A stretch of 64,000 nt of DNA, taken from IMG/VR virus record IMGVR_UViG_3300014039_000024, positions 21,086 to 85,085 of that record; one strand, given 5' to 3'. Positions within the stretch are counted from its first letter, which is position 1; every line of letters starts with the position of its first letter. This document shows positions 1 through 64,000 of this stretch, one piece after another. Made by a program: the position numbers and the translations under genes. The DNA comes from a virus (lineage: Duplodnaviria > Caudoviricetes). Below the pieces are notes generated by a model that was given only the letters and a program-made list of their open reading frames with translations, made no database searches and was not told the DNA's origin.

Positions 1-1674
1 AGATTTATTAGCACTATAAAAAGTATTAATAGTATAATCTAAAGAAAATTCTCCAGAAGGAGTTTCATCATTTTCATTAGTTAAATCAATAACAATTTCT
101 TTATAAGTAGCATTTTCATTTTCAGTATCTTCAATACCAAAATTAAACATAGTATTCTTAATAGGAATCTGCCAAGTTACTTTTTGTGCTTCAACTAATT
201 TACTTATATCTCCGCCATTTTTACCGATTATACCATCTGTGATGGCATAAGTCTTAGAATCAAAATGTAGAGTTAATTTACGACTAATCTTTCCATCCGA
301 TCTATTCATTAAATAATTAGCCTAATTATAAATTAAATAATTACCATTAGTCTAATCTTCACAATAAATAGATAAAGCATTTAAACTATCAATGGTCGCA
401 TCATTAGGGACTTGCTTCTCATTATTAAAAGTAATTACATTACTTCTATAAACTTTTCCATTATATAAGATAATTACTTTGACTTGTTCTTGATTTTTAT
501 TAGAGCGCGGTTTTAGCTTATAATAAAAATTATTAGTATTATCTTCGATCGCAGTCCAATAGACACCAGAATATTCGTCCGCGGAAGGTGCCCCAAATTC
601 ATAGATATACCAACGGACTTCAAAAATATCATCCTTGGTATGCTCGGTTATTTGAACTCTATTACCATCTTCATCAAAATGAACCCACTTTAATCTAACA
701 GTTTTAGAATCAATCTAACCCTTATCATCAATTACATATGTACTTCCATCTAACGAATATACTCTTACATATTCATTCTCTATCTCATCAGCGGAAATAC
801 CTAATCCCATATAGATATCTTTTACAAAGATATTATTGGGTGGAACCGACATATTAAAATCATTAGCATAGCTAATTAAGCTATTATTACTATCTTTAAA
901 ATTACCTTTTTGATAAAGGAATATTTTTATATTATATATTTTTGCTACCGCACTTGTATCAACAACAATTTCTTGAGAATAATATCCTTCAAAATTATAG
1001 GGATTACCATACATATCATTAGTATCTAATTCAATAGATGCTATTAATGGAGCTCCATCTTTTTCAATATTTTTCCCTATTTCTTTAATATTTTCTGCGG
1101 TATCATCTTTAATACCATATATTTCTAGTCTTAATCCATAATTACCACTAACCACACCGAGCGTTTCAAGCCAGGCACGAAAATCGGCACGTAGGCCCAA
1201 CCGCGTAAACCCTTGCTATTCATCAGTGAAAGTAATTCCACCTTCAGGGGTAATCTCAATTTCTTCCTCATTACCATTAGCAAGGATACTCCAAACTTCT
1301 TTATTATTATCTCTGGTAACAAAAAAATTACCAGTTAAATCAATAAAAGTATTAAAAGGATTAACAAAATTATATGGCTTATCTTCATTTTTATCTGTCT
1401 TTTTACCAACAATGAATTTAGTGCTATTATAATCTCCTTTTGGAATCTATACATACACTTTATCATCCTTGTTGTAAGTGGTTATTTGGGAATAAGCATA
1501 AAATTCAGCGTAAGATTCATTTTTAACCTTATACTTACCGATAAGTTTATCTGTGTCATCAATAATAGTACATTCAATAGTGCTATCAAATTTAACTTTA
1601 TCAACACTTGAATTAGCGATAATACTCATTGCTTCACATAAACTTTCTTGAATATTTAATGCGTTATCAGCCAA
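1..1674 (-). CDS. Tail/baseplate-region structural protein, partial (runs off window edge); needs TAG read-through
   Basis: TTG start with AGGAGG RBS. The frame is open to base 1 except for 5 TAG codons and joins track ORFs 1447-1674 and 715-1200. It lies directly downstream of the tape measure gene. Confidence 0.7.
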
Positions 1675-1747
1675 AATAATCCCTCCTTTTACTCATTACT
1701 CTATAATTTTCTAAAAAATTAATTAGTTTTATTCAATATAATTACCC

Positions 1748-1784
1748 AAAAAGAAAAAGGGTGAAGCCCGTAGACCTCACCCTT
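1748..1784 (-). terminator. Intrinsic terminator after tape measure gene
   Basis: AAGGGTGA...TCACCCTT inverted repeat followed by a T tract on the minus strand. Confidence 0.7.
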
Positions 1785-1788
1785 AATT

Positions 1789-4700
1789 TTATTTTCTATT
1801 GGCATATTGAGAAGCTACATTAACTAATGTATTAAATGCTTCTTGAATTTCATATCTATCAGTTGCGTTCGGGAAATTAGCTTCAATTCTAACATTCTAT
1901 TCTAATGTTCCATCTTGAGAACTAACAGTAAATCCAGAAGATGAAAGAGTAGAAATTTGCTGACTATTAAAATCTAACTGTTTCGCAATCTATCTAACTA
2001 ATTGGATAGAAGCTAACATATTTTCAGTATCATCAGCATTAAGAACTAATTCTTTCTGATGCAAGAAAGCTAACTTACCATCGTCATTCCAAGTACCAGT
2101 ATAACCGCCACTTCTGAATCCGACCAATTGTCTCCAAACACTATCAGGTATATCTGGGAAATAATTGTATGTTTGACCATTGCGGGTAATCGGCAATGTT
2201 AAACCTTTACGATAGAAAGCGTCAACACGAGCATTGGTGGCAGTGCCAACATCATAACCACCATTAATCTTATCTTCACGATTCTGCATATATTTATAAT
2301 AATCGTCAGAGCCGTACTCTACACTACCCATATCTTTAGACCAATCGCTATCGCTACTAGAACCACTTCCATTACCAAATCCACTCTAAGCACGTAATGT
2401 TGCTTGAATAGAGTCTAAAAGTTCCTCATAAGCTTTAATGGTATCAAGTAATTGCTGACGGTGCTAAGCCCAAGCCTCAGTGGCGCTACGGACAGAACTT
2501 AACTCACTTTCAAGAGCAGGAATAACCTTATTAGATACTTCTTGATAAAGTTTGTCGCTTTCATCAGTAACATCCTTGACTTTCTACTGAGTATCGCTTA
2601 AATCATCACCAACTATGTCAGTAATCTCATCCATACTAGCTTGCCATTCTTTAAATGTATCATTAATGATATTAGTATTTTCAGTGATAGTATCTTTCCA
2701 ACTATCGCTATTCTCTTTAATAACATCAAAAGAGTTTACCCAAGCATCTTGAACAACTCTACTGTCTTCCTCTTGCGCTAAAGCATAAAGATTCCCAGCA
2801 GTAGTAATCAAATCAGTATATTGTTGAATTACTAAAGCACGCTCTTGCTGATACGTAGTTTCGCGGTAAACCGCGTCTTCTGCTGCCTTCTGATCGAGCT
2901 CTGCGAGCTTTTCAGCCAGTTCTTTCTCATATTGAAGTTTTTGCTGACCATATTTATTTGTCGCATTAAGACGAATATTATATAAATCATTTTCTGCACC
3001 TGCTAAATCTTGCTCCGCGTCATTTACTTTCTCTTGGTCTGCGGTATACACATAACCAAAATTACCCTCGTTATCGCGCTGTAATCTAACTGTAGATTTT
3101 GCGTTTTGAGCTTCCTCTAATGCGATTTGTGCTTCAAGCACTTTATATTTAGCCTAAGCAATCTCTAATTCTAACTGACTTAATTGGTCCTTATCCCTCA
3201 ACTATTCAATTTCTTTAGTAAATTGCTGGTATCTATTTTTAGCTGCTTGATTATTTGTCTTATCAATAGCCTAATTAACATTATTAAGCAGTTTATTCAT
3301 TTCGTAAATCTGATTAGTTTTTGTTAAATATTCATCTTGATAAGAAGACATTCTATCTAAAGCGTCGTTTAAAGCATCCCATCCAGAGATATTAAAATTA
3401 TCACCATTAATGGTTACTTTAGTAGAGCTTAGTTGTTTGTTCATTTCATCAGCAGCCTACTCCATTTTTGTAGTAAGAATCTCTTTTAACGCTTCGCCAT
3501 ATTCTTCAGCTTTAGAGAGCATGTCCTCTTCCGCTTCATCAAACGCGGCTAATATAGCATCATAATTCTTTTGAAGCACTTCACGTTCAGCATCATCGGT
3601 CGAATTAGCTAAGGCCGCTGCCGCCGCATCACGTTCACGCTTCAAACTCTCATACCATTGTTTAGAAGCATCAAAATTATTTTTCTTAGTCTAAGCAGTT
3701 CCATTCAAAACTGATAAAACTTTATCATAATCTTTGTCCTTACCTAATAAAGTAATAATAGAACGATAGTGGTCTAATACACTAGTTAAATGTTCCATAT
3801 GGTCTGTATATTTAGACAATTCATCATTTGCCAAATCTATAGTATTACCATAGTATTCAAGCATTTCTTTGTCTAAATCCTACAAAGCATTTAAATTATC
3901 TAATGTATTATCATATACATCCTATAAGCCTTCAATATAATTCTCTTGAGAAATTTCTCCATTAGAATAAGCATTATTTAACTAACCATAGAAATTCTCA
4001 TAAGTTCCTAATTGACTAATTACTGGATCAAATTGACCTTGTAAATATCCAAGAGCTTCAGCAGCTTTATAAATATTATCACTTAACTTATCGAAATAAT
4101 ATTCTAATTTCTTAGTATCATTTTCATCTAATTGAATCTTTACTTCAACTTCATAAGTAAGCATTTGATAATTTCTATCTTGCCACTCATTTATTTTATC
4201 TTGAATATCATCAGTTAATTCTTCAACTAAGTCTCTTGTGTCTTCATACTAACTAATAGCATCTTTTAACTCATCAATTTTCTCTTGAATCGGATCTAAA
4301 GTTGCTTCTTTATAAGCATCTTGCGCGTCTTTTGTAGAGAAGGAATTTGCTCTATCCTACGCGGCCGCGAGCTAATTATAAAGTTTAGTCATCTAATCAG
4401 TATAATTAGAAATATCACCATCTTCATCAAATGTAAAAGTGACTCCCGCTTTTTTCGCAGCTTGTTCTAAAGCCGCTTTATCTGTTTTTAAGTAAGCCTA
4501 TGCTTCTTTTTGCTTTTGCTTTAATAAATCAACTTCTTTTAAAATTAATTTATTGCCTTTAGCCATTGCATCAAGATGAGCTTTACCCCAAAGTCTATCA
4601 GCAGATTTATCTGCCCTATCCAAAGAACGAGTAACATCTTCAATGCTATCAGTTACTTCTTTATATCTGTCAACAATTTCAGACTTCTAAGTTTTATCAA

Positions 4701-7700
4701 TTTTAGAAGGTTTAGAAGAAGAACCTCCACTTGATTTGCTATTTCCTGAACCTCCAGAGTTAGTAGAAGAGTGATTATTTGAACTACCAGTAGCTTTCTT
4801 TCTTAGCCCTTTAATTTGAGGAGGAGTCTTTCCACCGCTAAAAGACACTAAACGCATACTACTATCAGCTTCAGTAGGCTCTTCAGCTTTCGTTTCTGTC
4901 TTTGTTGTAAAAGATGGCAGATTAATAGTATGTTTACCAAAAATTCCAAAATCAAAAGTTTTAGGATTATCAGATTTAATATCTACTACACGAGTTACTG
5001 TTTCAGCATTCGGCATTTCAGCAGAAGTATCAATATCCTCTGCATTATAAACTGGTTCGTAACCAATTCCAGCAAAATAAGCATTAGCTTCATCTGCTGT
5101 CATTTGAGAAGTCTAAACCAATTCATTAGCAGCTTTTAAGAAATCTTCATCTTTAACAGTAGCTCCAACTTCAATAGTTGGATCAATTTCAGAACAAGCA
5201 TCTTTGACTTTCTAGTCTAAAGCTTCTACCTAAGCTGTAAATTCTTCATCCTAGCCTAAAGTAATCTAAGTAATAATTTCTTCATCCATTGAACTCCTTA
5301 AAGAATCAATAGCTTTTTCATCGCCTTCAGCCGCATTAGCAATTTCATCTAAATGACTAGTGACAAAATCATCTGTAATGAAATCTTCCTCAACATCAAG
5401 GACATCAGATAAAGCAGAACGAGTCTTACTTAAAGCATTAAAATACTCTTGACTACCTTTTGAGCTCTTTTTTAAAACATCATTCCAAGTTTCAAAATTA
5501 TCAGATAAAGTTTCTATACCTTTATTCATTCGAGTAATCTAAACTGCTAAGCTGGCCGCCGCGTTAGCATCTTGAGAAACACTATCATCAAATTCATCAG
5601 AATTTTTAGATACTTCAAGAATATAAGAAGCATAATCTTTCATAGACTAAACCTCATCATCGCTTAATCCCATTTTTTCACCAGCATTAGTAAAGAAATC
5701 AGACATACTATCTAATTCACCAATAGCACTTAAATCTTTAAGCCCATCTTTAAATTTATCGACAGTCACTTTACCGTTGGCTAATTGTTCTACTAATCTT
5801 TGATAAGCATCGCTTTGTTTATCTATATATTTAATACTTTCACTAAAATTCTATAAATCTTCTTCAGAAGTACCATAAGCATTAACAATTTTATTAAAAT
5901 ATTCATTACCTAAGTCTGTATCATCAAAAGATTTTTGTAAACTTCTCTAAAAACTATCTAAATAATTTAATTGATCTGAATCTAAATTACTTAAATCTAC
6001 TCCATTTAAAGACTCTTGTAAAGTGTTCTATAAAACAGTAGTAAATTTTTCGGCTACTTCAGGAGAAGAATAAGCTTCAGCTAATTGACTATAAAATTGG
6101 TCTGCACTAACTTTTAATTCATCTCCATCAACATTCAAAACCATATTTCCTTTACGCTAAGCTACATAAGATACATCTTCATATCCTTGTTGCTTAAGTA
6201 ATTGTATATAATCTTGAATTTCTTGCTCATTACCACTATAATTTATATGTTTATTCCATTTAAAATTTTCCTATAACTTAGATTTCTAATCAGCTATAGT
6301 TTGAGCATAAATATCTTCTCCATTAAAAAGATCATTTATTTCATCAGCAGTTCTGTCACTTCCAAGAGCTGAAAATTCTGCTTCTAATAAATTATTATAT
6401 AATAATTTTCCCTATTCTTTTAAAGAAGAATTTTTAGTTATCTAATCTTTATTTTCCAGAATGGATTGATAAAATGCTTCAACTGTATCATCCTTAACAT
6501 TTTCAATACCAGCCCCCGTCGCATCTGCTATCGCATTTAATAATTCGCGAGCTCCTTCTTTAGTATAAATCATATTTCCAAAAGCAGGATTATCAGCAGC
6601 ATTTTGAATCATTTCACTTAAATTAGTTTTAGTAAGATCACTACCTCCTAACGTGGAAGCCGCAATTCCTAAACCAAAACTAGTATCTTTAAATGAGCTA
6701 TAACTATTTTCAATTTGCTAATTATTTAAAGCAATCTAATCCTTTATTTTTGTAGCGGTTGCAATTTTAAGACTCTCTTTTTGAGACTCTTCTAAATATT
6801 TTCGCCCTTCATCGCTAACATCCATAGCTCCATTTTCATCAGTAGTAATATATTTAGATAATTCAGGGTATTTTTCTAATAATTCAGTAATTTCAGCATT
6901 AACATCAGAAATGGCTTTATACCATTCAATAGTGCCAGGGACTAAATCTCCAATTGTATCTTTATAAGACTACAATTTTTCTAATGCTGAATTAGTTTCG
7001 TCAATACTATTGTTTAATTTATCAAAAGCTTCAGAACTCGCTTTCGCATTTTCTTCTAGCTTTTTTAATTTTGCTTCTGGAGTGCTTTCCTACATCTTTT
7101 TGAAACCAATAGCAATTAAAGCAATAACTCCAGCTAAAGCGGTAAAAGCTCCAACTGCTACAAGTGCAGTTGCAGCAAACATACTCATACCCGTCTTTGC
7201 TGCTACTAAAGCCGCTGTCTAAACTAATAAACTATTAGCAAATTTAGTTGAAGAAAAAGCTGCCTAAACCTATGCCAAAGTCATTTCTTTAGTAACAACT
7301 ACTTTTCCTTCAGTAGCTGCAGTATTGGCATTTATAGCAACAGTTTCAAGAAGTGTCTACATAGTTGCTTTTAACTAAGTAGCACTTTTCTTTACTTCAG
7401 CTTCTTTAAATTGATTAATAGCGGAAGTCAAAGAGACTAATGCCATACTCAAAGATACAGTAACAGATAACAATTTATCACCGATACTCATATCTTCATC
7501 CTATAAAGTATCAATCGCTCCCTTTAAGGACATTATCCCCATTGCAAAAGAAGAAATAGCAGTGAAACTCTAAGTAATAGATTTACCGAAATCATTAAGA
7601 GCACTTTCGTATCCACTGATCGCACTTTTAATTTCAACAAATTGATTACGTAATCCCTCATTTCCATTTTTAAGAATTTCAGATTTTTCTTTCACATCTA

Positions 7701-10032
7701 ATAGAGTATTACCTAAATCTTCTGCTCTATCATCAAACTCTTTGGCAGCTCTACCCGTTAAACCAAATCGTTCTTTTAATGCTTGAATCTGTGCCGCTGC
7801 TTCATAGGCAGTATCAGATAATAAGTCTTCAGCATTAAGATTTCCTAAATTATGTAGCTCTTCTTCGAGATCTTCTGCATTCATCATGCCATTCTCAAAC
7901 TAGAAAGCTAAAGTCCTTACCTAATCAGCAGTTTTTCCAAAATGAACTTGATCTAAAGCTTTAGCTAAATTTTCAAATTCATTATGAAGTTCAGTAGAAT
8001 TACTTTTTAAATTTCCAATTTTTTCATTAATAGTATTTAAAGCAGAAGCTCCTTGGCGGCCAGTTTCTATAATACTATCTAAGTCTTGTCTAGTTGAAGA
8101 ATAAGTGCTTAAATTACTTTCAATATCACCTGTAGAATTATTTCTTATAATTGATCTTAAACTACTATTATAATCTTGTAATTTTTCGACCGCCTGATCT
8201 TTTGACTAAGCCGCTTTAATAACCTATTCCCCATAGGCTTGATTAATCGCAAGTAAATTTTCTAACTATTGTCTTTCCTCCGCAGTTATATCGCCAGAAA
8301 TTTTTTGAATTTCTTTTTTCAATTCTAAGGTATATTTTAATTGTTCTCCAGAAACGGCATCTGCTTCAGTAACATTATCAAAAGCCATATTAGAAGCTCT
8401 AGTATAGACTTCTTCTTTCACCTATTCAGCAGAACGTTTAGTTAAACCTAGTAAGGACTATATACCAAAACCAACATTACTTAACCCCTGAGCAATTTGC
8501 TAATTAAAAACTCGTGTAAACACAACTCCAATAGCAGCAATTACTCCTGGTAAACCGCCCATACTTTCTATTAAATCATTTATTTTATCTAAGACGTCAG
8601 CCAATAAATCATTTAACGTGATAAAAAATTTATCATTAATTAATTCTGCATAAATTCCCTATGCTGCCGCTTTTACACGGTCTCTCGCGGCTTCCCAAGA
8701 TTCTGCATAAATATCTGCTTGTTCTTGGAGAGAACCATCTGCATTCTATGCTTTCTCAAGATTCTCTTTATAATAATCAAAATTATCCATCAAAGCAATT
8801 AATTGAGTATACTGACGAACACCAGCAACCTATTGCGCTAATGCCACTTGTTCTGCTTTACTAATAGTATCCCATTTAGATCCCATTTCTTCAAGCAAAT
8901 CATCCATATCCTTTAATTGCCCATTAGAATCTTTAATATTAATTCCAACTTTTTCAAGAGCTTGTGAATATTGATTTAATGTAGTGCCATCTTCAAGTGT
9001 CTCGCCAAGCTTTAAACCTTGAATACGAGCAAAAATAGTCTTTAAAGAAGTACCTACAACATCTTCGCTTTGACGTGTTGTAGCAGTAATGGTTGCCAAG
9101 GCAGCCGCTGCATTATCAAAACTTAAACCAATCGTATTGGCTACAGCTGCAAACTTTTCAAGACCACCAGCAATTTCATCAGTACTAGATGCGGTATCGG
9201 CGCCTAAACGCACCATTGCATCAGCATAATGCTCTAATGACTAGCTTCCGTCATAAAAATTATTCCAAACAGCAGTCATTTGATCTGAGACGATTTCAGC
9301 ACTTTCGCGCGCCACATTTGCCATTTTAATAGTAATATCAGTACGCTCTTTTACTTGCTCATCATCTAAACCCTATTGATAATAAATTAAAGCAGCATCA
9401 GTATACTCAGTAGTAGTTGTACTTAATGCCTTAGCTGCTGTATTTGCCTATTTAGCAAATTTAGCCATTTGGTCAACACTCTAACCAGTGACAATACGAA
9501 TATTGTTCAAAGATTCATTTAAATCTTCTGCATAGCGATAGGCGCTCGAAATTGCTCCAGTAAAACTGTGTAATGCACTAGAAGAAATTTGCCAGCGGGC
9601 AGTATTCTTCAAAACAGTCCACATTTCAGAGATTAAAGCACTTGTTCTCTTTAACGGGACGTCAGCTTCAACAATAGATTGAGCCAAGGACATAAAGGCC
9701 TTTTGTCCTTCTGGCCCCAATTCTATTAAATTATTCTATAATTTTTCTAAGCTTAAATTACTCTATTTCAAAGATTGAGAAAATTTAGTCAAATCCATTT
9801 TCCCAGTTTTTATATTTACAGTTTGAGATAAAATAGTCTATAACTTAGAAGCGGCTATTTGTGCTTCTGTCAATTCTTTTGTTATAGGTAATTTTTGAGT
9901 CTGTACTTCATTTATTGAAGATTTTAATAAATTATCTAACTGAAGCTATAAATCTTTAATTTGGTTCTATGCAGATTTAGAGTCAGCAGTAAATTGTAAA
10001 TTAACCTAATAACTATTTAATTGTTTAGCCAT
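1789..10032 (-). CDS. Tail tape measure protein, ~2747 aa, many in-frame TAG (Gln) codons
   Basis: ATG 10032 with GAAAGGAG RBS, TAA at 1789. All nine minus-strand track fragments (9481-9720, 8830-9216, 7570-7887, 5266-5529, 4687-5103, 3982-4164, 3457-3645, 2584-3141, 1990-2331) are in this one frame. TP901-type TMP segment (ADTASSTDEIAGGLEKFAAVA...TIFARI), coiled-coil body, C-terminal GGYTG...HQKELVLN motif. Confidence 0.92.
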
Positions 10033-10068
10033 AGAAATCTCCTTTCTCTCCAAGTTTTATCTTTATAT

Positions 10069-10109
10069 AAAAATAAAACGGGGATAAGAGCAATTATACT
10101 CTTATCCCC
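10069..10109 (-). terminator. Intrinsic terminator-like hairpin between the 10155-10688 gene and TMP
   Basis: GGGGATAAGAG-N8-CTCTTATCCCC, 11 bp perfect stem, followed by TTTTATTTT on minus. Confidence 0.7.
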
Positions 10110-10154
10110 ATCACTCTATTATTTTTCAAAAAATAATATTATTAACTAATTTAA

Positions 10155-10688
10155 TTAGCCCAATTTAGTAAGCACATCTTTCAATAGGGCCATATTATCT
10201 GGATCATTCAACTTCTTTTGAATATCTGTTGCATCCAAATCTAAATTACTATAATCCGCGGAAATTGCTTCCATAATACCCATCGCGGAATTACGATATG
10301 CTACAATATTATTAGCCATTTCATGAGTTGTTTTATTTAAATAATAAAACTCTCCGTCGGGCACAAGACCAATAATAAGATTAAGCACCTTAGAAGCATT
10401 AAGCATATCATAAAGTTTCATTGGATCTTCCTTCTGTTTTTCGGTAAACGAAATATTACTATAAGCATAGACAATCTCTAAACCGAGATTCATATCTAAC
10501 TTTAAAAGATTATAATATCCAGTATTTTCATCTACTGAATTATTTAATACACGAGTAATTAATTCACTCTTTTCTACAATGGGAAGATATTGCTTTACTT
10601 CAATAGTCTAATCATTATATTCAACAGTTTGAACTTTATTAAGTTCATCCTTAGTAATTCCTAATTTATTATATGAAATTTTAGCCAT
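10155..10688 (-). CDS. Hypothetical protein (possible tail assembly chaperone), 177 aa, one TAG at codon 27
   Basis: ATG with GGAGG RBS; read-through joins the N-terminus to track ORF 10155-10493; position just before TMP. Confidence 0.7.
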
Positions 10689-10715
10689 AACTAGCCTCCT
10701 TTTACTCTTTATTGT

Positions 10716-10744
10716 ATTATACAAAAAATTTTTTGTTCAGTCAA
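10716..10744 (-). promoter_or_regulatory. sigmaA-type promoter inside the morphogenesis region
   Basis: TTGACT-17 nt-TATAAT on minus, upstream of ATG 10688. Confidence 0.75.
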
Positions 10745-10749
10745 TTTTC

Positions 10750-11853
10750 TTAAAGATTCGAAAATTTACTTTGATTAATTCTAATACGTCCATACAATGC
10801 TTTTTCCCAGTCTATATCTCCATTAAAATAATCATCATCAATATTATCAACAAGTTCTTTTACTACAGTTATAGTTGGAATAACTTTAATTGTTCCATTT
10901 AAATTTAATACTAAAAATTTAGTATAATTACCACCAATTAATTTATTTAATGCAGTATCTACATAGTTAGATTTTCCACCTGTTAATTCATAAATTGCTC
11001 TTAATCTATAAAAATATTTAGGAGCATCAGGATGCTCTTTTGGATAGTGTCTCTGTTTGCAAGCCAACATACGATAATATCTTTGTATTTTGCTAGAAGC
11101 CCCACTAAGAGGAATCATAGTCATAAAAACGCGGAAAGGATTTGTTGATCCTAGCTCAATCTAAGTATTAGACATATAATTTTTTGCAGTAAAAGTAGCA
11201 TTTAATAAAGCATCATAAAGATCCTCATCTATTTGATAATGAGAATTCTGCTATATTGTATAAGTTTGCTATATTCCTATAATATCAGTTTTACCTGACA
11301 CTCCTCTCATTGTCGAAATAGAATTCTAAACATCTTTTTTAATCTAATCTCCTGCTTTCTTATATATATCGCCCATTAGATTTTTAATATCGTCATCAAT
11401 ATTTTTAGATAAATCAATAACATTAACTTGTCCTGTTCCAGCTTTTTTACTTGCACTTGTAATAGTCATGCTTCTATTACCCGCAAAATAATTCTCCGCT
11501 GTTGCTACTGCTTCAGCCACTACATTTTCAAAATACTTACCACGAGAATCATTATTATCCAAATTTTTGGGGATATTAAACAAAAAATTCATTGAAGAAA
11601 ATAAATCTGGATTAATCTATTCTAAAGAATCTAATAATTCTGCCATTTGAGTATCTTGAACTACATTTCCTTGTTGTCGGTTTTGAATACTTCTAAAAAA
11701 TTCTTCCAACTTCTTTGCTTGCTTTTCCTAAGTTCCTCTCGCATGCAGTTTTTGGCTCATACTTCTTTTTGTATAATCATAAGATTTTTTTAAAAAATCC
11801 TAAGTATTCATTTCTCGCGGACTTGCTTTAATGCTTCTCTATAATGAATTCAT
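10750..11853 (-). CDS. Hypothetical protein, 367 aa, about 9 in-frame TAG
   Basis: ATG 11853 with AGGAGG RBS; same frame as track ORFs 11344-11592 and 10750-11124. Confidence 0.75.
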
Positions 11854-11875
11854 AAATCCTCCTTTTCCACATAAC

Positions 11876-11912
11876 GAAAAAAATGGGAGAGAATATTTCT
11901 ATTCTCTCCCAT
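11876..11912 (-). terminator. Intrinsic terminator after tail tube operon segment
   Basis: ATGGGAGAGAATA-TTTC-TATTCTCTCCCAT, 13 bp stem plus T tract. Confidence 0.8.
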
Positions 11913-11915
11913 TAA

Positions 11916-12101
11916 TTAATCTTCTTTATCTAATTCAGATAAAATCTTACTTACCTCGTCTTCCTGTGAAAGAATTACTTCCTCAACAGGTTTAATAGGC
12001 TCTTTCTTTATTACAGCCTTTTCTACTTTTGGCTGCTTTTTAGTAGATTCTTTTTTAGGCTGTTTCGGTGGAGTATATTTTACTGGACCTTTTACAACCA
12101 T
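11916..12101 (-). CDS. Small Lys/Pro/Glu-rich hypothetical protein, 61 aa
   Basis: Track ORF with GGAGG RBS overlapping the end of the tail tube gene. Confidence 0.55.
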   Translation of the reverse strand: MVVKGPVKYTPPKQPKKESTKKQPKVEKAVIKKEPIKPVEEVILSQEDEVSKILSELDKED

Positions 12102-12106
12102 ATTAA

Positions 12107-13129
12107 TTAACCTCCGATACCCGTTGAGGCTACAGCTTTATCAGCGGCAGTAGACATACGGATACCGTTGTCACTCTCTTCACTCTCTTCAATAATCTGG
12201 ATAGCAGCCAAAACCTTCTTACTATGATCGAAACGAGTATAATCAGGGAATGCGTCCATAGTAAATGTAAAGGTAGAAGGATCGCCAGAAGAGGCCATCG
12301 TGAAGTTGAAATTAGACTGAATCTTGCAGTTAGGAATAATAAATTCAGCAGGCATATCTACACCATTCTGATTGCGGAATAAGGTAGAAGCTTCAAGATA
12401 ATAGTTACCTCCAAACTTATCAGCAGTAATTTCAATCTGCTTAGCGCCCTTACCACGCTCAGTGTAATAATCAACCATTACTGAATCGCAAGCTGCATAA
12501 TCGGCTACTAAATCATTAGCCTTATAGCTACCTTCATTAATATCTTTATAACTATCACTACGAGCAAAACTTGGCTTAATAGTAACACTATAACTACCCT
12601 TAGTTGTACTTCCCGTATGAGCGATATAGGGTTCTGAAATAATATCGCCATCTTTTACGAAGAAAATATAAGCAAAATCTTCATCAACATTACTTTCTTC
12701 TAAATAAGGGGGATAACTAAGAGGAATAGTTAAACCATTAGTATCAATTTGCTTGTTGGAGTCAACCTTGCCAACAGTATCTTTATCAATAGTTTGAGTA
12801 ACATGTTGCTTAATCTTAACAGATTTTAAACCTTCCTCATCATTACCTTCAATAAGACCAGCACCGGAAAGAATCATGAAACCTTCAGGAGAAATAAGAG
12901 CATCTTCCATAGTGAAGGTAACAGTACGCTCGCCTTCCCATGCGACTAAGTTAGTATTACCACGACCGCCCTGTGCGTATACGGTGGTAGCAGCACCTTC
13001 CATACTGGAAGTCTTTAAAGTGTCGAAATAAATAACAGGCTCATTCTTATAGAACTGTTTATTACCGATCTTTTGGTTAGCCTTAGCCTTTAAAACGACA
13101 TCGCAAATTTCGCGTACACCAAATTTCAT
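12107..13129 (-). CDS. Major tail (tube) protein, 340 aa, no TAG
   Basis: AAGGAGG RBS; beta-rich tube-like sequence (ERTVTFTMEDAL; IIPNCKIQSNFNFTMASSGDPSTFTFTMDAF); position between neck genes and TMP; high-expression codon style. Confidence 0.75.
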   Translation of the reverse strand: MKFGVREICDVVLKAKANQKIGNKQFYKNEPVIYFDTLKTSSMEGAATTVYAQGGRGNTNLVAWEGERTVTFTMEDALISPEGFMILSGAGLIEGNDEEGLKSVKIKQHVTQTIDKDTVGKVDSNKQIDTNGLTIPLSYPPYLEESNVDEDFAYIFFVKDGDIISEPYIAHTGSTTKGSYSVTIKPSFARSDSYKDINEGSYKANDLVADYAACDSVMVDYYTERGKGAKQIEITADKFGGNYYLEASTLFRNQNGVDMPAEFIIPNCKIQSNFNFTMASSGDPSTFTFTMDAFPDYTRFDHSKKVLAAIQIIEESEESDNGIRMSTAADKAVASTGIGG

Positions 13130-13153
13130 AGGTTTTTTTCCTCCTTAAAAAAT

Positions 13154-13879
13154 TTAATGGATATTTTTCATCCAGTTATCCGGCTTGTTATCAGGTTTCG
13201 CACCTGCTAACCTAGACCGAATATCAATATCCCAATTAATATAAAGTTGATATCTTTCAACAAGGTCATAGAGTTGGAACATTGTTAAATCCATTAAATC
13301 CTGTAAAGACATTGAATCAAGACCTACAGTAAGCATTGAAAGATACTAACTAAATATACTAGCATTAGCCGTGCCGTTTAATTCAGCGACACGTTGTCTA
13401 CCTCGCATTAATTTGTCGGCTATCTTTTTCGCGGCCGCATTTCCAGGATTAAATCCCATTTCTTGCGAAGCATTAGACTTAAAACAAAATATTTCTTTAA
13501 TATATTCTTGCAATATATTAAAATTACTTTCATCAATCATTATTTGCGGGTCACCTTGCAAAACAATTGACCTAGGGGTAAATAAAACATTTTGCTTTGG
13601 AAACAATAATGTAAGAACCTAGATAGATGCTTGTTTTTTATCGGCCATCTCTTTTTCTTTCATCATTGTCATAAATATCTAAAAATTATTTGTTTCTCTT
13701 AAAAGACTTTCGCCCGAATTCTCTATTATGTTTTTATCAATACATAAGCACTAAATCCCCAAGAAAAGATCTTTTTCGCCTATAAAAGAAATTTCCTTTA
13801 TAGATGGCTAATGAATAGTAACTTCTAATTCTGGTATTGGCAGATCAATGCCAGTCATTAAACCAAGTCTAATATCCAT
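13154..13879 (-). CDS. Conserved tail-region protein (possible chaperone), 241 aa, 5 TAG
   Basis: ATG overlaps the upstream TAA (TAATG); joins track ORFs 13346-13606 and 13154-13336. Confidence 0.7.
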
Positions 13880-14460
13880 TATTCTTCAGTTCTTTTTTTA
13901 AAGTCTTCTACAAATCTTTCCTCGTCATTAGGATTAGGCATAAATTTCTTATCTTCTTCGCCATGGACTGCTTGATACATAAGACATAAACCAGCATATT
14001 CATCAGTTAAAATAATTTGATTTGCACCAAGAAATTCTAACTTACCAATGCCAGTTAAATGTGTTTTATCTATCATACTATCAATTTCCGCGGCAATACG
14101 ATAAGGGCGCAATTGGTAATCTTTTAAATGCCACTAATCATAATGACACACAATATCAAATTCAATAACATTATCTCTAAATTCTGGATTTCCACTCTAA
14201 ACAAAATTATCAAAATTAATAACTATATAATTTAGTACGCTTCCATCAACATAAAGCTTAGGAATTATCTTAATATTTCTATTAAACAACTAAATCATTT
14301 GTTCATCATTTAAATCCGGTTTATCAATAGCATCTTTCGTTGTGTAATATAACAGACGTTTAAGCCTTTCATTTTTACAAAGATGCTTTACAATAATTTC
14401 TAAATCTTTTTCAACAGAAAGAAAACTTGATTTAGGTAAATTTACACCATTAATTTTCAT
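13879..14460 (-). CDS. Putative tail terminator/completion protein, 193 aa, 3 TAG
   Basis: ATG 14460 with AAGGTG RBS; read-through into track ORF 13879-14112; DNVIEFDIVCH...RPYRIAAEID pattern and gene order. Confidence 0.6.
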
Positions 14461-14475
14461 AACACCTTTTACTCC

Positions 14476-15540
14476 TTAAAACAATGATTGAACTACAATT
14501 GTTTTTTTATAATCTCCATAACATAAGTCAAACTATCCGCTATATCCAGAAGTCCAACTTATTTCAACTGTTGGTTTTTTAGCTTCTTTAATAACTTTTA
14601 AAGAAACTGGCAACTTTTTATTATTTTCTATTCTCCACTCTAAAGCAACTTTACCATCAAAATAATAAGTATAAGTTTTCTTTGGAAGAATAAATGTTTC
14701 CCCTATAATATCAGTCGTCACGGGATTTGGATCGACTGGTTCCGCAATTAAAGAACCAACTGTCTTATCCTCTAAACTATCTTCCTATTCATTGATATAA
14801 TATTCAACCGCGTTGATCTCCAAAACACCAGGCATGCCTATGGAATCTACAGCTTCAACTCTCCAACAAATTAGATTATCCCCTTCGTCCTAACTATCTA
14901 AATAAAATTTAGTATAACGTCTAAAATATCTCAATGTATCTTCATTCTTAGGCAATAAAATATTTAAAGAATAATTAGGTCTATCTACACTAATTTCATG
15001 TTTTTGAATATAATCAATTTTCGTTTCTACTGGACCGCGAATTGCTGCATAAGTAGATTTTTTCTCTCCTTCATCTACCCAATTTATTTTATAAGAGCAT
15101 TTTCTAATATCCCCTCTAAAATAAGCCAATTCAGTCAAATCCTAAAGATAACAAATCCAATAGGTATTAGTTCCACACCATTCGAATATATCACCAGGTT
15201 TAAACTAATATTCATTTCCAACAGACAAAATCTTGTCATCGTAATCCTATTTTAATTTATTAGGATTAATTAAACATCTAATAGGTTTTTTATATTCCGC
15301 GTCCTATTTAATTATTTCCGCGGCTTGGTATGAATTCCATACCGCTCTATCTAAACTTCTACGCTTAGATAAAATCATACGTTCTTGTTGGCGGTTTCCG
15401 CCCATTTGACCGAGCCGAACCGCTGTATAATTAACGCCTTCAACAGGGCTACCTTCAAAGGGTGGTTTATCATAAATTCCTAAACGACCTTGTTGTAATC
15501 TAAAAGGTTGCTTACTACTATAATCAAACCCTGATGCCAT
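14476..15540 (-). CDS. Putative head-closure/neck protein, 354 aa, 7 TAG
   Basis: Joins track ORFs 15304-15540, 14890-15138 and 14533-14721 in one frame to TAA 14476. Confidence 0.65.
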
Positions 15541-15832
15541 AATTTATCTCCTATAAAAGACTGATTGTTTCAAATACAGTCTTACGATAAAAATTAAAAT
15601 CAGTTTCTTGATTCTATAATCCCTCAAGTTTATTTAATAGCTACAAATAAAGGGGTTCAGCGTTAAAAATCACACTAAACCCCACAATTTCATTTATAAC
15701 AGTTTCTAACTATTTATGCCAATCTTCATTGTTTTCACGCATTGGAATTAATTTCCATAATTGGTTGGTTAAACGCAAACAATTAACTTTTATACTTTCC
15801 GTCGGAATGTCAAAATTATATTTAGTAATCAT
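15524..15832 (-). CDS. Hypothetical neck-region protein, 102 aa, 4 TAG (absent from ORF track)
   Basis: MITKYNFDIPTESIKVNCLRLTNQLWKLIPMRE...; overlaps both neighbours by a few bases, ends TGA. Confidence 0.6.
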
Positions 15833-16394
15833 ATCGACTCTTAAATACATCCCAATTAGATTCATACTCACCTTTATCATTTAAACGTCTACGTTTATAT
15901 AAACGCTACATATGGTGAGATTGTCTTTGACATTCACCTAATAAACTTAATAGTTTTGATAAGTGATTTGCCTAAGAAGTAAATTTAAAATCAGAGCCAC
16001 TATATTTCATTCGAGTATTCTCAATTGAAGTGACCTATCTTTGTGTCCAACCACACATCATTAAAATAGCCAGAATATTAATTTCTTCTTCAGTTAGGTC
16101 ACAATTAAAACTGGACCTATCAACTAAAACTTGAGGTTCTTCACCCGGTTCTGGAAGTTCTCCCCACACAGTTCCCACTATAAAATCATCGGGTGTAGCA
16201 TCTGATTCATTAATAGTAGCAACTTCTAAATTATAATCTAAAAGATTTTTTCGCGGAAATTCAAATCCCGGAATTGCGTCAATCATAAGATTTTGCAAAT
16301 CTCTCAAAGTATCTTCTGGAGTAAGTTCCAAATACATATCATCAGTAACCTTGTTTAGAAAGCGATTATAAACAGTTGAGAATAATGTTCCCAC
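15822..16394 (-). CDS. Putative head-tail adaptor, 190 aa, 3 TAG
   Basis: GTG start with GGAGG RBS; read-through extends track ORF 16035-16394; LTEEEINILAILM helical pattern typical of adaptors; gene order. Confidence 0.6.
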
Positions 16395-16413
16395 TTAATC
16401 GCCCTCCTATAAA

Positions 16414-17007
16414 TTATTTCTTGGAGGAAGTTTCCTCGGTTTTATTAATTACTTTATAGCCAGAACCGCTTGTGCGACGACCCTAAGTAACAGGTTCTTC
16501 CTTTACTACACGGCGTCTAGCAGTAGGCTCTTTCTCCACAATAGTATCTTCTTCTTTACTAGCGATATCATTAGCAATTGCCTTATCGACATCAAAACCA
16601 GTCTTTTCCTTTAAGGCTCTACGCTTATTAATATCAGTAATAGGAAGGCTAACAGACAAACTCTTAATTAAATCAATAATTCCAATAGGAGCAAAATCAA
16701 GAGCGTCAAGGAAAGCGTCTAATGAGCCATTAAGAATCAAATCAGCCACTTGCTGTTCTGACATATTATACTCAGGTTCAGTACGAACATTAAGAGTATG
16801 AGTTACTTCTGGCTCTAAAATCTGTAAAAAATTAGCAATTAATTCGCGGCCACCTGCCTGATAAGTCAACTTTTCTAACTCCCCGAAAGGAATGCGTTTA
16901 GTCTCGCCGGGAGCAAACTCACGACGCAAATTACTATCAGGAATGGTATAAACAACCACGCTAGTGCTTCTATTCTTTACATTATAAATATCTTCATTGT
17001 TAATCAT
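16414..17007 (-). CDS. Hypothetical protein downstream of capsid gene, 197 aa, 1 TAG near C-terminus
   Basis: AAGGAG RBS; track ORF 16483-17007 extended to TAA 16414. Confidence 0.7.
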
Positions 17008-17033
17008 TATTCAATTTCTCCTTTTACTCGTAA

Positions 17034-17076
17034 AAACAAAAATATGGGGAGAGGGAGTTTAATCCCTTCTCCCCAT
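17034..17076 (-). terminator. Intrinsic terminator after major capsid gene
   Basis: ATGGGGAGAGGGA...TCCCTTCTCCCCAT stem with downstream T tract on minus. Confidence 0.75.
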
Positions 17077-17094
17077 GGAATAATTTATATTAAA

Positions 17095-18201
17095 TTAGAC
17101 AGTACCATCAAGACGGCCATCGTAAGTGACAACCTTACCAGTGACACCATCATAATTCCAGGTATACATCTGACCAAGAAGTGAAGTATCAACATAAGCA
17201 CAGATGTTATTAGCAAGCATGCAAACTACGCCAACCTTCTTATAGACCTGGATCTCACGAGAACGATCATAATTATTGAACTCGTCAACAATAGTACCAC
17301 CCTCGAAAGCAATCTTCACAGGCTTACCATCAGCACCAGTAGGAATAACCCAAGCATAACCAGGATCAATAACCTTACGGGTATTGGTTTCATCCTCAAA
17401 GCCCTGCTCAAGAATAATAACCTTAGTGCCCTTATAAGTAGCAAGACGACCAGTATTCCAAAGCTCACTCTTCATGGCTTCAGTGTATCTCCAAGCCTCA
17501 TGAGGAATCATCTTAACAGCAAATTCATAAGTGCAATAAATGGTAGGAGTACCATAAGCAGAAGCGATAGTGATCAAACGATCCATAGCAGCTTCATCAA
17601 AACCAGCAGCCGCAACACGGTTAGCAGGAGGAAGCTGATTGATGGAAGACTTAAGAGCAGCAGCTACTTCCTTATAGATGAGTTCATCCATACCATCCAT
17701 GATAATCTTGGTTACTTCACCAAAATCAACACGACCATCAAGGAACTCTTCGAAGCCAATCTGAGCGGCTCCGCCGATAGCACTGGTACGAACCTCGAAG
17801 GCTTCATTCTCTTTAGGTCCAAGCTTGAAGACTTCATAAATACCAGCAAGACCGACACGAGTTACAAACTGCTTGGCACGAGCACGATTATTAAGAGGAC
17901 GACGGAAGATGGGCTTATCACCTTGAGCAAAAGTCTTAACCTCAGCAAATTGATCATATTGCTGAATAACTTTCTTAGGAAGAACCTCATCGAGAGTCTG
18001 CTCAATCATAGAGAAAATAAGGTTCTTATTTTCACGATAAAGAGCATAAGTTCCAGCTAATTCATTCATCTCGTTACGAAGAGTCTCATTAAGATCTTCA
18101 TAACTAAGATTCTTACCATTATAACTATAAGCGGTAGGAGCAGAAGGATCAGCCTTAGCAACTTGCTTCATAAGAGCAACTAAATTATTTTTATCTAACA
18201 T
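17095..18201 (-). CDS. Major capsid protein, 368 aa, no TAG
   Basis: Size, position after scaffold and head protein, strongly biased high-expression codons, HK97-like pattern (QFAEVKTFAQGDKPIF; GGAAQIGFEEFLDG). Confidence 0.8.
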   Translation of the reverse strand: MLDKNNLVALMKQVAKADPSAPTAYSYNGKNLSYEDLNETLRNEMNELAGTYALYRENKNLIFSMIEQTLDEVLPKKVIQQYDQFAEVKTFAQGDKPIFRRPLNNRARAKQFVTRVGLAGIYEVFKLGPKENEAFEVRTSAIGGAAQIGFEEFLDGRVDFGEVTKIIMDGMDELIYKEVAAALKSSINQLPPANRVAAAGFDEAAMDRLITIASAYGTPTIYCTYEFAVKMIPHEAWRYTEAMKSELWNTGRLATYKGTKVIILEQGFEDETNTRKVIDPGYAWVIPTGADGKPVKIAFEGGTIVDEFNNYDRSREIQVYKKVGVVCMLANNICAYVDTSLLGQMYTWNYDGVTGKVVTYDGRLDGTV

Positions 18202-18218
18202 TATCCTTTTCTCCTTTC

Positions 18219-19136
18219 TTACTTAATACGCATTACTTTGACGCCCTTTTGGCCATCAGGCATGGTGTAAACCTTAACAACCTGCCAGGTCATGGAATCG
18301 TCACCGGACTTACTAAGAATACCCTTGGTAGCTTCAGAAGGAGAAAGCTTATCTCCAACAGCAAGAGTCTCTTCATTCACCATATTTGTAGTATAGAGAT
18401 CACCAACCATGGTCTTGAATACACGAGGAACCATAGAAGTGCCAGTCTCCATAAACTTCTCATGATAGATACCTAACTTATGATATGGATCATTAGTCCA
18501 ATTCATTTCATATATATCAGGAACATCAGTGAGAACCTTATCATAATAATACTTTACAGGAACATTGGCAACCTGATGATTTTCATCAAGGGTATAATCA
18601 TTACCATCATAAGTGAACTTACCATTCTCGTCAACATCATAAACGCGACCAGCAATAGTAACAGTCTTCAATCCCTGATCCGCGGAAACAGTTTGATTGA
18701 TTAACTTATAAGTATTACCCTTTTCATCAACGCCATTCCAGAAACGACCACCATACTCGACCTCAGTGTGCTCCCAGTCATATGGGCTATAAACACGAGC
18801 CTGATAGTCATCCTTGATCATAGCAAACTCGCAATCCCACTGCTTAGTGCCATCAAGATGATCGCGGTAAAGCTTAATTTCATTATAAACGAGCATCCAC
18901 TCGCCTTCGCCAGTGAAGTTGACTTCGCCAATGCCATTATCATTAGCAGCATAGTCATACTTTACGAACTGACCATTTTCAAGAATCTCAATGTCTTTAT
19001 TGGCAGGAAGTTGAGCATAGATTTGAGCGTTTCTCTGAGCGGAAAGGTGATTAGGCTCGACCTGACCGTAACCAAACTCAACATACTTTGCCTGAGACTT
19101 AATAGGAAGATTCTTATTCAAAAAGTCTTTAAACAT
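18219..19136 (-). CDS. Putative capsid decoration/head structural protein, 305 aa, no TAG
   Basis: Between scaffold and MCP; YGQVEPNHLSAQ N-terminus and VVKVYTMPDGQKGVKVM C-terminus; high-expression codons. Confidence 0.6.
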   Translation of the reverse strand: MFKDFLNKNLPIKSQAKYVEFGYGQVEPNHLSAQRNAQIYAQLPANKDIEILENGQFVKYDYAANDNGIGEVNFTGEGEWMLVYNEIKLYRDHLDGTKQWDCEFAMIKDDYQARVYSPYDWEHTEVEYGGRFWNGVDEKGNTYKLINQTVSADQGLKTVTIAGRVYDVDENGKFTYDGNDYTLDENHQVANVPVKYYYDKVLTDVPDIYEMNWTNDPYHKLGIYHEKFMETGTSMVPRVFKTMVGDLYTTNMVNEETLAVGDKLSPSEATKGILSKSGDDSMTWQVVKVYTMPDGQKGVKVMRIK

Positions 19137-19150
19137 TTAGTATGTCCTCC

Positions 19151-20068
19151 TTATTGATTTTTATTGGCGGTAGCAAAAGCCGCCTTCACCCAAGCGGGCA
19201 TATCATCATCCTCTGAATTACCATTGTCATTCAGATTAAAAGTAGTAGCTCCATTGGGCTTACTATTTTCGTCAAGGTCGAAACTCACCTTGTTGCGAAC
19301 ACAAATAACAGATAATTTAGCTTCAATGTCATCAAGAGAATACTTATCAATATTCTGAACAACATCAGCCTTATCTTCATCAGAAAGCATATAGAATTTA
19401 GCAATCATATCTTCTTTATCTTTCTTCTCTGCGGCATTTTTAAATTCGACAAGTGGAGCAAGTTGCTCTTTCAAGCCATTATTTTCAGTTTCAAGAGCCG
19501 CAAACTTAGTCTGTAATTCATCATACTGAGCTTTAAGCTCGGTATACTCGACAATATCTTCAAGAGAATAATTCTTCTTTTTCTTCTTATCATCATCATT
19601 CTCACCATTGTCGCCTTCGCCAGACTTCTTAGAGGGATCACCATTATTTTCAGGATCCTTCTTATTACCATCACCCTCTGATTTATTATCAGTATCGGGA
19701 TCATTTGATTTATTATTTTTGCCCTCTTCCTCAGCCTTTTTCTTTGAAGCATAATCAGTCTCAAAAGCTTCAACATCAGCGAGAGCAAACTGAGGCTCTG
19801 CTGCAGGAGTATAAGACTTAGTTACTTCAATTAAAGTATCGGAAGGAACAAAACCATTTATGTCTGTAAGAGAAAAGTCCATGCGATAATACTTTTGATC
19901 TTGTCTACTTTGAAGAATAGCAAACTTTTGTCCACCGTCTTCATAAACGCCTTCAATGCGATAAATAGAACAATAACTATCAGGTCCACTAGGATACTTA
20001 TTCTCAATATAAGACCAGAGAGAATTCCACAAACCATCGCCAATTTCAACAGTATACTGTGTAAACAC
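19151..20068 (-). CDS. Nested in-frame scaffold protein (internal GTG start), 305 aa, no TAG
   Basis: AAGGAGG lies 7 nt upstream of an in-frame GTG at 20068 (MFTQYTVEIG...). Confidence 0.55.
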   Translation of the reverse strand: MFTQYTVEIGDGLWNSLWSYIENKYPSGPDSYCSIYRIEGVYEDGGQKFAILQSRQDQKYYRMDFSLTDINGFVPSDTLIEVTKSYTPAAEPQFALADVEAFETDYASKKKAEEEGKNNKSNDPDTDNKSEGDGNKKDPENNGDPSKKSGEGDNGENDDDKKKKKNYSLEDIVEYTELKAQYDELQTKFAALETENNGLKEQLAPLVEFKNAAEKKDKEDMIAKFYMLSDEDKADVVQNIDKYSLDDIEAKLSVICVRNKVSFDLDENSKPNGATTFNLNDNGNSEDDDMPAWVKAAFATANKNQ

Positions 20069-20746
20069 TTTGGTTCCTCCTTCTTTTATTAATTCTTTAA
20101 GCTCATTCATCATGGAGAACAAAGTGTTCTTAAAACCATCATCGAATGAAAAATTCATATTGATTTGGGAGCCTTCAAAACAAGGTTCATTTTCTTCTCC
20201 CAAAATACAAAGTTTAGAAATAATTGCCTCATTTATAATAAAAAACTAAGGTTTTCCATTACTATCTTTTGCCCACGTCGCATTTAATGTTTTTTCATCA
20301 AGCTCCATAGATTGATTATTACCCTAAGTAACAACACGACCGCACTCAGGATATTGGCCAGTCCACAAATAACCCTCAGTCATTAAATACTCACGTTCGA
20401 CAACACCATCATCCAAAAACTTCTAAAACCAAACTTTAGCCCCAAGATCAACAAAACCATAAGGACGAGTAGTATCTTTCATCTTAAACTCGCCATTAGA
20501 TAATTCAATGACCCTATTATGCTCTTCAAAGTCGCCAGTGCCCTCATTGAAGAAACCAACAATAGGGCTACCTGGAAGACTATTAGCCATTTGAGTTGCA
20601 ACATCTTTAGTAATTACACTCTTATTGCGATTAGGTTTATCATCAACGTAGCAAACCTTAATCTAACATTTAGAAATTAAAGGATTTACAGGAGTTATAT
20701 TTATAAACTCACAAGGTGTATTTAATTTAATACTTGTATGTTTCAT
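19151..20746 (-). CDS. Prohead protease-scaffold protein, 531 aa; 4 TAG, all in the N-terminal protease-like domain
   Basis: ATG 20746 with AGGAGG RBS. N-terminal PNRN...PIVG...QSMEL...LCILG pattern; C-terminal acidic coiled-coil scaffold. Extends track ORF 19151-20203. Confidence 0.75.
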
Positions 20747-20755
20747 AAATCCTCC

Positions 20756-22402
20756 TTACTTCATTGCTTCTTTGTTTTGAATAGTTTTTTCACTTTTCTA
20801 ATCATCAGGTTTCTCTGGACGACCTGCTTCACCACTTGATGCTTTAGCAGTTCCAGAACCTGAACTTCCTGAATTATTTTGAGTTTTATTGTTAGAAGAT
20901 GAACCTTTTAAACCCAAAATATCTTCACTACCCATAGTAGAACTCATAAGAGGAGGAATCATAATTTCACTCAAATGTAAAATCTCATTTTCAAAATGAG
21001 CTGCATTAAGAATGAAACTCTATGAATGTCCAAGAGCAACTTGAGATAATAGCTTTGATTGTCCCATTTGAGCTTGCTCTTTATACATCTTAGAAAGTGT
21101 CTAATAATTATTTTGAGTAGTCTCTAATAAATAAAATCTAAAATTATATTTTTTATTACTACTCTTCTTTTCAATAATTCTATTAAAGAATATATTAAAC
21201 TATAAAATTAAACTTCTTATTGTAGATTCATCATTTAAAACAGATTTTTCCAAAGCCATATTACCATCTGTATTAAATAAGTTTTGTGAGATACCCAATG
21301 AATTATAAACACTACGCTCTACTTTTGCCAAATCATCTGTAGTTGTTGTAGTATTTTTATCAGACATATCAATAGAATCTACATCAGTAAATGTAGTTAA
21401 AACATCTACTCCAATAGCTCTCTATAACATCTAAACTGCGTTATTATGAATATCTCTGGCTTCATCAACATCAAATATCAAATCACCATTCTTATCCATT
21501 GGGAGCTTTTGAACTAAAATTTTAAGTAATTTCTACATCTATTTCTTGCGGTCAAGGTCTTGAGCGGCATCCAAATCCATAATAGTTGGAATAGAATTTA
21601 CAAAAATAGGAATATCACTATTATTAATATTAAACTTAACGCAATTCTCGGGCTCAAGAACATACCAACTACCAGTATGCTGACAGCCAACCGCTTCTTC
21701 TAAAGCAAGTTTTCCTTGCTTATATAAAACATAACCTTTCGCGAATTCTTCAGGGAATAATTTTAATACCTTTAAACGATAATTCATATCTCTAAAAGTA
21801 TCGAAAAACCGCATATCGAATTCAACTACTGGTGTATTATTTACACTGTATCGTGTTCTACAATATCTAACCGGCAATTCTTGTAAAATTAAATTCTTTT
21901 CTGAAGGAACTATATATCCATAATAGCATCCATTTTTAACAACCTGCAAAGCGATATCTCCGCAAATCTTTTTAATATAACTATTATCAAAATAATTAAG
22001 CATCTTATAAAAGTCTTTTAAAACTTTTTCTTCCTTCACGCTATCATCATAAGTCTCCGCTGCGATATACCAATCATAACGATACAAGAAAGCAACATAA
22101 TTACAAACACGTTGATATACACCACTTATATCATAATAAAAATTAGAAATATATCTTAAAGCATTTAAATCTCTTTCAGCCAATGCTCGAAGCACATCTG
22201 GTTTCGTAATAACGCGGTTTTGGCCCGGATATCTAATTTTACCATAATCACCAAGTTTTAAGACTGCATCATCTAAAGTTTTTGTACCGACCTTTATTTT
22301 TCTGCTGGTATAATCGGTATCATAATAGCCATAATCATAACGCCCATTATAAATATCAAAACCTTTAGCATGAATCTAATCATTACGATCTTGCGTATCC
22401 AA
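20756..22402 (-). CDS. Portal protein, 548 aa, 9 TAG
   Basis: TTG start with AAGGAGG RBS; extends track ORF 21539-22195 both ways; located between terminase and protease; low-complexity tail ending GRPEKPDD. Confidence 0.8.
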
Positions 22403-22415
22403 AGTTCCACCTCCT

Positions 22416-22772
22416 TTAATAACCTGCTAATTTCATTATATAATCATAAGAAATAAGGTTTTCATCGGTATATGGAATCTCTATTAATCTAAAATCATGT
22501 AAAGCACAAAAACGTCTTTTTTGATTATCATTATATTGCTATTGGTATAAACCGCGTTTTCCACCAAATTTAGAACTGGCTTCATAATGCTATTTTCCCT
22601 AATATTCAATAATGAAATCAATTTTTCCATCATCATCAAATATAACAAAATCAAAACGAAGAGGACGCCCATTTGGACTTTTTAAATCTGGGAAAATGTA
22701 TTCCATTTTAAAAGGCAGTCCCGCTTCTTCTAGGATTTCTTCAATTTTGATTTCTCCTCTTGAAGCACGCAT
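22416..22772 (-). CDS. PD-(D/E)XK endonuclease of DUF559/Vsr-like type, 118 aa, 3 TAG (absent from ORF track)
   Basis: GGAGG RBS; LRFDF...IIEY*GK*HY matches the family motif IEYQGxQHY when TAG is Gln. Confidence 0.75.
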
Positions 22773-22784
22773 TTACTAACCTCC

Positions 22785-24524
22785 TTAATTTAAAAAGCAC
22801 CAATCAGACGCATTAAACTTCTTACGCTTTTTCTTTTTATCTTCTTCAAGTTTTAAATAATATAATCCATATTCAAAAGCCGAAAATTTATCTTTACGAA
22901 TTCCGCGATTTGCTTGTTTCAGTATAATATTAATACCTTCATTTTCTTCGCGTAAATTCATCATTTCTTCTTTTAATATGGAAGTTAATGTAAATGGTTT
23001 TAAATATTCTGCCCTTTCCTCGGGAGTCATCTTTTGACCCTTTTGAGTTGCTAATAGTTTTTCTTTAGCGGTTCTTTCATCAATTAGGAATTTCACCTTA
23101 CCCGCTTGCAATTGAGTTTGTGCATTAGCATGACACTCAGTATTTATTGGGGCATTAGCTTTAATAACATACATAGCATCAAACTAAGTATTTGGTGTAC
23201 GATATTTTTTATAATATCCTTCATCATCATTCTCAACGCCAAAATCAGGTAAAAACTCACCATCTTCATCATTTTGAGATTTTACCATATAATCCAAAAG
23301 TCCAATGCCTAAACCATTACCATCTATAACTAATGTTCTTGCTTTATATTTATAAAATAATTTCTTTAATTTAATTGCCTAATCTTCAAAATGATCGTCC
23401 GCCATAGTATACATATTAACTAATGATTTAATAGCCGGACCTTGAGCTTGTGGGGTTACTTTAAACACACAAACTACAGTATCGCATCCTTTACGACCTA
23501 CATCTACAGAAAGCACATAATATGCTTGAGCTCCTGCGCGTCCAGATGCTTCATATTCAGGCTAAAGTAATTTTCTATTTCTATCAAAATGTTCTCCATT
23601 AAAGAAAGCATCTTCAACCGTTCCAGACCACTTAGATTCATATTCACGCTCAAATGAAGCTTCATTATAAGTTCCTTCATTCTTCTGGTCTGTAATAAAT
23701 GTTTTACTTTGTAATCCTACTGCTACTGGTGTTCGCCATGTTCCGCCTAATACCATACAACGGTCAGGCTAAGTTACCATACGAACTAAGAAACCAATAA
23801 GTCTATCATAAGGAAATGTGCCCTTATAACCAGCAGTAGTAATATAGATCTGTGATTTATTTAATGGTTCCTTCTCATTGGTAGTACCATCTTTTGCTCT
23901 ACGTGAAATTGCCATAACAGGAATAATAACTTCACGAAGAATAGCATCGTCAATACCAACGCACTCTTCCATCAGACCGCCATGACGACGCTGACCACGA
24001 GTACTTTCACGAGCTGCGAGGTTATCAAGGACTGAACCATTTTTAAACACATATCTAACTTTATCTTTTCCTTCAAGAGTTTTTCCTCGACTCCAATCGA
24101 TTTCTCGATTAAAACTAGGAATAAGTTCGCATATTTCTTGAACTTTATCATGAAGGATACTAGCACCTTGTTCTTTACCTCCAGAAGTAACAAACAAGTG
24201 TGCTCCAGGATATAAAATACATCTAATCATTAACGCCATAACTGACAAAAATGATTTAGAATAAGCACGAGGGAAAACTGCGTAAACATACTAATAACGC
24301 ATAACAGAACGAAGAAATACTCTCTAATAAAAATAGAAATTAAATTCTCCATCTTTTATTTCTGTACGTCTTCCTCGCACCATAAAATCTACAAATAAAT
24401 CAGGATATTCTCTCCAAAAGGCAACGTATTTGCGGATAATGGGCATTACCGCTTCTACTCGTTCAGGTGATAGACCTATTTTTCTACGACTATCACTTAA
24501 TTCTAATAAATCTTGTAATGCCAT
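22785..24524 (-). CDS. terL: Terminase large subunit, 579 aa, 6 TAG
   Basis: Joins four in-frame track fragments; Walker A-like PRAYSKS, Walker B GGLMEE, nuclease motifs YVLSVDVGR, VIDGNGLG and KDKFSAFEYG. Confidence 0.88.
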
Positions 24525-25717
24525 TATTTATCCAAACTCTATAAGAACTCATTATCTTGTGCGGATTCCTATTCTTTAAAATCCTCAAAATCCGCATAAT
24601 CACTATCTTTAATAGTTCTTTCGAGTTCTTCAATACTTAAATCAGCATCATCAACAATATCACTTTCCGCGTTCTTTGCCTTTTCTTCATCTTCTTTAGC
24701 ATTTTCGCGTAAAGCTTTTTCTACCATTGTGCTGATATTAGTTTCATCTTCAATAAGAGTACGAGTATAACGTTGCATATCTTGAATAGTCAAATCAACT
24801 TTATCATGTGGCTATTCAACATAATATCTTTCAATATATCCTTCTTTTTCACATAATTCAATCAGCTCACCGATTGAATCAACAAATTCGCCAGATTCCG
24901 CTTTATTTTGGGCCGCGGTGAATTTACCGGACTTCATTAAACTATCATAAACTTTGCTCATCTTCTGGAAGCCTTCAATATCGCCAATGTCGATCAATTG
25001 ATTCGCCTTTAAAGATGTTTTACATATTAACTTTAATGTATCTTTATGCCCGGCTCCTTGAATATCATAAGAAGCCATCATTTCTTCATATAACTATTCA
25101 AGTTTAACCCATTCTTCAGGTTTATAAGTTTTACCCCACTTTAATCTTAAATAAGTGCGGTCTTCATCACTTAAATCTAAATCCTATTCAACTTCACCAC
25201 TTTGCTAAGCGAAATAATCTTCTGTAGAAGCATTAGGCGGTGGTGGAGCAGTATAAATAGGCTCTTTTAATTCGCCCTCCGGAATAATAGTTGAATTCTT
25301 TTCAATAGCAGTAGCAATCTATTGAGCATCATACCCTTGACGTTTCATAGTTTGCTCTAATTTATTGTTTGCCATCTATTGTAAGAATTCAGTATCTTTC
25401 CAACGATAATCTTTAAACTATTTGAGTTTCATTTTTGACAAATAACGTCCAAGGATTGTCATACCAGTAACATTCTGTGGATCGCGGGCATATTTTTCCA
25501 TTAATTTATTCCATTCATCAGGAACATAAGGGACATCCGCTTCTTGTAAAATCCACAAATAAGTATCTGGATTCCAATTATCAACGTGCATTGTCATACA
25601 TTTTTTACACACAGGGAATTTACCATCATTAGGATATTTTTCTAAATTATTAGATGAGTAAAATTCTGTGCCATTCATTGTGCGATTACATTTTTCGCAA
25701 TAATACGTATCAGCCAT
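24524..25717 (-). CDS. Zn-finger protein upstream of TerL (candidate terminase small subunit), 397 aa, 9 TAG
   Basis: ATG 25717; CEKC...CKKC N-terminus; joins track ORFs 25418-25738, 24812-25081 and 24569-24793; TAATG coupling to terL. Confidence 0.65.
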
Positions 25718-25765
25718 AAATAAAAATTCTCCTTTCAATTATTTATTATAAACAAAAGGACAACT

Positions 25766-26821
25766 TTAAGATTTTTTGGCCTTAGAATTTCGACAACTTT
25801 TACAAATACTATAAAAGCCATCTTTACTTGTTTTATTTTTACTAAAATATTTATTATGTGCTAATTTTATTTTACCACAACGACTGCATTTTTTATATTT
25901 ACCTTTTTCGATATTTAAATAATAATCATCTAAATATTCGTCTTCCGCAGTCGAAGCAATTAATTTTGGAATTTTATTACGCCATAAACTTGAAATATAT
26001 TCAAGGCTATGTTTAATACCAAATTCCATTTGTATTTTCTCTTGAATGTCAATATTCTATAAACCATCAATTTTATATTCAACGATTCTATCATAAAGGG
26101 GGTAATTTGCTAAAGCTTTATCACAAAGTTTATCAAAATCTTCCATTAAATACCATAAATCTTTATCATATTCTCCCCAGCTATCTTGTTTTAAGCGAGA
26201 ATAATTGCATAAAACCGCAGAACATATTTCAGGTCTTAATAAACTAATTCCATCTGGAATAGGATATCCTTCATCATCAAAAATAAAAGTTTTATCATCT
26301 AAAGGAATATAAGACTTAGATCTGGTTAATTTTGTAGGCGTTATTGGGCGACGATAAGCATTTTTAATAACATACTAATCTTTTCGCATTTCAATAAGAG
26401 CCTTTTTAATAACAAAAGCATCTTTACCTTCTGTTACTTTTAATTTAGCCTCCCAAACACTAATGGCTTCTCTTAACTAATTTAAACTTGGTATTTCTTC
26501 TAAATCTTTTTTTGTAATTGTAATATGTGGTTGAAAAATTGTATTTCTATTATCTGTAATTAAATTATAAATTCCATCTTCGCCATTTTCTAGTTGGGAA
26601 ACAAGACCTTCAAAAGAAGTTTCACGTTTATTAACTGTAGCCATACGATTATCAGTTAATAGTTTTTTCTCCTTTTTTTCTTGTTTCTCCATACAAAGAA
26701 CCAAATAGTCTGCTAAAATTTCTAAATACTTTTCAGGCGGATCTGGATTATCAGCCAAAATTTGTTCGACTAATTGATTTCTTTCTTCTGGAGTTTGTAA
26801 AGAATAATCAAGTTTTATCAT
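25766..26821 (-). CDS. Putative transcription regulator (HTH-like segment plus C-terminal CxxC...CxxC Zn ribbon), 351 aa, 3 TAG
   Basis: GGAGG RBS; joins track ORFs 26477-26821 and 25766-26029; first gene of the morphogenesis strand. Confidence 0.6.
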
Positions 26822-26845
26822 TTTTTACCTCCAGTCTATATAAAT

Positions 26846-26874
26846 ATTATACTCGAAAAAATTTTTTCTGTCAA
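26846..26874 (-). promoter_or_regulatory. Perfect sigmaA promoter for the 25766-26821 gene
   Basis: TTGACA-17-TATAAT. Confidence 0.85.
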
Positions 26875-26959
26875 GTTTCATTTAAAATTTTTTTCTTTTT
26901 ATATTTGAAAATTTTTTTAATAAAACAAATAACTTTTACCCAAGCACTTGTCCCGCGAT

Positions 26960-26988
26960 TTGACATTTTATTTTTTTTATTTTATCAT
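26960..26988 (+). promoter_or_regulatory. Divergent sigmaA promoter
   Basis: TTGACA-17-TATCAT upstream of ATG 27018. Confidence 0.7.
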
Positions 26989-27017
26989 TATTATAAGAAA
27001 AAGGAAAGGAGTATTTT

Positions 27018-27410
27018 ATGAAAACTGTTTTTATTGTAATATTGAGTTGTGCATTAGTAGCATCACTCCTTTTTTTATGGTTATATAGAAAAGCCTTTTG
27101 GGTATTATATAAAAAGATTGAAGATCAGCAGAAAGATTTAAATAAATGGCCAATAGCGCAATATGAATGTATGTTATTGCTAAATATATTTTATAATTAT
27201 GATTTTGAAGGAAGAGCAGTAGATTTTTCGCGTTATGAAACGCAGGGGCTAATTGTTTATAATTGTTTTCATGATGTAAAAAATAGTCCAAAAGGAATTG
27301 CAGGGGATGGAGTAGTTTCATCTTTTTATAAACAAGCATTTGTATATGAATTAGATGATGGAACATTTGAATGGGAGGATATTGGAAATGAAGCGGAACC
27401 AGCCTTTTGA
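27018..27410 (+). CDS. Hypothetical protein with N-terminal TM helix, 130 aa
   Basis: AAGGAG RBS; hydrophobic N-terminus. Confidence 0.7.
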   Translation: MKTVFIVILSCALVASLLFLWLYRKAFWVLYKKIEDQQKDLNKWPIAQYECMLLLNIFYNYDFEGRAVDFSRYETQGLIVYNCFHDVKNSPKGIAGDGVVSSFYKQAFVYELDDGTFEWEDIGNEAEPAF

Positions 27411-27783
27411 AATGAAAGGAATAGATGCAGTAGTTTTTAGATTGGAACAAGAATATTTTAATGCAACAAAAGATAAAGATCCTTTTCTAAGAGATTGGAA
27501 AAAATTTAAAACAATACGAGTTGAAAGAAAAACTGATGGATCAAGAACAATTACTTATAAACCTTTAACAGATGCGGAAAAAGCTCAATTAAGTACAAAA
27601 GAAGAGCAAAAAGAATATCAATTAAATAAATATAAATACGTGTTAGAGCATTTAATGGAAAAGTATGATATAGATACTATTAATAGATATATTGATAGTT
27701 GTAAATATAAAGATAAATTAATCGAATATATGGAGGAAAAGTTAAATGCGGAAACCACTAAATCCACTGAAAGCAACAGCTAA
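27388..27783 (+). CDS. Hypothetical protein, 131 aa
   Basis: GGGAGG RBS before ATG 27388; in the frame of track ORF 27355-27783. Confidence 0.65.
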   Translation: MKRNQPFEMKGIDAVVFRLEQEYFNATKDKDPFLRDWKKFKTIRVERKTDGSRTITYKPLTDAEKAQLSTKEEQKEYQLNKYKYVLEHLMEKYDIDTINRYIDSCKYKDKLIEYMEEKLNAETTKSTESNS

Positions 27784-27883
27784 AAGATATCAGCAGAAGG
27801 CTACTTATTCTGCTACTGCTGGATTATATACTCTTATGTGGGGAGAGAAGCCTAAAAGAGGTAGGAAGAAGAAAAATAGTTAA
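27746..27883 (+). CDS. Small basic peptide, 45 aa (MRKPLNPLKATAKRY...RGRKKKNS)
   Basis: GGAGG RBS, TAA stop. Confidence 0.45.
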   Translation: MRKPLNPLKATAKRYQQKATYSATAGLYTLMWGEKPKRGRKKKNS

Positions 27884-28220
27884 TTTGTAAATAAAATAAT
27901 ATTTTATTCCGTATTTTGAAATTGAAAATTGATTTAGATTGTATTTTGTCCAGACAAAAGAAAAAACGATGAATAAAAATTTATTTTTCCCGAAATACAC
28001 CCCCCCCCTATGCGGATTTTATTCATTCTCTGTTGGATAATAATGCAAAGGTATACCACGAGCGATCCGCGCTCGTCGAGCTGCACAAAAACAGACCCCC
28101 GCCGACAAAAACTTTTGTGCAATCCGCCACTTGTATTCCGTGGCTGAATCTGCTACCATGTAACCATGCTGAACGACGCAAGCGTCGGACAGCAAATACA
28201 TGATAAAGAGGAATTGAACC

Positions 28221-28601
28221 ATGAAGAAAGTCGATATTAAAAATGAACAGCGCGCCGTGCTCATCAATTATCTTGACGCAAAAGAAGCACTGGACATTGC
28301 AAGCAAGGCTGAAAAAGCCGCAAAAGCCGCCGCGAAAGATTTATTTGCGGATTTGGGCAAAGAATATAAAGCAAGTGAAAAATCCGATTTCTTGACGCTC
28401 TCTTTACAGAAACAGGGCGAGGTCAAGCACGTTGTCTATACTGAAACCGCGGCAAAAGGTGCTATCGACTGGCAGGCTTACGCGCTCGCGTTAGGCGGCA
28501 CTCCGGCAGGCGCAGAGGAATACCGCAAGGCAGGCAATACCCGTACAAGCATCGCATGGGCAAGCGCCAAGCAGGAAGCGGAAATTGCGGAGAGAGGTTA
28601 A
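28221..28601 (+). CDS. Hypothetical Ala/Lys-rich early protein, 126 aa
   Basis: GAGG RBS; upstream TTGTAT-17-TACCAT promoter-like sequence. Confidence 0.75.
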   Translation: MKKVDIKNEQRAVLINYLDAKEALDIASKAEKAAKAAAKDLFADLGKEYKASEKSDFLTLSLQKQGEVKHVVYTETAAKGAIDWQAYALALGGTPAGAEEYRKAGNTRTSIAWASAKQEAEIAERG

Positions 28602-28662
28602 CCTCTCTCCCATTCAAAAGAATAATAACGTGTTAGCGCGATAGCGCGGAAAGGGTCATACT

Positions 28663-29142
28663 ATGAAAATCATCAATCTCACTTCTTATACTTGCGCAGA
28701 TATCAACAACATAGCGGAAAAGGCGCGCGATATAGTACGCGAGGGCCAGCGCAAAGTGACTGACTATATGGCCAGATATCAGACTATGGCGGGCACGTGG
28801 ATGAAAGCCAGTGCTAAACATGAAAAAATCAACATAGCGACCGCGCTTGAGTGCTTGCGCTATGAGCAGGAACTCGCCAGTGACCTCGCCATTATTGCGA
28901 GTGTATGGAATACCACGCGCTTTACCGTGGTGGAGTACAGCATCGTGGATAATGAGTTTGGCGATATCTATGACTATGTCGCTTATTTCCACGGCGAGGG
29001 CGAACGCGTCAAGTTTGAACGCGAGAACGCCAAGGTGGGCAACCGTCTGACCGTATTGACTACGTATGAATGCGGAATTGACCAGCTCCCCGACGATGAG
29101 CGGGAAGACGTCATCCGCGACCTGTTTAGCGAGTGGGTTTAA
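28663..29142 (+). CDS. Hypothetical protein, 159 aa
   Basis: AAAGGG RBS; track ORF. Confidence 0.7.
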   Translation: MKIINLTSYTCADINNIAEKARDIVREGQRKVTDYMARYQTMAGTWMKASAKHEKINIATALECLRYEQELASDLAIIASVWNTTRFTVVEYSIVDNEFGDIYDYVAYFHGEGERVKFERENAKVGNRLTVLTTYECGIDQLPDDEREDVIRDLFSEWV

Positions 29143-29173
29143 CCCACTCGCACCAGAGAAGGGGGTCTGTATT

Positions 29174-29305
29174 ATGTCTACTATTGCTATTATCTGTCTC
29201 GCTTCTATCTGCGCTTACAATTTTGTGTATAGCGTGGATAGTAAAAAGCCCGCTCGCGCTATTGCCAGCACTGTCGCCCTTATGTCGCTTATCGCCATTC
29301 TGTGA
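29174..29305 (+). CDS. Small membrane peptide, 43 aa
   Basis: GGGGG RBS; two hydrophobic stretches. Confidence 0.55.
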   Translation: MSTIAIICLASICAYNFVYSVDSKKPARAIASTVALMSLIAIL

Positions 29306-29321
29306 AAGAGAGGAAAGAATT

Positions 29322-29681
29322 ATGAAAAACATCATCAACTATATGCTTGCTATTGCACTTCTTATCAGTGCTACTATGTTTGTATCTCACAACCAGACTA
29401 CCGAAGCGTGTGAAGAAGCGCCGCAGTCATATGACCTTTCAGTCATTGATAATTGGTGCGGCGCTGGCACTGAAAAGGGAAGCATTCGTTTCGTGGGTGC
29501 AGAAGTCGAATCCCGAAACGGGGACGTTATCACACTGCTGGACGAACAGGGCAACCTGTGGAAAGTCGAGCATATGAACATTGATGACAATGACTTCTTG
29601 TTGCTGTGGATAAATGACAATGATACATATGATGATTTTTCAGATGATGTTATCATTAAGGTATGGAGAGAAGCTTATTAA
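29322..29681 (+). CDS. Secreted/membrane-anchored hypothetical protein, 119 aa
   Basis: GAGG RBS; signal-peptide-like N-terminus. Confidence 0.7.
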   Translation: MKNIINYMLAIALLISATMFVSHNQTTEACEEAPQSYDLSVIDNWCGAGTEKGSIRFVGAEVESRNGDVITLLDEQGNLWKVEHMNIDDNDFLLLWINDNDTYDDFSDDVIIKVWREAY

Positions 29682-29714
29682 GCTTCTCTCTTCATTTTTC
29701 ATTTTGATTCATAA

Positions 29715-29907
29715 ATATTCATACATATTCATTGCATATTCATACATATTCATTTGAGCGGCGCGACGTGGGCCGCGGCGCGCCGAGTTTTGCAATAGGC
29801 AAGTTGCACAAAAATTTTTAGATGAATTTGTGCATTATGCCAGTCACCTTTATACACCCGAAAAATGAATATTTATACATGAATATTCATACAGCCCTGA
29901 TGAATAA
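29715..29907. repeat. ATATTCAT repeat cluster (4 direct copies at 10-11 bp spacing, inverted copies to the right)
   Basis: Direct copies at 29715, 29725, 29736, 29746; inverted ATGAATAT at 29865 and 29879; ATGAATAA at 29900. Confidence 0.85.
29759..29785. repeat. 27-nt GC hairpin module E1
   Basis: CGGCGCG-N13-CGCGCCG followed by AGTTT. Confidence 0.8.
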
Positions 29908-29987
29908 ATATTTTTTTCAAAAACCTATTGACATTCAGCTCAAAAGTGGTATAATAGTAGTATCAAAAGAAAAGGAGATACACCATA

Positions 29988-30284
29988 ATGACTAACACCG
30001 AATTCCTCAAGACCCTCTCGCTCGAAAAAACGCGCCTCGAACACGAACTCATCACTGCCACAGAAAAGGCCGATAACCTCGATACGGTGGAAGCGCTTGC
30101 ATGGACTGCGGTTATTACCATGGAGCACGCGCCAGAAGAAGAATACACCCGTGAACAATGCGAAGCGCTGTATGATGCCTATGAACTGGCAATACGCGCA
30201 AGCGAAGAGCAAGCCGACTACGTAGAAGAAATTGAAAATGCAATTGAAAAAATCAAATCGTTAATAGAAATGTACGAGGACTAA
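29988..30284 (+). CDS. Hypothetical acidic coiled-coil protein, 98 aa
   Basis: Own TTGACA/TATAAT promoter (29928-29955) and AAGGAG RBS. Confidence 0.75.
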   Translation: MTNTEFLKTLSLEKTRLEHELITATEKADNLDTVEALAWTAVITMEHAPEEEYTREQCEALYDAYELAIRASEEQADYVEEIENAIEKIKSLIEMYED

Positions 30285-30373
30285 ACCTCGTACATTTTTT
30301 TTATAAATGGTATTGACAAATGCCCTGTTATCTGCTACAATATAAGTACAGTAAAGAAAAGGAGATAACAACA

Positions 30374-30502
30374 ATGTATGAATTCGAATTTATCAACAAA
30401 ATCACTAACGAGCATGACATTCGGCAATCGTTATACTGTAAAGCCCCGGACCTCGGTCCGGATTGGGAGCTTGTCTTTACAGAGTATGTGGAGGAGTATT
30501 AA
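30374..30502 (+). CDS. Small hypothetical protein, 42 aa
   Basis: Promoter at 30313, AAGGAG RBS. Confidence 0.6.
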   Translation: MYEFEFINKITNEHDIRQSLYCKAPDLGPDWELVFTEYVEEY

Positions 30503-30503
30503 A

Positions 30504-30608
30504 ATGAGTGTACATGACGGTTTAGTTTTACTTTTCATTTACCTTGCTACAATCGGCGCGGGCGCGCTGATTGAATGGGCAGAAAACAAGTTGAAAAAGA
30601 GAAGTTAA
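30504..30608 (+). CDS. Small membrane peptide, 34 aa
   Basis: GGAGGAG RBS; single hydrophobic helix. Confidence 0.5.
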   Translation: MSVHDGLVLLFIYLATIGAGALIEWAENKLKKRS

Positions 30609-30713
30609 AAAACTTCTCTTTTTTTACAAAAAATACTTGACATTTTCCGCGGTTTGTGGTATTATAATTTCAGAAAGAGGAAGGATACCTCACAAACCAG
30701 AAAGGCTAATTCA

Positions 30714-30875
30714 ATGACTACTATCAAGACTCTTCTCGACGGCGTTCTCCCTGTCAAGCCCCTGTCCTATGTCCTCGGTGATGACTGGACGTATCTTTAC
30801 TCCGACACCTACAAGGGTGTGGAATTTGACGTCCACGCCTGCATGAACGGCGAGGTCGTCGCGGTGTTAAATTAA
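30714..30875 (+). CDS. Small hypothetical protein, 53 aa
   Basis: Own promoter near 30639, GAAAGG RBS. Confidence 0.6.
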   Translation: MTTIKTLLDGVLPVKPLSYVLGDDWTYLYSDTYKGVEFDVHACMNGEVVAVLN

Positions 30876-30970
30876 GGGTTGAAAAGCCCTTAATTTTTTT
30901 TACAAAAACTCTTGACAAATCCAGAAGTAAGTGCTATGCTATAGATACAATAAGAAAGGGGATAGAAACC

Positions 30971-31228
30971 ATGAAGACTTACAACATTCTCACTATCGAA
31001 CCGCCTTGCTCCGACCAGAAGCTCGCCGGTAAATTCAATGTCGCTGATAATGAAAACTTCCTCGACCGATTAGAGGAAACGCTTTACATTCTCTTTGAAT
31101 TAGAGCCGATGTTCCGCTATTGGAGACAAGACTTTCTCAAAAACCTGTCCACTTGCTTTACTTACCACTTATGCGAAAATTTCCGCGTAGAAAAGCACAG
31201 CAACGAAATTGTTATTTATGAAATTTAA
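30971..31228 (+). CDS. Hypothetical protein, 85 aa
   Basis: Own promoter, AAAGGGG RBS. Confidence 0.65.
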   Translation: MKTYNILTIEPPCSDQKLAGKFNVADNENFLDRLEETLYILFELEPMFRYWRQDFLKNLSTCFTYHLCENFRVEKHSNEIVIYEI

Positions 31229-31331
31229 GGGCGAAAACGCCCTTATTTTTTTGAAAAAATCTGAAAAAAACTATTGACAAACCCCAAATCTATGGTATAA
31301 TAAGAGTATAAAAGGAAAGGGGATAGACCAA

Positions 31332-31493
31332 ATGACTATCGAAGAACTGAGTACAAAGCTGACTGAATGGATTGACCATTATGGAATCACTGAGGAATCC
31401 ATGAACGATTTCGCAAACACATATGCGACCTCATATGAGGAATATAACGCCATCTGGGAAGAAATCTTGAATCCACTTTTGGAAAACAATTAA
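31332..31493 (+). CDS. Small acidic protein, 53 aa (MTIEELSTKL...)
   Basis: Promoter TTGACA...TATAAT near 31275, AAAGGGG RBS. Confidence 0.6.
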   Translation: MTIEELSTKLTEWIDHYGITEESMNDFANTYATSYEEYNAIWEEILNPLLENN

Positions 31494-31571
31494 AAATTTG
31501 AAATGAAAATTCAGCGGATTACATAAAAATCCGCTGAATTTTTATGCACCTTATCCCGCATATTCATTTGG

Positions 31572-31598
31572 CCGGCCGTGCGCGACTGGCGCGGCCGG
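31572..31598. repeat. 27-nt GC hairpin module E2
   Basis: CCGGCCG-N13-CGGCCGG followed by AATTT; preceded by ATATTCATTTG as in E1. Confidence 0.8.
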
Positions 31599-31738
31599 AA
31601 TTTGCTGTCAATAAGCCATTTGCACAATTTTTATGGCGAAAGTTTGTGCATTATACCAATAGACAAAATCCCGTATGTGTGCTATACTGTAATCACAGTA
31701 AGGGAAGGAAAACCCATCAAACCGGAAAGGGAAAACGC

Positions 31739-32047
31739 ATGATTAACATTCGTTCTATTCGCAAGCTCGCTGACAATGATGGCCTGACGCTTAAATATGG
31801 CAAGGTCGTTCGTTACAAGTCCGGCTGGCAAGTCGCCACCGAGGGCGTGGAGTGTGCGACCGCACGTGAAGCTATTAACGCGGTCAAAGAATATGGTGGC
31901 AACTGCGGCGTCTGGTTCGCAAATGGTATCTATTATATCGACCGTTCCAAGAGGGTCCAGACTAAAAAGGTCGCACTTGCCATTGGTCAGGCGCATAACC
32001 AAATCAGCGTATATGGCTGGGCTCGTGGCAATCTGGCTTATTGCTAA
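31739..32047 (+). CDS. Hypothetical protein, 102 aa (true start of track ORF 31544-32047)
   Basis: TAGACA-17-TATACT promoter and AAAGGG RBS before ATG 31739. Confidence 0.7.
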   Translation: MINIRSIRKLADNDGLTLKYGKVVRYKSGWQVATEGVECATAREAINAVKEYGGNCGVWFANGIYYIDRSKRVQTKKVALAIGQAHNQISVYGWARGNLAYC

Positions 32048-32129
32048 AAGAATTGCATATAGGGCTTGACAAATCGAGCCCTATATGCTACAATATGAAT
32101 ATCAAATGAAAGTGAAAGGGGACTCCAAA

Positions 32130-32399
32130 ATGGAAATTAAATATGCTCATGAGATGGCTGACAAAGCCAAAACTGCCCGCAAAAATAAGCGCGCAAAGGA
32201 CAACGCGGTCGCCCGCGTATATATCGAAGAACATCTGATGAAAGATATCGAAGCGGCCGCGGACAAAGGCGAAAATACACTCTACCGTTGCCTCGTTGCC
32301 ATCGAGGATGAGGCAGTTAAAGAAGCTGTCAAGGGTGTTATGCGCAACTACGGCTATGATGCCACATATACGAACGGGATTCTTTCTCTGTCGTGGTAA
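32130..32399 (+). CDS. Hypothetical protein, 89 aa
   Basis: Own promoter, AAAGGGG RBS. Confidence 0.7.
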   Translation: MEIKYAHEMADKAKTARKNKRAKDNAVARVYIEEHLMKDIEAAADKGENTLYRCLVAIEDEAVKEAVKGVMRNYGYDATYTNGILSLSW

Positions 32400-32502
32400 A
32401 TAAAGAGGGGAAAATTTTCCCCTCTTTTTTCAAAAATACCTCTTGACAAATATATGCAAGCATGATATAATACAAGTATAATAAAGGAAAGGGGAAACTA
32501 CA

Positions 32503-32859
32503 ATGAATAGAGATATTTATAACATCCTAAAGAAAACTATGGCGTCCGGTATTCTTTCACCTATGGATTTGAATACTGCGGAACGCGCTTGCGAAAAGTA
32601 TGAAAGAAATTTAGAGGACGCCCGCAAAGAACGCGAGTATCAGTCACAGCGAATGGTTAAGCTCGTCTATGAACTGCTCAATGACGCGGGTAAGCCCATC
32701 ACACCGACTGAAATGCAGTTTATGGCGTTTAAGAAGTATGGCTATGAGTACGCCAATGGCAAATTCACTTGGTACTGTATGCAGTTATTCTTCGACCGTG
32801 AACTCAAACGCGAACCCCGAGGGAATAAAGTTTATTATTCTATTCGAGAAAAAGAATAA
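32503..32859 (+). CDS. Putative winged-helix DNA-binding protein, 118 aa
   Basis: C-terminal LVYELLNDAGKPITPTEM...GNKVYYSI resembles the wHTH of 39316 and 41623. Confidence 0.5.
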   Translation: MNRDIYNILKKTMASGILSPMDLNTAERACEKYERNLEDARKEREYQSQRMVKLVYELLNDAGKPITPTEMQFMAFKKYGYEYANGKFTWYCMQLFFDRELKREPRGNKVYYSIREKE

Positions 32860-32936
32860 AAAAATAAGAAAAGGGGCTTGACAAAAGCCCCTTTCTTTGC
32901 TATACTTAATGTATCAAAGGAGAGGGGAATAAAAAA

Positions 32937-33008
32937 ATGGAATGTCCTTATTGCGATGAAAAGTGCGGAACTCATGCTCAATGTATAAAGTGCGGAAAGG
33001 GAAATTGA
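32937..33008 (+). CDS. 23-aa Cys-rich mini peptide (CPYC..C...CIKC)
   Basis: Own promoter and GGAGAGGGG RBS. Confidence 0.4.
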   Translation: MECPYCDEKCGTHAQCIKCGKGN

Positions 33009-33009
33009 A

Positions 33010-33354
33010 ATGAATACAGAATTTCTAATTGTAGGTGGAATCTTTAGCGCAGTTATCAGTTTATTTGTGATGCTTATTTGTTGGTGCAACATGGATAAGC
33101 ACCGTCCAGTAGTAAGAATCCTAACTGGTATTCTTATTTCATGTGCTATTGGTTATGCGCTTGTTGGGTCTGTTTTTTTGGAGCGCAGTGCCGATGAAAA
33201 AGCATGGAATAATGGTTATTGCTCTATCTGTGGAAATGAGATGAAATTTGTGAATGCTTCTCATGGCAGACATGGGACAGTTTATTATTATTGGTATTGT
33301 GATAAATGCGGGCACACATTAGAATTAACGTCTAATTTCAGAAAGGAAAATTAA
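33010..33354 (+). CDS. Membrane protein with C-terminal Zn ribbon, 114 aa
   Basis: Two TM helices; CSIC...CDKC. Confidence 0.7.
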   Translation: MNTEFLIVGGIFSAVISLFVMLICWCNMDKHRPVVRILTGILISCAIGYALVGSVFLERSADEKAWNNGYCSICGNEMKFVNASHGRHGTVYYYWYCDKCGHTLELTSNFRKEN

Positions 33355-33355
33355 C

Positions 33356-33562
33356 ATGAACGAAAAGAGTATTCCTCAGACCTTGAAAGAACAAGCAGAG
33401 GCCATCGAAAAGCTGGCACAGAGAATTTCAAAAGAAAGTCAGGCACTGCCAGACATGGAAGACCGCATTAGTGGAATGGAAATAGCGGATGCCCTGTTTT
33501 CATTTCAGTCAAAAATGCGATATGAATTCAAATGGATTGCGGAATCCATGTGGGATGAATAA
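33356..33562 (+). CDS. Hypothetical protein, 68 aa
   Basis: AAGGA RBS; followed by a terminator. Confidence 0.65.
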   Translation: MNEKSIPQTLKEQAEAIEKLAQRISKESQALPDMEDRISGMEIADALFSFQSKMRYEFKWIAESMWDE

Positions 33563-33564
33563 TT

Positions 33565-33601
33565 ATTCGGGTGAGATAACCAAATCTCACCCGAATTTTT
33601 T
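33565..33601 (+). terminator. Intrinsic terminator with AACCAA loop
   Basis: ATTCGGGTGAGAT-AACCAA-ATCTCACCCGAAT plus T tract. Confidence 0.8.
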
Positions 33602-33615
33602 GTTTCATTTGACTA

Positions 33616-33711
33616 TTGACAAAACCATCTGGAAGGTGTATAATTCAGCCGGCCGCCAACGTACGCTGCGGCCGGAAATTCCAGTATATCACAGCTCCAG
33701 CAATTTGTCAA
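33616..33711. promoter_or_regulatory. Module E3: convergent sigmaA promoters flanking a 27-nt hairpin
   Basis: Plus: TTGACA 33616, 17 nt, TATAAT 33639. Hairpin CCGGCCGC-N11-GCGGCCGG at 33649-33675. Minus: TTGACA 33711, 17 nt, TATACT 33688. Confidence 0.85.
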
Positions 33712-33833
33712 GCAAAAAATTGAAAAAAGTTACACAAATTATTTTTCCCAAATTTGTGCATTTTACCAGTAGACAAAACGCTATGAGCGTGTTATACTAT
33801 AATTGTTCCAAGGGGAACGGAAAGGTAAGGTAA

Positions 33834-34046
33834 ATGAAAATGACCAACTACGATATCCATGCTTTCGTCAAGACCCAGCTTCTTTATGCCGAGCAGATGC
33901 CCAGTGATGCCGAGCTCTTCAAACACAACGCATATGGCGCTGTCCAGTGGGAACTGTACCGCACCAACGACAAGGCACTTGAAAACAAGTGGAATGACGT
34001 ATATGCGCCCAAGTTTGATAAAATTATCAAAAATTATTGGGCATAA
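33834..34046 (+). CDS. Hypothetical protein, 70 aa
   Basis: TAGACA-17-TATACT promoter, AAGG RBS. Confidence 0.7.
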   Translation: MKMTNYDIHAFVKTQLLYAEQMPSDAELFKHNAYGAVQWELYRTNDKALENKWNDVYAPKFDKIIKNYWA

Positions 34047-34117
34047 GGGGTTGACAAAACCCCTTTCCCCATGGTATAATATCATCAATCCAAGAGAGAA
34101 AGAAAGAGGTAAATCAA

Positions 34118-34459
34118 ATGCTTATCAAAATGTCCAAACACGCCACGCAAGACCGCATCGACCGCTTGTTCTTCATCTATGATAATATCGGCATTGGTGA
34201 AGAGTATATCAACAGCGTAGAGGATGACGTGCTTTATACTATTACAACGACTGGCGTTCTGCTTGTGCGCAGTCCAAAAGATGGAACACTGATTACCGCC
34301 TATATCGCGGACATTGACAAAATCACCGCGATTTGGAGAAACAAGCACGGTGAGCGTCCTATGCCTGACAATCTTTACAAGCGCGTCCTCGCAAATGCGT
34401 TCTTTGACAGAATGTGGAACAAAATTGAAAAGGATGGTAAGAAAAATGTTGTTCGGTAA
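34118..34459 (+). CDS. Hypothetical protein, 113 aa
   Basis: Own promoter, GAGG RBS. Confidence 0.7.
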   Translation: MLIKMSKHATQDRIDRLFFIYDNIGIGEEYINSVEDDVLYTITTTGVLLVRSPKDGTLITAYIADIDKITAIWRNKHGERPMPDNLYKRVLANAFFDRMWNKIEKDGKKNVVR

Positions 34460-34805
34460 AAAAGAAAAGAAATTCAATCCCTACGAGAACCACGCGGACG
34501 AACTTCTTTATGAGCTTTGGGACGTGGAACGCCACCTTGAAGAGTGTGTTGAAAAGTCAATTGCGCGGATAGGCGTTGTGTCTTTATATCCAGATGGGCC
34601 TGACCGCAGAAAAGCACTATCTGATGCCGATGAAGCTAAACATTCCTTGCTTGTTGCTATTGGAGCATTTGATACATCCCGCATGGTTTACAATGATTAT
34701 GTAAACAAGCATCAAGAAAACTTTGATAATCCGCGGAAGCCGTGGAAACACACAAGTCATGAAACCATTGAGCGGGTTTATAAGAATTTTTATAAGAGAG
34801 GTTAA
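34446..34805 (+). CDS. Hypothetical protein, 119 aa
   Basis: ATG 34446 in the frame of track ORF 34314-34805; overlaps the previous stop. Confidence 0.65.
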   Translation: MLFGKKEKKFNPYENHADELLYELWDVERHLEECVEKSIARIGVVSLYPDGPDRRKALSDADEAKHSLLVAIGAFDTSRMVYNDYVNKHQENFDNPRKPWKHTSHETIERVYKNFYKRG

Positions 34806-34810
34806 GTAAA

Positions 34811-35050
34811 ATGAAAATTACTGTTAAGAATAATAATAAACTTGTTCCGTTTGAAGATATCCCTATCGGTATGGTTTTCAAAGACCCTGTAAGTCGTGAT
34901 ATGTATTATATTAAGGCCGAATCGGTTCTTGATGAAAACACCGATGAAGAAGAACTAAACTCTTTCTGTGTTAGCAATAACACTTTTAACTGTTTCGGTC
35001 CTCAGTATATGGTTCAGCCCACCTACGGCGCAGAATTGATTATTCCCTGA
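34811..35050 (+). CDS. Hypothetical protein, 79 aa (similar in style to 38507-38761)
   Basis: GAGG RBS; KITVKNN..VPFEDIPIGMVF pattern. Confidence 0.65.
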   Translation: MKITVKNNNKLVPFEDIPIGMVFKDPVSRDMYYIKAESVLDENTDEEELNSFCVSNNTFNCFGPQYMVQPTYGAELIIP

Positions 35051-35160
35051 TAAAACCGAACATTTGTTCGCGTTTATTTCTCCCCCTTTCCAATGGCTTT
35101 GGCAGTTGAGCCTATCAACTGCCACCCTTTCCAAAAATTATTTTTAAGGAGAATAGAAAA

Positions 35161-35340
35161 ATGGAAAATAAGGAAATGCTTAGCGAAGTGGTTGAAAAGG
35201 TCTGTGCGATGGCTCGTTATGGTATTCAGAAGCGTTTCGCTCCCGATGAAGCAGGGGCAAAGGAAATGATTGAGCGTGTTTCGCTCATTGAGGATAAGCT
35301 CGTTCCTATTCTCATCGACCTTGAAGCTGTAGAAAGTTGA
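35161..35340 (+). CDS. Hypothetical protein, 59 aa
   Basis: AAGGAG RBS, TGA stop, terminator follows. Confidence 0.6.
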   Translation: MENKEMLSEVVEKVCAMARYGIQKRFAPDEAGAKEMIERVSLIEDKLVPILIDLEAVES

Positions 35341-35387
35341 ATGAAAAATCACCCAATTTGGGTGATTTTTTTTGTTTAATTTCACTA

Positions 35388-35457
35388 TTGACAAAGTTCC
35401 TTAAATGTGATAAAATCGCCGCGCGCGAACGGCTGTGGCGCGCCGAGTTTTTGTCAA
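35388..35457. promoter_or_regulatory. Module E4: forward promoter plus 27-nt hairpin (one mismatch), orphan reverse -35
   Basis: TTGACA 35388, 17 nt, TAAAAT 35411; hairpin 35419-35445 then AGTTT; TGTCAA at 35452 without a matching -10. Confidence 0.75.
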
Positions 35458-35564
35458 GATGTAAGTTCAACAAATTTTTGTACGATTTTTTGGTTATTCT
35501 GCCAATAGACAAAATTCCCAAAATCTGGTAATATAGTATCATAAAAGGAAAGGGAGAAATCAAA

Positions 35565-36002
35565 ATGAAAAAGTACAGTGTTTATAAGTATAATAACCGC
35601 ACATTCCGCGTTTATGTGTCAGAGTGTGGATATGGCTTGGTTGATGTGGTCGTGCGCGAGGTCGTACACCCTGAGCGCAAGTTTTTCAAAACGAGATATT
35701 TCTATCAGAATATCTACTGCACCGAAGATTTTGAAGAAATCAGCGATATTGAGCGGTCTGCCATAGCATGTGGTTTTGCTTTGGAAGAACAGCATCAGGC
35801 TTATGAAGCTAAAATGGAAAAGGTGGTGTCAAGAATGATGTATGAAGAAGTTAATACCTATATACTCGAAGATTGGCTGAGCGCATGGGTAGAAACGTTC
35901 AATGATTGCGCGTGTTGTCCCTTGTCCGACCAGTGCGACCGCGAGGGCGGGATTGATAGTATAGTATGTGCAGATAGATTATTAGAGAAATTAAAAGAGT
36001 AA
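35565..36002 (+). CDS. Hypothetical protein with C-terminal Cys cluster, 145 aa
   Basis: TAGACA promoter, AAAGGGAG RBS. Confidence 0.7.
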   Translation: MKKYSVYKYNNRTFRVYVSECGYGLVDVVVREVVHPERKFFKTRYFYQNIYCTEDFEEISDIERSAIACGFALEEQHQAYEAKMEKVVSRMMYEEVNTYILEDWLSAWVETFNDCACCPLSDQCDREGGIDSIVCADRLLEKLKE

Positions 36003-36075
36003 ATTAAAAATTTCTTATTGACAATAATATTATAATATGATATTATTACAATAGAAAAAGGAAAGGGTGATATCT

Positions 36076-36549
36076 ATGAATACAATTCTTTTATTCGCGG
36101 GATGCACCGCAGTTAATGTGATTCTATCAACCATTAAAAGCATCGTAACTGTCAAGGGCGGAAAGTTTATTGCATCTCTGATGAACGCTTTGACTTATGG
36201 ATTTTATTCCTATGTCATTATTTTAACTTCCGCAGATGGTATGAGCGTTTGGGCAAAAATGGGCATTACTGCCGTCTGTAATTTCGTGGGCGTTTACCTT
36301 GTCAAGTGGATTGAGGAAAAAGCCCGCAAGGATAGGCTGTGGGAGATTCGAGCGACCATTCCCGCAAACAATACACAGGAAGTTCATTCTGCATTGAAGG
36401 ACGTTCCACACAATTATATTCTTAATGTGGGCAAGTATACTGTATTTAATATTTACTGTGCCACACAAAAAGAAAGTGCTATGGTCAAGCCGGTCTTAAA
36501 TCAATATGGGGCAAAGTATTTTGTTTCCGAAAGTAAAAATCTTGATTAA
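36076..36549 (+). CDS. DUF5698/DUF2179-like (UPF0316) membrane protein, 157 aa
   Basis: Three TM helices (NVILSTIKSI...YGFYSYVII...NFVGVYL) plus a small C-terminal alpha/beta domain. Confidence 0.6.
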   Translation: MNTILLFAGCTAVNVILSTIKSIVTVKGGKFIASLMNALTYGFYSYVIILTSADGMSVWAKMGITAVCNFVGVYLVKWIEEKARKDRLWEIRATIPANNTQEVHSALKDVPHNYILNVGKYTVFNIYCATQKESAMVKPVLNQYGAKYFVSESKNLD

Positions 36550-36563
36550 GGGGAGAAATTAAA

Positions 36564-37016
36564 ATGAAAGCTACTGGTATTATTCGCAGAATTGATGACC
36601 TTGGACGTGTAGTTATTCCGAAAGAAATTCGACGCACTCTTAAAATTCGCGAGGGAGACCCACTTGAAATTTTCTTGGGAGAGCAGAATACAATCTGTTT
36701 CAAGAAGTATTGTGTCCTCGGTAAGATGGATGATGAAGTCCTGCGAGTAGCGGTTGAGATGGCAAGAAAGTCAAATCTTGCACCTATTGCAATTTATGAC
36801 CGCGGAGAAAAGTTGAAAGGAATGGAGAACTTCCCATCTTACGTCCCCGACGAATGGAGAAATTATTCTGAACCTTTTCTTTATAATGCCACTTATGGTG
36901 TTTACCCCATCATTACGAACGGTGATTTTGAGGGCTATGTTGTTTGTGACCACAGTAGTATTAGCGTTGAAATGGGAATGATTGCTCGCTATCTGAGTGT
37001 TGCAATTGAGGAATAA
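36564..37016 (+). CDS. spoVT: SpoVT/AbrB-family transcription regulator, 150 aa
   Basis: N-terminus MKATGIIRRIDDLGRVVIPKEIRRTLKIREGDPLEIF is nearly the SpoVT consensus; shortened C-terminal domain. Confidence 0.8.
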   Translation: MKATGIIRRIDDLGRVVIPKEIRRTLKIREGDPLEIFLGEQNTICFKKYCVLGKMDDEVLRVAVEMARKSNLAPIAIYDRGEKLKGMENFPSYVPDEWRNYSEPFLYNATYGVYPIITNGDFEGYVVCDHSSISVEMGMIARYLSVAIEE

Positions 37017-37018
37017 CT

Positions 37019-37204
37019 ATGAGAGTTGAAAAGAAATATCAGGTTGACTATAACGGGACGAACCCTTGGGGTCAAAGTTATGATAATCGAATGCTTTTTG
37101 ATTCCGAGGAAGAAGCAGATGTTTTTATCGAAAAGCTGAAACAGGATGAAAATATCTATCAGGCATTCAAAACTGTTACAACCTGTTTCTATCACTTACA
37201 TTAA
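37019..37204 (+). CDS. Hypothetical protein, 61 aa
   Basis: GAGG RBS; terminator follows. Confidence 0.6.
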   Translation: MRVEKKYQVDYNGTNPWGQSYDNRMLFDSEEEADVFIEKLKQDENIYQAFKTVTTCFYHLH

Positions 37205-37209
37205 AAATA

Positions 37210-37243
37210 TTTTGAGACGAGATAACCAAATCTCGTCTCAAAA
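37210..37243 (+). terminator. Terminator-like hairpin with AACCAA loop
   Basis: TTTTGAGACGAGAT-AACCAA-ATCTCGTCTCAAAA. Confidence 0.75.
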
Positions 37244-37261
37244 TTTTATCTATTTTACCTA

Positions 37262-37355
37262 TTGACAAATAGGCTCAGGTATGATAAAATGGCCGGCCGT
37301 TTGCGTCTGCCACGGCCGGAATTTCAATTATACCACCATCCCAACAATTTGTCAA
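37262..37355. promoter_or_regulatory. Module E5: convergent promoters flanking a 27-nt hairpin
   Basis: Plus: TTGACA 37262, 17 nt, TAAAAT 37285. Hairpin CCGGCCGT-N11-ACGGCCGG at 37293-37319. Minus: TTGACA 37355, 17 nt, TATAAT 37332. Confidence 0.85.
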
Positions 37356-37474
37356 TAGACAATTTGAATAAAAATCTCGCACTTAAATTTCCCGATTTTG
37401 TGCATTTTGCCAATAGACAAATCAATACTGACCTGTTATACTATAGATACAGTAAAGGAAAGGGGAACAACAAA

Positions 37475-37972
37475 ATGAAAATTATTTACATCAAGTCTCA
37501 CGTGCGGATTCGCCGGTCTATCAATTTGGATATGGACGGCACTATTGCTGACCTTTACGGCGTTAAGGACTGGCTTCCGCTTCTCCGTTCGGAAAATCCT
37601 AGGCCTTACCGAATGGCAATCCCTATGTGCGACATGACCGCGTTGAATGAAGTGTGCGAACTTCTCCGTGCGGACGGCTGGGAAATCAATATCATTACTT
37701 GGCTTTCTAAGGATTCGAGCGAGGAATACAAAGATGCCGTTCGTAAAGCAAAGCGCGCTTGGTTGAAAGAGCAGGGTTTCCACTACGACCATTTTCACGG
37801 CATTCAGTATGGCGCGACCAAAGCCGACAGTGTGCGCGACCGTTATGATTTTTCTATCCTTGTTGATGATAACAAAAAAGTCCGTGATGGTTGGCACATT
37901 GGTTCAACTATTGACCCAACCGCTGAAAATTTGGTTGAAGCGCTGAAAGAAATTTTGGAGAAAGGGGCTTGA
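37475..37972 (+). CDS. HAD-family 5'(3')-deoxyribonucleotidase (NT5C-like), 165 aa
   Basis: DMDGTIADL HAD motif I, IITW motif II, LVDD motif IV. Confidence 0.75.
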   Translation: MKIIYIKSHVRIRRSINLDMDGTIADLYGVKDWLPLLRSENPRPYRMAIPMCDMTALNEVCELLRADGWEINIITWLSKDSSEEYKDAVRKAKRAWLKEQGFHYDHFHGIQYGATKADSVRDRYDFSILVDDNKKVRDGWHIGSTIDPTAENLVEALKEILEKGA

Positions 37973-38024
37973 CAAGCCCCGCTCCATGTGTTATAATCAA
38001 TGTATCAAATGAAAGGGTGATAAA

Positions 38025-38168
38025 ATGATGCCTTACTTTTGGCTTACTCTTGGTGTTCTCGCAAAAGTGACTGGACAGACTGAGGGCGGTAACTATTACT
38101 ATGAAACCGTTGTCTCCAAAGAAATTGGACTCGTAACCGCAGAATGGGTTCATAGCCATTTGATGTGA
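38025..38168 (+). CDS. Small hypothetical protein, 47 aa
   Basis: Own promoter, AAAGGGTG RBS. Confidence 0.5.
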   Translation: MMPYFWLTLGVLAKVTGQTEGGNYYYETVVSKEIGLVTAEWVHSHLM

Positions 38169-38177
38169 GGTAAAAAA

Positions 38178-38492
38178 ATGTTGTACTTAATGATGGATGA
38201 TTTAGCCAACAGTCATTTGGTAAAAGTTGGTTATTCCGATGGCACTAAAAATCTCGCAAAGCGTCGCAAAAGCTATTATAGCCATAATCCAAAAGCAATA
38301 ATGCGTAGTACCTGTGCGGGCAGTCGAGACATGGAAAATACTTGTCATCAGACTTTAAGTGAGTTAGGTATCCGCATTAGTGGTACAGAATGGTTTGAAG
38401 TGCCAGCGGATTTGTTTGATTCTCTTTACTATAAAGGAATGGCATTTTTTAGACCAAATCATAAGCCGATTCATTTCTTAGAAGAATTTTGA
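38178..38492 (+). CDS. GIY-YIG-like nuclease (T5orf172/Mug113 type), 104 aa
   Basis: LYLM...VKVGYS...R...ME...H.....GTEWF pattern. Confidence 0.65.
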   Translation: MLYLMMDDLANSHLVKVGYSDGTKNLAKRRKSYYSHNPKAIMRSTCAGSRDMENTCHQTLSELGIRISGTEWFEVPADLFDSLYYKGMAFFRPNHKPIHFLEEF

Positions 38493-38506
38493 AAAGGGGA
38501 AAAATT

Positions 38507-38761
38507 ATGAAAGTAAATTTTGGCGACAAAGGCAAGCTCCAAATTATGAATATTTTGTGCGGTGGCACGTTCACCACGCAAAGGAGCGAGGGCGGAACGG
38601 GAATGTATCTCAAAGTTGATGGCAACAACAAAGCTCCGTTTATTAAATCAAGGGGTTGGCAATTTTGTTATGCAGTCAATCTTGAAACGGGTCAGATTCG
38701 AGAATTTTCTCGTGAACAGTTGGTTACCCCTGTTAAAACCGAAGTCAATGTAATTGACTAA
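38507..38761 (+). CDS. Hypothetical protein, 84 aa
   Basis: AAGGGG RBS; terminator follows. Confidence 0.65.
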   Translation: MKVNFGDKGKLQIMNILCGGTFTTQRSEGGTGMYLKVDGNNKAPFIKSRGWQFCYAVNLETGQIREFSREQLVTPVKTEVNVID

Positions 38762-38816
38762 TTTCAAAATGAAAATCTCCCCAAAAATGGGGAGATTTTT
38801 TTGTTTATTTTGACTA

Positions 38817-38912
38817 TTGACACCGACCGGGGAATGTGATAAAATTGGCCGGTCGCCCACGCACGTTGCGACCGGAATTTACCATTATACACCCTGCCAG
38901 CATTTTTGTCAA
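38817..38912. promoter_or_regulatory. Module E6: convergent promoters flanking a 27-nt hairpin
   Basis: Plus: TTGACA 38817, 17 nt, TAAAAT 38840. Hairpin CCGGTCGC-N11-GCGACCGG at 38849-38875. Minus: TTGACA 38912, 17 nt, TATAAT 38889. Confidence 0.85.
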
Positions 38913-39004
38913 GAGAAATTTTGCACAAATTTGATTATTTTCAGATCCCGAAACTTGTGCAATTTGTCAATAGACAAATCAATACTGACCTGCTATAATA
39001 CATA

Positions 39005-39110
39005 ATGTCAGGAGGAAAGAGTAAGACCTGCGGAAAGGCGGTTCACCTGACCATTGTACCAGAAGTCGGTGCGAAAGTCTCAAGCGTGGCGTGCCGAACA
39101 AACTTTCAAA
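39005..39110 (+). ncRNA. Candidate structured small RNA
   Basis: TAGACA-17-TATAAT promoter (38971-38999); no RBS-supported ORF; stem TCGGTGC/GTGCCGA with G-U pairs and a GCGAAAGT motif. Confidence 0.4.
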
Positions 39111-39315
39111 AAAGTTTGAAAAACCCCTTGACAAATCGCTCATCCTATGGTACAATGAATACATCAAATGAGAGAGGTATAAACAAGATGACTATTGAAG
39201 CTCGTCCACCGCCTAAAAAAATTCGCAAAAACCTATTGACAAACCCGCAAATCTATGATACAATAACTACATCAAAGACAAGGACAGTCTAAAATACCAG
39301 AAAGGAATTGATACT

Positions 39316-39690
39316 ATGTCTACTTCTACTGTTAAGAAGCTCACCAAGCGCGACCGTTTCGAGGCTCTTCTCAAGATGACCGAGGTTCAGGCAAACCCTG
39401 ATATGGTTGAGTTCATCAACCATGAGATTGAGCTTCTCGCCAAGAAGAACGCGGGCGATAAGAAGCCCACAGCCAAGCAGATGGAGAATGACGCGGTGAA
39501 GCAGGTCATTCTGGACGCCATGACCGAGAACGCGGGTAAGCTGTTCACTGTGACTGACCTGATTAAGAGCGTCCCCGAACTGGGGGATTACTCCAATCAG
39601 CGTGTTTCCGCTCTTCTGCGCCAGATGATTGAAGCGGGTGCTGTCGTTAAGACGGTCGATAAGCGCAAGTCTTATTTCTCCCTTGCGTAA
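39316..39690 (+). CDS. Winged-helix DNA-binding protein, paralogue A, 124 aa
   Basis: Own promoter; C-terminal FTVTDLI...SNQRVSALLRQMIEAGAVVKTVDKRKSYFSL; high-expression codons. Confidence 0.7.
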   Translation: MSTSTVKKLTKRDRFEALLKMTEVQANPDMVEFINHEIELLAKKNAGDKKPTAKQMENDAVKQVILDAMTENAGKLFTVTDLIKSVPELGDYSNQRVSALLRQMIEAGAVVKTVDKRKSYFSLA

Positions 39691-39833
39691 AGGGCAAGGG
39701 ACAGGGGATAAAAAAATCCCCTGTCCCGCATAAAAAAGTCTTGACAAATCCAAAAGTAAGCGTTATAATACTTATAGAGGTTGAGAGAACGATGGTAAAC
39801 CTCAATCGAATTTTATGAATGGAGACATACAAC

Positions 39834-40610
39834 ATGAGCATTGATAAGCGCAGAAACTACGGTATCATGTTAGATACTGAAACCGCGAACACTATCCAGC
39901 AGGGCGATAAACTGGATATGTCGAACGTCTTGCCGTATGATTTTGGATGGGCGGTCATTGATTCCAAGGGCAACGTCTATGAAACTTATTCCTTTGTGAA
40001 TCGCGACATTTTCTGCTATGAGCGCGACCTGATGCAGTCCGCCTATTACGCCGACAAGATTCCCCGCTATATCGAGGACATTGCGAACGGCACCCGAATC
40101 ATGGCAGACCTATTTGAAATTCGACAGGCTTTCTGCGACTGCGTGGAACGCTATAATTGTTCTTTTGTGTGTGCTCACAACATGAGATTTGACCTTAATG
40201 CTTGCAACAATGCTCAGCGTTGGGACACGAAAAGCAAGTATCGCTATTTCTTCCCTTACGGGCTTGAAGTGTGGGACACTCTGAAAATGGCGCGACAGAT
40301 TATCGGCAAGATGCCTACTTACCGCGATTATTGCGAACAAAACGGCTACAAGACTAAAAATGGACAGCTCCGCTTTACCGCAGAAATCCTTTACCGCTTT
40401 ATTAGTGGTGAAGAAGAATTTGATGAATCGCATACGGGACTTGAAGATGTTCTGATTGAAGTTGAGATTTTGAAGTATTGTGTTCGTCAGCACAAGGCAA
40501 TGGAAAAGTCTCTTTTCAAGAAACCAGAAACGGAACGCCCGCGCCCTACGGACTTCCAGCGGGAACTCATGCGAAACATTAAGGAAAATCCAATGGTAAA
40601 CATGAGATAA
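39834..40610 (+). CDS. DEDDh 3'-5' exonuclease (DnaQ superfamily), 258 aa
   Basis: LDTET (ExoI), HNMRFD (ExoII), HTGLED (ExoIII). Confidence 0.8.
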   Translation: MSIDKRRNYGIMLDTETANTIQQGDKLDMSNVLPYDFGWAVIDSKGNVYETYSFVNRDIFCYERDLMQSAYYADKIPRYIEDIANGTRIMADLFEIRQAFCDCVERYNCSFVCAHNMRFDLNACNNAQRWDTKSKYRYFFPYGLEVWDTLKMARQIIGKMPTYRDYCEQNGYKTKNGQLRFTAEILYRFISGEEEFDESHTGLEDVLIEVEILKYCVRQHKAMEKSLFKKPETERPRPTDFQRELMRNIKENPMVNMR

Positions 40611-40688
40611 AAAAAATAGGGAACAGGGCTTGACAAGTCCTGTTCCCTGTGATATAATAAGTACATCCAAAAGAAAGAGGTGTTTCCT

Positions 40689-40967
40689 ATGAACGCAAAA
40701 CAAGTCCTTTTTGTAGACCCTAATGAGAATGACCCGCACATGGGTATTCTGATTGACCATGATTACATCATCTGCGCGGAATGCGGTGGCGTTTTTGAAG
40801 CTGATGAAGTGCTCATCATTAAGACTTATGACTTTTGGGTCAACTTTGAAAATGAAATCGCGGACGAGCTTGACCTACTGACTGCTCAAACCATTGCAAA
40901 AGAATTGAATATCGCGGGCAAGTCAGGGCGCGATATTTGGGCAGAAAAAATTAAAGAAGAATTCTGA
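40689..40967 (+). CDS. Hypothetical protein, 92 aa
   Basis: Own promoter, GAGGTG RBS. Confidence 0.65.
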   Translation: MNAKQVLFVDPNENDPHMGILIDHDYIICAECGGVFEADEVLIIKTYDFWVNFENEIADELDLLTAQTIAKELNIAGKSGRDIWAEKIKEEF

Positions 40968-41010
40968 CAAAAGGGAGAGAAATCTCCCTTTTTTTTGTTT
41001 ATTTTGCCTA

Positions 41011-41106
41011 TTGACAAATGCGGATTTCTATGTTAAAATGGGCGGCCCGCGAACGCCCAACGCGGGCCGAATTCACCATTATACCACGCCCCGCCAATTT
41101 TGTCAA
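41011..41106. promoter_or_regulatory. Module E7: convergent promoters flanking a 27-nt hairpin
   Basis: Plus: TTGACA 41011, 17 nt, TAAAAT 41034. Hairpin CGGCCCGCG-N9-CGCGGGCCG at 41043-41069. Minus: TTGACA 41106, 17 nt, TATAAT 41083. Confidence 0.85.
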
Positions 41107-41329
41107 GAGAAAAGTTACATAAAAATGAAAAAAGTTTTTTCCCGTAATTTGGTTATTTTGTCAATTGCAATTCGTGGGCAATCTGTTATAATAGATAATG
41201 TCAAGAGGGAATGACACTGAGGTAAACCACGGCAAGCCTATGTGGGACGGGTTCAAATCCCTTTAAGGACGCTTAAAAAAAGTGAAATTCCCTCTTGACA
41301 AAACCCCGCAAGCGTGCTACAATAGATAA

Positions 41330-41520
41330 TGTCAAGAGGAAGTAGCCCAAGAAATCCGAGGGCGCGCGACTTCGAGAAAGTATAGGAAGTAAACGTAATA
41401 CACCACGTAGTAAAGCCAAACGTTGAACGCGAAAGTGAGTTTGACTTGTCAGTTTGCGGATATGTCCGCAACGTTAAATAAGCAAACAAGACCTTATCCG
41501 TCAGGTCGGGGTTGTAAATC
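41330..41520 (+). ncRNA. Candidate ~190-nt multi-stem ncRNA
   Basis: TTGACA-17-TACAAT promoter (41295-41323), no ORF; hairpins ACTT/AAGT, AAC-GC-GAAA-GT-GTT, GCGGA-TATG-TCCGC and GACCT/AGGTC; long-range AACGTT/AACGTT. Confidence 0.5.
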
Positions 41521-41622
41521 GTGTAAAAAGTTTGCAAAACCTCTTGACAAACTTCTCAAAGTGTGGTACACTTAATACATCAAAAGGGTAGCGACCTACC
41601 GCCAAAGAAAGGAATTGATACT

Positions 41623-42000
41623 ATGTCTACTTCTACTGTTAAGAAGCTCACCAAGCGCGACCGTTTCGAGATGCTCCTGACCATGGATGAGGTCAAAGCT
41701 GACGCCGGCATGGTTGAGTTCATCAACCATGAGATTGACCTGCTCGCTCGCAAGAACGCGTCTGATAAAAAGCCGACCGCGAATCAGGTGGCGAATGACG
41801 GCTACAAGGATATTATCTTTGCTGAGCTGTCCGCGAATCCCGACCGCCTGTACACTGTGACCGAGCTTATCAAGGGCGTTGATGGTCTGGGCGACCTGTC
41901 CAATCAGCGCGTTTCCGCTCTGCTCCGTCAGATGGTGGAAGCCAACGGCGTTGAAAAGGTCGTTGAAAAGCGCAAGTCTTATTTCCGTCTTGCCCACTAA
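41623..42000 (+). CDS. Winged-helix DNA-binding protein, paralogue B, 125 aa
   Basis: RBS and first ~16 codons identical to 39316; same wHTH C-terminus. Confidence 0.7.
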   Translation: MSTSTVKKLTKRDRFEMLLTMDEVKADAGMVEFINHEIDLLARKNASDKKPTANQVANDGYKDIIFAELSANPDRLYTVTELIKGVDGLGDLSNQRVSALLRQMVEANGVEKVVEKRKSYFRLAH

Positions 42001-42100
42001 GAACGTGGGAGTGCCCGAAAAAAATCGGGCACTCCCGCAAATTTCCCCTTGACAACTGCCTTGTGTAGTGCTATAATCATACTTGAAAGGGGGCTATGAA

Positions 42101-42508
42101 ATGCCTAAAATGAGCGAGAAAGACTTTCAGGCAAAGATTGACAATCTAATGAAAAAGTTAGATTGCACTGCCGAGGAAGCAAAAGAAATTCTGATGGACG
42201 ATGATGATATTGACCATGGAATCGCCAAGGACTTTGATTTGTCTGCTGACAAGCTGAAAGAAGCTAACAAGTATTCCAAGACTGGAACGCGCAAAGCGCC
42301 GACCGCTTACAAGTTTGAAAAGCGACAGCGTAAAGAGAACCCCACAAAACGCTCTATTATCGCTGAACTTGCAACTTTTTTGCGGGAAAACAGTGAAAAT
42401 GCGTGCGAAAACGTAGAAATTACGAACGTAGAACGTATGATTGCGTTCAATGTGGGCGAAAATGCCTATGAATTGACGTTAATCCAGAAGCGAAAGCCCA
42501 AAAATTGA
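42101..42508 (+). CDS. Hypothetical protein, 135 aa
   Basis: Own promoter, AAAGGGGG RBS. Confidence 0.7.
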   Translation: MPKMSEKDFQAKIDNLMKKLDCTAEEAKEILMDDDDIDHGIAKDFDLSADKLKEANKYSKTGTRKAPTAYKFEKRQRKENPTKRSIIAELATFLRENSENACENVEITNVERMIAFNVGENAYELTLIQKRKPKN

Positions 42509-42620
42509 TGAAAAATGGTGGAAAACCGCTGAAAAAATGCGGTTTTCCACCAGAAAAAGGCCAAAAATGTTAAAAAATGGTTGAAGAAACGATGGTACAC
42601 TTCAATCAATAGAAAGGAAA

Positions 42621-43037
42621 ATGTTCATGGAAGAAATTGTGATTAAGATGCGTCACTTTAAGAACGGCAGACCGCCTGTTGCTATGGAGTTTATGCCCGA
42701 CTGTGGAGAGAACCTAAAGGGCGTTCAAGCCGTCTACTTTTTCAAGTTTTACAATGATGATGAACTTGAATTTAACAAAGTAGGCACTTCTGGGAAAGAT
42801 GTTGTAGGCCGTTTGCGTGATGAAATCGGCGAGTATGCGAAAAAGTATTCTATTACTCGCGTTGAGATTCACCGCATCCGCTCTTGCGGGGACTACCCCG
42901 CCGAGGGTGCGGAATCCGCTCTTCGTGCGGAACTGATTAGGCGCTATCCCAAGGCGTTCCGAAAGAATGACCGCTTTTTCAACGTGGACATTGACCCCTC
43001 TGTTTTCGATGAAATTGTAAACAATTTCTTTGAATAA
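42621..43037 (+). CDS. GIY-YIG-like nuclease domain protein, 138 aa
   Basis: VYFF...NKVGTS...GRL...AESALR pattern. Confidence 0.55.
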   Translation: MFMEEIVIKMRHFKNGRPPVAMEFMPDCGENLKGVQAVYFFKFYNDDELEFNKVGTSGKDVVGRLRDEIGEYAKKYSITRVEIHRIRSCGDYPAEGAESALRAELIRRYPKAFRKNDRFFNVDIDPSVFDEIVNNFFE

Positions 43038-43120
43038 ATATTCAAATCAGCAGGTTGAACAAAACCTGCTGATTTTTTTTGTGCGTTCTAACGAAAGTGA
43101 AAATTTGTGCATTTTACCTA

Positions 43121-43184
43121 TTGACTTTTCCGATCGGATGTGCTATAATGGCCGGCCCGGGGTGGGACGTCCCGGGCCGAGTTT
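43121..43184 (+). promoter_or_regulatory. Module E8: forward promoter plus 27-nt hairpin
   Basis: TTGACT 43121, 17 nt, TATAAT 43144; CGGCCCGGG-N9-CCCGGGCCG at 43153-43179 then AGTTT. Confidence 0.8.
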
Positions 43185-43457
43185 CCGATCGGTATACCCA
43201 TATGCAAATTTTTTTGAACTTCTAGCACCCCTCCATATGGCCCAGGAAAATCCCGAAAGTTGATTTTTATAAAAAAATATGTTATAATATTAAAAAAGAC
43301 TTTTTTAAACCCGCGTAGGATCATATGCCTTTATGATTAATTGAAAATTGCTTCGCCCTTACATCTTTTCACACCTTTATTTTCATCTAAAAAAATCTTG
43401 ACAAATTTAAAAAAATATTATATAATATATTTACAAAATAAGAAAAGAGGTATTCAT

Positions 43458-43844
43458 ATGGATATGAATGATATTGTTGCTCGTTTGAAGAATGGTGAGG
43501 ACGCTCAGGTTATTGCGGACGAGATGGCTAAGGCACTTAATGATGCTGTTGATCAGGTAAAGGCTGAGTCTAAGACTGCCGATCGTAAGGCTGTGCTTGC
43601 ACAGGAAATCGCCGATCGGATTAACGAGTATGCCGGTCTTAATGGCTACAAGAATTCTTCTCTCAAAGCGGAAGACATTGAGAATATTTTCGAGGAAGTC
43701 TATGGTTTCATGGATGGAGTCGCCGATCTTTTTGACGTGTTGTTCCCTGCGGATAAGCCTAAGAAGAAGGTTGAAGTAAAGCGTTGTAAAAAGTCTGATG
43801 AGGATGCAATTGCCGATTTTTTGAATGCTTTTGTTAATAAGTGA
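43458..43844 (+). CDS. Hypothetical acidic helical protein, 128 aa
   Basis: TTGACA promoter near 43398, AAGAGG RBS. Confidence 0.7.
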   Translation: MDMNDIVARLKNGEDAQVIADEMAKALNDAVDQVKAESKTADRKAVLAQEIADRINEYAGLNGYKNSSLKAEDIENIFEEVYGFMDGVADLFDVLFPADKPKKKVEVKRCKKSDEDAIADFLNAFVNK

Positions 43845-43911
43845 AACCTTCTTCGGGTGGTAAATGAAACATCCTAAGAATTGACAATTTCACCAAGAAT
43901 TGCCTAATACG

Positions 43912-43946
43912 AAAAAAGAGAGACTATTTTTAGTCTCTCTTTTTTT
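43912..43946. terminator. Bidirectional terminator between convergent regions
   Basis: A6-GAGAGACTA-TTTT-TAGTCTCTC-T7. Confidence 0.85.
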
Positions 43947-44126
43947 ATGGGCTACGGAGATCGGATGACGAGGAATAAGGTCTGGTAGTTAGTTGAACCG
44001 ATCGGCAGGGCACAACCGCAATTTCTACCAAATCATTTAAAATTATATAATTTTATCCCACGTCATCCGATTCTTCACCCATCAACTTAATCACTATCCA
44101 GAAGCGAATCAACCAATATAGATCTA

Positions 44127-44201
44127 TTAACGGTCTCTTCCAGCATTCTATATACAATATCCAACAGCCATACCAAGTAAGAAACAAACAATATAAATCA
44201 T
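44127..44201 (-). CDS. 24-aa hydrophobic peptide with one TAG (MIYIVCFLLGMAVGYCI*NAGRDR)
   Basis: GAGGAGG RBS; single TM helix. Confidence 0.45.
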
Positions 44202-44210
44202 AATCCCTCC

Positions 44211-44621
44211 TCAATGAGAACACGTAGTGTTCGAATTTACAAGCAACTCCTCCAACTTTATCTTAAATGCACCATCAAGAATATCATCGGCAAGCGTCCT
44301 TTGCCCCAAATCAACCTCTCCAAGAGACACAGTAATATTGGGTCTATTATCCGCGGACTTGTCTTCAAAGACCGGTTTTACATATCTATACTCACTCTCA
44401 ATATATTCCACTTTTCCCTGCTCTGTAATTCTACCAAGAACCTTACCATTAAATACCAACTTATTACAATCATCCCAAATAAGATAAGCACCTTGCGTAT
44501 TTTCTCTATTAAAGAATTCTCTCTTAGTAGTTGCAATTACATTCCAATTGCGGAAAACGCCTACCTTTTCTCCATTATTCTTTTTCAAAGTTTCAGTATC
44601 AAATTTCATTTCAAATTCCAA
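44211..44621 (-). CDS. Hypothetical protein, ~136 aa, no TAG
   Basis: Track ORF; upstream TTGATT-17-TAAAAT promoter (44797-44769). Exact start uncertain. Confidence 0.6.
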   Translation of the reverse strand: MEFEMKFDTETLKKNNGEKVGVFRNWNVIATTKREFFNRENTQGAYLIWDDCNKLVFNGKVLGRITEQGKVEYIESEYRYVKPVFEDKSADNRPNITVSLGEVDLGQRTLADDILDGAFKIKLEELLVNSNTTCSH

Positions 44622-44723
44622 ATCCTTACTTTCATTTCATAATTTAAAATACTCCCCGGAATATATTCCCCGTATAAACTTAAAAAGAATATACCCCGGC
44701 TTATTATTTTTCATTTCGTTTTT

Positions 44724-44941
44724 AACGAGGGCATTTATGCCCGAAGTCTTTTTTCTTTTATTATTTATATTTTAATATATTATTTAATAAAAATCAAATA
44801 ATACCCTTATCAACGAGGGCATTTATGCTCGAAGCCAATATATTATTTATTATAAATCAAATAAACTCCTAAAGAAATGGATTTTCTTCTATTGATCCAG
44901 GTTTATCATCCCCATCAACGAGGGCACTTGTGCCCGAAGTC
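44724..44941. repeat. Three 25-nt direct repeats with palindromic core
   Basis: AACGAGGGCATTTATGCCCGAAGTC at 44724, AACGAGGGCATTTATGCTCGAAGCC at 44812, AACGAGGGCACTTGTGCCCGAAGTC at 44917. Confidence 0.85.
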
Positions 44942-45135
44942 TCAAATACTACCTTTATTGGTTTAGTATCTGGTGTAGGAATAACTAAATAAATAGTATT
45001 ATCTTTCATATATATATCAGGCTTAATAAAACCTGTTGTATCCATTTTATCAAACTATTCTTGCGTTCCTCTAGCAAATCTAACAATAGATTGATTGCCT
45101 TTTCCTCCCATTACATCTGTATAACTATATGACAT
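44857..45135 (-). CDS. Hypothetical protein, 92 aa, 2 TAG (absent from ORF track)
   Basis: AAGGAG RBS, ATG 45135, TGA stop (MSYSYTDVMGGKGNQSIVRFARGTQE*FDK...). Confidence 0.55.
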
Positions 45136-45167
45136 TTTAACTACTCCTTTTACTCTCATCTATAAGT

Positions 45168-45372
45168 CTTGCAAAAACTGTAGATTTTTTGCAAACTTGT
45201 TTGCAAAAATTCCTTAAATTGCAAATTTGCAAACTTGTTTGCAAAAATTTTGCATTTTTGTATATTATATATTGCTTTGTACAAAATGCAAAAATCATTG
45301 TAAATTGTACAATTGCAATTGCAAATTGTTGCAAAACTTGCAATATTGCAACAAAGTTTTTGCAAAATGCAA
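45168..45372. repeat. TGCA/TTGCAA array, candidate iteron region or origin
   Basis: 15 TGCA plus 2 TGTACA in ~200 AT-rich bp; the 24-mer TTTGCAAACTTGTTTGCAAAAATT occurs at 45188 and 45226. Confidence 0.85.
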
Positions 45373-45774
45373 TTAAAATACAAATTCTACATCTTTTTCT
45401 TTACGTTTTCTCCATCCTTCACTATGGTCTACAGAACTTTTACTAATACCTAATTCCTCAGATATCTAAGTAGAATTCATACCACTTTTAGCCAAATTAT
45501 AAATTTCACTATTAATAACTACTCTTTTGCGACCATAGTTATTTCCATTATTTACTTTATTTATATAATCTTGTTTACTCCTTTCAATAGCCCCTTTAAC
45601 AAAATTTAAACCCATCATAACCATAGGGTCATCTTGAAACTAAGGTTCATTGCCCGTTCCATATTGAACCATATCATAAACAATTTTCATCTACTCTTCA
45701 ATGGGTAAACCTTTTATATTCTCTAACCATTCGCCATAAAATACAAATCTATGTAAATCCTTTGTATTATCCAC
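45373..45774 (-). CDS. DUF6291-like N-terminal domain plus C-terminal HTH (replication-initiator-like), 133 aa, 3 TAG (absent from ORF track)
   Basis: GGGGAGG RBS, GTG start; RFVFYGEWLENIKGLPIEE*MKIVYDMVQYG and IYNLAKSGMNST*ISEELGISKSSV. Confidence 0.7.
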
Positions 45775-45967
45775 GCGGTTTCCCCTCCCCCTATATCTCT
45801 TCGAAGTCAGCTAAGAAGCTCTCATCGACAGAGAATATCCAACAATTATATTGCGGGAACTTTGGGTTTGGCATCATCTACAAAGGGAAATGACCTCTCT
45901 CTACTAGTTTTTCCATTACTCTAAAAGAATATACAATCATATTCTTCTTGGTGTTTTGATTTTCCAT
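45767..45967 (-). CDS. DUF5659-like small protein, 66 aa, 2 TAG (absent from ORF track)
   Basis: IVYSFRVMEKLVERGHFPL*MMPNPKFPQYNCWIF pattern; stop overlaps the next start. Confidence 0.55.
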
Positions 45968-45985
45968 TTGTTAATATACCTGCCT

Positions 45986-46132
45986 TTATTTGCTATGATT
46001 TGTTATATATTCTTTAAGCGCTTGTCTTACAATGTAAGACAAACTCAAATCTAATTCTTTACCCATCTCAGTAAGAATATCTTTATCACCCTATGAAATT
46101 CTAATTGTCATAGTAGTCATATCACTATTCAA
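45986..46132 (-). CDS. Ribbon-helix-helix (CopG/Arc-like) protein, 48 aa, 1 TAG (absent from ORF track)
   Basis: MTIRIS*GDKDILTEMGKELDLSLSYIVRQALKEYI is a canonical RHH pattern; TTG start after AAAGGA. Confidence 0.75.
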
Positions 46133-46281
46133 TTTATTCACATCCTTTCATTATTACATAAAAATACTTATTATTACTTTTTCTTATTTTGTCCTACAAA
46201 ATCATTCTTTATTGATTTTTATTAAATTTTAATATATAATATAACTATAAAATAAAGGAAAATTATTGAAAGGTGATAAAA

Positions 46282-46479
46282 ATGCTTAGTAAGTTTGTAG
46301 ACACGCAGGGTCAAACTCATATTGTCAATACTACTCATATCCATTCAATTGATGTAAAAAACTCTGGCTCTGATAAACTTATGATTATTATATGGGATAA
46401 TGAGACAAAAACCACCTATTATCTCAGGCCATATAAGTATACCGATTTCATCAATACCATTATTAAGGAGAGTATTTAA
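46282..46479 (+). CDS. Hypothetical protein, 65 aa
   Basis: TTGATT/TATAAT promoter near 46212, AAAGGTG RBS. Confidence 0.6.
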   Translation: MLSKFVDTQGQTHIVNTTHIHSIDVKNSGSDKLMIIIWDNETKTTYYLRPYKYTDFINTIIKESI

Positions 46480-46818
46480 ATGTCTGTTAATTTTGGTTCT
46501 AAACTCATATGCGGTTATAAAGTTCCTAAGGGTATTCTCAAGAATTATTCAAATGCTAATGAAGCAATCGCACAATTAGAAGATGAAGGTTATTGGCATC
46601 GCATCAACAGCTATGACTCCAACGAAAATCCCATCTTCGGTTTTCTTCTCGGCAAGTCTTCCGCAGGTGAAGCAACTCGTGTCGATAATATCTTCATCGC
46701 ACCGCAGGAATATTATCGCCTTAATGATACAATGAAGGAAGCATACTCAAAGTTTCTCAAGATTCCCATTGAAGCACTTGACGACCCTGAGATCTTCTTA
46801 CTCTCTACAATCGACTAA
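46480..46818 (+). CDS. Hypothetical protein, 112 aa
   Basis: AAGGAG RBS. Confidence 0.7.
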   Translation: MSVNFGSKLICGYKVPKGILKNYSNANEAIAQLEDEGYWHRINSYDSNENPIFGFLLGKSSAGEATRVDNIFIAPQEYYRLNDTMKEAYSKFLKIPIEALDDPEIFLLSTID

Positions 46819-46832
46819 GAAAGGAAAATAAT

Positions 46833-47087
46833 ATGAAGCAGTTCCCTGTATATTACGAAGCTCGCTATTGGGACGACGATGATAAAATGGATAAACTCAC
46901 GTGCGGTTTTATCTTCGCAGAAACCCTCGCAGAAGCTGGTCAGTGGGCAGAAGATTACTTTGATGATCTTATCACCATTACATTCACTCCCCTCGAGGAA
47001 GGCCCTATCCGCGTCAACCACGAACTTGCCGATAAGATTCTAAAATTTGACGGCGATGATGCTCCATATTCCGCAAAAGTGTTATGA
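46833..47087 (+). CDS. Hypothetical acidic protein, 84 aa
   Basis: AAAGGA RBS. Confidence 0.65.
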   Translation: MKQFPVYYEARYWDDDDKMDKLTCGFIFAETLAEAGQWAEDYFDDLITITFTPLEEGPIRVNHELADKILKFDGDDAPYSAKVL

Positions 47088-47533
47088 TGACTTTTTATTG
47101 CAATAACTGCGGCTATTACCGATCGGCAACCAAACTATGCCAGATTACAGGCAATACAATTGGTCCCAATCACGCAATTTGCGATAATTTCCTTTGCGGT
47201 GAATACTATACTTGTAAAGTATGTCATACACCAATCTTTCATAAACAAATGATTATTGATGATAAAGGAAATACTTATTGCGATAAATGTTGGGCAAAAC
47301 TAAAGACTTGCCAAAATTGTGAACAATTTGTAAACTGCGCGTTTAATGATTCTCCTGACACGCCGAAGATAATCCAAAAGCAAGAAGTCGTTGGAAATAT
47401 GCGAACCGTCACGAACGTTCGTAATCCCGACATTATCGCAAAAACGTGCGAAAAAGATTGTTCTTGTTTCAGTAAAGAAAATGGTTGTATGAGAGATTTT
47501 AATTACTGTGATAATATTAAATATGTTCTTTAA
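47084..47533 (+). CDS. Cys-rich multi-Zn-ribbon protein, 149 aa
   Basis: Several CxxC pairs; ATGA overlap with the previous gene. Confidence 0.65.
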   Translation: MMTFYCNNCGYYRSATKLCQITGNTIGPNHAICDNFLCGEYYTCKVCHTPIFHKQMIIDDKGNTYCDKCWAKLKTCQNCEQFVNCAFNDSPDTPKIIQKQEVVGNMRTVTNVRNPDIIAKTCEKDCSCFSKENGCMRDFNYCDNIKYVL

Positions 47534-47547
47534 AGGAGGAACCGCAA

Positions 47548-48147
47548 ATGTTAATCTTCTTCTTGAAAACGCTGGTGGGCAGTTTTCTTCTACCAATCTT
47601 AATCGTTTTTCTGATTTTAGCTATCAATTCTATCTACGGTACCATCAGTTACTATAAATGTTGCTCCAACCCCAAGGTTCCCCGTTTTCGCGATTGGACT
47701 TATAGTGATAAAATCGACATTCCGCACCAGCTCATTCCTGCCTTTTGGATTGGCGTTTGTTGGTATCTCGTTATTGGAATGTTTGGTGGGATTCTCGTTT
47801 CTGGAACTAATGAAGACTATTCAAATTATGATTATCAGATTATCGAAGCCCAAGAACTGACAAGTATGGATGACGATGGCTGTATCTATACTTATCGTGC
47901 GTTTGATGTAGGTACTGTCTACTATACTTATCTCGCGGTCAGTGATGATGGCATCACTACTACGAAAACTTATCCAGCAAACGACACAGTTCTTGTCTAC
48001 TCTGAACAGGTCCCGCACGTTGAAAAACGACTCCCGCGCTATGGTGATTGGAAAGAGTGGTTCTTTATTTGCTCAAAAGCAACTCGCACATATCTGTATA
48101 TCCCAGAAGGAACAGATGTTGCAAAAGATTATATTGTGGAGAAGTAA
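47548..48147 (+). CDS. Membrane protein, 199 aa
   Basis: AAGGAGG RBS; two TM helices plus a soluble domain. Confidence 0.7.
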   Translation: MLIFFLKTLVGSFLLPILIVFLILAINSIYGTISYYKCCSNPKVPRFRDWTYSDKIDIPHQLIPAFWIGVCWYLVIGMFGGILVSGTNEDYSNYDYQIIEAQELTSMDDDGCIYTYRAFDVGTVYYTYLAVSDDGITTTKTYPANDTVLVYSEQVPHVEKRLPRYGDWKEWFFICSKATRTYLYIPEGTDVAKDYIVEK

Positions 48148-48150
48148 AAT

Positions 48151-48423
48151 ATGAATAAAGGTGAATTGATTTATTTAAAAATGTCTAACGGCGACCGCGT
48201 CTTCATCAATGTAAATGAGATTGTAGCAGTTCTCGCTAATCGAATTGACAGAGAGAATGATGACGATAATAATAGTATCGCTACTGAGGTTCCTGGTGTA
48301 GAACTTGTGTTCTATATGACTGATAAAACTCATTTCGAGTATACCTTCACCGATGGCGATCCTGATGGTATTGCGGTCGTGAGACAACTCAAAAATTTTA
48401 TTACTGATGAGGCATTTGTATGA
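48151..48423 (+). CDS. Hypothetical protein, 90 aa
   Basis: GGAG RBS; DRVFINVNEI pattern shared loosely with 48420 and 46282. Confidence 0.65.
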   Translation: MNKGELIYLKMSNGDRVFINVNEIVAVLANRIDRENDDDNNSIATEVPGVELVFYMTDKTHFEYTFTDGDPDGIAVVRQLKNFITDEAFV

Positions 48424-48662
48424 ACGTAATTATTCATAACTGTCGTGGTTATAAGTATCTTATCAACACAAATAACATTAATAGTGTCGAACTCGTACCT
48501 GCGGATCCTAATAGATTCGCAGAAGACATTGCAAAGAATGGTGGTCCACTCATTCGTATGTTCATTGACTGGTATGGCGGTTCTTCTACTAACATTATGG
48601 TTTCTGTGGAAGTGGCTGAGGAGTTTATGAATCTTTTTGAGGGCGCAGTTGAACTCTTTTAA
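48420..48662 (+). CDS. Hypothetical protein, 80 aa
   Basis: GAGG RBS; ATGA overlap. Confidence 0.65.
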   Translation: MNVIIHNCRGYKYLINTNNINSVELVPADPNRFAEDIAKNGGPLIRMFIDWYGGSSTNIMVSVEVAEEFMNLFEGAVELF

Positions 48663-48721
48663 TTTCTAAATATATTATATCAAAAATTTTGGGTAAAATC
48701 AATTAATGGAGGAAATAATAT

Positions 48722-48937
48722 ATGACTCGTATTCCTGTCTTATTTATTTATGACGCTCTCTACGATGAGATTTATTGCGTTTCAAACGCTAGTGAATCTG
48801 AAGCTCTTGAGATTACTATGTCTGTCTTAGAAGAACATACTGAGAAAGAATATAATTGCTATAAGTTCAACAAACGTATCTATAATGAATCTCTCGCGGA
48901 CATGATTATCTATTATAACTTCGTACCTGTATTATAA
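48722..48937 (+). CDS. Hypothetical protein, 71 aa
   Basis: GGAGG RBS. Confidence 0.65.
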   Translation: MTRIPVLFIYDALYDEIYCVSNASESEALEITMSVLEEHTEKEYNCYKFNKRIYNESLADMIIYYNFVPVL

Positions 48938-49024
48938 AAGGATTTACGCAAGCGTAAATCCTTTTTTGATTTTTTATATTTTTTAATATATAATATATAT
49001 AGAAAGTTAAGAAAGGAAAGAAAT

Positions 49025-49297
49025 ATGAAAAATCATAACTGTGCCGTTATTGCGGATGAAGATATGTATATCAATTATCTTTTCGTTGATACAACCGAAG
49101 CAGACGTTGAAGAAATGATTCTTGCATTTTCCGAAGAAGATCTTGATAACTACATCCAAGAGTATCAGGAATGTGAATACGAAGGCCATCCTGAGTGGGG
49201 TCCTGATTTTTGGATGGGCATGTCGCGCGGAAAGGCCTTATTTCACGCGAGCTATAACTATACTAATGTTGCTTATTTTGATGGTGTCGAACTTTAA
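49025..49297 (+). CDS. Hypothetical acidic protein, 90 aa
   Basis: Repeat promoter/leader, AAAGGA RBS. Confidence 0.7.
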   Translation: MKNHNCAVIADEDMYINYLFVDTTEADVEEMILAFSEEDLDNYIQEYQECEYEGHPEWGPDFWMGMSRGKALFHASYNYTNVAYFDGVEL

Positions 49298-49306
49298 GGA
49301 GGACTT

Positions 49307-49594
49307 ATGAAGAACGTTAGAGTTTATAGAATTACTGATTATGTTGGCGATAATGTCCCACGGATTTATACCTTTACCGGTCTCTCAGAGGCCGATGCGC
49401 AGGAACTTTATTTAGCGTTTCTTGAAGGTCAACTTGAAGATGATATTATGGAAGCTCAGCGTAGAGAATATCTTGGTCTTGAAAAAGATATTAAAGATTA
49501 TTGGAGCGAAGAATATACTTTCGCGGAATGTCTTTATATGGTTCTCGATGGTGGATGCTTTGATTTCCGCTGGTATGATGCTATTGAGTTTTAA
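49307..49594 (+). CDS. Hypothetical acidic protein, 95 aa
   Basis: AAGGAGG RBS. Confidence 0.7.
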   Translation: MKNVRVYRITDYVGDNVPRIYTFTGLSEADAQELYLAFLEGQLEDDIMEAQRREYLGLEKDIKDYWSEEYTFAECLYMVLDGGCFDFRWYDAIEF

Positions 49595-49605
49595 GGAGTG
49601 ATAAA

Positions 49606-50346
49606 ATGATTCCTGGATTATATGATATTTTTAATGAGCGGTGGGTTGGTCAAACAATCTGGGTTATCAGCGACACTCACTTCGGCGACCTAGATCTACG
49701 AACCGGCTATCCCAACCGCATTAGTGATGATGATCTTGTAAAAATATTAAATAGTAAAGCCGGTCGGAAGGACTGCCTCATTCATCTTGGCGATGTAGGC
49801 AATATCTCTTATGCGCGAAAATTGCGTGCTGGTTATAAAGTCCTTATCAAAGGCAACCATGACGCAGGTTCTGAGAACTATAAGCGCAAAATTATTAAAA
49901 AGAAATTCCCTATGGATCAATACCAGAAGGATGAAGCGCTTATGGAAATGAAACATCTTTATCCTGATTGTAAATATTCTATTGATTCAGGATACGATTT
50001 TCGCTCTCCTTTTGAATATTGGGAGGTTTCCGCAGACGATGGCCTTTTTGACGAGGTTTATGAAGGAGCATTAATTGTCGGCGAGAAACTCGTTCTCTCG
50101 CACGAGCCGATCCAAATGAACTGGGCTAAAAATCTTCACGGCCATGATCACAATCATAAGGAAAAAGATATTTATCACAAAAATGTTTGTGTTGACGTAT
50201 TTGGTCCTACCCCGCTTAACCTTAACCAATTTATGAAGAGTGGCCCAACCGCGGAGATTGGTTCAATTCACCGTCAAACCATTGATTCGGCGACTACTCG
50301 TGCGAGAAAGCGTGGATACAAACTCGGTCAGAAGAAGAAAGGGTAA
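49606..50346 (+). CDS. Calcineurin-like metallophosphoesterase, 246 aa
   Basis: SDTHFG, HLGDV, KGNHD, SHEP and LHGHDH motifs. Confidence 0.85.
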   Translation: MIPGLYDIFNERWVGQTIWVISDTHFGDLDLRTGYPNRISDDDLVKILNSKAGRKDCLIHLGDVGNISYARKLRAGYKVLIKGNHDAGSENYKRKIIKKKFPMDQYQKDEALMEMKHLYPDCKYSIDSGYDFRSPFEYWEVSADDGLFDEVYEGALIVGEKLVLSHEPIQMNWAKNLHGHDHNHKEKDIYHKNVCVDVFGPTPLNLNQFMKSGPTAEIGSIHRQTIDSATTRARKRGYKLGQKKKG

Positions 50347-50348
50347 TT

Positions 50349-50510
50349 ATGATTATTATGTTGATTATTATTTTGGCATTTTTCGCCTTTATGTATTATG
50401 ATTTACTGAACGATGATACTATGACTCTTGGTGAGAAGTATTATTACTGCGGTTGGGGTATGTTGATTTGTCTGTTTACTGGATTCATTCAGTCAGTTTT
50501 CTATGTTTAA
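50349..50510 (+). CDS. Small membrane protein, 53 aa
   Basis: AAAGGG RBS; two hydrophobic helices. Confidence 0.5.
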   Translation: MIIMLIIILAFFAFMYYDLLNDDTMTLGEKYYYCGWGMLICLFTGFIQSVFYV

Positions 50511-50583
50511 AATAATAATCCTTTGCTTTTGTATGCTCGGGATTATATCAGTCTTATTTGATGATTTAGATTAAGGAGGTTAT

Positions 50584-50778
50584 ATGATAGAACTTATTTT
50601 AGGTATTCTTGCGATTGGATTCGCTCTATATATCTTTAAGCTCGCGGATGGCGCCGATCCTTATGAGGATATGTTTCTTATTGACACATGCATCGTTACT
50701 GGCACGCTTCTAATTGTGATTTCTATGATTCCGATAATCTCTGGCTTAGCTAAAATCATCTATTGGCTAATCTATTAA
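50584..50778 (+). CDS. Small membrane protein, 64 aa
   Basis: AAGGAGG RBS; two TM helices. Confidence 0.65.
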   Translation: MIELILGILAIGFALYIFKLADGADPYEDMFLIDTCIVTGTLLIVISMIPIISGLAKIIYWLIY

Positions 50779-50787
50779 GGAGACGAT

Positions 50788-50943
50788 ATGTTTGAATTTT
50801 TATATTTCATCGCTTGCGCTATAGTATTATATTGAATGATAAGAAAAATGGAGGATGCGAGCATTGGATACCTCTTAGCGTGTTTTCTTGTAAATGTAGC
50901 AAGTCTTATTGCTATTGTAGATGTTTTAGCTAAACATATGTAA
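50788..50943 (+). pseudogene. Small membrane protein interrupted by one in-frame TGA (50833-50835)
   Basis: AAGGAG RBS; hydrophobic frame continues past the TGA to TAA 50941. Confidence 0.45.
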
Positions 50944-50956
50944 GGAGAAGATAATT

Positions 50957-51364
50957 ATGATTACTATTTTACTTTTCGTGGTTATCCTTGCCGGTGGTAT
51001 TTTCTTAATTTATAAATTTGGCGATGAATTTAACATGGAAGGTTCCATTCTTAGTTTTGTAGGTATTGTGATTGCCGTGCTTGGCGGTTTTGCTTTTGCG
51101 ATCGGCGGAATCTATTGTATTAGCGAAGCTGTAACGAATGAAGCCAACTATAAATCTGCACTTTCTCAGCGAGAGAATCTTGAGTGGCGACTTGAACAGA
51201 CTTATACTGATAATGATAATAATATTGGCTCTACCGAACTTTATGTTGAGATTAAGGATTTCAATGCGGAGCTAATGAGCGAACGAGCATTGAGAGATAG
51301 CTTATGGACAAATTGGTTTGTTGGTGATTATGTTGAACGTGTTGAACCGATTGAATTGAAGTGA
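50957..51364 (+). CDS. Membrane protein, 135 aa
   Basis: AAGGAG RBS; two N-terminal TM helices. Confidence 0.7.
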   Translation: MITILLFVVILAGGIFLIYKFGDEFNMEGSILSFVGIVIAVLGGFAFAIGGIYCISEAVTNEANYKSALSQRENLEWRLEQTYTDNDNNIGSTELYVEIKDFNAELMSERALRDSLWTNWFVGDYVERVEPIELK

Positions 51365-51463
51365 ATAATAAGGACTTATGTTAATTCATAAGTCCTTATT
51401 TTATTTTTTTTAAAAAATATATTATAATATATATAGAAAGTTAAAGAAAGGAAAATAAAAATT

Positions 51464-51736
51464 ATGATTCAGGAACTTTGGGATTTAATTGGTAGAGACT
51501 ATTCCGACCCAGAAGATGATGAATATGCTCTCCTTTTTTCTAAGGATGATGTTCATATTGGCGATGCGGTCGAGAAGCTCTTTTCTGAAGCACAGGGTAA
51601 TTGCTGGATTCGCGATTATGATATTAGCGTTCCCTGCGTCTTTGATACTGTTGGTATTTCAATTTATATGCTAATTGTCTCTTGGATTGATAAAGATGGC
51701 TCTCTTCAGACTTTCTATCAGGAGGTGCATGCTTAA
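51464..51736 (+). CDS. Hypothetical protein, 90 aa
   Basis: Repeat promoter/leader. Confidence 0.7.
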   Translation: MIQELWDLIGRDYSDPEDDEYALLFSKDDVHIGDAVEKLFSEAQGNCWIRDYDISVPCVFDTVGISIYMLIVSWIDKDGSLQTFYQEVHA

Positions 51737-51987
51737 TGACTATGTATGTTCTTTGCCGTCATTATGATAGCAATGGCGGGGATGATACTCATGTAATTGG
51801 TCTTTTTTCTACACTTGAAAAGGCATATGAGGAAGGTAAAAAGTGGGAGAAGACTGCGGTTGAGGCTTATGAGAAGCAGGATTGGAAAAAGTATGGTATT
51901 CCAAAGCCTGCATTCACCGGTATGTTCGCTGGAACTTATGGAGATTACTATGTAAAGACTATGGATGTTGATAAGGAGACTATCTAA
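51736..51987 (+). CDS. Hypothetical protein, 83 aa
   Basis: GGAGGTG RBS, TAATG coupling. Confidence 0.7.
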   Translation: MTMYVLCRHYDSNGGDDTHVIGLFSTLEKAYEEGKKWEKTAVEAYEKQDWKKYGIPKPAFTGMFAGTYGDYYVKTMDVDKETI

Positions 51988-52304
51988 TGGTTGTAATGAT
52001 TTATGCCTATGAAAATGTCTATGGCGGACTCCATGGTATTAATACTGGTGGAGTATTTGAGGTCGAGGGTGAAGCGGAAGTCAATGATATTGGTGAATCT
52101 ATGGCCTATGATGTAATTGAATCTTACAGTCATATTTTTGAAGATTATGATTCTGAGGAAGTTGAGGAAGGCATTGAGTGGGAAGTTTGGCCTGTTCGTA
52201 ATAACACTGGGCTTTCCGTTCGTGAACTTGACCGCGAATTTGCTCGACTTGGTAGAGATCTTTTTATCGATGAGTATTGTCATGTAGATATCCATACCTC
52301 TTAA
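51987..52304 (+). CDS. Hypothetical acidic protein, 105 aa
   Basis: AAGGAG RBS, TAATG coupling. Confidence 0.7.
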   Translation: MVVMIYAYENVYGGLHGINTGGVFEVEGEAEVNDIGESMAYDVIESYSHIFEDYDSEEVEEGIEWEVWPVRNNTGLSVRELDREFARLGRDLFIDEYCHVDIHTS

Positions 52305-52372
52305 TCTTTATTGATTTTTTATAAAAAATAATATATAATATTTATAGAAAGTTAAGAAAGGGATTGATAAAT

Positions 52373-52546
52373 ATGAAAATGGTAGAAATGCCCCATACGA
52401 AGAAAGATGCCCTCGAAGCTATTGATACTATTAATAGCTATCTTGATATGTTTGATTATGCAGGAATCTTTGTTGATAATGAGCTTGATGAAATTGAGCT
52501 GGCTATGTCAATCCTTGAGGAATACATTAAGAACGTGGAGGAGTAA
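52373..52546 (+). CDS. Small acidic protein, 57 aa
   Basis: Repeat promoter/leader. Confidence 0.6.
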   Translation: MKMVEMPHTKKDALEAIDTINSYLDMFDYAGIFVDNELDEIELAMSILEEYIKNVEE

Positions 52547-52551
52547 GTAAT

Positions 52552-53154
52552 ATGTTTTATTATGTTCACTATCGTGATAACTGGGCGGACGAAATGTTTG
52601 TCGAAGGCTTCTCTATTATGGATGAAAAGAAATATGAACGCTATACCGCAACTGTAAATGCGATTGTCGCAGATATTGAGTGCGGTAGGCCATTCAGTTA
52701 TTGGATTGGTTCTAATGAGGAAATTGAATATAGTAATGTTAATGATTTTCTCAGTGCGTTCGAGGTTTCTGAATTTAGTATTATTCCCACTGATTTTGAA
52801 ATGATTTTTGGTAAACGTTTTCCTGAGTTTGGCTTCTTTCCTTTTGAGCAGATGCTTAATACTCTTGAAGAGCGAGCGGAAGAGGAGAACTCCGATGAAG
52901 ATAATGACGAAATGCGGACTGAGTATTACCGCATTGATTTCTTTGGTTCTTTAAGTCGTGAGCGTATTGGTGATCCTGTGTATATCAAGGTGAAGGGCTA
53001 TTTTGAAACCGAGATTGATGCTCAGGTTGAAGCATTTGAAGAACATTTTGCTACTGAGTATCATAAGCAGTATGGTGTGTTCTGCTATCCTGAAACCACT
53101 CAGATTTATAAAGAACTTTATGAACAGGAGATGAATCTTTATGGCAACGAGTAA
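52552..53154 (+). CDS. Hypothetical acidic protein, 200 aa
   Basis: GGAGGAG RBS. Confidence 0.7.
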   Translation: MFYYVHYRDNWADEMFVEGFSIMDEKKYERYTATVNAIVADIECGRPFSYWIGSNEEIEYSNVNDFLSAFEVSEFSIIPTDFEMIFGKRFPEFGFFPFEQMLNTLEERAEEENSDEDNDEMRTEYYRIDFFGSLSRERIGDPVYIKVKGYFETEIDAQVEAFEEHFATEYHKQYGVFCYPETTQIYKELYEQEMNLYGNE

Positions 53155-53443
53155 ATATAAGAAGTCTGCTAAGGATCTCGCTTTTGAGCGTGAGAAAACT
53201 AAACTCCAGGCACGTAATCTTCAGCTTTATCATGAGCTCGCGGAAGCCCAGAAGGAATTGGAAATCGCGAAGAAAGAGCTTGAAGAAGCTTGCACTCGTA
53301 ATACAGAACTCATCTCTTATATTGAAGAGACTACTGGTTGTTGCCCTGAGACTCTCAAGAAGGATATTAAAAACCGTGAAATGATCGCGGGTTTGCTTCG
53401 TTTTTCCTCTCAGGTTATGATGTATGGAGGTTTTGAACTGTGA
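53141..53443 (+). CDS. Coiled-coil protein, 100 aa
   Basis: AGGAG RBS; heptad pattern. Confidence 0.7.
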   Translation: MATSKYKKSAKDLAFEREKTKLQARNLQLYHELAEAQKELEIAKKELEEACTRNTELISYIEETTGCCPETLKKDIKNREMIAGLLRFSSQVMMYGGFEL

Positions 53444-53628
53444 ATCTATTCTTATGTTTTTGCTGGACTTTCTGTGTCGTGGCGAGCCTTCATGATAGAA
53501 GCTTAGGGTATACTCCTGAGTGGTTTATGGTGATTCTTCCTTGTGCAACACTTGCCCTCAATAATTTTCTTGATTGGCTTGGTAAAGAAGTAGATAAGTA
53601 TATGGAGGATCATCCCGATGATAAATAA
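53440..53628 (+). CDS. Small membrane protein, 62 aa
   Basis: GGAGG RBS, GTG start. Confidence 0.55.
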   Translation: MNLFLCFCWTFCVVASLHDRSLGYTPEWFMVILPCATLALNNFLDWLGKEVDKYMEDHPDDK

Positions 53629-53797
53629 AATAGGCGGAATCTGTTTTTGCGTCCTATGCAGTGGTGCGTGTATTAATATTATGGAAGGTGTGGGCTTAGA
53701 AATCGCTATTCCCGCGCTTCTTACTTGGGCTGTCTTAGCTATCCATTGCTTCTGGGAATCCTCCGATAAAGATAATGATAAGAAAGATCCTATGTAA
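53618..53797 (+). CDS. Small membrane protein, 59 aa
   Basis: GGAGG RBS; hydrophobic, with the same layout as 53440. Confidence 0.5.
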   Translation: MINKIGGICFCVLCSGACINIMEGVGLEIAIPALLTWAVLAIHCFWESSDKDNDKKDPM

Positions 53798-53884
53798 ACC
53801 ACAGGGTCTTTCTTTATTTTTATAAAAAAATAATATATAATATATATAGAAAGTTAAAGAGAAGATAAAAAAGGAGAGACGCTT

Positions 53885-54154
53885 ATGCTTGGTGCTGTTA
53901 ATATTCCTTCTCAAATTGAAGAAGATATCGAGAATATTTGTGTGAAGTATGGCTTTGGTGGTTTTGATGCGATGACTTGTGATGAATCCGCAGTTGATGA
54001 AATCCTCAAGTATTTCCAGGATAAGCCCGCATCCCAGCAGTGGAATCTCTCCTGCTCAACGTGGCCGAATAAGAAAGGCGGAGCTTGCTTTATCTCTTGG
54101 ATTGAGAATGGTCATCTGTGTGGTTATGGTTTTGATTATCTGATGGAAGATTAA
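53885..54154 (+). CDS. Hypothetical protein, 89 aa
   Basis: Repeat promoter/leader, AAGGAG RBS. Confidence 0.7.
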   Translation: MLGAVNIPSQIEEDIENICVKYGFGGFDAMTCDESAVDEILKYFQDKPASQQWNLSCSTWPNKKGGACFISWIENGHLCGYGFDYLMED

Positions 54155-54174
54155 ATTTATGGAGGTTTTAAAGT

Positions 54175-54897
54175 ATGGTAGCTCCGAGTTTTCAATCATA
54201 TAAAGTAATCGGTGATGTTTATACCTCCGGCGGTAAAAAGTATATTCAGGTCCAGCATCCCCGAACCCTCAATGTGAGACAAGTAAGATGGTATGATGAC
54301 GTGGAGTATGCCAAGCTTTATCCGGAAAAAACCCAAGAGGTAGCAACTAAGATGGCACCGCATCGTCAGGTATTAGGATTTGGTGATGCAGGTTATATCA
54401 CGATCTTCAAAGGCAATTGCGATGAAGAGAATGATTGGTTTAAAATGAGTCCTGCGCGCTATACACGATTGTGGGGTTGGTATTTTCGCTCGTGCGATGA
54501 GATTCCCGCAGATTTGCCCGCGGACGTTGAACCGATTCGTCTCGATTGGGATAAAGTGGGTGGGGCAGATGGCGAACTTTACCGCGAAGAAGTGGTAAAG
54601 CACGCGGTTGACGCCCTTGTGTATGACGAGAGTCTAGCACAGTGGATCGGGAATATTGGCGACCGCATTGATATCAATGCCACTATTGATAATAAATATG
54701 CTCTCGAAGGTAAATATGGTCATGCGATTGTTTACTCTATGAGCGACGCGGAAGGTAATCAATTTATGTGGGTTACTTCATCTAAGGTGGATTGGTCTGT
54801 TGGAAACACTTATCATATTCGCGGAACTGTGAAATCGCAAGATGTTCGCAAAAACGTAAAGATTAATACATTAACAAGATGTAGTGAGGTAAAATAA
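54175..54897 (+). CDS. Hypothetical protein with probable C-terminal OB-fold, 240 aa
   Basis: GGAGG RBS; IGNIGDRIDI...YSMSD...YHIRGTVK...NTLTRC pattern. Confidence 0.65.
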   Translation: MVAPSFQSYKVIGDVYTSGGKKYIQVQHPRTLNVRQVRWYDDVEYAKLYPEKTQEVATKMAPHRQVLGFGDAGYITIFKGNCDEENDWFKMSPARYTRLWGWYFRSCDEIPADLPADVEPIRLDWDKVGGADGELYREEVVKHAVDALVYDESLAQWIGNIGDRIDINATIDNKYALEGKYGHAIVYSMSDAEGNQFMWVTSSKVDWSVGNTYHIRGTVKSQDVRKNVKINTLTRCSEVK

Positions 54898-55070
54898 TGA
54901 CTAATAAGATTTATTGTGCGTATGATACGCTGAATCCCACTTTGAATCCTGATGGGACAGAGAAGCACTGGTGCGACTATTACAATAGTTACATTTGTCT
55001 CAAGTGTTCTTCTCGATTTGATGGTGATCGTATCAAAAATTATATGGAAAATAATCCGAAGGAGCATTAA
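54897..55070 (+). CDS. Small Cys-containing protein, 57 aa
   Basis: GAGG RBS, TAATG coupling. Confidence 0.5.
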   Translation: MTNKIYCAYDTLNPTLNPDGTEKHWCDYYNSYICLKCSSRFDGDRIKNYMENNPKEH

Positions 55071-55073
55071 ATT

Positions 55074-55748
55074 ATGAAGAAATTTGTTTGTGGTATTCTT
55101 ACGATTATTCTTTGCCTTTCTTTGACTGCGTGCGGTCGTGGTCCAGAAGCAGTTACAGTGACCGCGGAGCCCGAGGAAGGCGATATCAAACTTTCTTTCC
55201 TTGCTACATTCTATGATAACTATGGCAAGCAATGGCTTCAGTGTGAAGGCGAGACATTTGATATTAAGCCTAACAAGGTAAAGGAATGGGCTTATGACAC
55301 AAGTGGTAGTTGGGTCAGCACTTATTCCCTTTCGTCGGTTGTAAGTATTGATATTGATGGCAGAAATATTGAGAGTTGCGGTTCTACCATTATCTTTGCG
55401 GATAGTCGACTTACTCAGTATGATGTAGATATTCCCGCGGAAACCTCGACTACAAGTGGCGATGGGGCTAGCATTTCCGCACCTAGCGACCGCAGTTGGA
55501 GCGAATACTGGGATTTGTCTTGGTGGTATTGGAAGTCTAAAAACGTGAATAATGCGGATTCTGGCAGTAAGATTGTAGTAATTCAGTCTCAGATGGGCGA
55601 CCCCATTTGTATGTTTATGGGTGATGAAGTCTCTTGGGATATTCCGCGTAATTTGCCGAAGACTACTGAATTACTGATTGATGGTAAGGCAGTGTATATT
55701 CATCGTGCGAATTTTGCAATTATTGATACCACTTTATTTGACAATTAA
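55074..55748 (+). CDS. DUF5052-like lipoprotein, 224 aa
   Basis: Lipobox LTACG; VVIQSQMGDPI...LPKTTELLIDGKAVYIHRANF. Confidence 0.65.
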   Translation: MKKFVCGILTIILCLSLTACGRGPEAVTVTAEPEEGDIKLSFLATFYDNYGKQWLQCEGETFDIKPNKVKEWAYDTSGSWVSTYSLSSVVSIDIDGRNIESCGSTIIFADSRLTQYDVDIPAETSTTSGDGASISAPSDRSWSEYWDLSWWYWKSKNVNNADSGSKIVVIQSQMGDPICMFMGDEVSWDIPRNLPKTTELLIDGKAVYIHRANFAIIDTTLFDN

Positions 55749-55831
55749 ATAATTAAAAAGTCCTTTTTTGATTTTTTATATTTATTATTATATAATATTT
55801 ATAGAAAGTTAAGAAAGGACTTATTTTTTAT

Positions 55832-56116
55832 ATGAATTATAATGTTAAGCCTGTTGTATATCATGACCAGTTCGTTGAATGGCTCCATGCTACTTTCCCT
55901 GATTGGACTGAGGATGATATAAATGATGTTTTGGAATTTCTTCTTGATTATAATAATTATGTAGAGATTCATTTCGTTGATAACGATGAAGATCTGTCTA
56001 CCTGCGACGAAGATGAGTTTGAAATCTTTGCCAATGTGAACCGCGTTTATGCGGAACTCCGCAATTTCTTTTTTGATACTGATTATACAAGCATGCTTGT
56101 ATGTTGCGACTGGTAA
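55832..56116 (+). CDS. Hypothetical acidic protein, 94 aa
   Basis: Repeat promoter/leader. Confidence 0.65.
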   Translation: MNYNVKPVVYHDQFVEWLHATFPDWTEDDINDVLEFLLDYNNYVEIHFVDNDEDLSTCDEDEFEIFANVNRVYAELRNFFFDTDYTSMLVCCDW

Positions 56117-56185
56117 GATCTTTTTGACATTTTATAAAAAATAAGTTATAATATTTATAGAAAATAAGAAAAGAGGTTACTTGCA

Positions 56186-56422
56186 ATGAAGTATTATTAT
56201 ATAGTTCATACCGCAGGCTCAGAAAAGGAAGAATTTCAAGGAACAATGGTAGCCTCTGACTATTGGGAAGCAATTAAACGTATTGTAGATTTTTATAAAT
56301 ACGATATTGCTTTTGCTGAAATTATTATTACTGATGAAAAAACCGCTCCTTACTTTGAAGCAAAAATTACATTTAGTCATCAGGCAATTTGTGATATATT
56401 AGGAGAAGACGACAATGATTAA
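56186..56422 (+). CDS. Hypothetical protein, 78 aa
   Basis: Own promoter, AAGAGG RBS. Confidence 0.65.
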   Translation: MKYYYIVHTAGSEKEEFQGTMVASDYWEAIKRIVDFYKYDIAFAEIIITDEKTAPYFEAKITFSHQAICDILGEDDND

Positions 56423-56690
56423 GAGAGTAATTGCAGTTCATAGTGAAAACTATGGCTTGATGTTTTGTACGGCAACTGAAACTTGGACGGTAAAGAATTT
56501 TATTACCCATTTGGCGAATCCGCACGAGGATCGTTATGATATCCGTGAGGTTTGGGAAGTTGACTATCCCGAGGACAGTATTCATTCTCATCTAATGAGT
56601 ATCCTTATTGAGAAAGATAAAGATGGTAAGGCGCACACTGAATTTGATTTCTTTTGGAATGATAAGAATACAAGTAAGTGGGTGGCATAA
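56415..56690 (+). CDS. Hypothetical protein, 91 aa
   Basis: AGGAG RBS. Confidence 0.65.
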   Translation: MIKRVIAVHSENYGLMFCTATETWTVKNFITHLANPHEDRYDIREVWEVDYPEDSIHSHLMSILIEKDKDGKAHTEFDFFWNDKNTSKWVA

Positions 56691-56692
56691 TA

Positions 56693-56854
56693 ATGGATAG
56701 TTTGTTTATGTGTTATGCAAATCATACTGAAGAACTCGAAAGAATTATCAATGAGATTTGTGCAGGTGCAGCAAGCTTTCAGACTGAACTCACTTTGACC
56801 AATAGCGATATGGAATATATCCGACGAGAAGTGGAGAGAAGACTAAATGGTTGA
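56693..56854 (+). CDS. Small hypothetical protein, 53 aa
   Basis: Fills the gap between neighbours; TGA overlaps the next start. Confidence 0.5.
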   Translation: MDSLFMCYANHTEELERIINEICAGAASFQTELTLTNSDMEYIRREVERRLNG

Positions 56855-58226
56855 GACAAATGTAATGGGAATTTATAAATTCCCCGTTGAAACTTTTGAA
56901 AAGTTTTTAGAAGACTTTAACCAAGCAGTTACTAATAATAAGTATTATAAACTTAATTATAACTATTGGCGTAAACTAAAGACTTCTAATAACAGTATCA
57001 AAATTACTATTAAGCTTGACCTTGCTGGTAAATTTTATTTTACCATTTGTCCTAATGTTTATAACTTAGATTCTTTCTGGTGTGATGCTGATGATGGGTC
57101 TTTCGGAGAATACTTGATTGATAATGTCTGTAAGATTTTTAAAGACAATTATGTGATTGAATGTTCTGAGGAGTTCTCCGAGTATAGGCGGAAAAGATTT
57201 CTCGAACAGAACAATATTAAAACAGAAGTAAAAAATTCTAACTATGTCAAAGTTTATGATAAGGGTAATGGTTGGGATGCTGAATTCTCTTGTAGTAATT
57301 CTATTACTGATGGAGATCTCAAAAAGATTATCGCGAGAGTAGAACCCACAGAAACTGCGTCTACTACAGTAGTTAATACTGATTCCGCGGTCACTGGTAA
57401 AGTATCTGATAGAACTCTTGCTTGGGATGGTTCAAAGTGGGAGATAATTGCTCCCATTCCAACTCTTACTGATGCAGTCACAACTATTAAAGACAGATGT
57501 GTAACTATTGATGATGACTATATTAATAGTCGAATTCATAACGCAATTGATAAAGCTCTGAGTGAACAGAATACATTTAACAATGATGATGATAAGAAAG
57601 GAAATAAGAAAATGAAGGCGTTTAATTTTGATTTTGGCCCCTGCACTAATGATAACATTCGTATGTCTATGTATGGTCTGGCTGTAAAGAACGCAAACGG
57701 CACTTGGGTTTCTTATAACCCCGAAAGCAAGGAGATTATCGACGTTGATATTTTCAACTTTAATGGCGGTAAGTTTCTTTACAAGATGCCTGTTGCCATT
57801 AAGGATATCGCCCCCGGTATGGTTATTGTTCATAACCGCAAGGCTATGTTTGTAACTGAGGCCGGCGATAGTGGTATCACGGTTGTTGATCCGCAGGCTG
57901 GTGAAGAGAAGAAGATTCTTCCCACGAAGAATTGTTTCAACTTTAATTTCTATACTCGTGTTGTTTCTCTGTTTGATTTTTTCATGAAGACTCCTGAGAA
58001 TACACCGAGCGCGGAGAATCCGTTCGGCAATATGCTCCCCTTTCTTATGATGAGCGAGAATGGTGGAGATATTGATATGAATACTATGCTGATGCTTTCT
58101 ATGATGGGTGGCCAGACTGGTATGGATTTCTCCAAGAATCCTATGATGATGTATTTCCTTATGAAGGATACTAAGAATGCGGATGATCTTCTTCCGCTCA
58201 TGTTCATGGGTAATCTTTGTAAGTAA
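56847..58226 (+). CDS. Hypothetical protein, 459 aa, Met-rich C-terminus; probable internal start at 57612
   Basis: GGAG RBS; internal AAGAAAGGA then ATG AAG GCG; C-terminal NPFGNMLPFLMM, MLMLSMMG and NPMMMYFLM repeats. Confidence 0.7.
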   Translation: MVETNVMGIYKFPVETFEKFLEDFNQAVTNNKYYKLNYNYWRKLKTSNNSIKITIKLDLAGKFYFTICPNVYNLDSFWCDADDGSFGEYLIDNVCKIFKDNYVIECSEEFSEYRRKRFLEQNNIKTEVKNSNYVKVYDKGNGWDAEFSCSNSITDGDLKKIIARVEPTETASTTVVNTDSAVTGKVSDRTLAWDGSKWEIIAPIPTLTDAVTTIKDRCVTIDDDYINSRIHNAIDKALSEQNTFNNDDDKKGNKKMKAFNFDFGPCTNDNIRMSMYGLAVKNANGTWVSYNPESKEIIDVDIFNFNGGKFLYKMPVAIKDIAPGMVIVHNRKAMFVTEAGDSGITVVDPQAGEEKKILPTKNCFNFNFYTRVVSLFDFFMKTPENTPSAENPFGNMLPFLMMSENGGDIDMNTMLMLSMMGGQTGMDFSKNPMMMYFLMKDTKNADDLLPLMFMGNLCK

Positions 58227-58357
58227 ATATAATAAAACCCCTTTCGGAAGAAAGCCCTTTGATTGACCGCAAAGGGCTTTCTTTATTTTTATAAAAAAAT
58301 ATAATATAATATATATATAAGGTTAAGAAAGATATATGAAAAAGAGGTTGATAAGAT

Positions 58358-59977
58358 ATGACTAATTTATATGAGATTCTTACCGAGGAAGATCGTGAGA
58401 AAATTGAGTGGTATATTCGTGAATATGCAGGCCTTGATGGAGGATGCACTGATATGACCGCAGGTCTTAAGTATGTTCTTCGCTATTGGGATGATAGCAA
58501 AAAGACTCTTTATAAGATGTTGGATAGTAATCTCACAATCTCTCGTCATGTAAATTACGTTCGTTGTTCTGATGACATGGACGATGATTTTCGTAAGTAT
58601 TTTACCAATTATGGCGCTTCTGGTAGAACATTTCGCGAAGCATTCATCAATAAGATTGGTGAATTGACTTGTAAAACTATTATGACCAGTAGTCAGTATT
58701 TTGATTTGAATTCCATGATGTATTGTGATGACTTGTTCGGCAATATCTACAATGGCGATTCTTTTAAACTCTCTTATGAGGGTAAGACTCTTATGGTCAA
58801 TCATGGTATGAAAATTGGTAAGTTGCTCGGTAAGTTGTGTGATATTCTTGATCTTGACCGTGGTGAATATGAAGAGTTTCGTATTGCTCATTCTCAGTTT
58901 CTTAATCAGAAAACTCTTTCTGGCGAACTTTGTTTAACTATTCATCCGCTTGACTTTATGACTATGAGTGATAATGATTGCGGTTGGAACTCCTGTATGA
59001 GATGGCAGGAAGGCGGTGGTGAGTATCGTCAGGGCACCGTTGAAATGATGAATTCTCCCATTGTTCTTGAAGCTTATCTCAAGTCTAATGAGGATATGGA
59101 GCTTTGGCGTCAGGGTGGTAAATCCGTAAGCTGGAATAGCAAACGTTGGCGCGAACTTTTCATTGTTAGTGATAAGCTCATTCTTGGTATCAAGGGTTAT
59201 CCTTATGAGAATGAAGACCTTGAGGGCATTTGCCTTTCTTGGATTAAGGAACTTGCTGAAAAGAATCTTGGTTATGGTCCTTATACTAAGTATCTGAATA
59301 AGGTTCAGAATAATTGTTATAATAATATCGCAGAACTAAATGTAAACTCTAGAATCTACTTTCAGATTGACACTAACTTCATGTATAATGATGTTTATAG
59401 TGATCACAATGCTTATGTTTCTACTAAGATTGAGCTTGATGAAGATGATACAGGAATAGTTGAGCTTAATTATTCTGGCGAATGCGAGTGTATGTGTTGC
59501 GGTGAGCCCCTTGAAGATTATCTCCTCGATGATAGAGAAAATACCGCAGATCAGCTCGTATGTGCTAGTTGTTCCGGTGCAGTGAGATGCGATAAGTGCA
59601 ATGACATTGTTGATGTTGAAAGAACTTATGATGTTAATGGTTTGACTTATTGCGAGTATTGTTATGATGAATCTACTACCACGTGTCCTTGTTGCGGTGT
59701 TCGTAAGGATCTCGATGATATGGATTTGATTCGCCTCCGCTTTAAGAAGAAGGCGAGTGGCCTTTATAAAGATATCTGCTATACCTGTTGCCGAGATGGT
59801 AGCGTTAAGAAATTTTTCACTGGTGAGATCGAAAAAGAAGAGAAGATGTGGGATGTAAACTATTATGTTGATGGCGAAACTCTTACTGAGGAAGGTAAGG
59901 AAGCCTTTGGCATTGATGAAGATGATTATAAGTTTTGGCTCGAAGGTCAAAATCCCAATCAGAGATATGTCTTTTGA
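58358..59977 (+). CDS. Conserved phage protein with HPLDF..S.N..W.SC core and C-terminal CxxC ribbons, paralogue 1, 539 aa
   Basis: Own promoter, GAGG RBS; aligns by eye with 62493-63920. Confidence 0.75.
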   Translation: MTNLYEILTEEDREKIEWYIREYAGLDGGCTDMTAGLKYVLRYWDDSKKTLYKMLDSNLTISRHVNYVRCSDDMDDDFRKYFTNYGASGRTFREAFINKIGELTCKTIMTSSQYFDLNSMMYCDDLFGNIYNGDSFKLSYEGKTLMVNHGMKIGKLLGKLCDILDLDRGEYEEFRIAHSQFLNQKTLSGELCLTIHPLDFMTMSDNDCGWNSCMRWQEGGGEYRQGTVEMMNSPIVLEAYLKSNEDMELWRQGGKSVSWNSKRWRELFIVSDKLILGIKGYPYENEDLEGICLSWIKELAEKNLGYGPYTKYLNKVQNNCYNNIAELNVNSRIYFQIDTNFMYNDVYSDHNAYVSTKIELDEDDTGIVELNYSGECECMCCGEPLEDYLLDDRENTADQLVCASCSGAVRCDKCNDIVDVERTYDVNGLTYCEYCYDESTTTCPCCGVRKDLDDMDLIRLRFKKKASGLYKDICYTCCRDGSVKKFFTGEIEKEEKMWDVNYYVDGETLTEEGKEAFGIDEDDYKFWLEGQNPNQRYVF

Positions 59978-60075
59978 TTTTTAAAAAAAAATAATATATA
60001 ATATATATGTAAGGTAAAGGAAGAGAGACTTCCTAAAAATAAAAATTGTTTTTAATGAAAGGTTAAGGTAAAATT

Positions 60076-60492
60076 ATGACTACTGAGGTTAAGGTTTCTA
60101 AGCGTGATTATTTGAACGCGATTATCGGTGCTATGAAGACTGGCGAGATTGCCTATCCGCCCGAAGATGTTATTGCTTTTTGTGAGCATGAGATTGAGCT
60201 TCTTGATAAGAAGACTGCAAAGGCTAAGGAGCGTGCTGAGGCTAAGCGTGCTGAAGGTGATGAGCTGACTGAGCAGATTTATGGTATTCTCTCTGGTGAT
60301 GAGTTTATGACTATTCCTGAGATTGTCAAGGCTCTTGGTGATGAGGAAATTTCTGCACAGCGTGCCAGTTATCGTCTTCGCACTCTTGTAAGTGAGAACC
60401 GCGCAGAAAAGACTGAGGTTTCTGTTGCTGGCACTGATGGTGGTAAGGCGTCTAAGAAAGTGGCATACCGCAAAATCGCTTTCGAGGACTAA
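60076..60492 (+). CDS. Winged-helix DNA-binding protein, distant paralogue C, 138 aa
   Basis: SKRDY...FCEHEIELLDKK matches TKRDR...FINHEIELLAKK; SAQRASYRLRTLV matches SNQRVSALLRQM. Confidence 0.65.
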   Translation: MTTEVKVSKRDYLNAIIGAMKTGEIAYPPEDVIAFCEHEIELLDKKTAKAKERAEAKRAEGDELTEQIYGILSGDEFMTIPEIVKALGDEEISAQRASYRLRTLVSENRAEKTEVSVAGTDGGKASKKVAYRKIAFED

Positions 60493-60664
60493 GAACTAAA
60501 TGATTGAATGGACTGAAAGTTTTTTCAGTCCATTTTTTCTTATCATCTGCTCCGACCGGTGCTGGTCGCATACACCGAAGGCCCAAAAGAAAAAAGCCGT
60601 TTAGAATTTTCTTGACAAAATTGGAGTTTTTTGTTATAATTATATTATAAAGGAGTGATATAAT

Positions 60665-61465
60665 TTGAAATATTGCGTTTCCGTGCGTCAGCCTGATGTT
60701 GTTCGTGAAAAGGCCGACGAACTTATGGTTAATTATAATGATATAAATATTATGTACGATATGATTCAAAAATTCCCCAATAAACGATATATTATCCGAA
60801 TCCGTAAAGGTGAAGAAGTGAATTGGGAAGAAATTGATTCATTTAAAGATAAAGTTGATCTTATTATAGCATTCGAGGATATGCTTACTCGTAATGGGTG
60901 TAATATTGATGTAAAGTATTATTTTGCATACCCTGCTACCACTTGGGCGGAAGTTCGTGTTCTCCTTGAACTTGGAGTTAGCGAACTTTTTATCGGGGCA
61001 CCGCTCACATTTGATTTAAAACAATTAAGTCAACAAGTGAAAGTCCCGCTTCGTATGATTGCGAATAAATGTTATGACGATAATCTTCCAAGAGCAAATG
61101 GGATATGCGGTTCCTATGTCCGACCGGAGGACGTAGATTATTACGGAACATTTATTTCAACGCTGGAATTTGACGAGCCCGCGCTCTCTAAAGAAGCTGT
61201 GCTTTTGGATATTTATCAAAGCGGTCATTGGCAAGGTAATTTGAATCTTTTATTAACTAATTTAAATTATAACGCAGATAACCGCGGTCTTCCTGAAGAT
61301 TTTGGCTCCGCTCGTATTGCTTGCGGTCAGCGTTGTCAGCGTCAAGGCACGTGTCATTATTGCGAAACCGCGTTCATATTCTCTCGTGCTATAGATAAAG
61401 CGGTTCAAGCGAGTAAGCAGAATACATCTATCCCCAAAGCGGAAGAAGACTCTATTGACAAATAA
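60665..61465 (+). CDS. U32-peptidase-like (probable Fe-S/TIM-barrel) protein, 266 aa
   Basis: Own TTGACA/TATAAT promoter; YVRPEDVDYY and C-terminal CGQRC..QGTCHYC cluster. Confidence 0.5.
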   Translation: MKYCVSVRQPDVVREKADELMVNYNDINIMYDMIQKFPNKRYIIRIRKGEEVNWEEIDSFKDKVDLIIAFEDMLTRNGCNIDVKYYFAYPATTWAEVRVLLELGVSELFIGAPLTFDLKQLSQQVKVPLRMIANKCYDDNLPRANGICGSYVRPEDVDYYGTFISTLEFDEPALSKEAVLLDIYQSGHWQGNLNLLLTNLNYNADNRGLPEDFGSARIACGQRCQRQGTCHYCETAFIFSRAIDKAVQASKQNTSIPKAEEDSIDK

Positions 61466-61515
61466 AAAAAATAATGTTATAATATAACTATAAGATAAAG
61501 ATAGGAGAATAAACT

Positions 61516-62622
61516 GTGAGAGGTTTTAAGACTAACGAACTTTGGTTATTTGAATATCTGGTTCGCTCAACGCAAGATGAGTTAAGAGAATATGTTACTG
61601 ACGTATTAAAAAATAAGTATACTCAGGTTGTTTCAACTAAGGAGTATGTTTGTGCGGTTGGCGACATTCCGATCGCTTTGGTAGCTCATCTTGATACGGT
61701 GTTTGAGAAGCCGGTTAAAGATTTATATTATGACACAAGAAAGAATGTGCTTTGGTCTCCGGACGGTCTTGGTGCGGATGATAGAGCAGGTGTTTATGCG
61801 ATTCTCCATATTTTGAGAAATACGCCTTTACGCCCATCTATCATCTTTACTACTGATGAAGAAATCGGCGGTCTTGGAGCCGAAGCATTGGTATTAGAAA
61901 ATCCTGAGTGCCCTTTCTCTGGATTAAAGTATATTATTCAGTTGGATAGACAGGGTACAAATGATTGCGTGTTTTATGATCTTTATAGTCCTAAATTTAT
62001 GGATTATGTTGAATCTTTTGGATTTGTAGAGGATTTTGGCACGTTTAGCGATATTAGCATTTTATGCCCCGAATGGAAAATTTGTGGTGTGAACCTTTCA
62101 GTGGGTTATAAAAATGAGCACAATCGTATTGAAACGTTAAATGCGGGTGCTCTTTTTGATACGATTAATAAGGTAATCCGCATGCTCCGAGAGAAGGATA
62201 TTCCTGATTTTGAGTATTATCGTGATTATCATAGTGTTTGGTTTGATAATATTTGCAAGAATTTTCCGACTGAGACAGATGGATTTTATGTCCACTGTAG
62301 AGGATGCGGTGAACTCTTTAGTGAATATGAGACATTTCCTGTAAAAGGATTAGATGGACATACCTGTTTTTATTGTCCTGATTGTATTCCTAGTAATGTT
62401 GAATGGTGTGCGGAGTGTGAAGAGGCATTTGAGATTGACCCTGCGAACCCACACAGTGAGTATTGTAAAGATTGTATTGGAGGATTAGTCAAATGTCATA
62501 CGACTTCGACATCGAAAGCATTAGAGAACAATTCAACAAAGTCATTAGCTACTCCCAAGGAATCAGTGATCCAAAAACAGAAGAGCTATTCAAAAAGTTC
62601 CTCGAAGCCAAAAAAGACTTAA
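61516..62622 (+). CDS. M28-family Zn peptidase with C-terminal CxxC ribbons, 368 aa
   Basis: VAHLDTV, GLGADDRAG, TDEEIGGLG, QLDRQG and YKNEH metal-ligand motifs. Confidence 0.8.
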   Translation: MRGFKTNELWLFEYLVRSTQDELREYVTDVLKNKYTQVVSTKEYVCAVGDIPIALVAHLDTVFEKPVKDLYYDTRKNVLWSPDGLGADDRAGVYAILHILRNTPLRPSIIFTTDEEIGGLGAEALVLENPECPFSGLKYIIQLDRQGTNDCVFYDLYSPKFMDYVESFGFVEDFGTFSDISILCPEWKICGVNLSVGYKNEHNRIETLNAGALFDTINKVIRMLREKDIPDFEYYRDYHSVWFDNICKNFPTETDGFYVHCRGCGELFSEYETFPVKGLDGHTCFYCPDCIPSNVEWCAECEEAFEIDPANPHSEYCKDCIGGLVKCHTTSTSKALENNSTKSLATPKESVIQKQKSYSKSSSKPKKT

Positions 62623-63920
62623 TTAAGTTCCTTCATGGGAATTTAATTTATGAGTGGCCGGAGAAGGTAGCTTTTACTCTGGATGAAAAGACTAAAGAAA
62701 ATAGACTTGAGGAATTCCTTGAAGTAATTAATTATACTTATAAGAATGAAGATTTAAGTGATTTTGTGTCTGTTAATAAAAAAGGTTTCTTTGATAATAC
62801 AGTCATTGATACTTATTTTTATAAGGATAAGAAAATTCCAAAAGGTATGAAGCTCGTTAAGGCTTTTAAGTATTTTGAGGAAAATCCGCGTTCTTTAGAG
62901 GACATTCAGAATTATGCAAGTCGTATTATCCAAGAGGATAAGATTGAAGGAACATTATGCTTCTCAGTGCATCCCCTTGATTTCTTGAGTACGAGTGAAA
63001 ATACTTATAATTGGCGGTCTTGCCATGCTCTTGATGGCGAATATAAGGCGGGAAATTTGTCTTATATGGTAGACAGATGTACTTTTATTTGTTATTTGCG
63101 CGGGGCAGACAATCAGAAGCTTCCACATTTTCCCGAAAGTGTTCCTTGGAATTCTAAGAAGTGGCGTATGCTTCTTTATATGGAAGATGGGCGACGTGGT
63201 TTAATGGCGGGACGTCAGTATCCATTTGTAACGATTAATGCCTTAAATCAGATTAAAGATATTATTAATACATTTGATAAAACTTTCCAATTACGAGAAT
63301 GGGTGGATGGAGCTATTAATGATATCCCTAATAGGATGCAGTCTCCTTTTGTAAATGAGGAGAGCATTGGATTAGCAGAGTCATGGATTCCTATTTTATC
63401 TCGTTTATATCCTATTAGTGATATTGTTAAAGATGCGGGAAATTATATTCTTCATTATAACGATTTGCTTTATTCTTCTTGTTATTTGCCGATTTATAGT
63501 TTAAAGATGTATTATTATCCGCGGGAGACCGATCTTCCACATTGGTCTATCGGCGGTGATGTTCCTTGTTTACAATGCGGTAAGAACATGATCGAAAATG
63601 GGGAATATATGCGATGCGGAGATTGCGAATTCAGTTATGGAGAAGAAGAGGATGATAATTACGGTTATTGTGCCTGTTGCGGTTCTCGTATGATTATTGA
63701 TGATGCAAACTCTGTAGGTGATGATAATGAATTAGTTTGTGATAGCTGTGTTGACATTTATTGCAAGCGTTGCGAGTGTTGTAATAATTTATATTATACG
63801 CAAGACATTCAGTATCATAAAGGAGAGGATCTGTATTTATGTCCTTGGTGCTTTAGGGATGCTGATGAAAAAGTAGATAAATTTAAGTCTTTAAAAGACT
63901 TTGTTAAAAATTTCACGTAA
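62493..63920 (+). CDS. Conserved phage protein, paralogue 2 of 58358, 475 aa
   Basis: GGAGG RBS before ATG 62493; VHPLDFLSTSENTYNWRSC...GEYKAG...WNSKKWR; C-terminal CxxC repeats. Confidence 0.75.
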   Translation: MSYDFDIESIREQFNKVISYSQGISDPKTEELFKKFLEAKKDLIKFLHGNLIYEWPEKVAFTLDEKTKENRLEEFLEVINYTYKNEDLSDFVSVNKKGFFDNTVIDTYFYKDKKIPKGMKLVKAFKYFEENPRSLEDIQNYASRIIQEDKIEGTLCFSVHPLDFLSTSENTYNWRSCHALDGEYKAGNLSYMVDRCTFICYLRGADNQKLPHFPESVPWNSKKWRMLLYMEDGRRGLMAGRQYPFVTINALNQIKDIINTFDKTFQLREWVDGAINDIPNRMQSPFVNEESIGLAESWIPILSRLYPISDIVKDAGNYILHYNDLLYSSCYLPIYSLKMYYYPRETDLPHWSIGGDVPCLQCGKNMIENGEYMRCGDCEFSYGEEEDDNYGYCACCGSRMIIDDANSVGDDNELVCDSCVDIYCKRCECCNNLYYTQDIQYHKGEDLYLCPWCFRDADEKVDKFKSLKDFVKNFT

Positions 63921-63933
63921 GGAGAATTGATTT

Positions 63934-64000
63934 ATGGCGGCTAGAGGTTCAGTAGCGAAAGAACAAGTAGCTAAGCGAATGGCAGATGCATTTGGCGTCG
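63934..64000 (+). CDS. Start of a gene running off the window (MAARGSVAKEQVAKRMADAFGV...)
   Basis: AAGGAG RBS, ATG. Confidence 0.55.
   Translation, partial: MAARGSVAKEQVAKRMADAFGV

Follow-up and report, generated by a model that had tools for sequence, protein, structure and literature searches.

The closest described system is phAss-1 (OQ749652) of the proposed genus Phassvirus, which was published as reading TAG as glutamine with homologous tRNA-Sup-CTA genes; members of this genus share ~80-86% nucleotide identity (PMC10607447). NCBI files phAss-1 and the Phassvirus group under 'Caudoviricetes code 15 clade'. Borges et al. described recoded gut phages in the Lak, crAss-like, Jade, Sapphire, Agate, Garnet, Amethyst and Topaz clades (bioRxiv 10.1101/2021.08.26.457843). 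In crAss-like code 15 phages, metaproteomic peptides proved that TAG encodes glutamine (PMC9523058).

The phage studied here is represented by an 85-kb record, which includes a stretch of 64,000 nucleotides (the window). Judging from collinearity with complete relatives, the record is a fragment of a siphovirus-like gut phage genome of ~195 kb and covers ~44% of it. Both record ends map inside the genomes of these relatives (194-198 kb), and the record is collinear with positions 104469-194063 of one of them, G002, at 86% nucleotide identity. The lineage resembles phAss-1, a human-gut siphovirus-like phage, in the use of TAG for glutamine in late genes such as those for TerL, portal and tape measure, in a very long tape-measure gene, and in a large tRNA array with tRNA-Sup-CTA but no dedicated synthetase. 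The present clade has CUA tRNAs of two lengths, 88-90 nt and 72-74 nt, and phAss-1 has homologues of both. However, the two portal proteins are just 39.5% identical, and a megablast search of the 9.9-kb head and packaging region gave no match to any GenBank phage record. Complete relatives here have ~195-kb genomes with one tRNA-CUA each, as opposed to 133-138 kb and two or three tRNA-CUA per genome in the phAss-1 group. Judging from the portal and from this 9.9-kb region, the lineage lacks the nucleotide similarity and synteny across the genome that define Phassvirus. Because of these differences in portal identity, megablast matching, genome size and tRNA-CUA number, it is placed, by sequence comparison, outside Phassvirus, as a separate lineage that is distantly related. 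The hosts of portal relatives are Firmicutes.

The model for the clades of Borges et al., in which early genes readable with the standard code precede recoded structural and lysis genes and a suppressor tRNA takes part (bioRxiv 10.1101/2021.08.26.457843), is also the one proposed for this phage, and here, too, recoded and standard-code phages are intermixed inside one clade. The crAss-like code 15 phages also read TAG as glutamine, but belong to another phage order with hosts of another phylum, and the recoding described here is deduced from sequence.

In-frame TAG codons in the late genes

The TAG-recoded late arm, which encodes virion and packaging proteins, occupies positions 1..26821 of the window on the minus strand with 19 abutting genes and extends ~20 kb beyond the left window edge, reaching genome position 1111. 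According to the initial annotation, all breaks in the minus-strand structural genes that it translated are TAG codons. Our counts bear this out: the record has 27 late genes on the minus strand, 19 of them in the window, and their 15,275 codons include 213 in-frame TAG and not a single TAA or TGA, whereas the two off-frames of the same genes hold 1,759 TAA, 1,307 TGA and 726 TAG. We used this comparison of in-frame and off-frame stops in place of a control in which TAA is treated as sense; the latter gave an ORF coverage of 0.857 and was set aside as a poor control, since the AT-rich genome opens spurious ORFs. When genes were re-called with TAG as sense, as the annotation had proposed, coverage of the late arm rose from 59% to 95%, and the 79 fragments obtained with TAG as stop (table 11), 65 of them terminating in TAG, merged into 27 genes with 24 TAA and 3 TGA stops. 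Its further statement that no gene it read ends in TAG also holds, as none of 104 ORFs, late and early together, stops at this codon.

Gene arrangement and protein families are consistent with read-through. Late genes are mostly spaced by -59 to +27 nt, and a Shine-Dalgarno motif is present at 21 of the 27 starts. With TAG read through, the products of the portal, large terminase and tape-measure genes match their PHROG families end to end, with PHROG or Pfam matches spanning TAG sites in the portal, TerL, the tape measure and a DUF6291 protein. Read-through had been said to yield abutting, RBS-preceded terminase, portal, protease and neck genes; the arrangement and the first two identities stand, while 'protease' and 'neck' found no support in our family searches.

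The first gene of the arm (25766..26821, minus strand, 3 TAG) is sigma-factor-like by PHROG only (phrog_5767, E 1e-53) and has no Pfam match. It is followed on the same strand by the large terminase subunit (22785..24524, 579 aa, 6 TAG, phrog_2), an HNH/homing-endonuclease-like gene assigned by PHROG (22416..22772, 3 TAG) and the portal gene (20756..22402, 548 aa, 9 in-frame TAG), whose product matches phrog_2739 over residues 76-545 (E 1e-82). The minus-strand tape-measure gene (1789..10032; phrog_4211, PF10145 PhageMin_Tail) encodes 2,747 aa in one frame from the ATG at 10032, with AAAGGAG upstream, to the TAA at 1789. The frame and both ends thereby agree with the initial annotation; its nine fragments do not, since 66 in-frame TAG divide the gene into 67.

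Could these TAG codons be real stops and the arm a decayed, pseudogenised or mis-sequenced remnant? Its collapse into 79 fragments under table 11 is what such a remnant would give, but decay should also have produced TAA, TGA and frameshifts, none of which occurs in the 15,275 codons. Moreover, dozens of independent contigs keep the same TAG-bearing late genes, and among these contigs are complete genomes that have terminal repeats. The stop-codon asymmetry and the conservation in relatives already refute decay, to which we assign a practically negligible probability. The observation that TAG is a sense codon in the late genes is confirmed.

The residue encoded by TAG

Alignments for residue assignment were built with TAG masked as X. 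Under these conditions, glutamine is the likeliest residue at TAG, ahead of glutamate by 75 log-likelihood units. In 20 TAG-free standard-code relatives, the homologue comparison suggested by the initial annotation gives glutamine as the dominant residue, with a share of 61% at TAG columns compared to 58% at the CAA/CAG columns of the window, and conserved TAG columns are glutamine in 28 of 30 cases. Among relatives of at least 88% identity, 48 of 51 positions at which TAG is exchanged have CAA or CAG in its place. TAG supplies approximately one third of all glutamine positions in the late genes.

Four motifs had been quoted as TAG sites where the families have glutamine, and all are located where they were reported: IEY*GK*HY (22584-22610) in the HNH gene, FY*RVFLR (24309-24332) in the terminase, and PIEE*MKI (45682-45705) and ST*ISEELG (45448-45474) in a DUF6291/HTH gene. 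The standard-code relatives carry glutamine at both nuclease sites (20/20 and 20/20) and at the terminase site (19/19), as claimed. The DUF6291/HTH gene (45373..45825, minus strand) has 4 in-frame TAG, and its PF19808 match (54 bits against a cut-off of 27.2) spans two of them. It sits in a small low-GC minus-strand island within the early region.

Another amino acid, i.e., pyrrolysine, tyrosine, serine, tryptophan or glutamate, has a very slim chance of being the one inserted. ARAGORN labels the CUA tRNAs of the relatives 'Pyl', but this label derives from the anticodon alone, and the molecules are ordinary cloverleaves in which the D-loop has GG and the T-loop TTCGA. One of the two types, at 90 nt, has a long variable region like Ser/Leu/Tyr tRNAs and adjoins a tRNA-Tyr. 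Crude tRNA similarity does not single out tRNA-Gln either: in a comparison with 237 phage tRNAs, the best nearest-neighbor identities all fall at 0.75-0.79, which is noise level. The coding sequences speak against these residues, as glutamine leads every other one by at least 75 log-likelihood units, tyrosine, serine and tryptophan show no enrichment at TAG columns, and TAG swaps with CAA/CAG rather than TAY, TCN or TGG. In addition, recoded genomes have a CUA tRNA and lack tRNA-Gln. The alignments thus support the initial interpretation that TAG means glutamine.

Early genes and the source of the suppressor tRNA

The early genes lie on the plus strand (27018..64000) and are readable under both codes: their 77 ORFs stop at 60 TAA, 17 TGA and no TAG, and no in-frame TAG occurs downstream of the likely starts.

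No tRNA was detected in the window or in the whole 85-kb record (ARAGORN, Rfam; sensitive window scan at E <= 0.5), in agreement with the initial annotation, which saw no suppressor tRNA in the window. We ascribe this to the record being a genome fragment. Rfam found no other RNA families in the record. A T-loop-like GGTTCAAATCC at 41250 was considered as part of a tRNA and rejected, since it belongs to no cloverleaf, has no CUA loop and is not matched by Rfam. A pattern scan for anticodon loops (YTCTAR) was uninformative, with matches below the chance number.

We therefore turn to the complete relatives, of which nine were compared for tRNAs, representing only a few independent lineages. All four recoded ones carry one tRNA-CUA each and lack tRNA-Gln, while all five standard-code ones have two tRNA-Gln and no tRNA-CUA. 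In 4/4 recoded genomes the tRNA-CUA maps ~21 kb past the right end of the window, in the part missing from the record; in G002 it is found at 21135-21207 on the strand of the early genes. We infer that this phage likewise has a tRNA-CUA in its missing part, extrapolating from relatives at 86% nucleotide identity because the record itself has no tRNA.

The initial annotation had placed a CUA suppressor tRNA or, alternatively, a release-factor or synthetase modifier elsewhere in the genome. The relatives indirectly favor the tRNA; for the modifier, neither the release-factor domain PF00472 nor the Glu/Gln-tRNA-synthetase domain PF00749 was found above cut-off in the four complete recoded relatives, unlike two Jade phages of Borges et al., for which a release-factor or synthetase gene was reported. 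Rfam also gave no HDV-like or theta ribozyme near the tRNA-CUA of the relatives at E <= 0.01. Nor was any release-factor or synthetase gene found that would account for efficient decoding of the 66 TAG of a single gene in competition with host RF1.

The suppressor might instead be supplied by the host or a co-infecting element, with TAG still being sense. We regard this as very improbable. The tRNA-free record and the existence of recoded phAss-1 relatives with no detectable suppressor tRNA (PMC10607447) are compatible with it; against this, the ends of the record map inside complete genomes, all four complete recoded relatives encode a tRNA-CUA themselves, within the region that the record lacks, and the total absence of TAG from the early genes is as expected if the host still uses TAG for termination.

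Code switch, TAG density and implications

Taken together, this is very probably a genetic code 15 phage with TAG as glutamine in the late genes, in which a tRNA-CUA would enable late expression and the code switch would serve as a timer. TAA and TGA are the only codons that end translation. Being devoid of TAG, the plus-strand early genes are readable by an unmodified host ribosome. Judging from complete collinear relatives, the early transcriptional direction would continue past the right window end into a tRNA array that has a single CUA-anticodon tRNA but lacks a normal tRNA-Gln. This tRNA would presumably be charged by the host glutamine pathway and, once accumulated, outcompete host RF1, leading to TAG read-through and production of the late proteins. 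As late genes would be made only once tRNA-CUA accumulates, the code switch would act as a post-transcriptional timer.

Within the late arm, TAG density is inverse to the per-virion copy need of each protein. The tape measure carries 2.4 TAG per 100 codons, terminase and portal ~1-1.6, and the major capsid, scaffold-position and putative major tail genes none. The capsid gene (17095..18201, minus strand) encodes an HK97-fold protein with a Foldseek probability of 1.0 to phage capsid proteins and encapsulins, and is TAG-free in 87% of relatives. The scaffold-position gene (18219..19136, minus strand) is named for its place, with the capsid gene on one side and the portal-proximal head gene on the other. 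The gene at 12107..13129 (minus strand, phrog_2729) encodes a virion structural protein, prefers CAG over CAA and has no TAG in 95% of relatives. For its product, profile searches of the Protein Data Bank returned no matches, and as the structure model was unusable (mean pLDDT 48.8), gene position suggests it to be the major tail protein. TAG-free late genes show a distinct codon usage with G-ending codons, and the graded pattern is conserved among recoded relatives. Since density and copy need are inversely related, incomplete suppression could, beyond an on/off timer, act as a translational rheostat setting virion stoichiometry, a tentative idea that we consider rather unlikely.

The recoding is of a known kind, genetic code 15, here in a distant relative of phAss-1, and our results leave the known mechanism unchanged. 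For annotation, table 11 breaks the late arm into ~80 meaningless fragments, in this phage as in its many IMG/VR relatives, and among the PHROG families at least phrog_15503 and phrog_24618 look like the halves of such a broken terminase. A ~195-kb lineage is added to the phages in which TAG stands for glutamine. Within the clade, the code appears to flip along with a swap of tRNA-Gln and tRNA-CUA. Standard-code and recoded relatives with complementary tRNA sets provide internal controls. With 56-63% portal identity across the two codes, the clade is therefore a good system for studying gain or loss of a code and the means by which RF1 is overcome where one gene has 66 TAG.

Gene continuity in the late arm

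Reading TAG as a sense codon restores continuous genes throughout the late arm (minus-strand virion and packaging genes, window 1-26821). The window spans bases 21086-85085 of a virus record of 85,085 bp. ORFs of at least 100 aa cover 50% of this record under table 11 vs 86% with TAG as sense; in the latter reading, long minus-strand ORFs adjoin one another from genome position 1111 to 47906, the right edge of the portion in window 1-26821. Within the late arm, a greedy gene set under table 11 comprised 79 fragments covering 59%, with 65 ending in TAG, whereas the re-call with TAG as sense gave 27 genes covering 95%, all terminating at TAA (24) or TGA (3). Over 15,275 codons, these genes hold 213 in-frame TAG and neither TAA nor TGA, while their two off-frames contain 1,759 TAA, 1,307 TGA and 726 TAG. 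Neither chance nor decay can account for this asymmetry. A Shine-Dalgarno motif precedes 21 of the 27 starts, and most intergenic gaps range from -59 to +27 nt. These data confirm, with small corrections, the initial annotation, according to which every break in the minus-strand structural genes translated there is TAG and none of the genes read ends in it; its four quoted motifs were all found in place.

The tape measure gene (phrog_4211, PF10145), preceded by AAAGGAG, runs in a single minus-strand frame from ATG 10032 to TAA 1789 as proposed, but its 66 in-frame TAG correspond to 67 fragments instead of nine. Family matches span the TAG sites of the read-through portal (548 aa; phrog_2739, E 1e-82, residues 76-545), large terminase (TerL, 22785-24524; phrog_2) and an HNH/homing-endonuclease-like protein, as well as those of the tape measure. 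The names terminase and portal are confirmed, while the labels 'protease' and 'neck' found no support in family searches. TerL residues 11-210 and 354-578 also match phrog_15503 and phrog_24618 (both annotated 'unknown function'), which look like N- and C-terminal terminase pieces from table-11 calls on recoded phages.

Amino acid assignment of TAG

A portal search of IMG/VR yielded 80 loci with 53-95% portal identity, onto whose aligned codons the window codons were mapped one by one. Across all loci, Gln codons occupied 37-41% of the cells in TAG columns and TAG 16-32%, followed by Glu and Lys; this residue profile equals that at the window's CAA columns. The alignment was repeated with TAG masked as X, and substitution frequencies were estimated from these alignments themselves; over 62 columns, Gln came out as the likeliest residue, 75 log-likelihood units above Glu. 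Twenty loci contained no in-frame TAG over up to ~4,700 aligned codons and were thus taken as standard-code. Here, Gln made up 61% of residues at window TAG columns vs 58% at CAA/CAG columns, and 28 of 30 well-conserved TAG columns were Gln. The nuclease and terminase sites singled out initially carry Gln in 20/20, 20/20 and 19/19 of these loci. Among relatives of at least 88% identity, 48 of 51 positions at which TAG is exchanged have CAA or CAG as its counterpart. The proposed reading of TAG as Gln (table 15) is supported by these sequence comparisons, and TAG would account for 213 of 648 late-arm Gln codons.

Suppressor tRNAs in complete relatives

ARAGORN and Rfam searches detected no tRNA or any other Rfam family in the window or the whole 85,085-bp record, in agreement with the initial annotation, which saw none in the window and proposed that a CUA suppressor tRNA may lie elsewhere in the genome. 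The record is a genome fragment, collinear with positions 104469-194063 of the recoded relative G002 (86% nucleotide identity, 88% coverage; 194,412 bp, terminal repeats, CheckV 100% complete). ARAGORN predicts 27 tRNAs in G002, encoded on the same strand as its early genes. They include a tRNA-CUA at 21135-21207, which lies ~21.5 kb past the right end of the window when the terminal-repeat junction is crossed. All four complete recoded relatives, G001, G002, G003 (95% portal identity) and G005 (68%), have one tRNA-CUA adjoining tRNA-Tyr and no tRNA-Gln(UUG/CUG); the complete standard-code relatives (G006-G010) have two tRNA-Gln each and tRNA-CUA in 0/5. A tRNA-CUA is present in these relatives, which indirectly supports one in the part of this phage's genome outside the record. 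A release-factor or synthetase modifier had been offered as an alternative; searches of the complete recoded relatives detected neither an RF-1-domain gene nor one for a Glu/Gln-tRNA synthetase.

The CUA tRNAs occur in two forms of 73-74 nt and 90 nt, both with a cloverleaf and a G discriminator base, and both with homologues among the annotated tRNA-Sup-CTA genes of the published gut phage phAss-1. Crude similarity singled out no isotype. The genes of G002 (L094:2290-2362, 73 nt) and G001 (L111:681-770, 90 nt, long variable region) are very different despite 95% portal identity, yet their flanks are conserved, which suggests replacement at a single locus. ARAGORN also called a 'Stop(tta)' tRNA (anticodon UUA) in standard-code G009 (L132/L133), and an 'SeC(tca)' tRNA at G002:22486-22565, inside an ORF and not among Rfam tRNA matches, which is possibly a false positive.

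TAG distribution and relation to known recoded phages

Window 27018-64000 contains 77 ORFs on the plus strand (early genes), which stop at TAA (60) or TGA (17) and never at TAG. The few in-frame TAG in larger ORFs under the longest-ORF rule lie upstream of a better start. Plus-strand genes of G002 just past the position of the window's end already hold TAG at low density, so the strictly TAG-free block represents the immediate-early region. A low-GC minus-strand island (44857-45825) within the early region contains a DUF6291/HTH gene (45373-45825; 54 bits vs cut-off 27.2), in which TAG occurs four times, and a doubtful ORF of 105 aa (44857-45174), in which it occurs three times; TAG use thus extends outside the late arm. 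Composition splits sharply between window 28000-44000 (40-46% GC, positive GC skew) and 1-26000 (29-35% GC, 38-39% over capsid genes, strongly negative skew). Promoter-like units, TTGACA ... TATAAT/TACAAT, repeat across 38950-41580, each followed by a common leader, ATAATGTCA(A/G)GAGG, and 80-200 nt lacking an obvious ORF; they had no Rfam match.

Three late genes (12107-13129, 17095-18201 and 18219-19136) are TAG-free, with 0/35 Gln codons being TAG vs ~35% elsewhere (Fisher p = 6e-7), and 16414-17007 has one TAG. Counterparts of these four lack TAG in 87-95% of relatives, and they are presumed to be high-copy virion genes. In a structure model (mean pLDDT 66.7), the product of 17095-18201 takes the form of a capsid protein with the HK97 fold, and Foldseek matched it to phage capsids and encapsulins with probability 1.0. 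Among the late genes, GC3 is 0.21 in the TAG-rich and 0.32 in the TAG-poor class; early genes have values of 0.35-0.47. TAG-rich late genes strongly prefer CAA over CAG, whereas TAG-poor ones prefer CAG and favour G-ending codons.

Gut phages are already known to combine TAG-to-Gln late genes with a suppressor tRNA and with early genes compatible with the standard code (bioRxiv 10.1101/2021.08.26.457843); the recoding is shown by metaproteomics (PMC9523058) and discussed in PMC10879173. The nearest published phage, phAss-1 (OQ749652, PMC10607447), filed under 'Caudoviricetes code 15 clade' (OQ749652), shares 39.5% portal identity and no nucleotide-level match with the window, and has a genome of ~136 kb compared to ~195 kb for the complete relatives here. 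Judging from these differences, the phage belongs to a separate lineage and not to Phassvirus, the genus proposed for phAss-1-like phages. In an unrooted tree, built with FastTree from TAG-masked columns of portal, TerL and capsid and giving no direction of code change, the window falls into a fully supported 18-row recoded clade. The tree requires at least two code-state changes, and each standard-code clade adjoins a lineage with low TAG density. The IMG/VR relatives L030-L034 (0.4-0.7 TAG per 100 codons) adjoin the two standard-code clades and may represent intermediate stages in gain or loss of recoding.

The way in which RF1 is overcome at a gene with 66 TAG, and a possible tuning of protein copy number by TAG density, are matters general to the field. 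For the first late-arm gene (25766-26821, minus strand; 3 TAG), PHROG gives a match to a 'sigma factor' family (E 1e-53) and Pfam gives none; its product has an HNH/Lar-like zinc-finger region at the C-terminus. Should this protein direct late transcription, that step too would be gated by the code switch.

Follow-up and report, generated by a model that had tools for sequence, protein, structure and literature searches.

A family of 27-nt GC hairpins with a fixed-distance downstream box at early gene-block junctions of uncultured gut and rumen phages

The window, a stretch of 64,000 nt from a Caudoviricetes virus, contains eight 27-nt GC hairpins, here numbered E1 to E8, which mark the junctions between early gene blocks. 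Their positions, taken from the original prediction, were borne out by a coordinate check, a contig scan and a covariance model. When the 85-kb contig was scanned for 7-bp GC-rich stems with a loop of at most 15 nt, seven of the eight were recovered, all spanning exactly 27 nt; E4 (35419) was absent solely because of a single C.C mismatch, and the one additional match, at 42011, is an ordinary terminator-like hairpin. The covariance model, trained on 89 family members, matched exactly E1-E8 (E-values from 1e-13 to 3e-9), on the + strand only and with no further site in the window; a control with the pattern reversed yielded 0 hits across six genomes. E1-E8 are the sole 27-nt GC hairpins of this kind in the 85-kb contig and are on the + strand throughout. 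Their predicted RNA folding energies range from -12 to -22 kcal/mol. The regular spacing that had been proposed holds as intervals of 1.6-2.2 kb, but the regularity is nothing but operon length.

29759..29785, + strand: hairpin E1, with ATTCATA-type repeats on its flanks and without adjacent consensus promoter
31572..31598, + strand: hairpin E2, without adjacent consensus promoter, following the terminator at 31510-31538
33649..33675, + strand: hairpin E3, abutted by forward and reverse promoters
35419..35445, + strand: hairpin E4, one C.C mismatch, forward promoter only
37293..37319, + strand: hairpin E5, abutted by forward and reverse promoters
38849..38875, + strand: hairpin E6, abutted by forward and reverse promoters
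41043..41069, + strand: hairpin E7, abutted by forward and reverse promoters
43153..43179, + strand: hairpin E8, forward promoter only; a distinct conserved stretch of ~70 nt comes next

Promoters, terminators and the downstream ruler

A terminator and a consensus promoter were found at every module. The predicted flanks (AATTT, AAATT or AGTTT), upstream terminators and T-rich upstream element are all present, as are the six forward consensus promoters of E3-E8, with a -10 that ends 2-4 nt ahead of the hairpin, and the reverse consensus promoters of E3, E5, E6 and E7, with a -10 that lies 7-8 nt past it. Features are given for E3, followed by their equivalents.

33565..33596, + strand: canonical terminator T1 upstream of E3; equivalents at 29665-29691 (E1), 31510-31538 (E2), 35343-35371 (E4), 37209-37244 (E5), 38771-38800 (E6), 40969-40992 (E7) and 43044-43075 (E8)
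33616..33644, + strand: forward consensus promoter P1, 12/12 match, -10 ending 4 nt before the hairpin; equivalents at 35388-35416 (E4), 37262-37290 (E5), 38817-38845 (E6), 41011-41039 (E7) and 43121-43149 (E8)
33683..33711, - strand: reverse promoter Prev, -10 lying 7 nt past the hairpin; equivalents at 37327-37355 (E5), 38884-38912 (E6) and 41078-41106 (E7)
33770..33798, + strand: second forward promoter P2, heading the operon after E3; equivalents at 29928-29955 (E1), 31660-31688 (E2), 35506-35534 (E4), 37414-37442 (E5), 38971-38999 (E6), 41165-41192 (E7) and 43260-43288 (E8)
33553..33678, - strand: reverse RNA of E3, ~115 nt, predicted from promoter and terminator positions; predicted equivalents at 37197-37322 (E5), 38757-38878 (E6) and 40955-41072 (E7)

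All four reverse promoters are perfect, and 27-46 kb holds no further consensus promoter on the minus strand; about 28 other near-consensus + strand promoters, without a hairpin, were counted over the 14 kb of the modules. The predicted reverse RNAs, ~105-120 nt long, would open with the full hairpin, continue with an antisense copy of P1 and end with the upstream terminator read backwards. Predicted reverse and forward start points are ~25 bp apart. Family-wide, the -10 of P2 ends at one of three set distances from the hairpin, about +90, +110 or +124.

By their tails, the hairpins themselves are not terminator-like. These tails start with AA or AG and score 0.4-1.5, random-like on both strands (random positions 0.8; true terminators of the region 2.3-4.8), and these scores rule out a fail-safe intrinsic terminator even though the stem would suit one. 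The TTGCACAA / TTGTGCAA inverted repeat was rejected as an RNA helix on the ground that its changes are not compensated; it fits better as an upstream element common to the phage's promoters, in either orientation.

Past the hairpin, at a distance not mentioned in the original prediction, lies a box that begins at the same offset in seven modules.

33746..33753, + strand: TCCCGAAA-like box of E3, beginning 71 nt past the hairpin with 70 nt between
29856 (E1), 31669 (E2), 35516 (E4), 37390 (E5), 38946 (E6) and 41140 (E7), + strand: TCCCGAAA-like box at the same offset
43251, + strand: TCCCGAAA-like box of E8, one nt further than in the other modules

Among 136 family contexts that were chosen without selecting for the TCCC box, 113 carry it at 70 +/- 1 nt past the hairpin, and most others have a variant at the same place. 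The distance is kept whether the interior is a reverse promoter or unrelated sequence. A second fixed box, CAATTTTT, is located at +26 to +33. RNAalifold over the module finds no conserved structure other than the hairpin; the ruler therefore does not reflect an RNA fold, and a longer conserved RNA was likewise discarded.

Conservation in relatives

Family alignments and the covariance model confirmed that length and pairing are kept in relatives. The model identified 4-11 copies in each of five relatives, all same-oriented, and across six genomes the copies are restricted to the early region, in the single orientation that matches gene direction. The module was found in hundreds of metagenomic contigs of human gut and rumen origin; the carrier clade consists of uncultured phages of Clostridia-type hosts, with complete genomes of ~195 kb. 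Early genes are mostly without Pfam family, and a sigma-70 family gene occurs in one relative only.

In 181 distinct family members, 95% of the stem cells are Watson-Crick paired. The stem is strictly G/C: positions 1, 3, 6 and 7 are invariant, CG/GC swaps occur at positions 2, 4 and 5, and pairing is kept through many two-sided changes. The loops had been described as unrelated, which is wrong. They are 9-11 nt long and the 11-nt form has a conserved, asymmetric motif, A11 C12 G13 .. C16 G17, replaced in a separate clade by a CCTGG-type loop; the non-palindromic centre has 66% GC vs 36% for the genome. Extra pairing within the loop was considered and rejected, as there is no covariation and C12 and G17 are merely conserved. 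The strand of action could not be read from wobble pairs: a first set with 17 G.U vs 4 A.C seemed to show a + strand bias, but a larger, context-ascertained set gave 20 vs 10 with counts that share ancestry.

Promoters were surveyed in 291 distinct family contexts. Both promoters are present in 24%, a reverse promoter in 41% and no adjacent promoter in 40%; stem integrity is equal across all promoter classes, with 7.72 of 8 pairs intact in promoter-less copies vs 7.81 in copies with both. Where promoters occur their spacing is fixed, always 2-5 nt for the forward and almost always 7-8 nt for the reverse one. In copies that lack the reverse promoter, the polarity of loop and flank is retained, as is the downstream ruler. 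A canonical terminator precedes 82% of the family copies. Hairpin and right flank are inherited as a unit, whereas left flanks are swapped, and at least 4-5 cases were found of near-identical hairpins joined to unrelated left flanks.

Candidate modes of action

We tentatively favour a fixed-geometry control module that acts on DNA, is bound by a factor and gates the abutting promoters at early-operon boundaries. The hairpin would be the left-edge anchor of a module of ~105-110 bp ahead of each major early operon. A factor, probably phage-encoded since the loop motif varies between clades, would dock on the GC palindrome and its flanks, TGG and AATTT, as well as on the fixed-distance boxes CAATTTTT (+26 to +33) and TCCCGAAA (+71). 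Forward and reverse -10s abut this site, with both start points in it or at its edge, so that occupancy would silence both promoters and block passage; the module would thus gate or insulate each early-operon boundary. With the site free, host sigmaA polymerase could fire from either side, yielding a forward RNA that begins within the 5' arm and a reverse RNA that begins with the entire hairpin and runs ~105-120 nt to the upstream terminator.

Several observations argue for a module at the DNA level: the rigid ruler and its non-RNA nature, the GC centre, the invariant stem positions, the loop motif with its clade-specific CCTGG variant, the intact stems of promoter-less copies, the fixed promoter spacing, right-flank inheritance, non-terminator tails, early-region restriction and shared orientation. 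Against it stands the ~95% arm complementarity across the seven stem types, which a dimer on duplex half-sites does not need and which calls either for intrastrand pairing (in RNA, ssDNA or a cruciform) or for palindromes being homogenised by mutation. Another point against the DNA-level module is that an 11-nt centre makes a cruciform energetically unfavourable. The 2-4 nt forward spacing is expected as well if transcripts must exclude the full hairpin, and a Pfam search of 30 neighbouring proteins gave no obvious binding partner. A role as restriction-site decoy was ruled out, GC-rich 4-mer palindromes being common outside the hairpins.

A role in gene-strand RNA is possible and nearly as likely as the DNA module. 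The hairpin would be a boundary mark that folds in transcripts reading through the upstream terminator, where a factor would bind or cut it or where it would stop 5'-to-3' decay entering the next operon; forward promoters would have to start within the 5' arm for the RNA they make to escape, and the palindrome would double as a 5' cap for the products of the reverse promoters. The kept pairing with its many two-sided changes, the polarity along gene direction in all genomes examined, the high predicted stability and inheritance with the downstream unit are consistent with this. So is the forward start, which the constant 2-5 nt distance of the forward -10 places within the stem. However, the 70-nt ruler and fixed boxes would be unexplained, with no further RNA structure conserved; tails are not terminator-like, an RNA stem needs no GC-rich loop, and wobble pairs show no clear strand bias (20 vs 10, counts not independent). 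Promoter-less hairpins, which sit behind a strong terminator and would therefore be rarely transcribed, are equally conserved.

The original prediction had proposed paired sense/antisense RNAs and RNAP-collision traps, and neither is supported as the general or core function given that 40% of the copies are promoter-less with stems equally intact. Short antisense RNAs with a 5' hairpin cap that fence off or silence early transcription, copies without reverse promoter being derivatives, are unlikely to be what the element is for. The perfect reverse promoters located only beside hairpins, the -10 at 7-8 nt that puts the start point at the hairpin foot, the predicted ends at the upstream terminator read backwards and the terminator-hairpin-reverse-promoter contexts of related phages all point to such RNAs; yet a reverse promoter is present in just 41% of the 291 contexts, and loop and flank polarity and the ruler persist without one.

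HUH nucleases and relaxases read signals made of a stem with a conserved loop and a flank conserved on one side, and the hairpin resembles such a signal, a resemblance only. It seems improbable, though, that the hairpin serves in ssDNA as target of a structure-specific nicking, priming or recombining enzyme, or as a PeSL-like exchange hot spot. The near-identical hairpins on unrelated left flanks and the indels of relatives bounded by duplicated promoter segments fit this reading, but indel borders of close relatives are mostly at ordinary promoter/terminator junctions, not hairpins, and module order is collinear in genomes G000, G001 and G003. Tyrosine recombinase (PF00589) and serine recombinase (PF00239), for which positive controls worked, and Y1 (HUH) transposase (PF01797) are absent from G000 and four complete relatives. 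A dedicated recombinase is thus not supported; passive exchange of the PeSL kind is seen at the module edges.

We give a low probability to a structure-sensing transcription valve, in which an intrastrand form of the palindrome at the paired start points would switch whole early operons. It could be driven by negative supercoiling from the ~30 strong co-directional early promoters or, alternatively, by a protein dedicated to the task, specific to the clade and positioned on the 70-bp ruler. Such a valve, if real, would parallel in nature the cruciform-controlled promoters that have been engineered, and phage regulatory DNA would gain a new class. Finally, that the face-to-face pairs are traps or decoys sequestering host RNA polymerase is very improbable: the GC-rich initial transcribed region and start points ~25 bp apart, at which polymerase footprints suggest that two consensus promoters cannot both be occupied, agree with it, but both promoters occur in only 24% of family contexts and ~28 further strong promoters titrate polymerase in any case.

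The TAG stop codon recoders among large uncultured gut phages are known from sequence alone, and a sharply defined, easily cloned module offers a concrete handle on early-gene control in the clade. If a factor binds, the clade-specific loops would supply natural operator/regulator pairs, independent of one another and placed on consensus sigmaA promoters; if the structure acts, this would be a rare natural case of start-site promoter control by DNA or RNA folding.

Comparison with known systems

No described element matches the design. No hairpin of this kind occurs in phAss-1, the nearest named relative, whose paper mentions neither hairpins nor promoters. Rfam 15 gave no match at the hairpins on either strand (E up to 1), and no GenBank phage showed a DNA match to the region or to a single module. 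A search for a T7-type (single-subunit) polymerase gave no hit, the control likewise giving none.

Face-to-face promoters with overlapping transcripts and a short antisense RNA are known from P22 ant/sar and coliphage 186 pR/pL, which occur once per genome in the immunity region with starts 60-70 bp apart and no shared palindrome. The promoters described here share the arrangement and the overlap; unlike those switches, they are part of an element with 8-11 copies per genome, have starts ~25 bp apart and in most members lack at least one promoter. The ermC, aprE and SP82 stabilisers have a stable stem a few nt from the mRNA 5' end and no conserved loop or ruler. The predicted reverse RNAs are similar in having a stem within a few nt of their 5' end, whereas forward RNAs would begin inside the stem and 40% of the copies are at no 5' end. 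Hairpin promoters of the N4 virion RNA polymerase, a phage polymerase, have 5-7 bp stems and 3-nt loops; like the present elements these are GC-rich DNA hairpins in a phage early region, and they serve as structure-specific signal, a role that the present hairpins may share, but loops of 9-11 nt depart from the short-stem, 3-nt-loop form and the flanking promoters are host-type. REP and BIME elements are GC-rich intergenic palindromes of ~30 nt with conserved structure, similar in these respects to the hairpins. REPs are found at gene 3' ends and spread by Y1 transposases, in contrast to the present elements, which are restricted to the phage early region with fixed neighbours and no encoded Y1 transposase. 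For integron attC and res-type sites the cognate tyrosine or serine recombinase was not found.

Closest are the PeSL cassettes of T4-type phages, repeated intergenic units in an early region rich in family-less genes, which combine a stem-loop terminator with AT-rich sequence and a strong promoter of host type and have insertions and deletions at their borders (PMC2839356, PMC4122927). A repeated composite of stem-loop terminator and early host-type promoter in a variable region was found here as well, in a different phage type and host. The PeSL stem-loop is itself the terminator, whereas here the true terminator stands apart, upstream of a GC hairpin that fails to score as one. Recombination between PeSL copies drives gene gain, loss and shuffling; in the present family there are left-flank swaps at the hairpin edge and indels with duplicated promoter pieces, but gene order is collinear in three genomes. 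The modules resemble PeSL cassettes and add new parts to them, namely a fixed 27-nt paired stem, a reverse promoter and a 70-nt ruler.

Early region and hairpin array

The window covers bases 21086-85085 of the source contig, an 85-kb viral sequence from IMG/VR with a completeness of ~44%; complete relatives measure 194-198 kb, and the structural proteins have distant kin in phAss-1, large Enterococcus siphoviruses and Tsamsa-like Bacillus phages. Reading TAG as a sense codon yields full-length genes in the minus-strand late arm, where TAG is the sole interruption of late and structural genes (window 1-26821), unlike the early block, where frames are intact without recoding. The hairpin array sits in a plus-strand block at 28-44 kb, with a GC content of 40-46% vs 28-36% in both flanks. 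Its genes are small and mostly lack Pfam families, and window 28000-44000 contains ~28 near-consensus promoters of the sigmaA type, matching at 11-12 of 12 positions, all on the plus strand, about one per 500 bp. This block is clearly the early region.

Features of the window
1789-10053, minus strand: tape-measure frame, 2754 aa with 66 TAG codons
27960-28140: left border of the early block; a TTCCCGAAA box stands here together with a promoter upstream element of the TTTGTGCAA type and a short GC hairpin (CGAGCG..CGCTCG), but no 27-nt hairpin; may be a degenerate first module
29759, 31572, 33649, 35419, 37293, 38849, 41043 and 43153, plus strand: starts of the eight GC hairpins E1 to E8
32066, 32878, 34051, 37969 and 40630: simple early promoters whose -35 hexamer caps a short GC hairpin (type ggggc-TTGACA-agcccc), a second hairpin-promoter arrangement distinct from the 27-nt modules
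36564-37016: early gene with an AbrB/MazE-type DNA-binding domain (Pfam E 9e-10), candidate regulator of early promoters and first candidate for the putative hairpin-binding factor
38178-38492: probable mobile nuclease gene, small and T5orf172 / GIY-YIG-like (Pfam E 8e-7); G001, a relative that is otherwise collinear, lacks it
41240-41262: T-arm-like hairpin GGG-TTCAAAT-CCC in the long leader after E7; no tRNA called here by ARAGORN or Rfam

The eight hairpins were recovered at the coordinates originally predicted, each spanning exactly 27 nt, and no other such GC-rich hairpins occur across the 85-kb contig; a reversed-pattern control in six genomes gave no hairpins. Their predicted stability as RNA is -12 to -22 kcal/mol.

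Conservation of pairing and distribution

Pairing was evaluated over nine pairs in 89 distinct sequences, of which 92.9% of cells were standard pairs. Two-sided changes numbered 155 vs 64.7 +/- 5.4 in shuffles, with none of 500 shuffles reaching the observed value, and pairing fell to 29-45% when partner columns were slid by 1-3. Since this set had been chosen in part on pairing itself, it was rebuilt from context (flank, downstream box and AT-rich surroundings) with the stem requirement relaxed. The resulting 181 distinct 27-mers showed 8/8 Watson-Crick pairs in 124 cases and 7/8 in 47, and the 27-nt span dominated at family loci (128 of ~235 GC hairpins), so that fixed length and maintained pairing hold in relatives. 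Stem positions 1, 3, 6 and 7 show almost no variation; C-G/G-C flips occur at positions 2, 4 and 5, with seven of the eight possible combinations seen. The loops had been described as unrelated, which proved incorrect: they are 66% GC with conserved A11 (60%), C12 (80%), G13 (80%), C16 (73%) and G17 (77%). Covariation inside the loop was looked for and none was found. A separate clade (locus L008) has a CCTGG-type loop in place of the usual motif. The flanks are polar: T-x-G-G precedes the hairpin and AATTT follows it.

The covariance model, the check suggested with the original prediction, was trained on the 89 members and matched exactly the eight window sites. In five relatives it picked up 10, 10, 9, 11 and 4 copies, all within early regions, 1-3 kb apart and throughout in a single orientation; the opposite strand reached E about 0.5 at best. 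An exact-pattern scan of viral contigs identified 66 loci, mostly on contigs of 100-197 kb, and a metagenome scan had many human-gut and rumen assemblies among the matches listed. In genome collections the element and its context turned up on contigs from MAG bins of Acutalibacteraceae, Lachnospiraceae and other Clostridia or Eubacteriales, plus three bins labelled Treponema or Mollicutes. This suggests hosts in the class Clostridia. The element was not found in phAss-1 and GenBank phages.

Adjacent promoters and the 70-nt ruler

Forward promoters 2-4 nt ahead of the hairpin were confirmed for E3-E8, and backward-facing promoters 7-8 nt past E3, E5, E6 and E7 are indeed present, being the only consensus minus-strand promoters in 19 kb. 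Among 291 distinct contexts, 40% have no adjacent promoter, 24% have both, 19% only the forward and 16% only the reverse one. Where present, spacing is strict (forward 2-5 nt; reverse 7-8 nt in 108 of 119 cases). Adjacent promoters are thus optional, and because stems are equally intact without promoters (7.72/8) and with both (7.81/8), the core function is independent of the hairpin standing at an RNA 5' end. Judged from sequence, the four reverse promoters in the window very probably make hairpin-capped RNAs of ~105-120 nt, ending at the upstream terminator read backwards; this is an accessory role and not the core function of the element.

Downstream, a TCCCGAAA-like box starts 70 +/- 1 nt past the hairpin in nearly all copies, a distance we refer to as the ruler. 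A CAATTTTT box (+26 to +33) and a GAAA..TTTGYRCA box (+39 to +51) also have fixed places, and all these distances are kept whether the intervening DNA forms a reverse promoter or, as in other copies, a very different sequence. The TTTGYRCA box has the look of the upstream element that promoters of this phage have in common; depending on its orientation, it serves either the reverse promoter or P2, the forward promoter heading the operon. P2 itself takes one of three distinct positions, at about +90, +110 and +124. RNAalifold found no conserved structure beyond the hairpin. Taken together with its flanking bases (as at window 38940-38956), the TCCCGAAA box reads roughly AATTTTC-CC-GAAATT and resembles the Firmicutes CodY-box consensus at ~12 of 15 positions, which may be coincidence.

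Imperfect TGAATATTCA palindromes forming ATTCATACATATTCAT-type repeats lie on both sides of E1 (window 29695-29757 and 29865-29900), are seen again before E2 and are conserved in relatives (loci L057, L058 and L071); they look like operator repeats. After E8, which closes the array, comes a distinct ~70-nt stretch with CCGATCGG and CCATATG repeats (window 43180-43260); ten or more related contigs preserve it. The forward promoter of some relatives lies 15-17 nt upstream, so that the predicted RNA includes the whole hairpin; this may represent a separate small RNA.

Candidate functions and comparison with known cassettes

No single model accounts for all observations. We tentatively favour a reading of the module as a DNA-level docking platform, a possibility to which several features point: the 70-nt ruler, a centre rich in GC, stem positions that do not vary, promoter independence and the abutting -10 elements. 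A clade-specific factor would dock on module DNA at the operon boundary and, once bound, would close both promoters and stop passage at every such boundary. The weak point is the near-perfect complementarity of the arms, which argues for intrastrand pairing (RNA, single-stranded DNA or cruciform) or for mutational homogenisation of palindromes. A boundary role at the RNA level, which we consider only slightly less probable, would account for pairing, polarity and forward spacing, since a start inside the arm lets the forward RNA escape, but leaves unexplained both the ruler and the conservation of hairpins behind strong terminators.

Recombination cassettes resembling PeSLs, the promoter-early stem-loop cassettes of T4-type phages, had also been proposed, and passive exchange of this kind is visible at module edges. 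In at least four to five cases, hairpins that are nearly identical and share their right flank have left flanks unrelated to one another, and the reverse was never seen: the hairpin goes with the sequence on its right. Dedicated recombination machinery is unlikely, as no tyrosine or serine recombinase and no Y1 transposase was found in genome G000 and four complete relatives. Locus L071 of G001 carries an 821-bp insertion (~9981-10802) relative to window 37434-37466, flanked by a duplicated ~33-nt piece of P2 / 5'-leader, and a second of ~220 bp that has a duplicated promoter (window 34045-34120) on its flanks; both are PeSL-like indels at promoter repeats. Termination by the GC hairpin itself was ruled out, its tail scores (0.4-1.5, family mean 1.3) matching random positions on either strand (0.8 +/- 0.8) vs 2.3-4.8 for true terminators of the region, and a canonical terminator already lies upstream in 82% of copies.

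The element is real, widespread and well defined, but its function is inferred. No description with a separate start-point hairpin, a reverse promoter or a 70-nt ruler was found in the literature. The PeSL cassettes (PMC2839356, PMC4122927) share the terminator-plus-promoter frame of the modules described here, whereas a 27-nt hairpin that stands apart from the terminator, keeps its pairing and lies at the start points, the reverse promoter and the 70-nt ruler are features of the present modules that are absent from the PeSL description.

Follow-up and report, generated by a model that had tools for sequence, protein, structure and literature searches.

A TAG-recoded minus-strand operon and its adjacent box array in a clade of gut phages: a candidate replication-control module

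The window analysed here, a 64-kb stretch of phage DNA, contains a minus-strand island whose recoded genes can be translated only with TAG suppression. Are these genes real, what do they encode, and does their recoding have a regulatory meaning? A preliminary description had claimed five TAG-interrupted open reading frames (ORFs) on the minus strand at 44127-46132, with ribosome-binding sites (RBSs) and coupled stop/start junctions, between TAG-free plus-strand genes. We found all five ORFs at these coordinates, the RBSs and junctions are visible in the sequence, and the 15 flanking genes contain no TAG in 1834 codons. Each recoded gene carries one to three in-frame TAGs. A sixth gene, TAG-free, had been overlooked. 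The features of the locus are as follows.

43912-43948, both strands: bidirectional intrinsic terminator, also serving the convergent early operon
44127-44201, minus strand: 24-aa hydrophobic ORF, tentative, 1 TAG, coupled to the stop of the 132-aa gene
44211-44609, minus strand: 132-aa gene (the overlooked sixth), TAG-free; beta-rich N-terminal domain, variable linker, C-terminal helix
44724-44746, 44812-44834 and 44917-44939: three copies of a 23-nt hairpin repeat (3 matches, none expected by chance)
44857-45135, minus strand: 92-aa gene, 2 in-frame TAGs; AAAGGAG RBS 9 nt before the ATG
45169-45365: box array of two six-box groups, 12 palindromes in all, each an exact TTGCAA (TTTGCAAA-type)
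45373-45774, minus strand: DUF6291 + C-terminal HTH gene, 133 aa, GTG start, 3 in-frame TAGs
45767-45967, minus strand: DUF5659-like gene, 66 aa, 2 in-frame TAGs
45986-46132, minus strand: RHH gene, 48 aa from a TTG or 44 aa from the ATG at 46120, 1 TAG
46142-46281: divergent control region, separating the island from the rightward operon

An operon readable with TAG as glutamine

The comparison with the 80%-identical relative L001 revealed TAG/CAA exchanges at four island sites, and 78 late-gene codon pairs combined TAG with CAA or CAG when relatives were compared. In-frame TAGs align with glutamine codons of the relatives, whose reading frame is kept beyond the TAG. When TAG was translated as glutamine, the Pfam matches of RHH_1, DUF6290 and DUF6291 each spanned TAG positions. 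Taken together, these comparisons indicate that the island genes are real, are read with TAG as glutamine, and are under purifying selection relative to L001. TAG density per 1000 codons is 18.2 in the island and 14.0 in the late genes. Conservation of the operon extends over a clade of gut phages with genomes of 175-200 kb, of which roughly 290 contigs were counted, and in all eight genomes checked it is oriented in the late-gene direction. A blastn search of the island against INPHARED phages returned no match, and no replication annotation was found among the genes flanking it. Within the plus-strand arm, further TAG-bearing ORFs on the minus strand proved spurious, with non-synonymous changes far exceeding synonymous ones and stops in the collinear relative G001.

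The island had been placed inside the early region, but it is actually located at the right border of a promoter-dense early block. The bidirectional terminator claimed at 43912 does fold on both strands (-22.1 and -26.3 kcal/mol; z = -7.6 and -7.2). It is a stable GC-containing hairpin between an A-run and a T-run, no shuffled sequence was as stable, and the palindrome is kept in L001. The adjacent early block has roughly 25 near-consensus sigma70 promoters, while the island has no strong one. A candidate late-promoter motif, GAAAAWWATAGAGTRATG, was rejected, because it precedes only the two giant virion genes and is missing ahead of the island.

Within the divergent control region, the plus-strand operon has a sigma70-type promoter (TTGATT-17-TATAAT, 46212-46240). 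A AGGACAAA-type tandem box at 46188-46196 is a candidate RHH operator. AGGACAAA is not enriched elsewhere in the 64-kb window and was rejected as a general promoter element. Upstream of the island, AAAAATCAAT and AGGACAA elements are conserved in six relatives.

Two genes and the tentative ORF are located downstream of the array. The 92-aa gene has orthologues in L001 (82 aa) and L023 (159 aa), with TAG paired with CAA, and its product matched nothing in Pfam or PHROG. The third hairpin repeat lies in frame within this gene, and the L001 orthologue is without the inserted segment. The 132-aa protein has 610 homologues, none of them annotated, and its gene shows 25 synonymous versus 31 non-synonymous changes. 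Its N-terminal domain was modelled by AF2 with a pLDDT of about 85; the fold search gave no convincing match (best Z 3.0), and all Atlas matches were below 0.9. The L024 orthologue of this gene contains four TAGs. Finally, the 24-aa ORF has a GAGGAGG RBS, placed after the TGA of the 132-aa gene and ahead of the ORF's own ATG. This ORF, weakly supported as a gene, was found only in the closest relative, L001, and is absent in L023 and L024; it differs from its L001 counterpart by five synonymous and seven non-synonymous changes, with TAG paired with TGG.

Predicted DNA-binding proteins and the box array

The RHH and DUF6291 assignments of the preliminary description were borne out at the profile level, both being above the Pfam cut-offs. 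The RHH protein scored 26.0 bits against the RHH_1/CopG family PF01402 (cut-off 20.5) and 29.3 bits against DUF6290 PF19807 (cut-off 27). The profile covers residues 1-41, the whole strand-helix-helix unit, including the TAG=Q position; this TAG is codon 10 counted from ATG 46120 and is aligned with glutamine in L023. The orthologues in L023 and L024 also pass the RHH cut-off, and the PHROG matches of the window protein are Arc-like repressors.

The 66-aa gene differs from L001 by 13 synonymous and three non-synonymous changes. Its description as DUF5659-like is tentative and transitive. The window protein itself has no direct match in Pfam at E up to 10. We found 337 representatives of its family, and 17 of the 122 scanned match PF18903 (best E 3.2e-5), the only family that recurs among them. 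The Atlas neighbours of one homologue (P0051) are DUF5659 clusters at 0.88-0.89, just below the 0.9 level.

The 133-aa gene has GGGGAGGGG upstream of its GTG, and this start codon overlaps the 66-aa gene's stop (GTGGATAA). Its product scored 54.0 bits against DUF6291 PF19808 (cut-off 27.2), and the match covers residues 27-101 of the 150-aa reading with two TAG positions inside. Relative to L001, the gene shows 23 synonymous and 13 non-synonymous changes; two of its TAGs are CAA in L001, and one CAA is TAG there. One TAG falls at a nearly invariant glutamine of the DUF6291-HTH family. A six-frame search also detected DUF6291 in G000, G001 and G002; it is single-copy in each genome searched, with no second gene in the complete G002.

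The AF2 model of the 133-aa protein has a pLDDT of 82. C-terminal residues 82-126 of the model resemble three-helix HTH DNA-binding domains at a Z of about 5, which is low and expected for any small HTH. The fold matches include a mycobacteriophage immunity repressor, resolvase and GerE/LuxR-type domains, with PDB 7tz1 as the best neighbour (Z 5.2, rmsd 2.6 A over 42 residues, 29% identity). The DUF6291 domain gave nothing convincing in the PDB fold search, and the BFVD structural neighbours of the protein are named DUF6291, replisome organizer and DnaD. A full-text literature search on DUF6291 found no paper.

The box array begins at the stop codon of the DUF6291+HTH gene and holds 12 of the 37 TTGCAA sequences in the 64-kb window. 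Its two groups flank an AT-rich centre with a sigma70-like TTTGCA-17-TATAAT, and the box spacing is irregular (6-20 bp), unlike that of classical phased iterons. There is one TTGCAA cluster per genome in G000, G001 and the complete 197.6-kb G002. A box array lies directly 3' of the DUF6291+HTH gene at nine loci, and this position is kept in all relatives. A separate idea, that the boxes match the TGCACAAA arms found in the early modules, was discarded: these sites are antisense-promoter start regions and stand in another context.

The box sequence shifts with the recognition helix of the HTH. Helices of the SKSSVDHSEGW type accompany TTGCAA boxes (6 loci), and STNAIYHNEGW accompanies CTACAAAWWTTTGTAG, of which the complete 175.6-kb G006 has six copies, all within the array. 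NVKTIYSSPGW is found with TTAAGAATTT-type boxes and TQQIVSYRLG with TTTACAAA boxes, giving at least four HTH/array specificities within one clade. This covariation suggests that the DUF6291+HTH protein most likely binds its own array. The RHH protein is not the array binder, since in L022 it is replaced by an unrelated HTH and the TTGCAA array motif is retained.

A possible origin-control site and the role of recoding

We propose, with confidence a little short of even, that the operon and its unique array form an origin-control-type nucleoprotein site that could be built only after the code switch. The core of the operon would be a small autoregulator, represented here by the RHH protein, together with a DUF5659-like protein and a DUF6291 domain fused to a sequence-specific HTH. 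The DUF6291+HTH protein would multimerize on its own 12-box TTGCAA array, so that each genome would have a single nucleoprotein complex of the iteron or origin-control type, either an origin itself or a place where initiation is licensed or limited. Since TAG occurs in all three DNA-binding genes, the complex would assemble only once the suppressor tRNA is available, after early host takeover.

The link to replication comes from the DUF6291 family. As the preliminary description had stated, DUF6291 is an N-terminal domain in phage replication proteins: their C-terminal parts match primosomal, O-like initiator and DnaD-like PHROGs, and the domain is common to proteins matching phrog_6451, 678, 10469 and 345. 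Elsewhere, DUF6291-headed proteins adjoin DnaB, primase or SSB genes. The 133-aa protein has no helicase-loader or DnaD/O-like C-terminal domain and carries a 45-residue HTH instead; its PHROG matches cover the N-terminal part only. The DnaB-like helicase gene of G002 is TAG-free and located at 116 kb, about 110 kb from the island at 3-5 kb. The G002 array is at one edge of the plateau of lowest cumulative GC skew, about 8 kb from the antipode of the GC-skew maximum, but the skew follows the coding strand and thus cannot separate the array from the early/late junction. The DNA binding, replication role and timing of the island proteins are inferences from sequence.

The same components could also build a local transcription switch or insulator with no role in replication, an explanation we consider somewhat unlikely. 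The RHH and HTH proteins would then be ordinary repressors and the array an operator cluster or roadblock, which would control the downstream 92- and 132-aa genes or shield the island from the convergent early operon. Both proteins do have classic repressor folds, the RHH with its Arc-like PHROGs and the HTH with its likeness to the mycobacteriophage immunity repressor and GerE/LuxR. The AGGACAAA tandem boxes lie within the divergent promoter region, the sigma70-like promoter in the array centre is directed at the 92-aa gene, and the island sits exactly between two transcription blocks. However, 12-15 boxes are far above what an operator needs, and the DUF6291 family is tied to replication modules rather than to repressors. 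Moreover, the L022 array is followed by a convergent gene, leaving no same-strand gene to regulate.

The array might also be a centromere-like or titrating site, as parC and incA are, of a partition-like or incompatibility/exclusion determinant, whose specificity would diversify between competing related phages. The layout is like that of R1 parC, the target of the RHH protein ParR: box groups of 6+6, a promoter-like centre and an RHH gene. The split of protein/array specificity into at least four types in one clade also fits. However, the island has no ParA/ParM-type NTPase, and L022 excludes the RHH protein as the array binder. No integrase or partition genes were found among the annotated regions, where most ORFs had no family match, and thus nothing suggests a plasmid prophage state. 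We regard this explanation as highly improbable.

Returning to the proposed origin-control-type site, its timing depends on what the TAG codons mean. The collinear relative G001 encodes a suppressor tRNA(CUA) whose variable arm is unusually long; no such tRNA was found in the window's 85-kb contig, a 44%-complete fragment. A comparison of synteny between recoded and standard-code relatives, as the preliminary description had suggested, found the module in both. The standard-code clade members G004, G005 and G006 keep it TAG-free, and in G005 and G006 TAG is the genuine stop of the portal gene. This indicates that recoding is lineage-linked and not intrinsic to the function of the module. Recoding is therefore dispensable for the module to work and may be passive.

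These observations count in favour of a further view, in which the TAG codons are without regulatory meaning and only mark, passively, the timing of an operon in the suppressor-era expression class. Because such an operon is expressed once the suppressor is present, drift from CAA/CAG to TAG would be tolerated as in late genes. Close relatives do not keep TAG at the same positions, exchanges with CAA run both ways, and the number of TAGs per gene ranges from 0 to 5 among recoded relatives. Against this view, TAG makes up 45% of the glutamine codons in the island, no less than in late genes (33%), and some TAGs are early in their ORFs (RHH codon 10), an absolute block to translation before suppression. 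A functional gate and a passive origin are also mutually compatible. We judge the purely passive explanation to be a serious possibility, though short of probable.

That recoding "gates" the module, as first suggested, is a prediction about timing. The late-gene orientation of the island, its high TAG density between TAG-free flanks and its lack of a strong sigma70 promoter would fit expression in the late class. In its strongest form, which seems unlikely to us, the code switch would license the origin-type complex, and the HTH/array types would be replication-incompatibility types within the clade. The sole DUF6291 organizer-type protein and its partners would be unmakeable until the suppressor tRNA accumulates. 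Since organizer and partners would need this tRNA, initiation at the array, or its shut-off, would be timed by second-code translation.

Comparison with known systems

Phage stop-codon recoding is thought to delay late or lytic functions, and to our knowledge no one has tested this experimentally. The island would extend the recoding-delay idea to a compact DNA-binding system with a defined target site. Its module is the best current candidate replication-control site for a clade of uncultured gut phages that is widespread and has genomes of roughly 200 kb. Binding and timing experiments are easy to design because there are two natural controls, the TAG-free relatives and at least four matched protein/array specificities.

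The N-terminal DUF6291 domain is shared with the class of phage replisome organizers and initiators that includes lambda O/ori-lambda, SPP1 G38P and DnaD-like proteins (PHROGs 6451, 678, 10469). As with initiators of the lambda O/SPP1 G38P type that have iterons, a box cluster with an AT-rich centre lies beside the gene. Unlike in those proteins, the helicase-loader/DnaD-like C-terminus is replaced by a resolvase/GerE-like HTH. The short palindromic boxes with irregular spacing also differ from the lambda O/SPP1 G38P systems, and helicase and primase genes are not adjacent.

P1 RepA-incA and R1 ParR(RHH)-parC have dense arrays of at least 10 boxes beside the gene of the binding protein, with box groups flanking a promoter-like core. 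The island resembles them in its array of at least 10 boxes beside the gene, its two groups, its promoter-like core and the co-evolution of protein and site. Unlike these systems, it has no Rep-type initiator fold and no partition NTPase, and it belongs to a lytic-type 200-kb phage. The likely array binder is an HTH protein and not, as for R1 parC, an RHH protein. Many copies of one short site also characterize the mycobacteriophage cluster A repressor (PDB 7tz1). The cluster A stoperators are dispersed genome-wide, whereas the sites of the island are all in one 200-bp cluster.

Late-gene recoding with TAG read as glutamine (code 15) is described for gut phages (Borges et al., bioRxiv 10.1101/2021.08.26.457843; Peters et al., PMC9523058). 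There, replication genes are described as variably recoded, and for a recoded homing endonuclease within an early gene, delay by in-frame stops has already been proposed (bioRxiv 10.1101/2021.08.26.457843; PMC9523058). The phage studied here is like them in its standard-code-compatible early genes, its TAG-rich structural genes and the tRNA(CUA) of its relative, and recoded modules are likewise scattered in large phages. In contrast to the described cases, the island is a small opposite-strand operon for predicted DNA-binding proteins, which borders the early block and is accompanied by its putative cognate cis site. Furthermore, recoded and standard-code members of one clade share this module, which provides a natural comparison with and without TAG.

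Source contig and reading of TAG

The window makes up the right-hand 64 kb of a viral contig of 85 kb, which is 44% complete (CheckV) and in which no tRNA genes were found. A 161-kb contig, G001, is collinear with it at ~80% nucleotide identity. By portal similarity, the window's contig belongs to a clade comprising at least 290 viral contigs, with complete members of 175-200 kb. The nearest named phages are distant: the portal shares 39.5% identity with that of phage Phass-1 and ~30% with those of 140-kb Enterococcus phages. The host may be Bacillota-like, judging from the consensus sigma70 promoters and from ribosome-binding sites of the AAGGAGG type.

The terminase, portal and structural proteins in the minus-strand block at 1-26821 are readable only with TAG readthrough, and one 2754-aa ORF of this late block contains 66 TAG. 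When the late genes were compared with those of G001, 98 TAG codons were conserved and, among the differing ones, 78 paired with CAA or CAG, indicating that TAG encodes Gln. G001 has 25 tRNA genes, one with a CUA anticodon, all located past the end of the window's contig. The tRNA(CUA) (L010:2295-2439; G001 123381-123525) is 89-90 nt long and has G73, a mismatched 1-72 pair and a long variable arm like class II tRNAs, despite which TAG clearly behaves as Gln. Immediately 3' of it lies a weak HDV-like ribozyme match (RF02682; 26 bits, less than the gathering score), reminiscent of the theta ribozymes that have been reported beside phage suppressor tRNAs (bioRxiv 10.1101/2023.06.13.544163).

The minus-strand operon

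We found the following features in and around the operon.

43912-43948, both strands: bidirectional terminator, strong on either strand
44127-46132, minus strand: operon of six genes (RHH, 66, 133, 92, 132 and 24 aa)
44211-44609, minus strand: 132-aa gene, TAG-free
44724-44746, 44812-44834 and 44917-44939: three copies of a 23-nt hairpin repeat, AACGAGGGCATTTATGCCCGAAG (plus-strand reading)
45169-45365: TTGCAA box array
46170-46200: tandem AGGACAAA-type boxes in the divergent promoter region 5' of the operon

The preliminary description listed five TAG-interrupted genes closed by a terminator, and we recovered both, together with visible ribosome-binding sites and stop/start junctions that overlap or nearly abut; the 132-aa gene is an addition to that list. 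Read with TAG as Gln, the first protein scored above the Pfam cut-offs of RHH_1 and DUF6290, and the third matched DUF6291 at 54 bits (cut-off 27.2) with weak C-terminal HTH matches, in agreement with the families first proposed. Both the RHH and DUF6291 matches run across TAG positions, and one TAG of the 133-aa gene falls at a nearly invariant Gln of its family. Comparison with the 80%-identical L001, the corresponding locus of G001, revealed 13 synonymous and 3 non-synonymous changes in the 66-aa gene, 23 and 13 in the 133-aa gene, and TAG-CAA exchanges at four sites of the island. TAG occupies 45% of the Gln positions of the island and 33% of those in late genes. The corresponding share for 15 flanking plus-strand genes is 0%, so the flanks are TAG-free as described.

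The remaining minus-strand TAG-bearing ORFs in the plus-strand arm were rejected as spurious, with non-synonymous changes far exceeding synonymous ones and stops in G001 in most of them. Thus, the window has no second island of this kind.

The 24-aa ORF is present, but it is known only in the closest relative, where its TAG pairs with TGG. The 66-aa protein, previously called DUF5659-like, had no direct Pfam match, but 17 of 122 family representatives match DUF5659 and nothing else recurs; the Atlas neighbours of one homologue are DUF5659 clusters. No function was found for the 92-aa protein with Pfam and PHROG profiles, or for the 132-aa protein with fold search and Atlas.

The third AACGAGGGCATTTATGCCCGAAG copy is an in-frame part of the 92-aa gene, to which it adds the peptide ETSGTSALVDG, not present in the L001 orthologue; TSGTSALV or TSDTSALV is a linker insertion in many homologues of the 132-aa protein. 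The repeat looks like a small palindromic element inserting in frame into different genes, a behaviour we liken to that of Rickettsia palindromic elements. In G001, an ORF of 234 aa (L001:6684-7388), inserted so as to separate the array from the 92-aa gene, has a GIY...YIG motif and is interrupted by several in-frame TAG. The window lacks this ORF. Its PHROG match is phrog_1111 (endonuclease, E 1.3e-5), and it probably encodes a recoded homing endonuclease.

To the left of the island lies a distinct early block (~26.9-43.5 kb) of higher G+C (0.40-0.44), whose plus strand carries ~25 near-perfect TTGACA-17-TATAAT promoters, and to the right of the island a long rightward arm starts. The island itself is late-gene-like in composition, is co-oriented with late genes in all 8 genomes where both could be located, and yielded no near-perfect sigma70 promoter of the early-block type. 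The AGGACAAA-type boxes, ~10 bp apart, are kept in L001, L023, L024, L136 and L137, recoded and standard-code alike, with no enrichment elsewhere in the window, and are a candidate RHH operator.

Two other promoter observations concern the late block. The motif TTTTTT(A)GAAAAWWATAGAGTRATG occurs on the minus strand at 1694-1711 and 10109-10126, just 5' of two giant virion-type genes (1143 and 2754 aa), and is kept in G001; a role as late promoter specific to the phage is possible, and no copy was found ahead of the island. A sigma-factor-like gene (phrog_5767; region 25766-26874) with 3 in-frame TAG has a perfect sigma70 promoter, TTGACA-17-TATAAT (26874-26846, minus strand), on its 5' side. 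This regulator would be transcribed by the host and would still depend on suppression for its translation.

The DUF6291-HTH protein and its box array

In the AF2 model of the 133-aa protein (pLDDT 82), the N-terminal DUF6291 domain is helical and includes a long helix, and three helices at the C-terminus form an HTH. The predicted HTH resembles the DNA-binding domains of a mycobacteriophage immunity repressor, Tn3 resolvase, GcrA and GerE/LuxR at Z ~5, a value typical for any small HTH. In BFVD, DUF6291 proteins make up most top structural neighbours and nearly all high-probability ones, several of them named replisome organizer, DnaD domain protein or replication initiation protein. DUF6291 forms the N-terminal part of 220-310 aa proteins in 20 other phage or prophage loci. 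The C-terminal parts of several of the six scanned matched PHROGs for primosomal protein, O-like initiator and DnaD-like helicase loader, and, among loci with neighbours listed, DUF6291 genes adjoin DnaB (L027), primase (L035) and SSB (L025). These matches and neighbours bear out the earlier statement that DUF6291 occurs at the N-terminus of phage replication-initiator or DnaD-type proteins. The island protein is without such a C-terminal part. The DUF6291 gene is single in each genome searched; the DnaB-like gene of the complete 197.6-kb genome G002 is TAG-free and ~110 kb from the island, and DNA_pol_A had no match in G001 or G002.

The window has 37 TTGCAA hexamers, of which 12 are packed into 197 bp directly past the stop codon of the 133-aa gene, in two groups of six around an AT-rich centre. 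The orthologous gene is likewise followed by a 12-15-box array in L001, L022, L023, L024 and L137, with inter-box sequence not conserved, and exactly one TTGCAA cluster occurs in each of the window's contig, G001 and G002. In more distant clade members the HTH recognition helix differs, and the box sequence differs along with it:

G006: 16-bp palindrome CTACAAAWWTTTGTAG, six copies, all inside a 224-bp stretch next to the gene, with none in the rest of the 175.6 kb
G004: TTAAGAATTT-type boxes
G008: TTTACAAA boxes

Most loci have RHH as the first gene of the operon. L022 has an unrelated small HTH there instead, and its array is still TTGCAA, so the likely binder is the DUF6291-HTH protein, not RHH.

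We tentatively prefer, as a plausible joint reading, that multimers of the DUF6291-HTH protein would assemble on the unique array cognate to it, giving a complex of origin or origin-control type, that RHH would autoregulate the operon from the divergent promoter region, and that in this lineage the whole assembly would wait for the suppressor tRNA. The G002 array lies at one edge of the lowest cumulative-GC-skew plateau, ~8 kb from the point diametrically opposite the skew maximum; since the skew mirrors the coding strand, this position weakly supports an origin. A purely transcriptional switch or insulator seems unlikely to us, and a partition-like or incompatibility site very improbable.

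The operon with and without recoding

The portal loci L098, L112, L119 and L121, set against L055 and L080, show that the clade (portal 59-68% identical) has both TAG-recoded and standard-code members. Several of the standard-code members end the portal gene with TAG, and intermediate members have 1-3 TAG in it. The clade is thus a graded series suited to studying the origin of recoding.

The preliminary description had proposed that recoding gates a DNA-binding or replication-control module. The portal genes of G005, G006 and G007 have zero in-frame TAG and use TAG as stop, and three late genes of G004 are TAG-free. The DUF6291 gene has no in-frame stop in G004, G005 and G006 (no match in G007, 71% complete), and G005 has the full set of RHH, DUF5659-like and DUF6291-HTH genes with the TTGCAA array. 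Because standard-code relatives keep the module without in-frame TAG, these sequences indicate that it works without a need for recoding. In contrast, the DUF6291 genes of the recoded genomes (the window's contig, G001, G002, G003, G008) have 2-5 TAG, whereas their opposite-strand flanking genes remain TAG-free. The module gains TAG in recoded lineages like late genes do, unlike its neighbours, which argues that it is among the genes translated when suppression is active. Passive TAG drift with no gating role is possible though doubtful, and is compatible with either an origin-type or a transcriptional function.

We found no published description of the island operon, of array-and-HTH specificity pairs, or of this operon with and without TAG inside one clade. 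Late-gene recoding, variable recoding of replication genes and scattered recoded modules in large phages have already been described, as has a recoded homing endonuclease inside an early gene (PMC9523058; PMC10607447).
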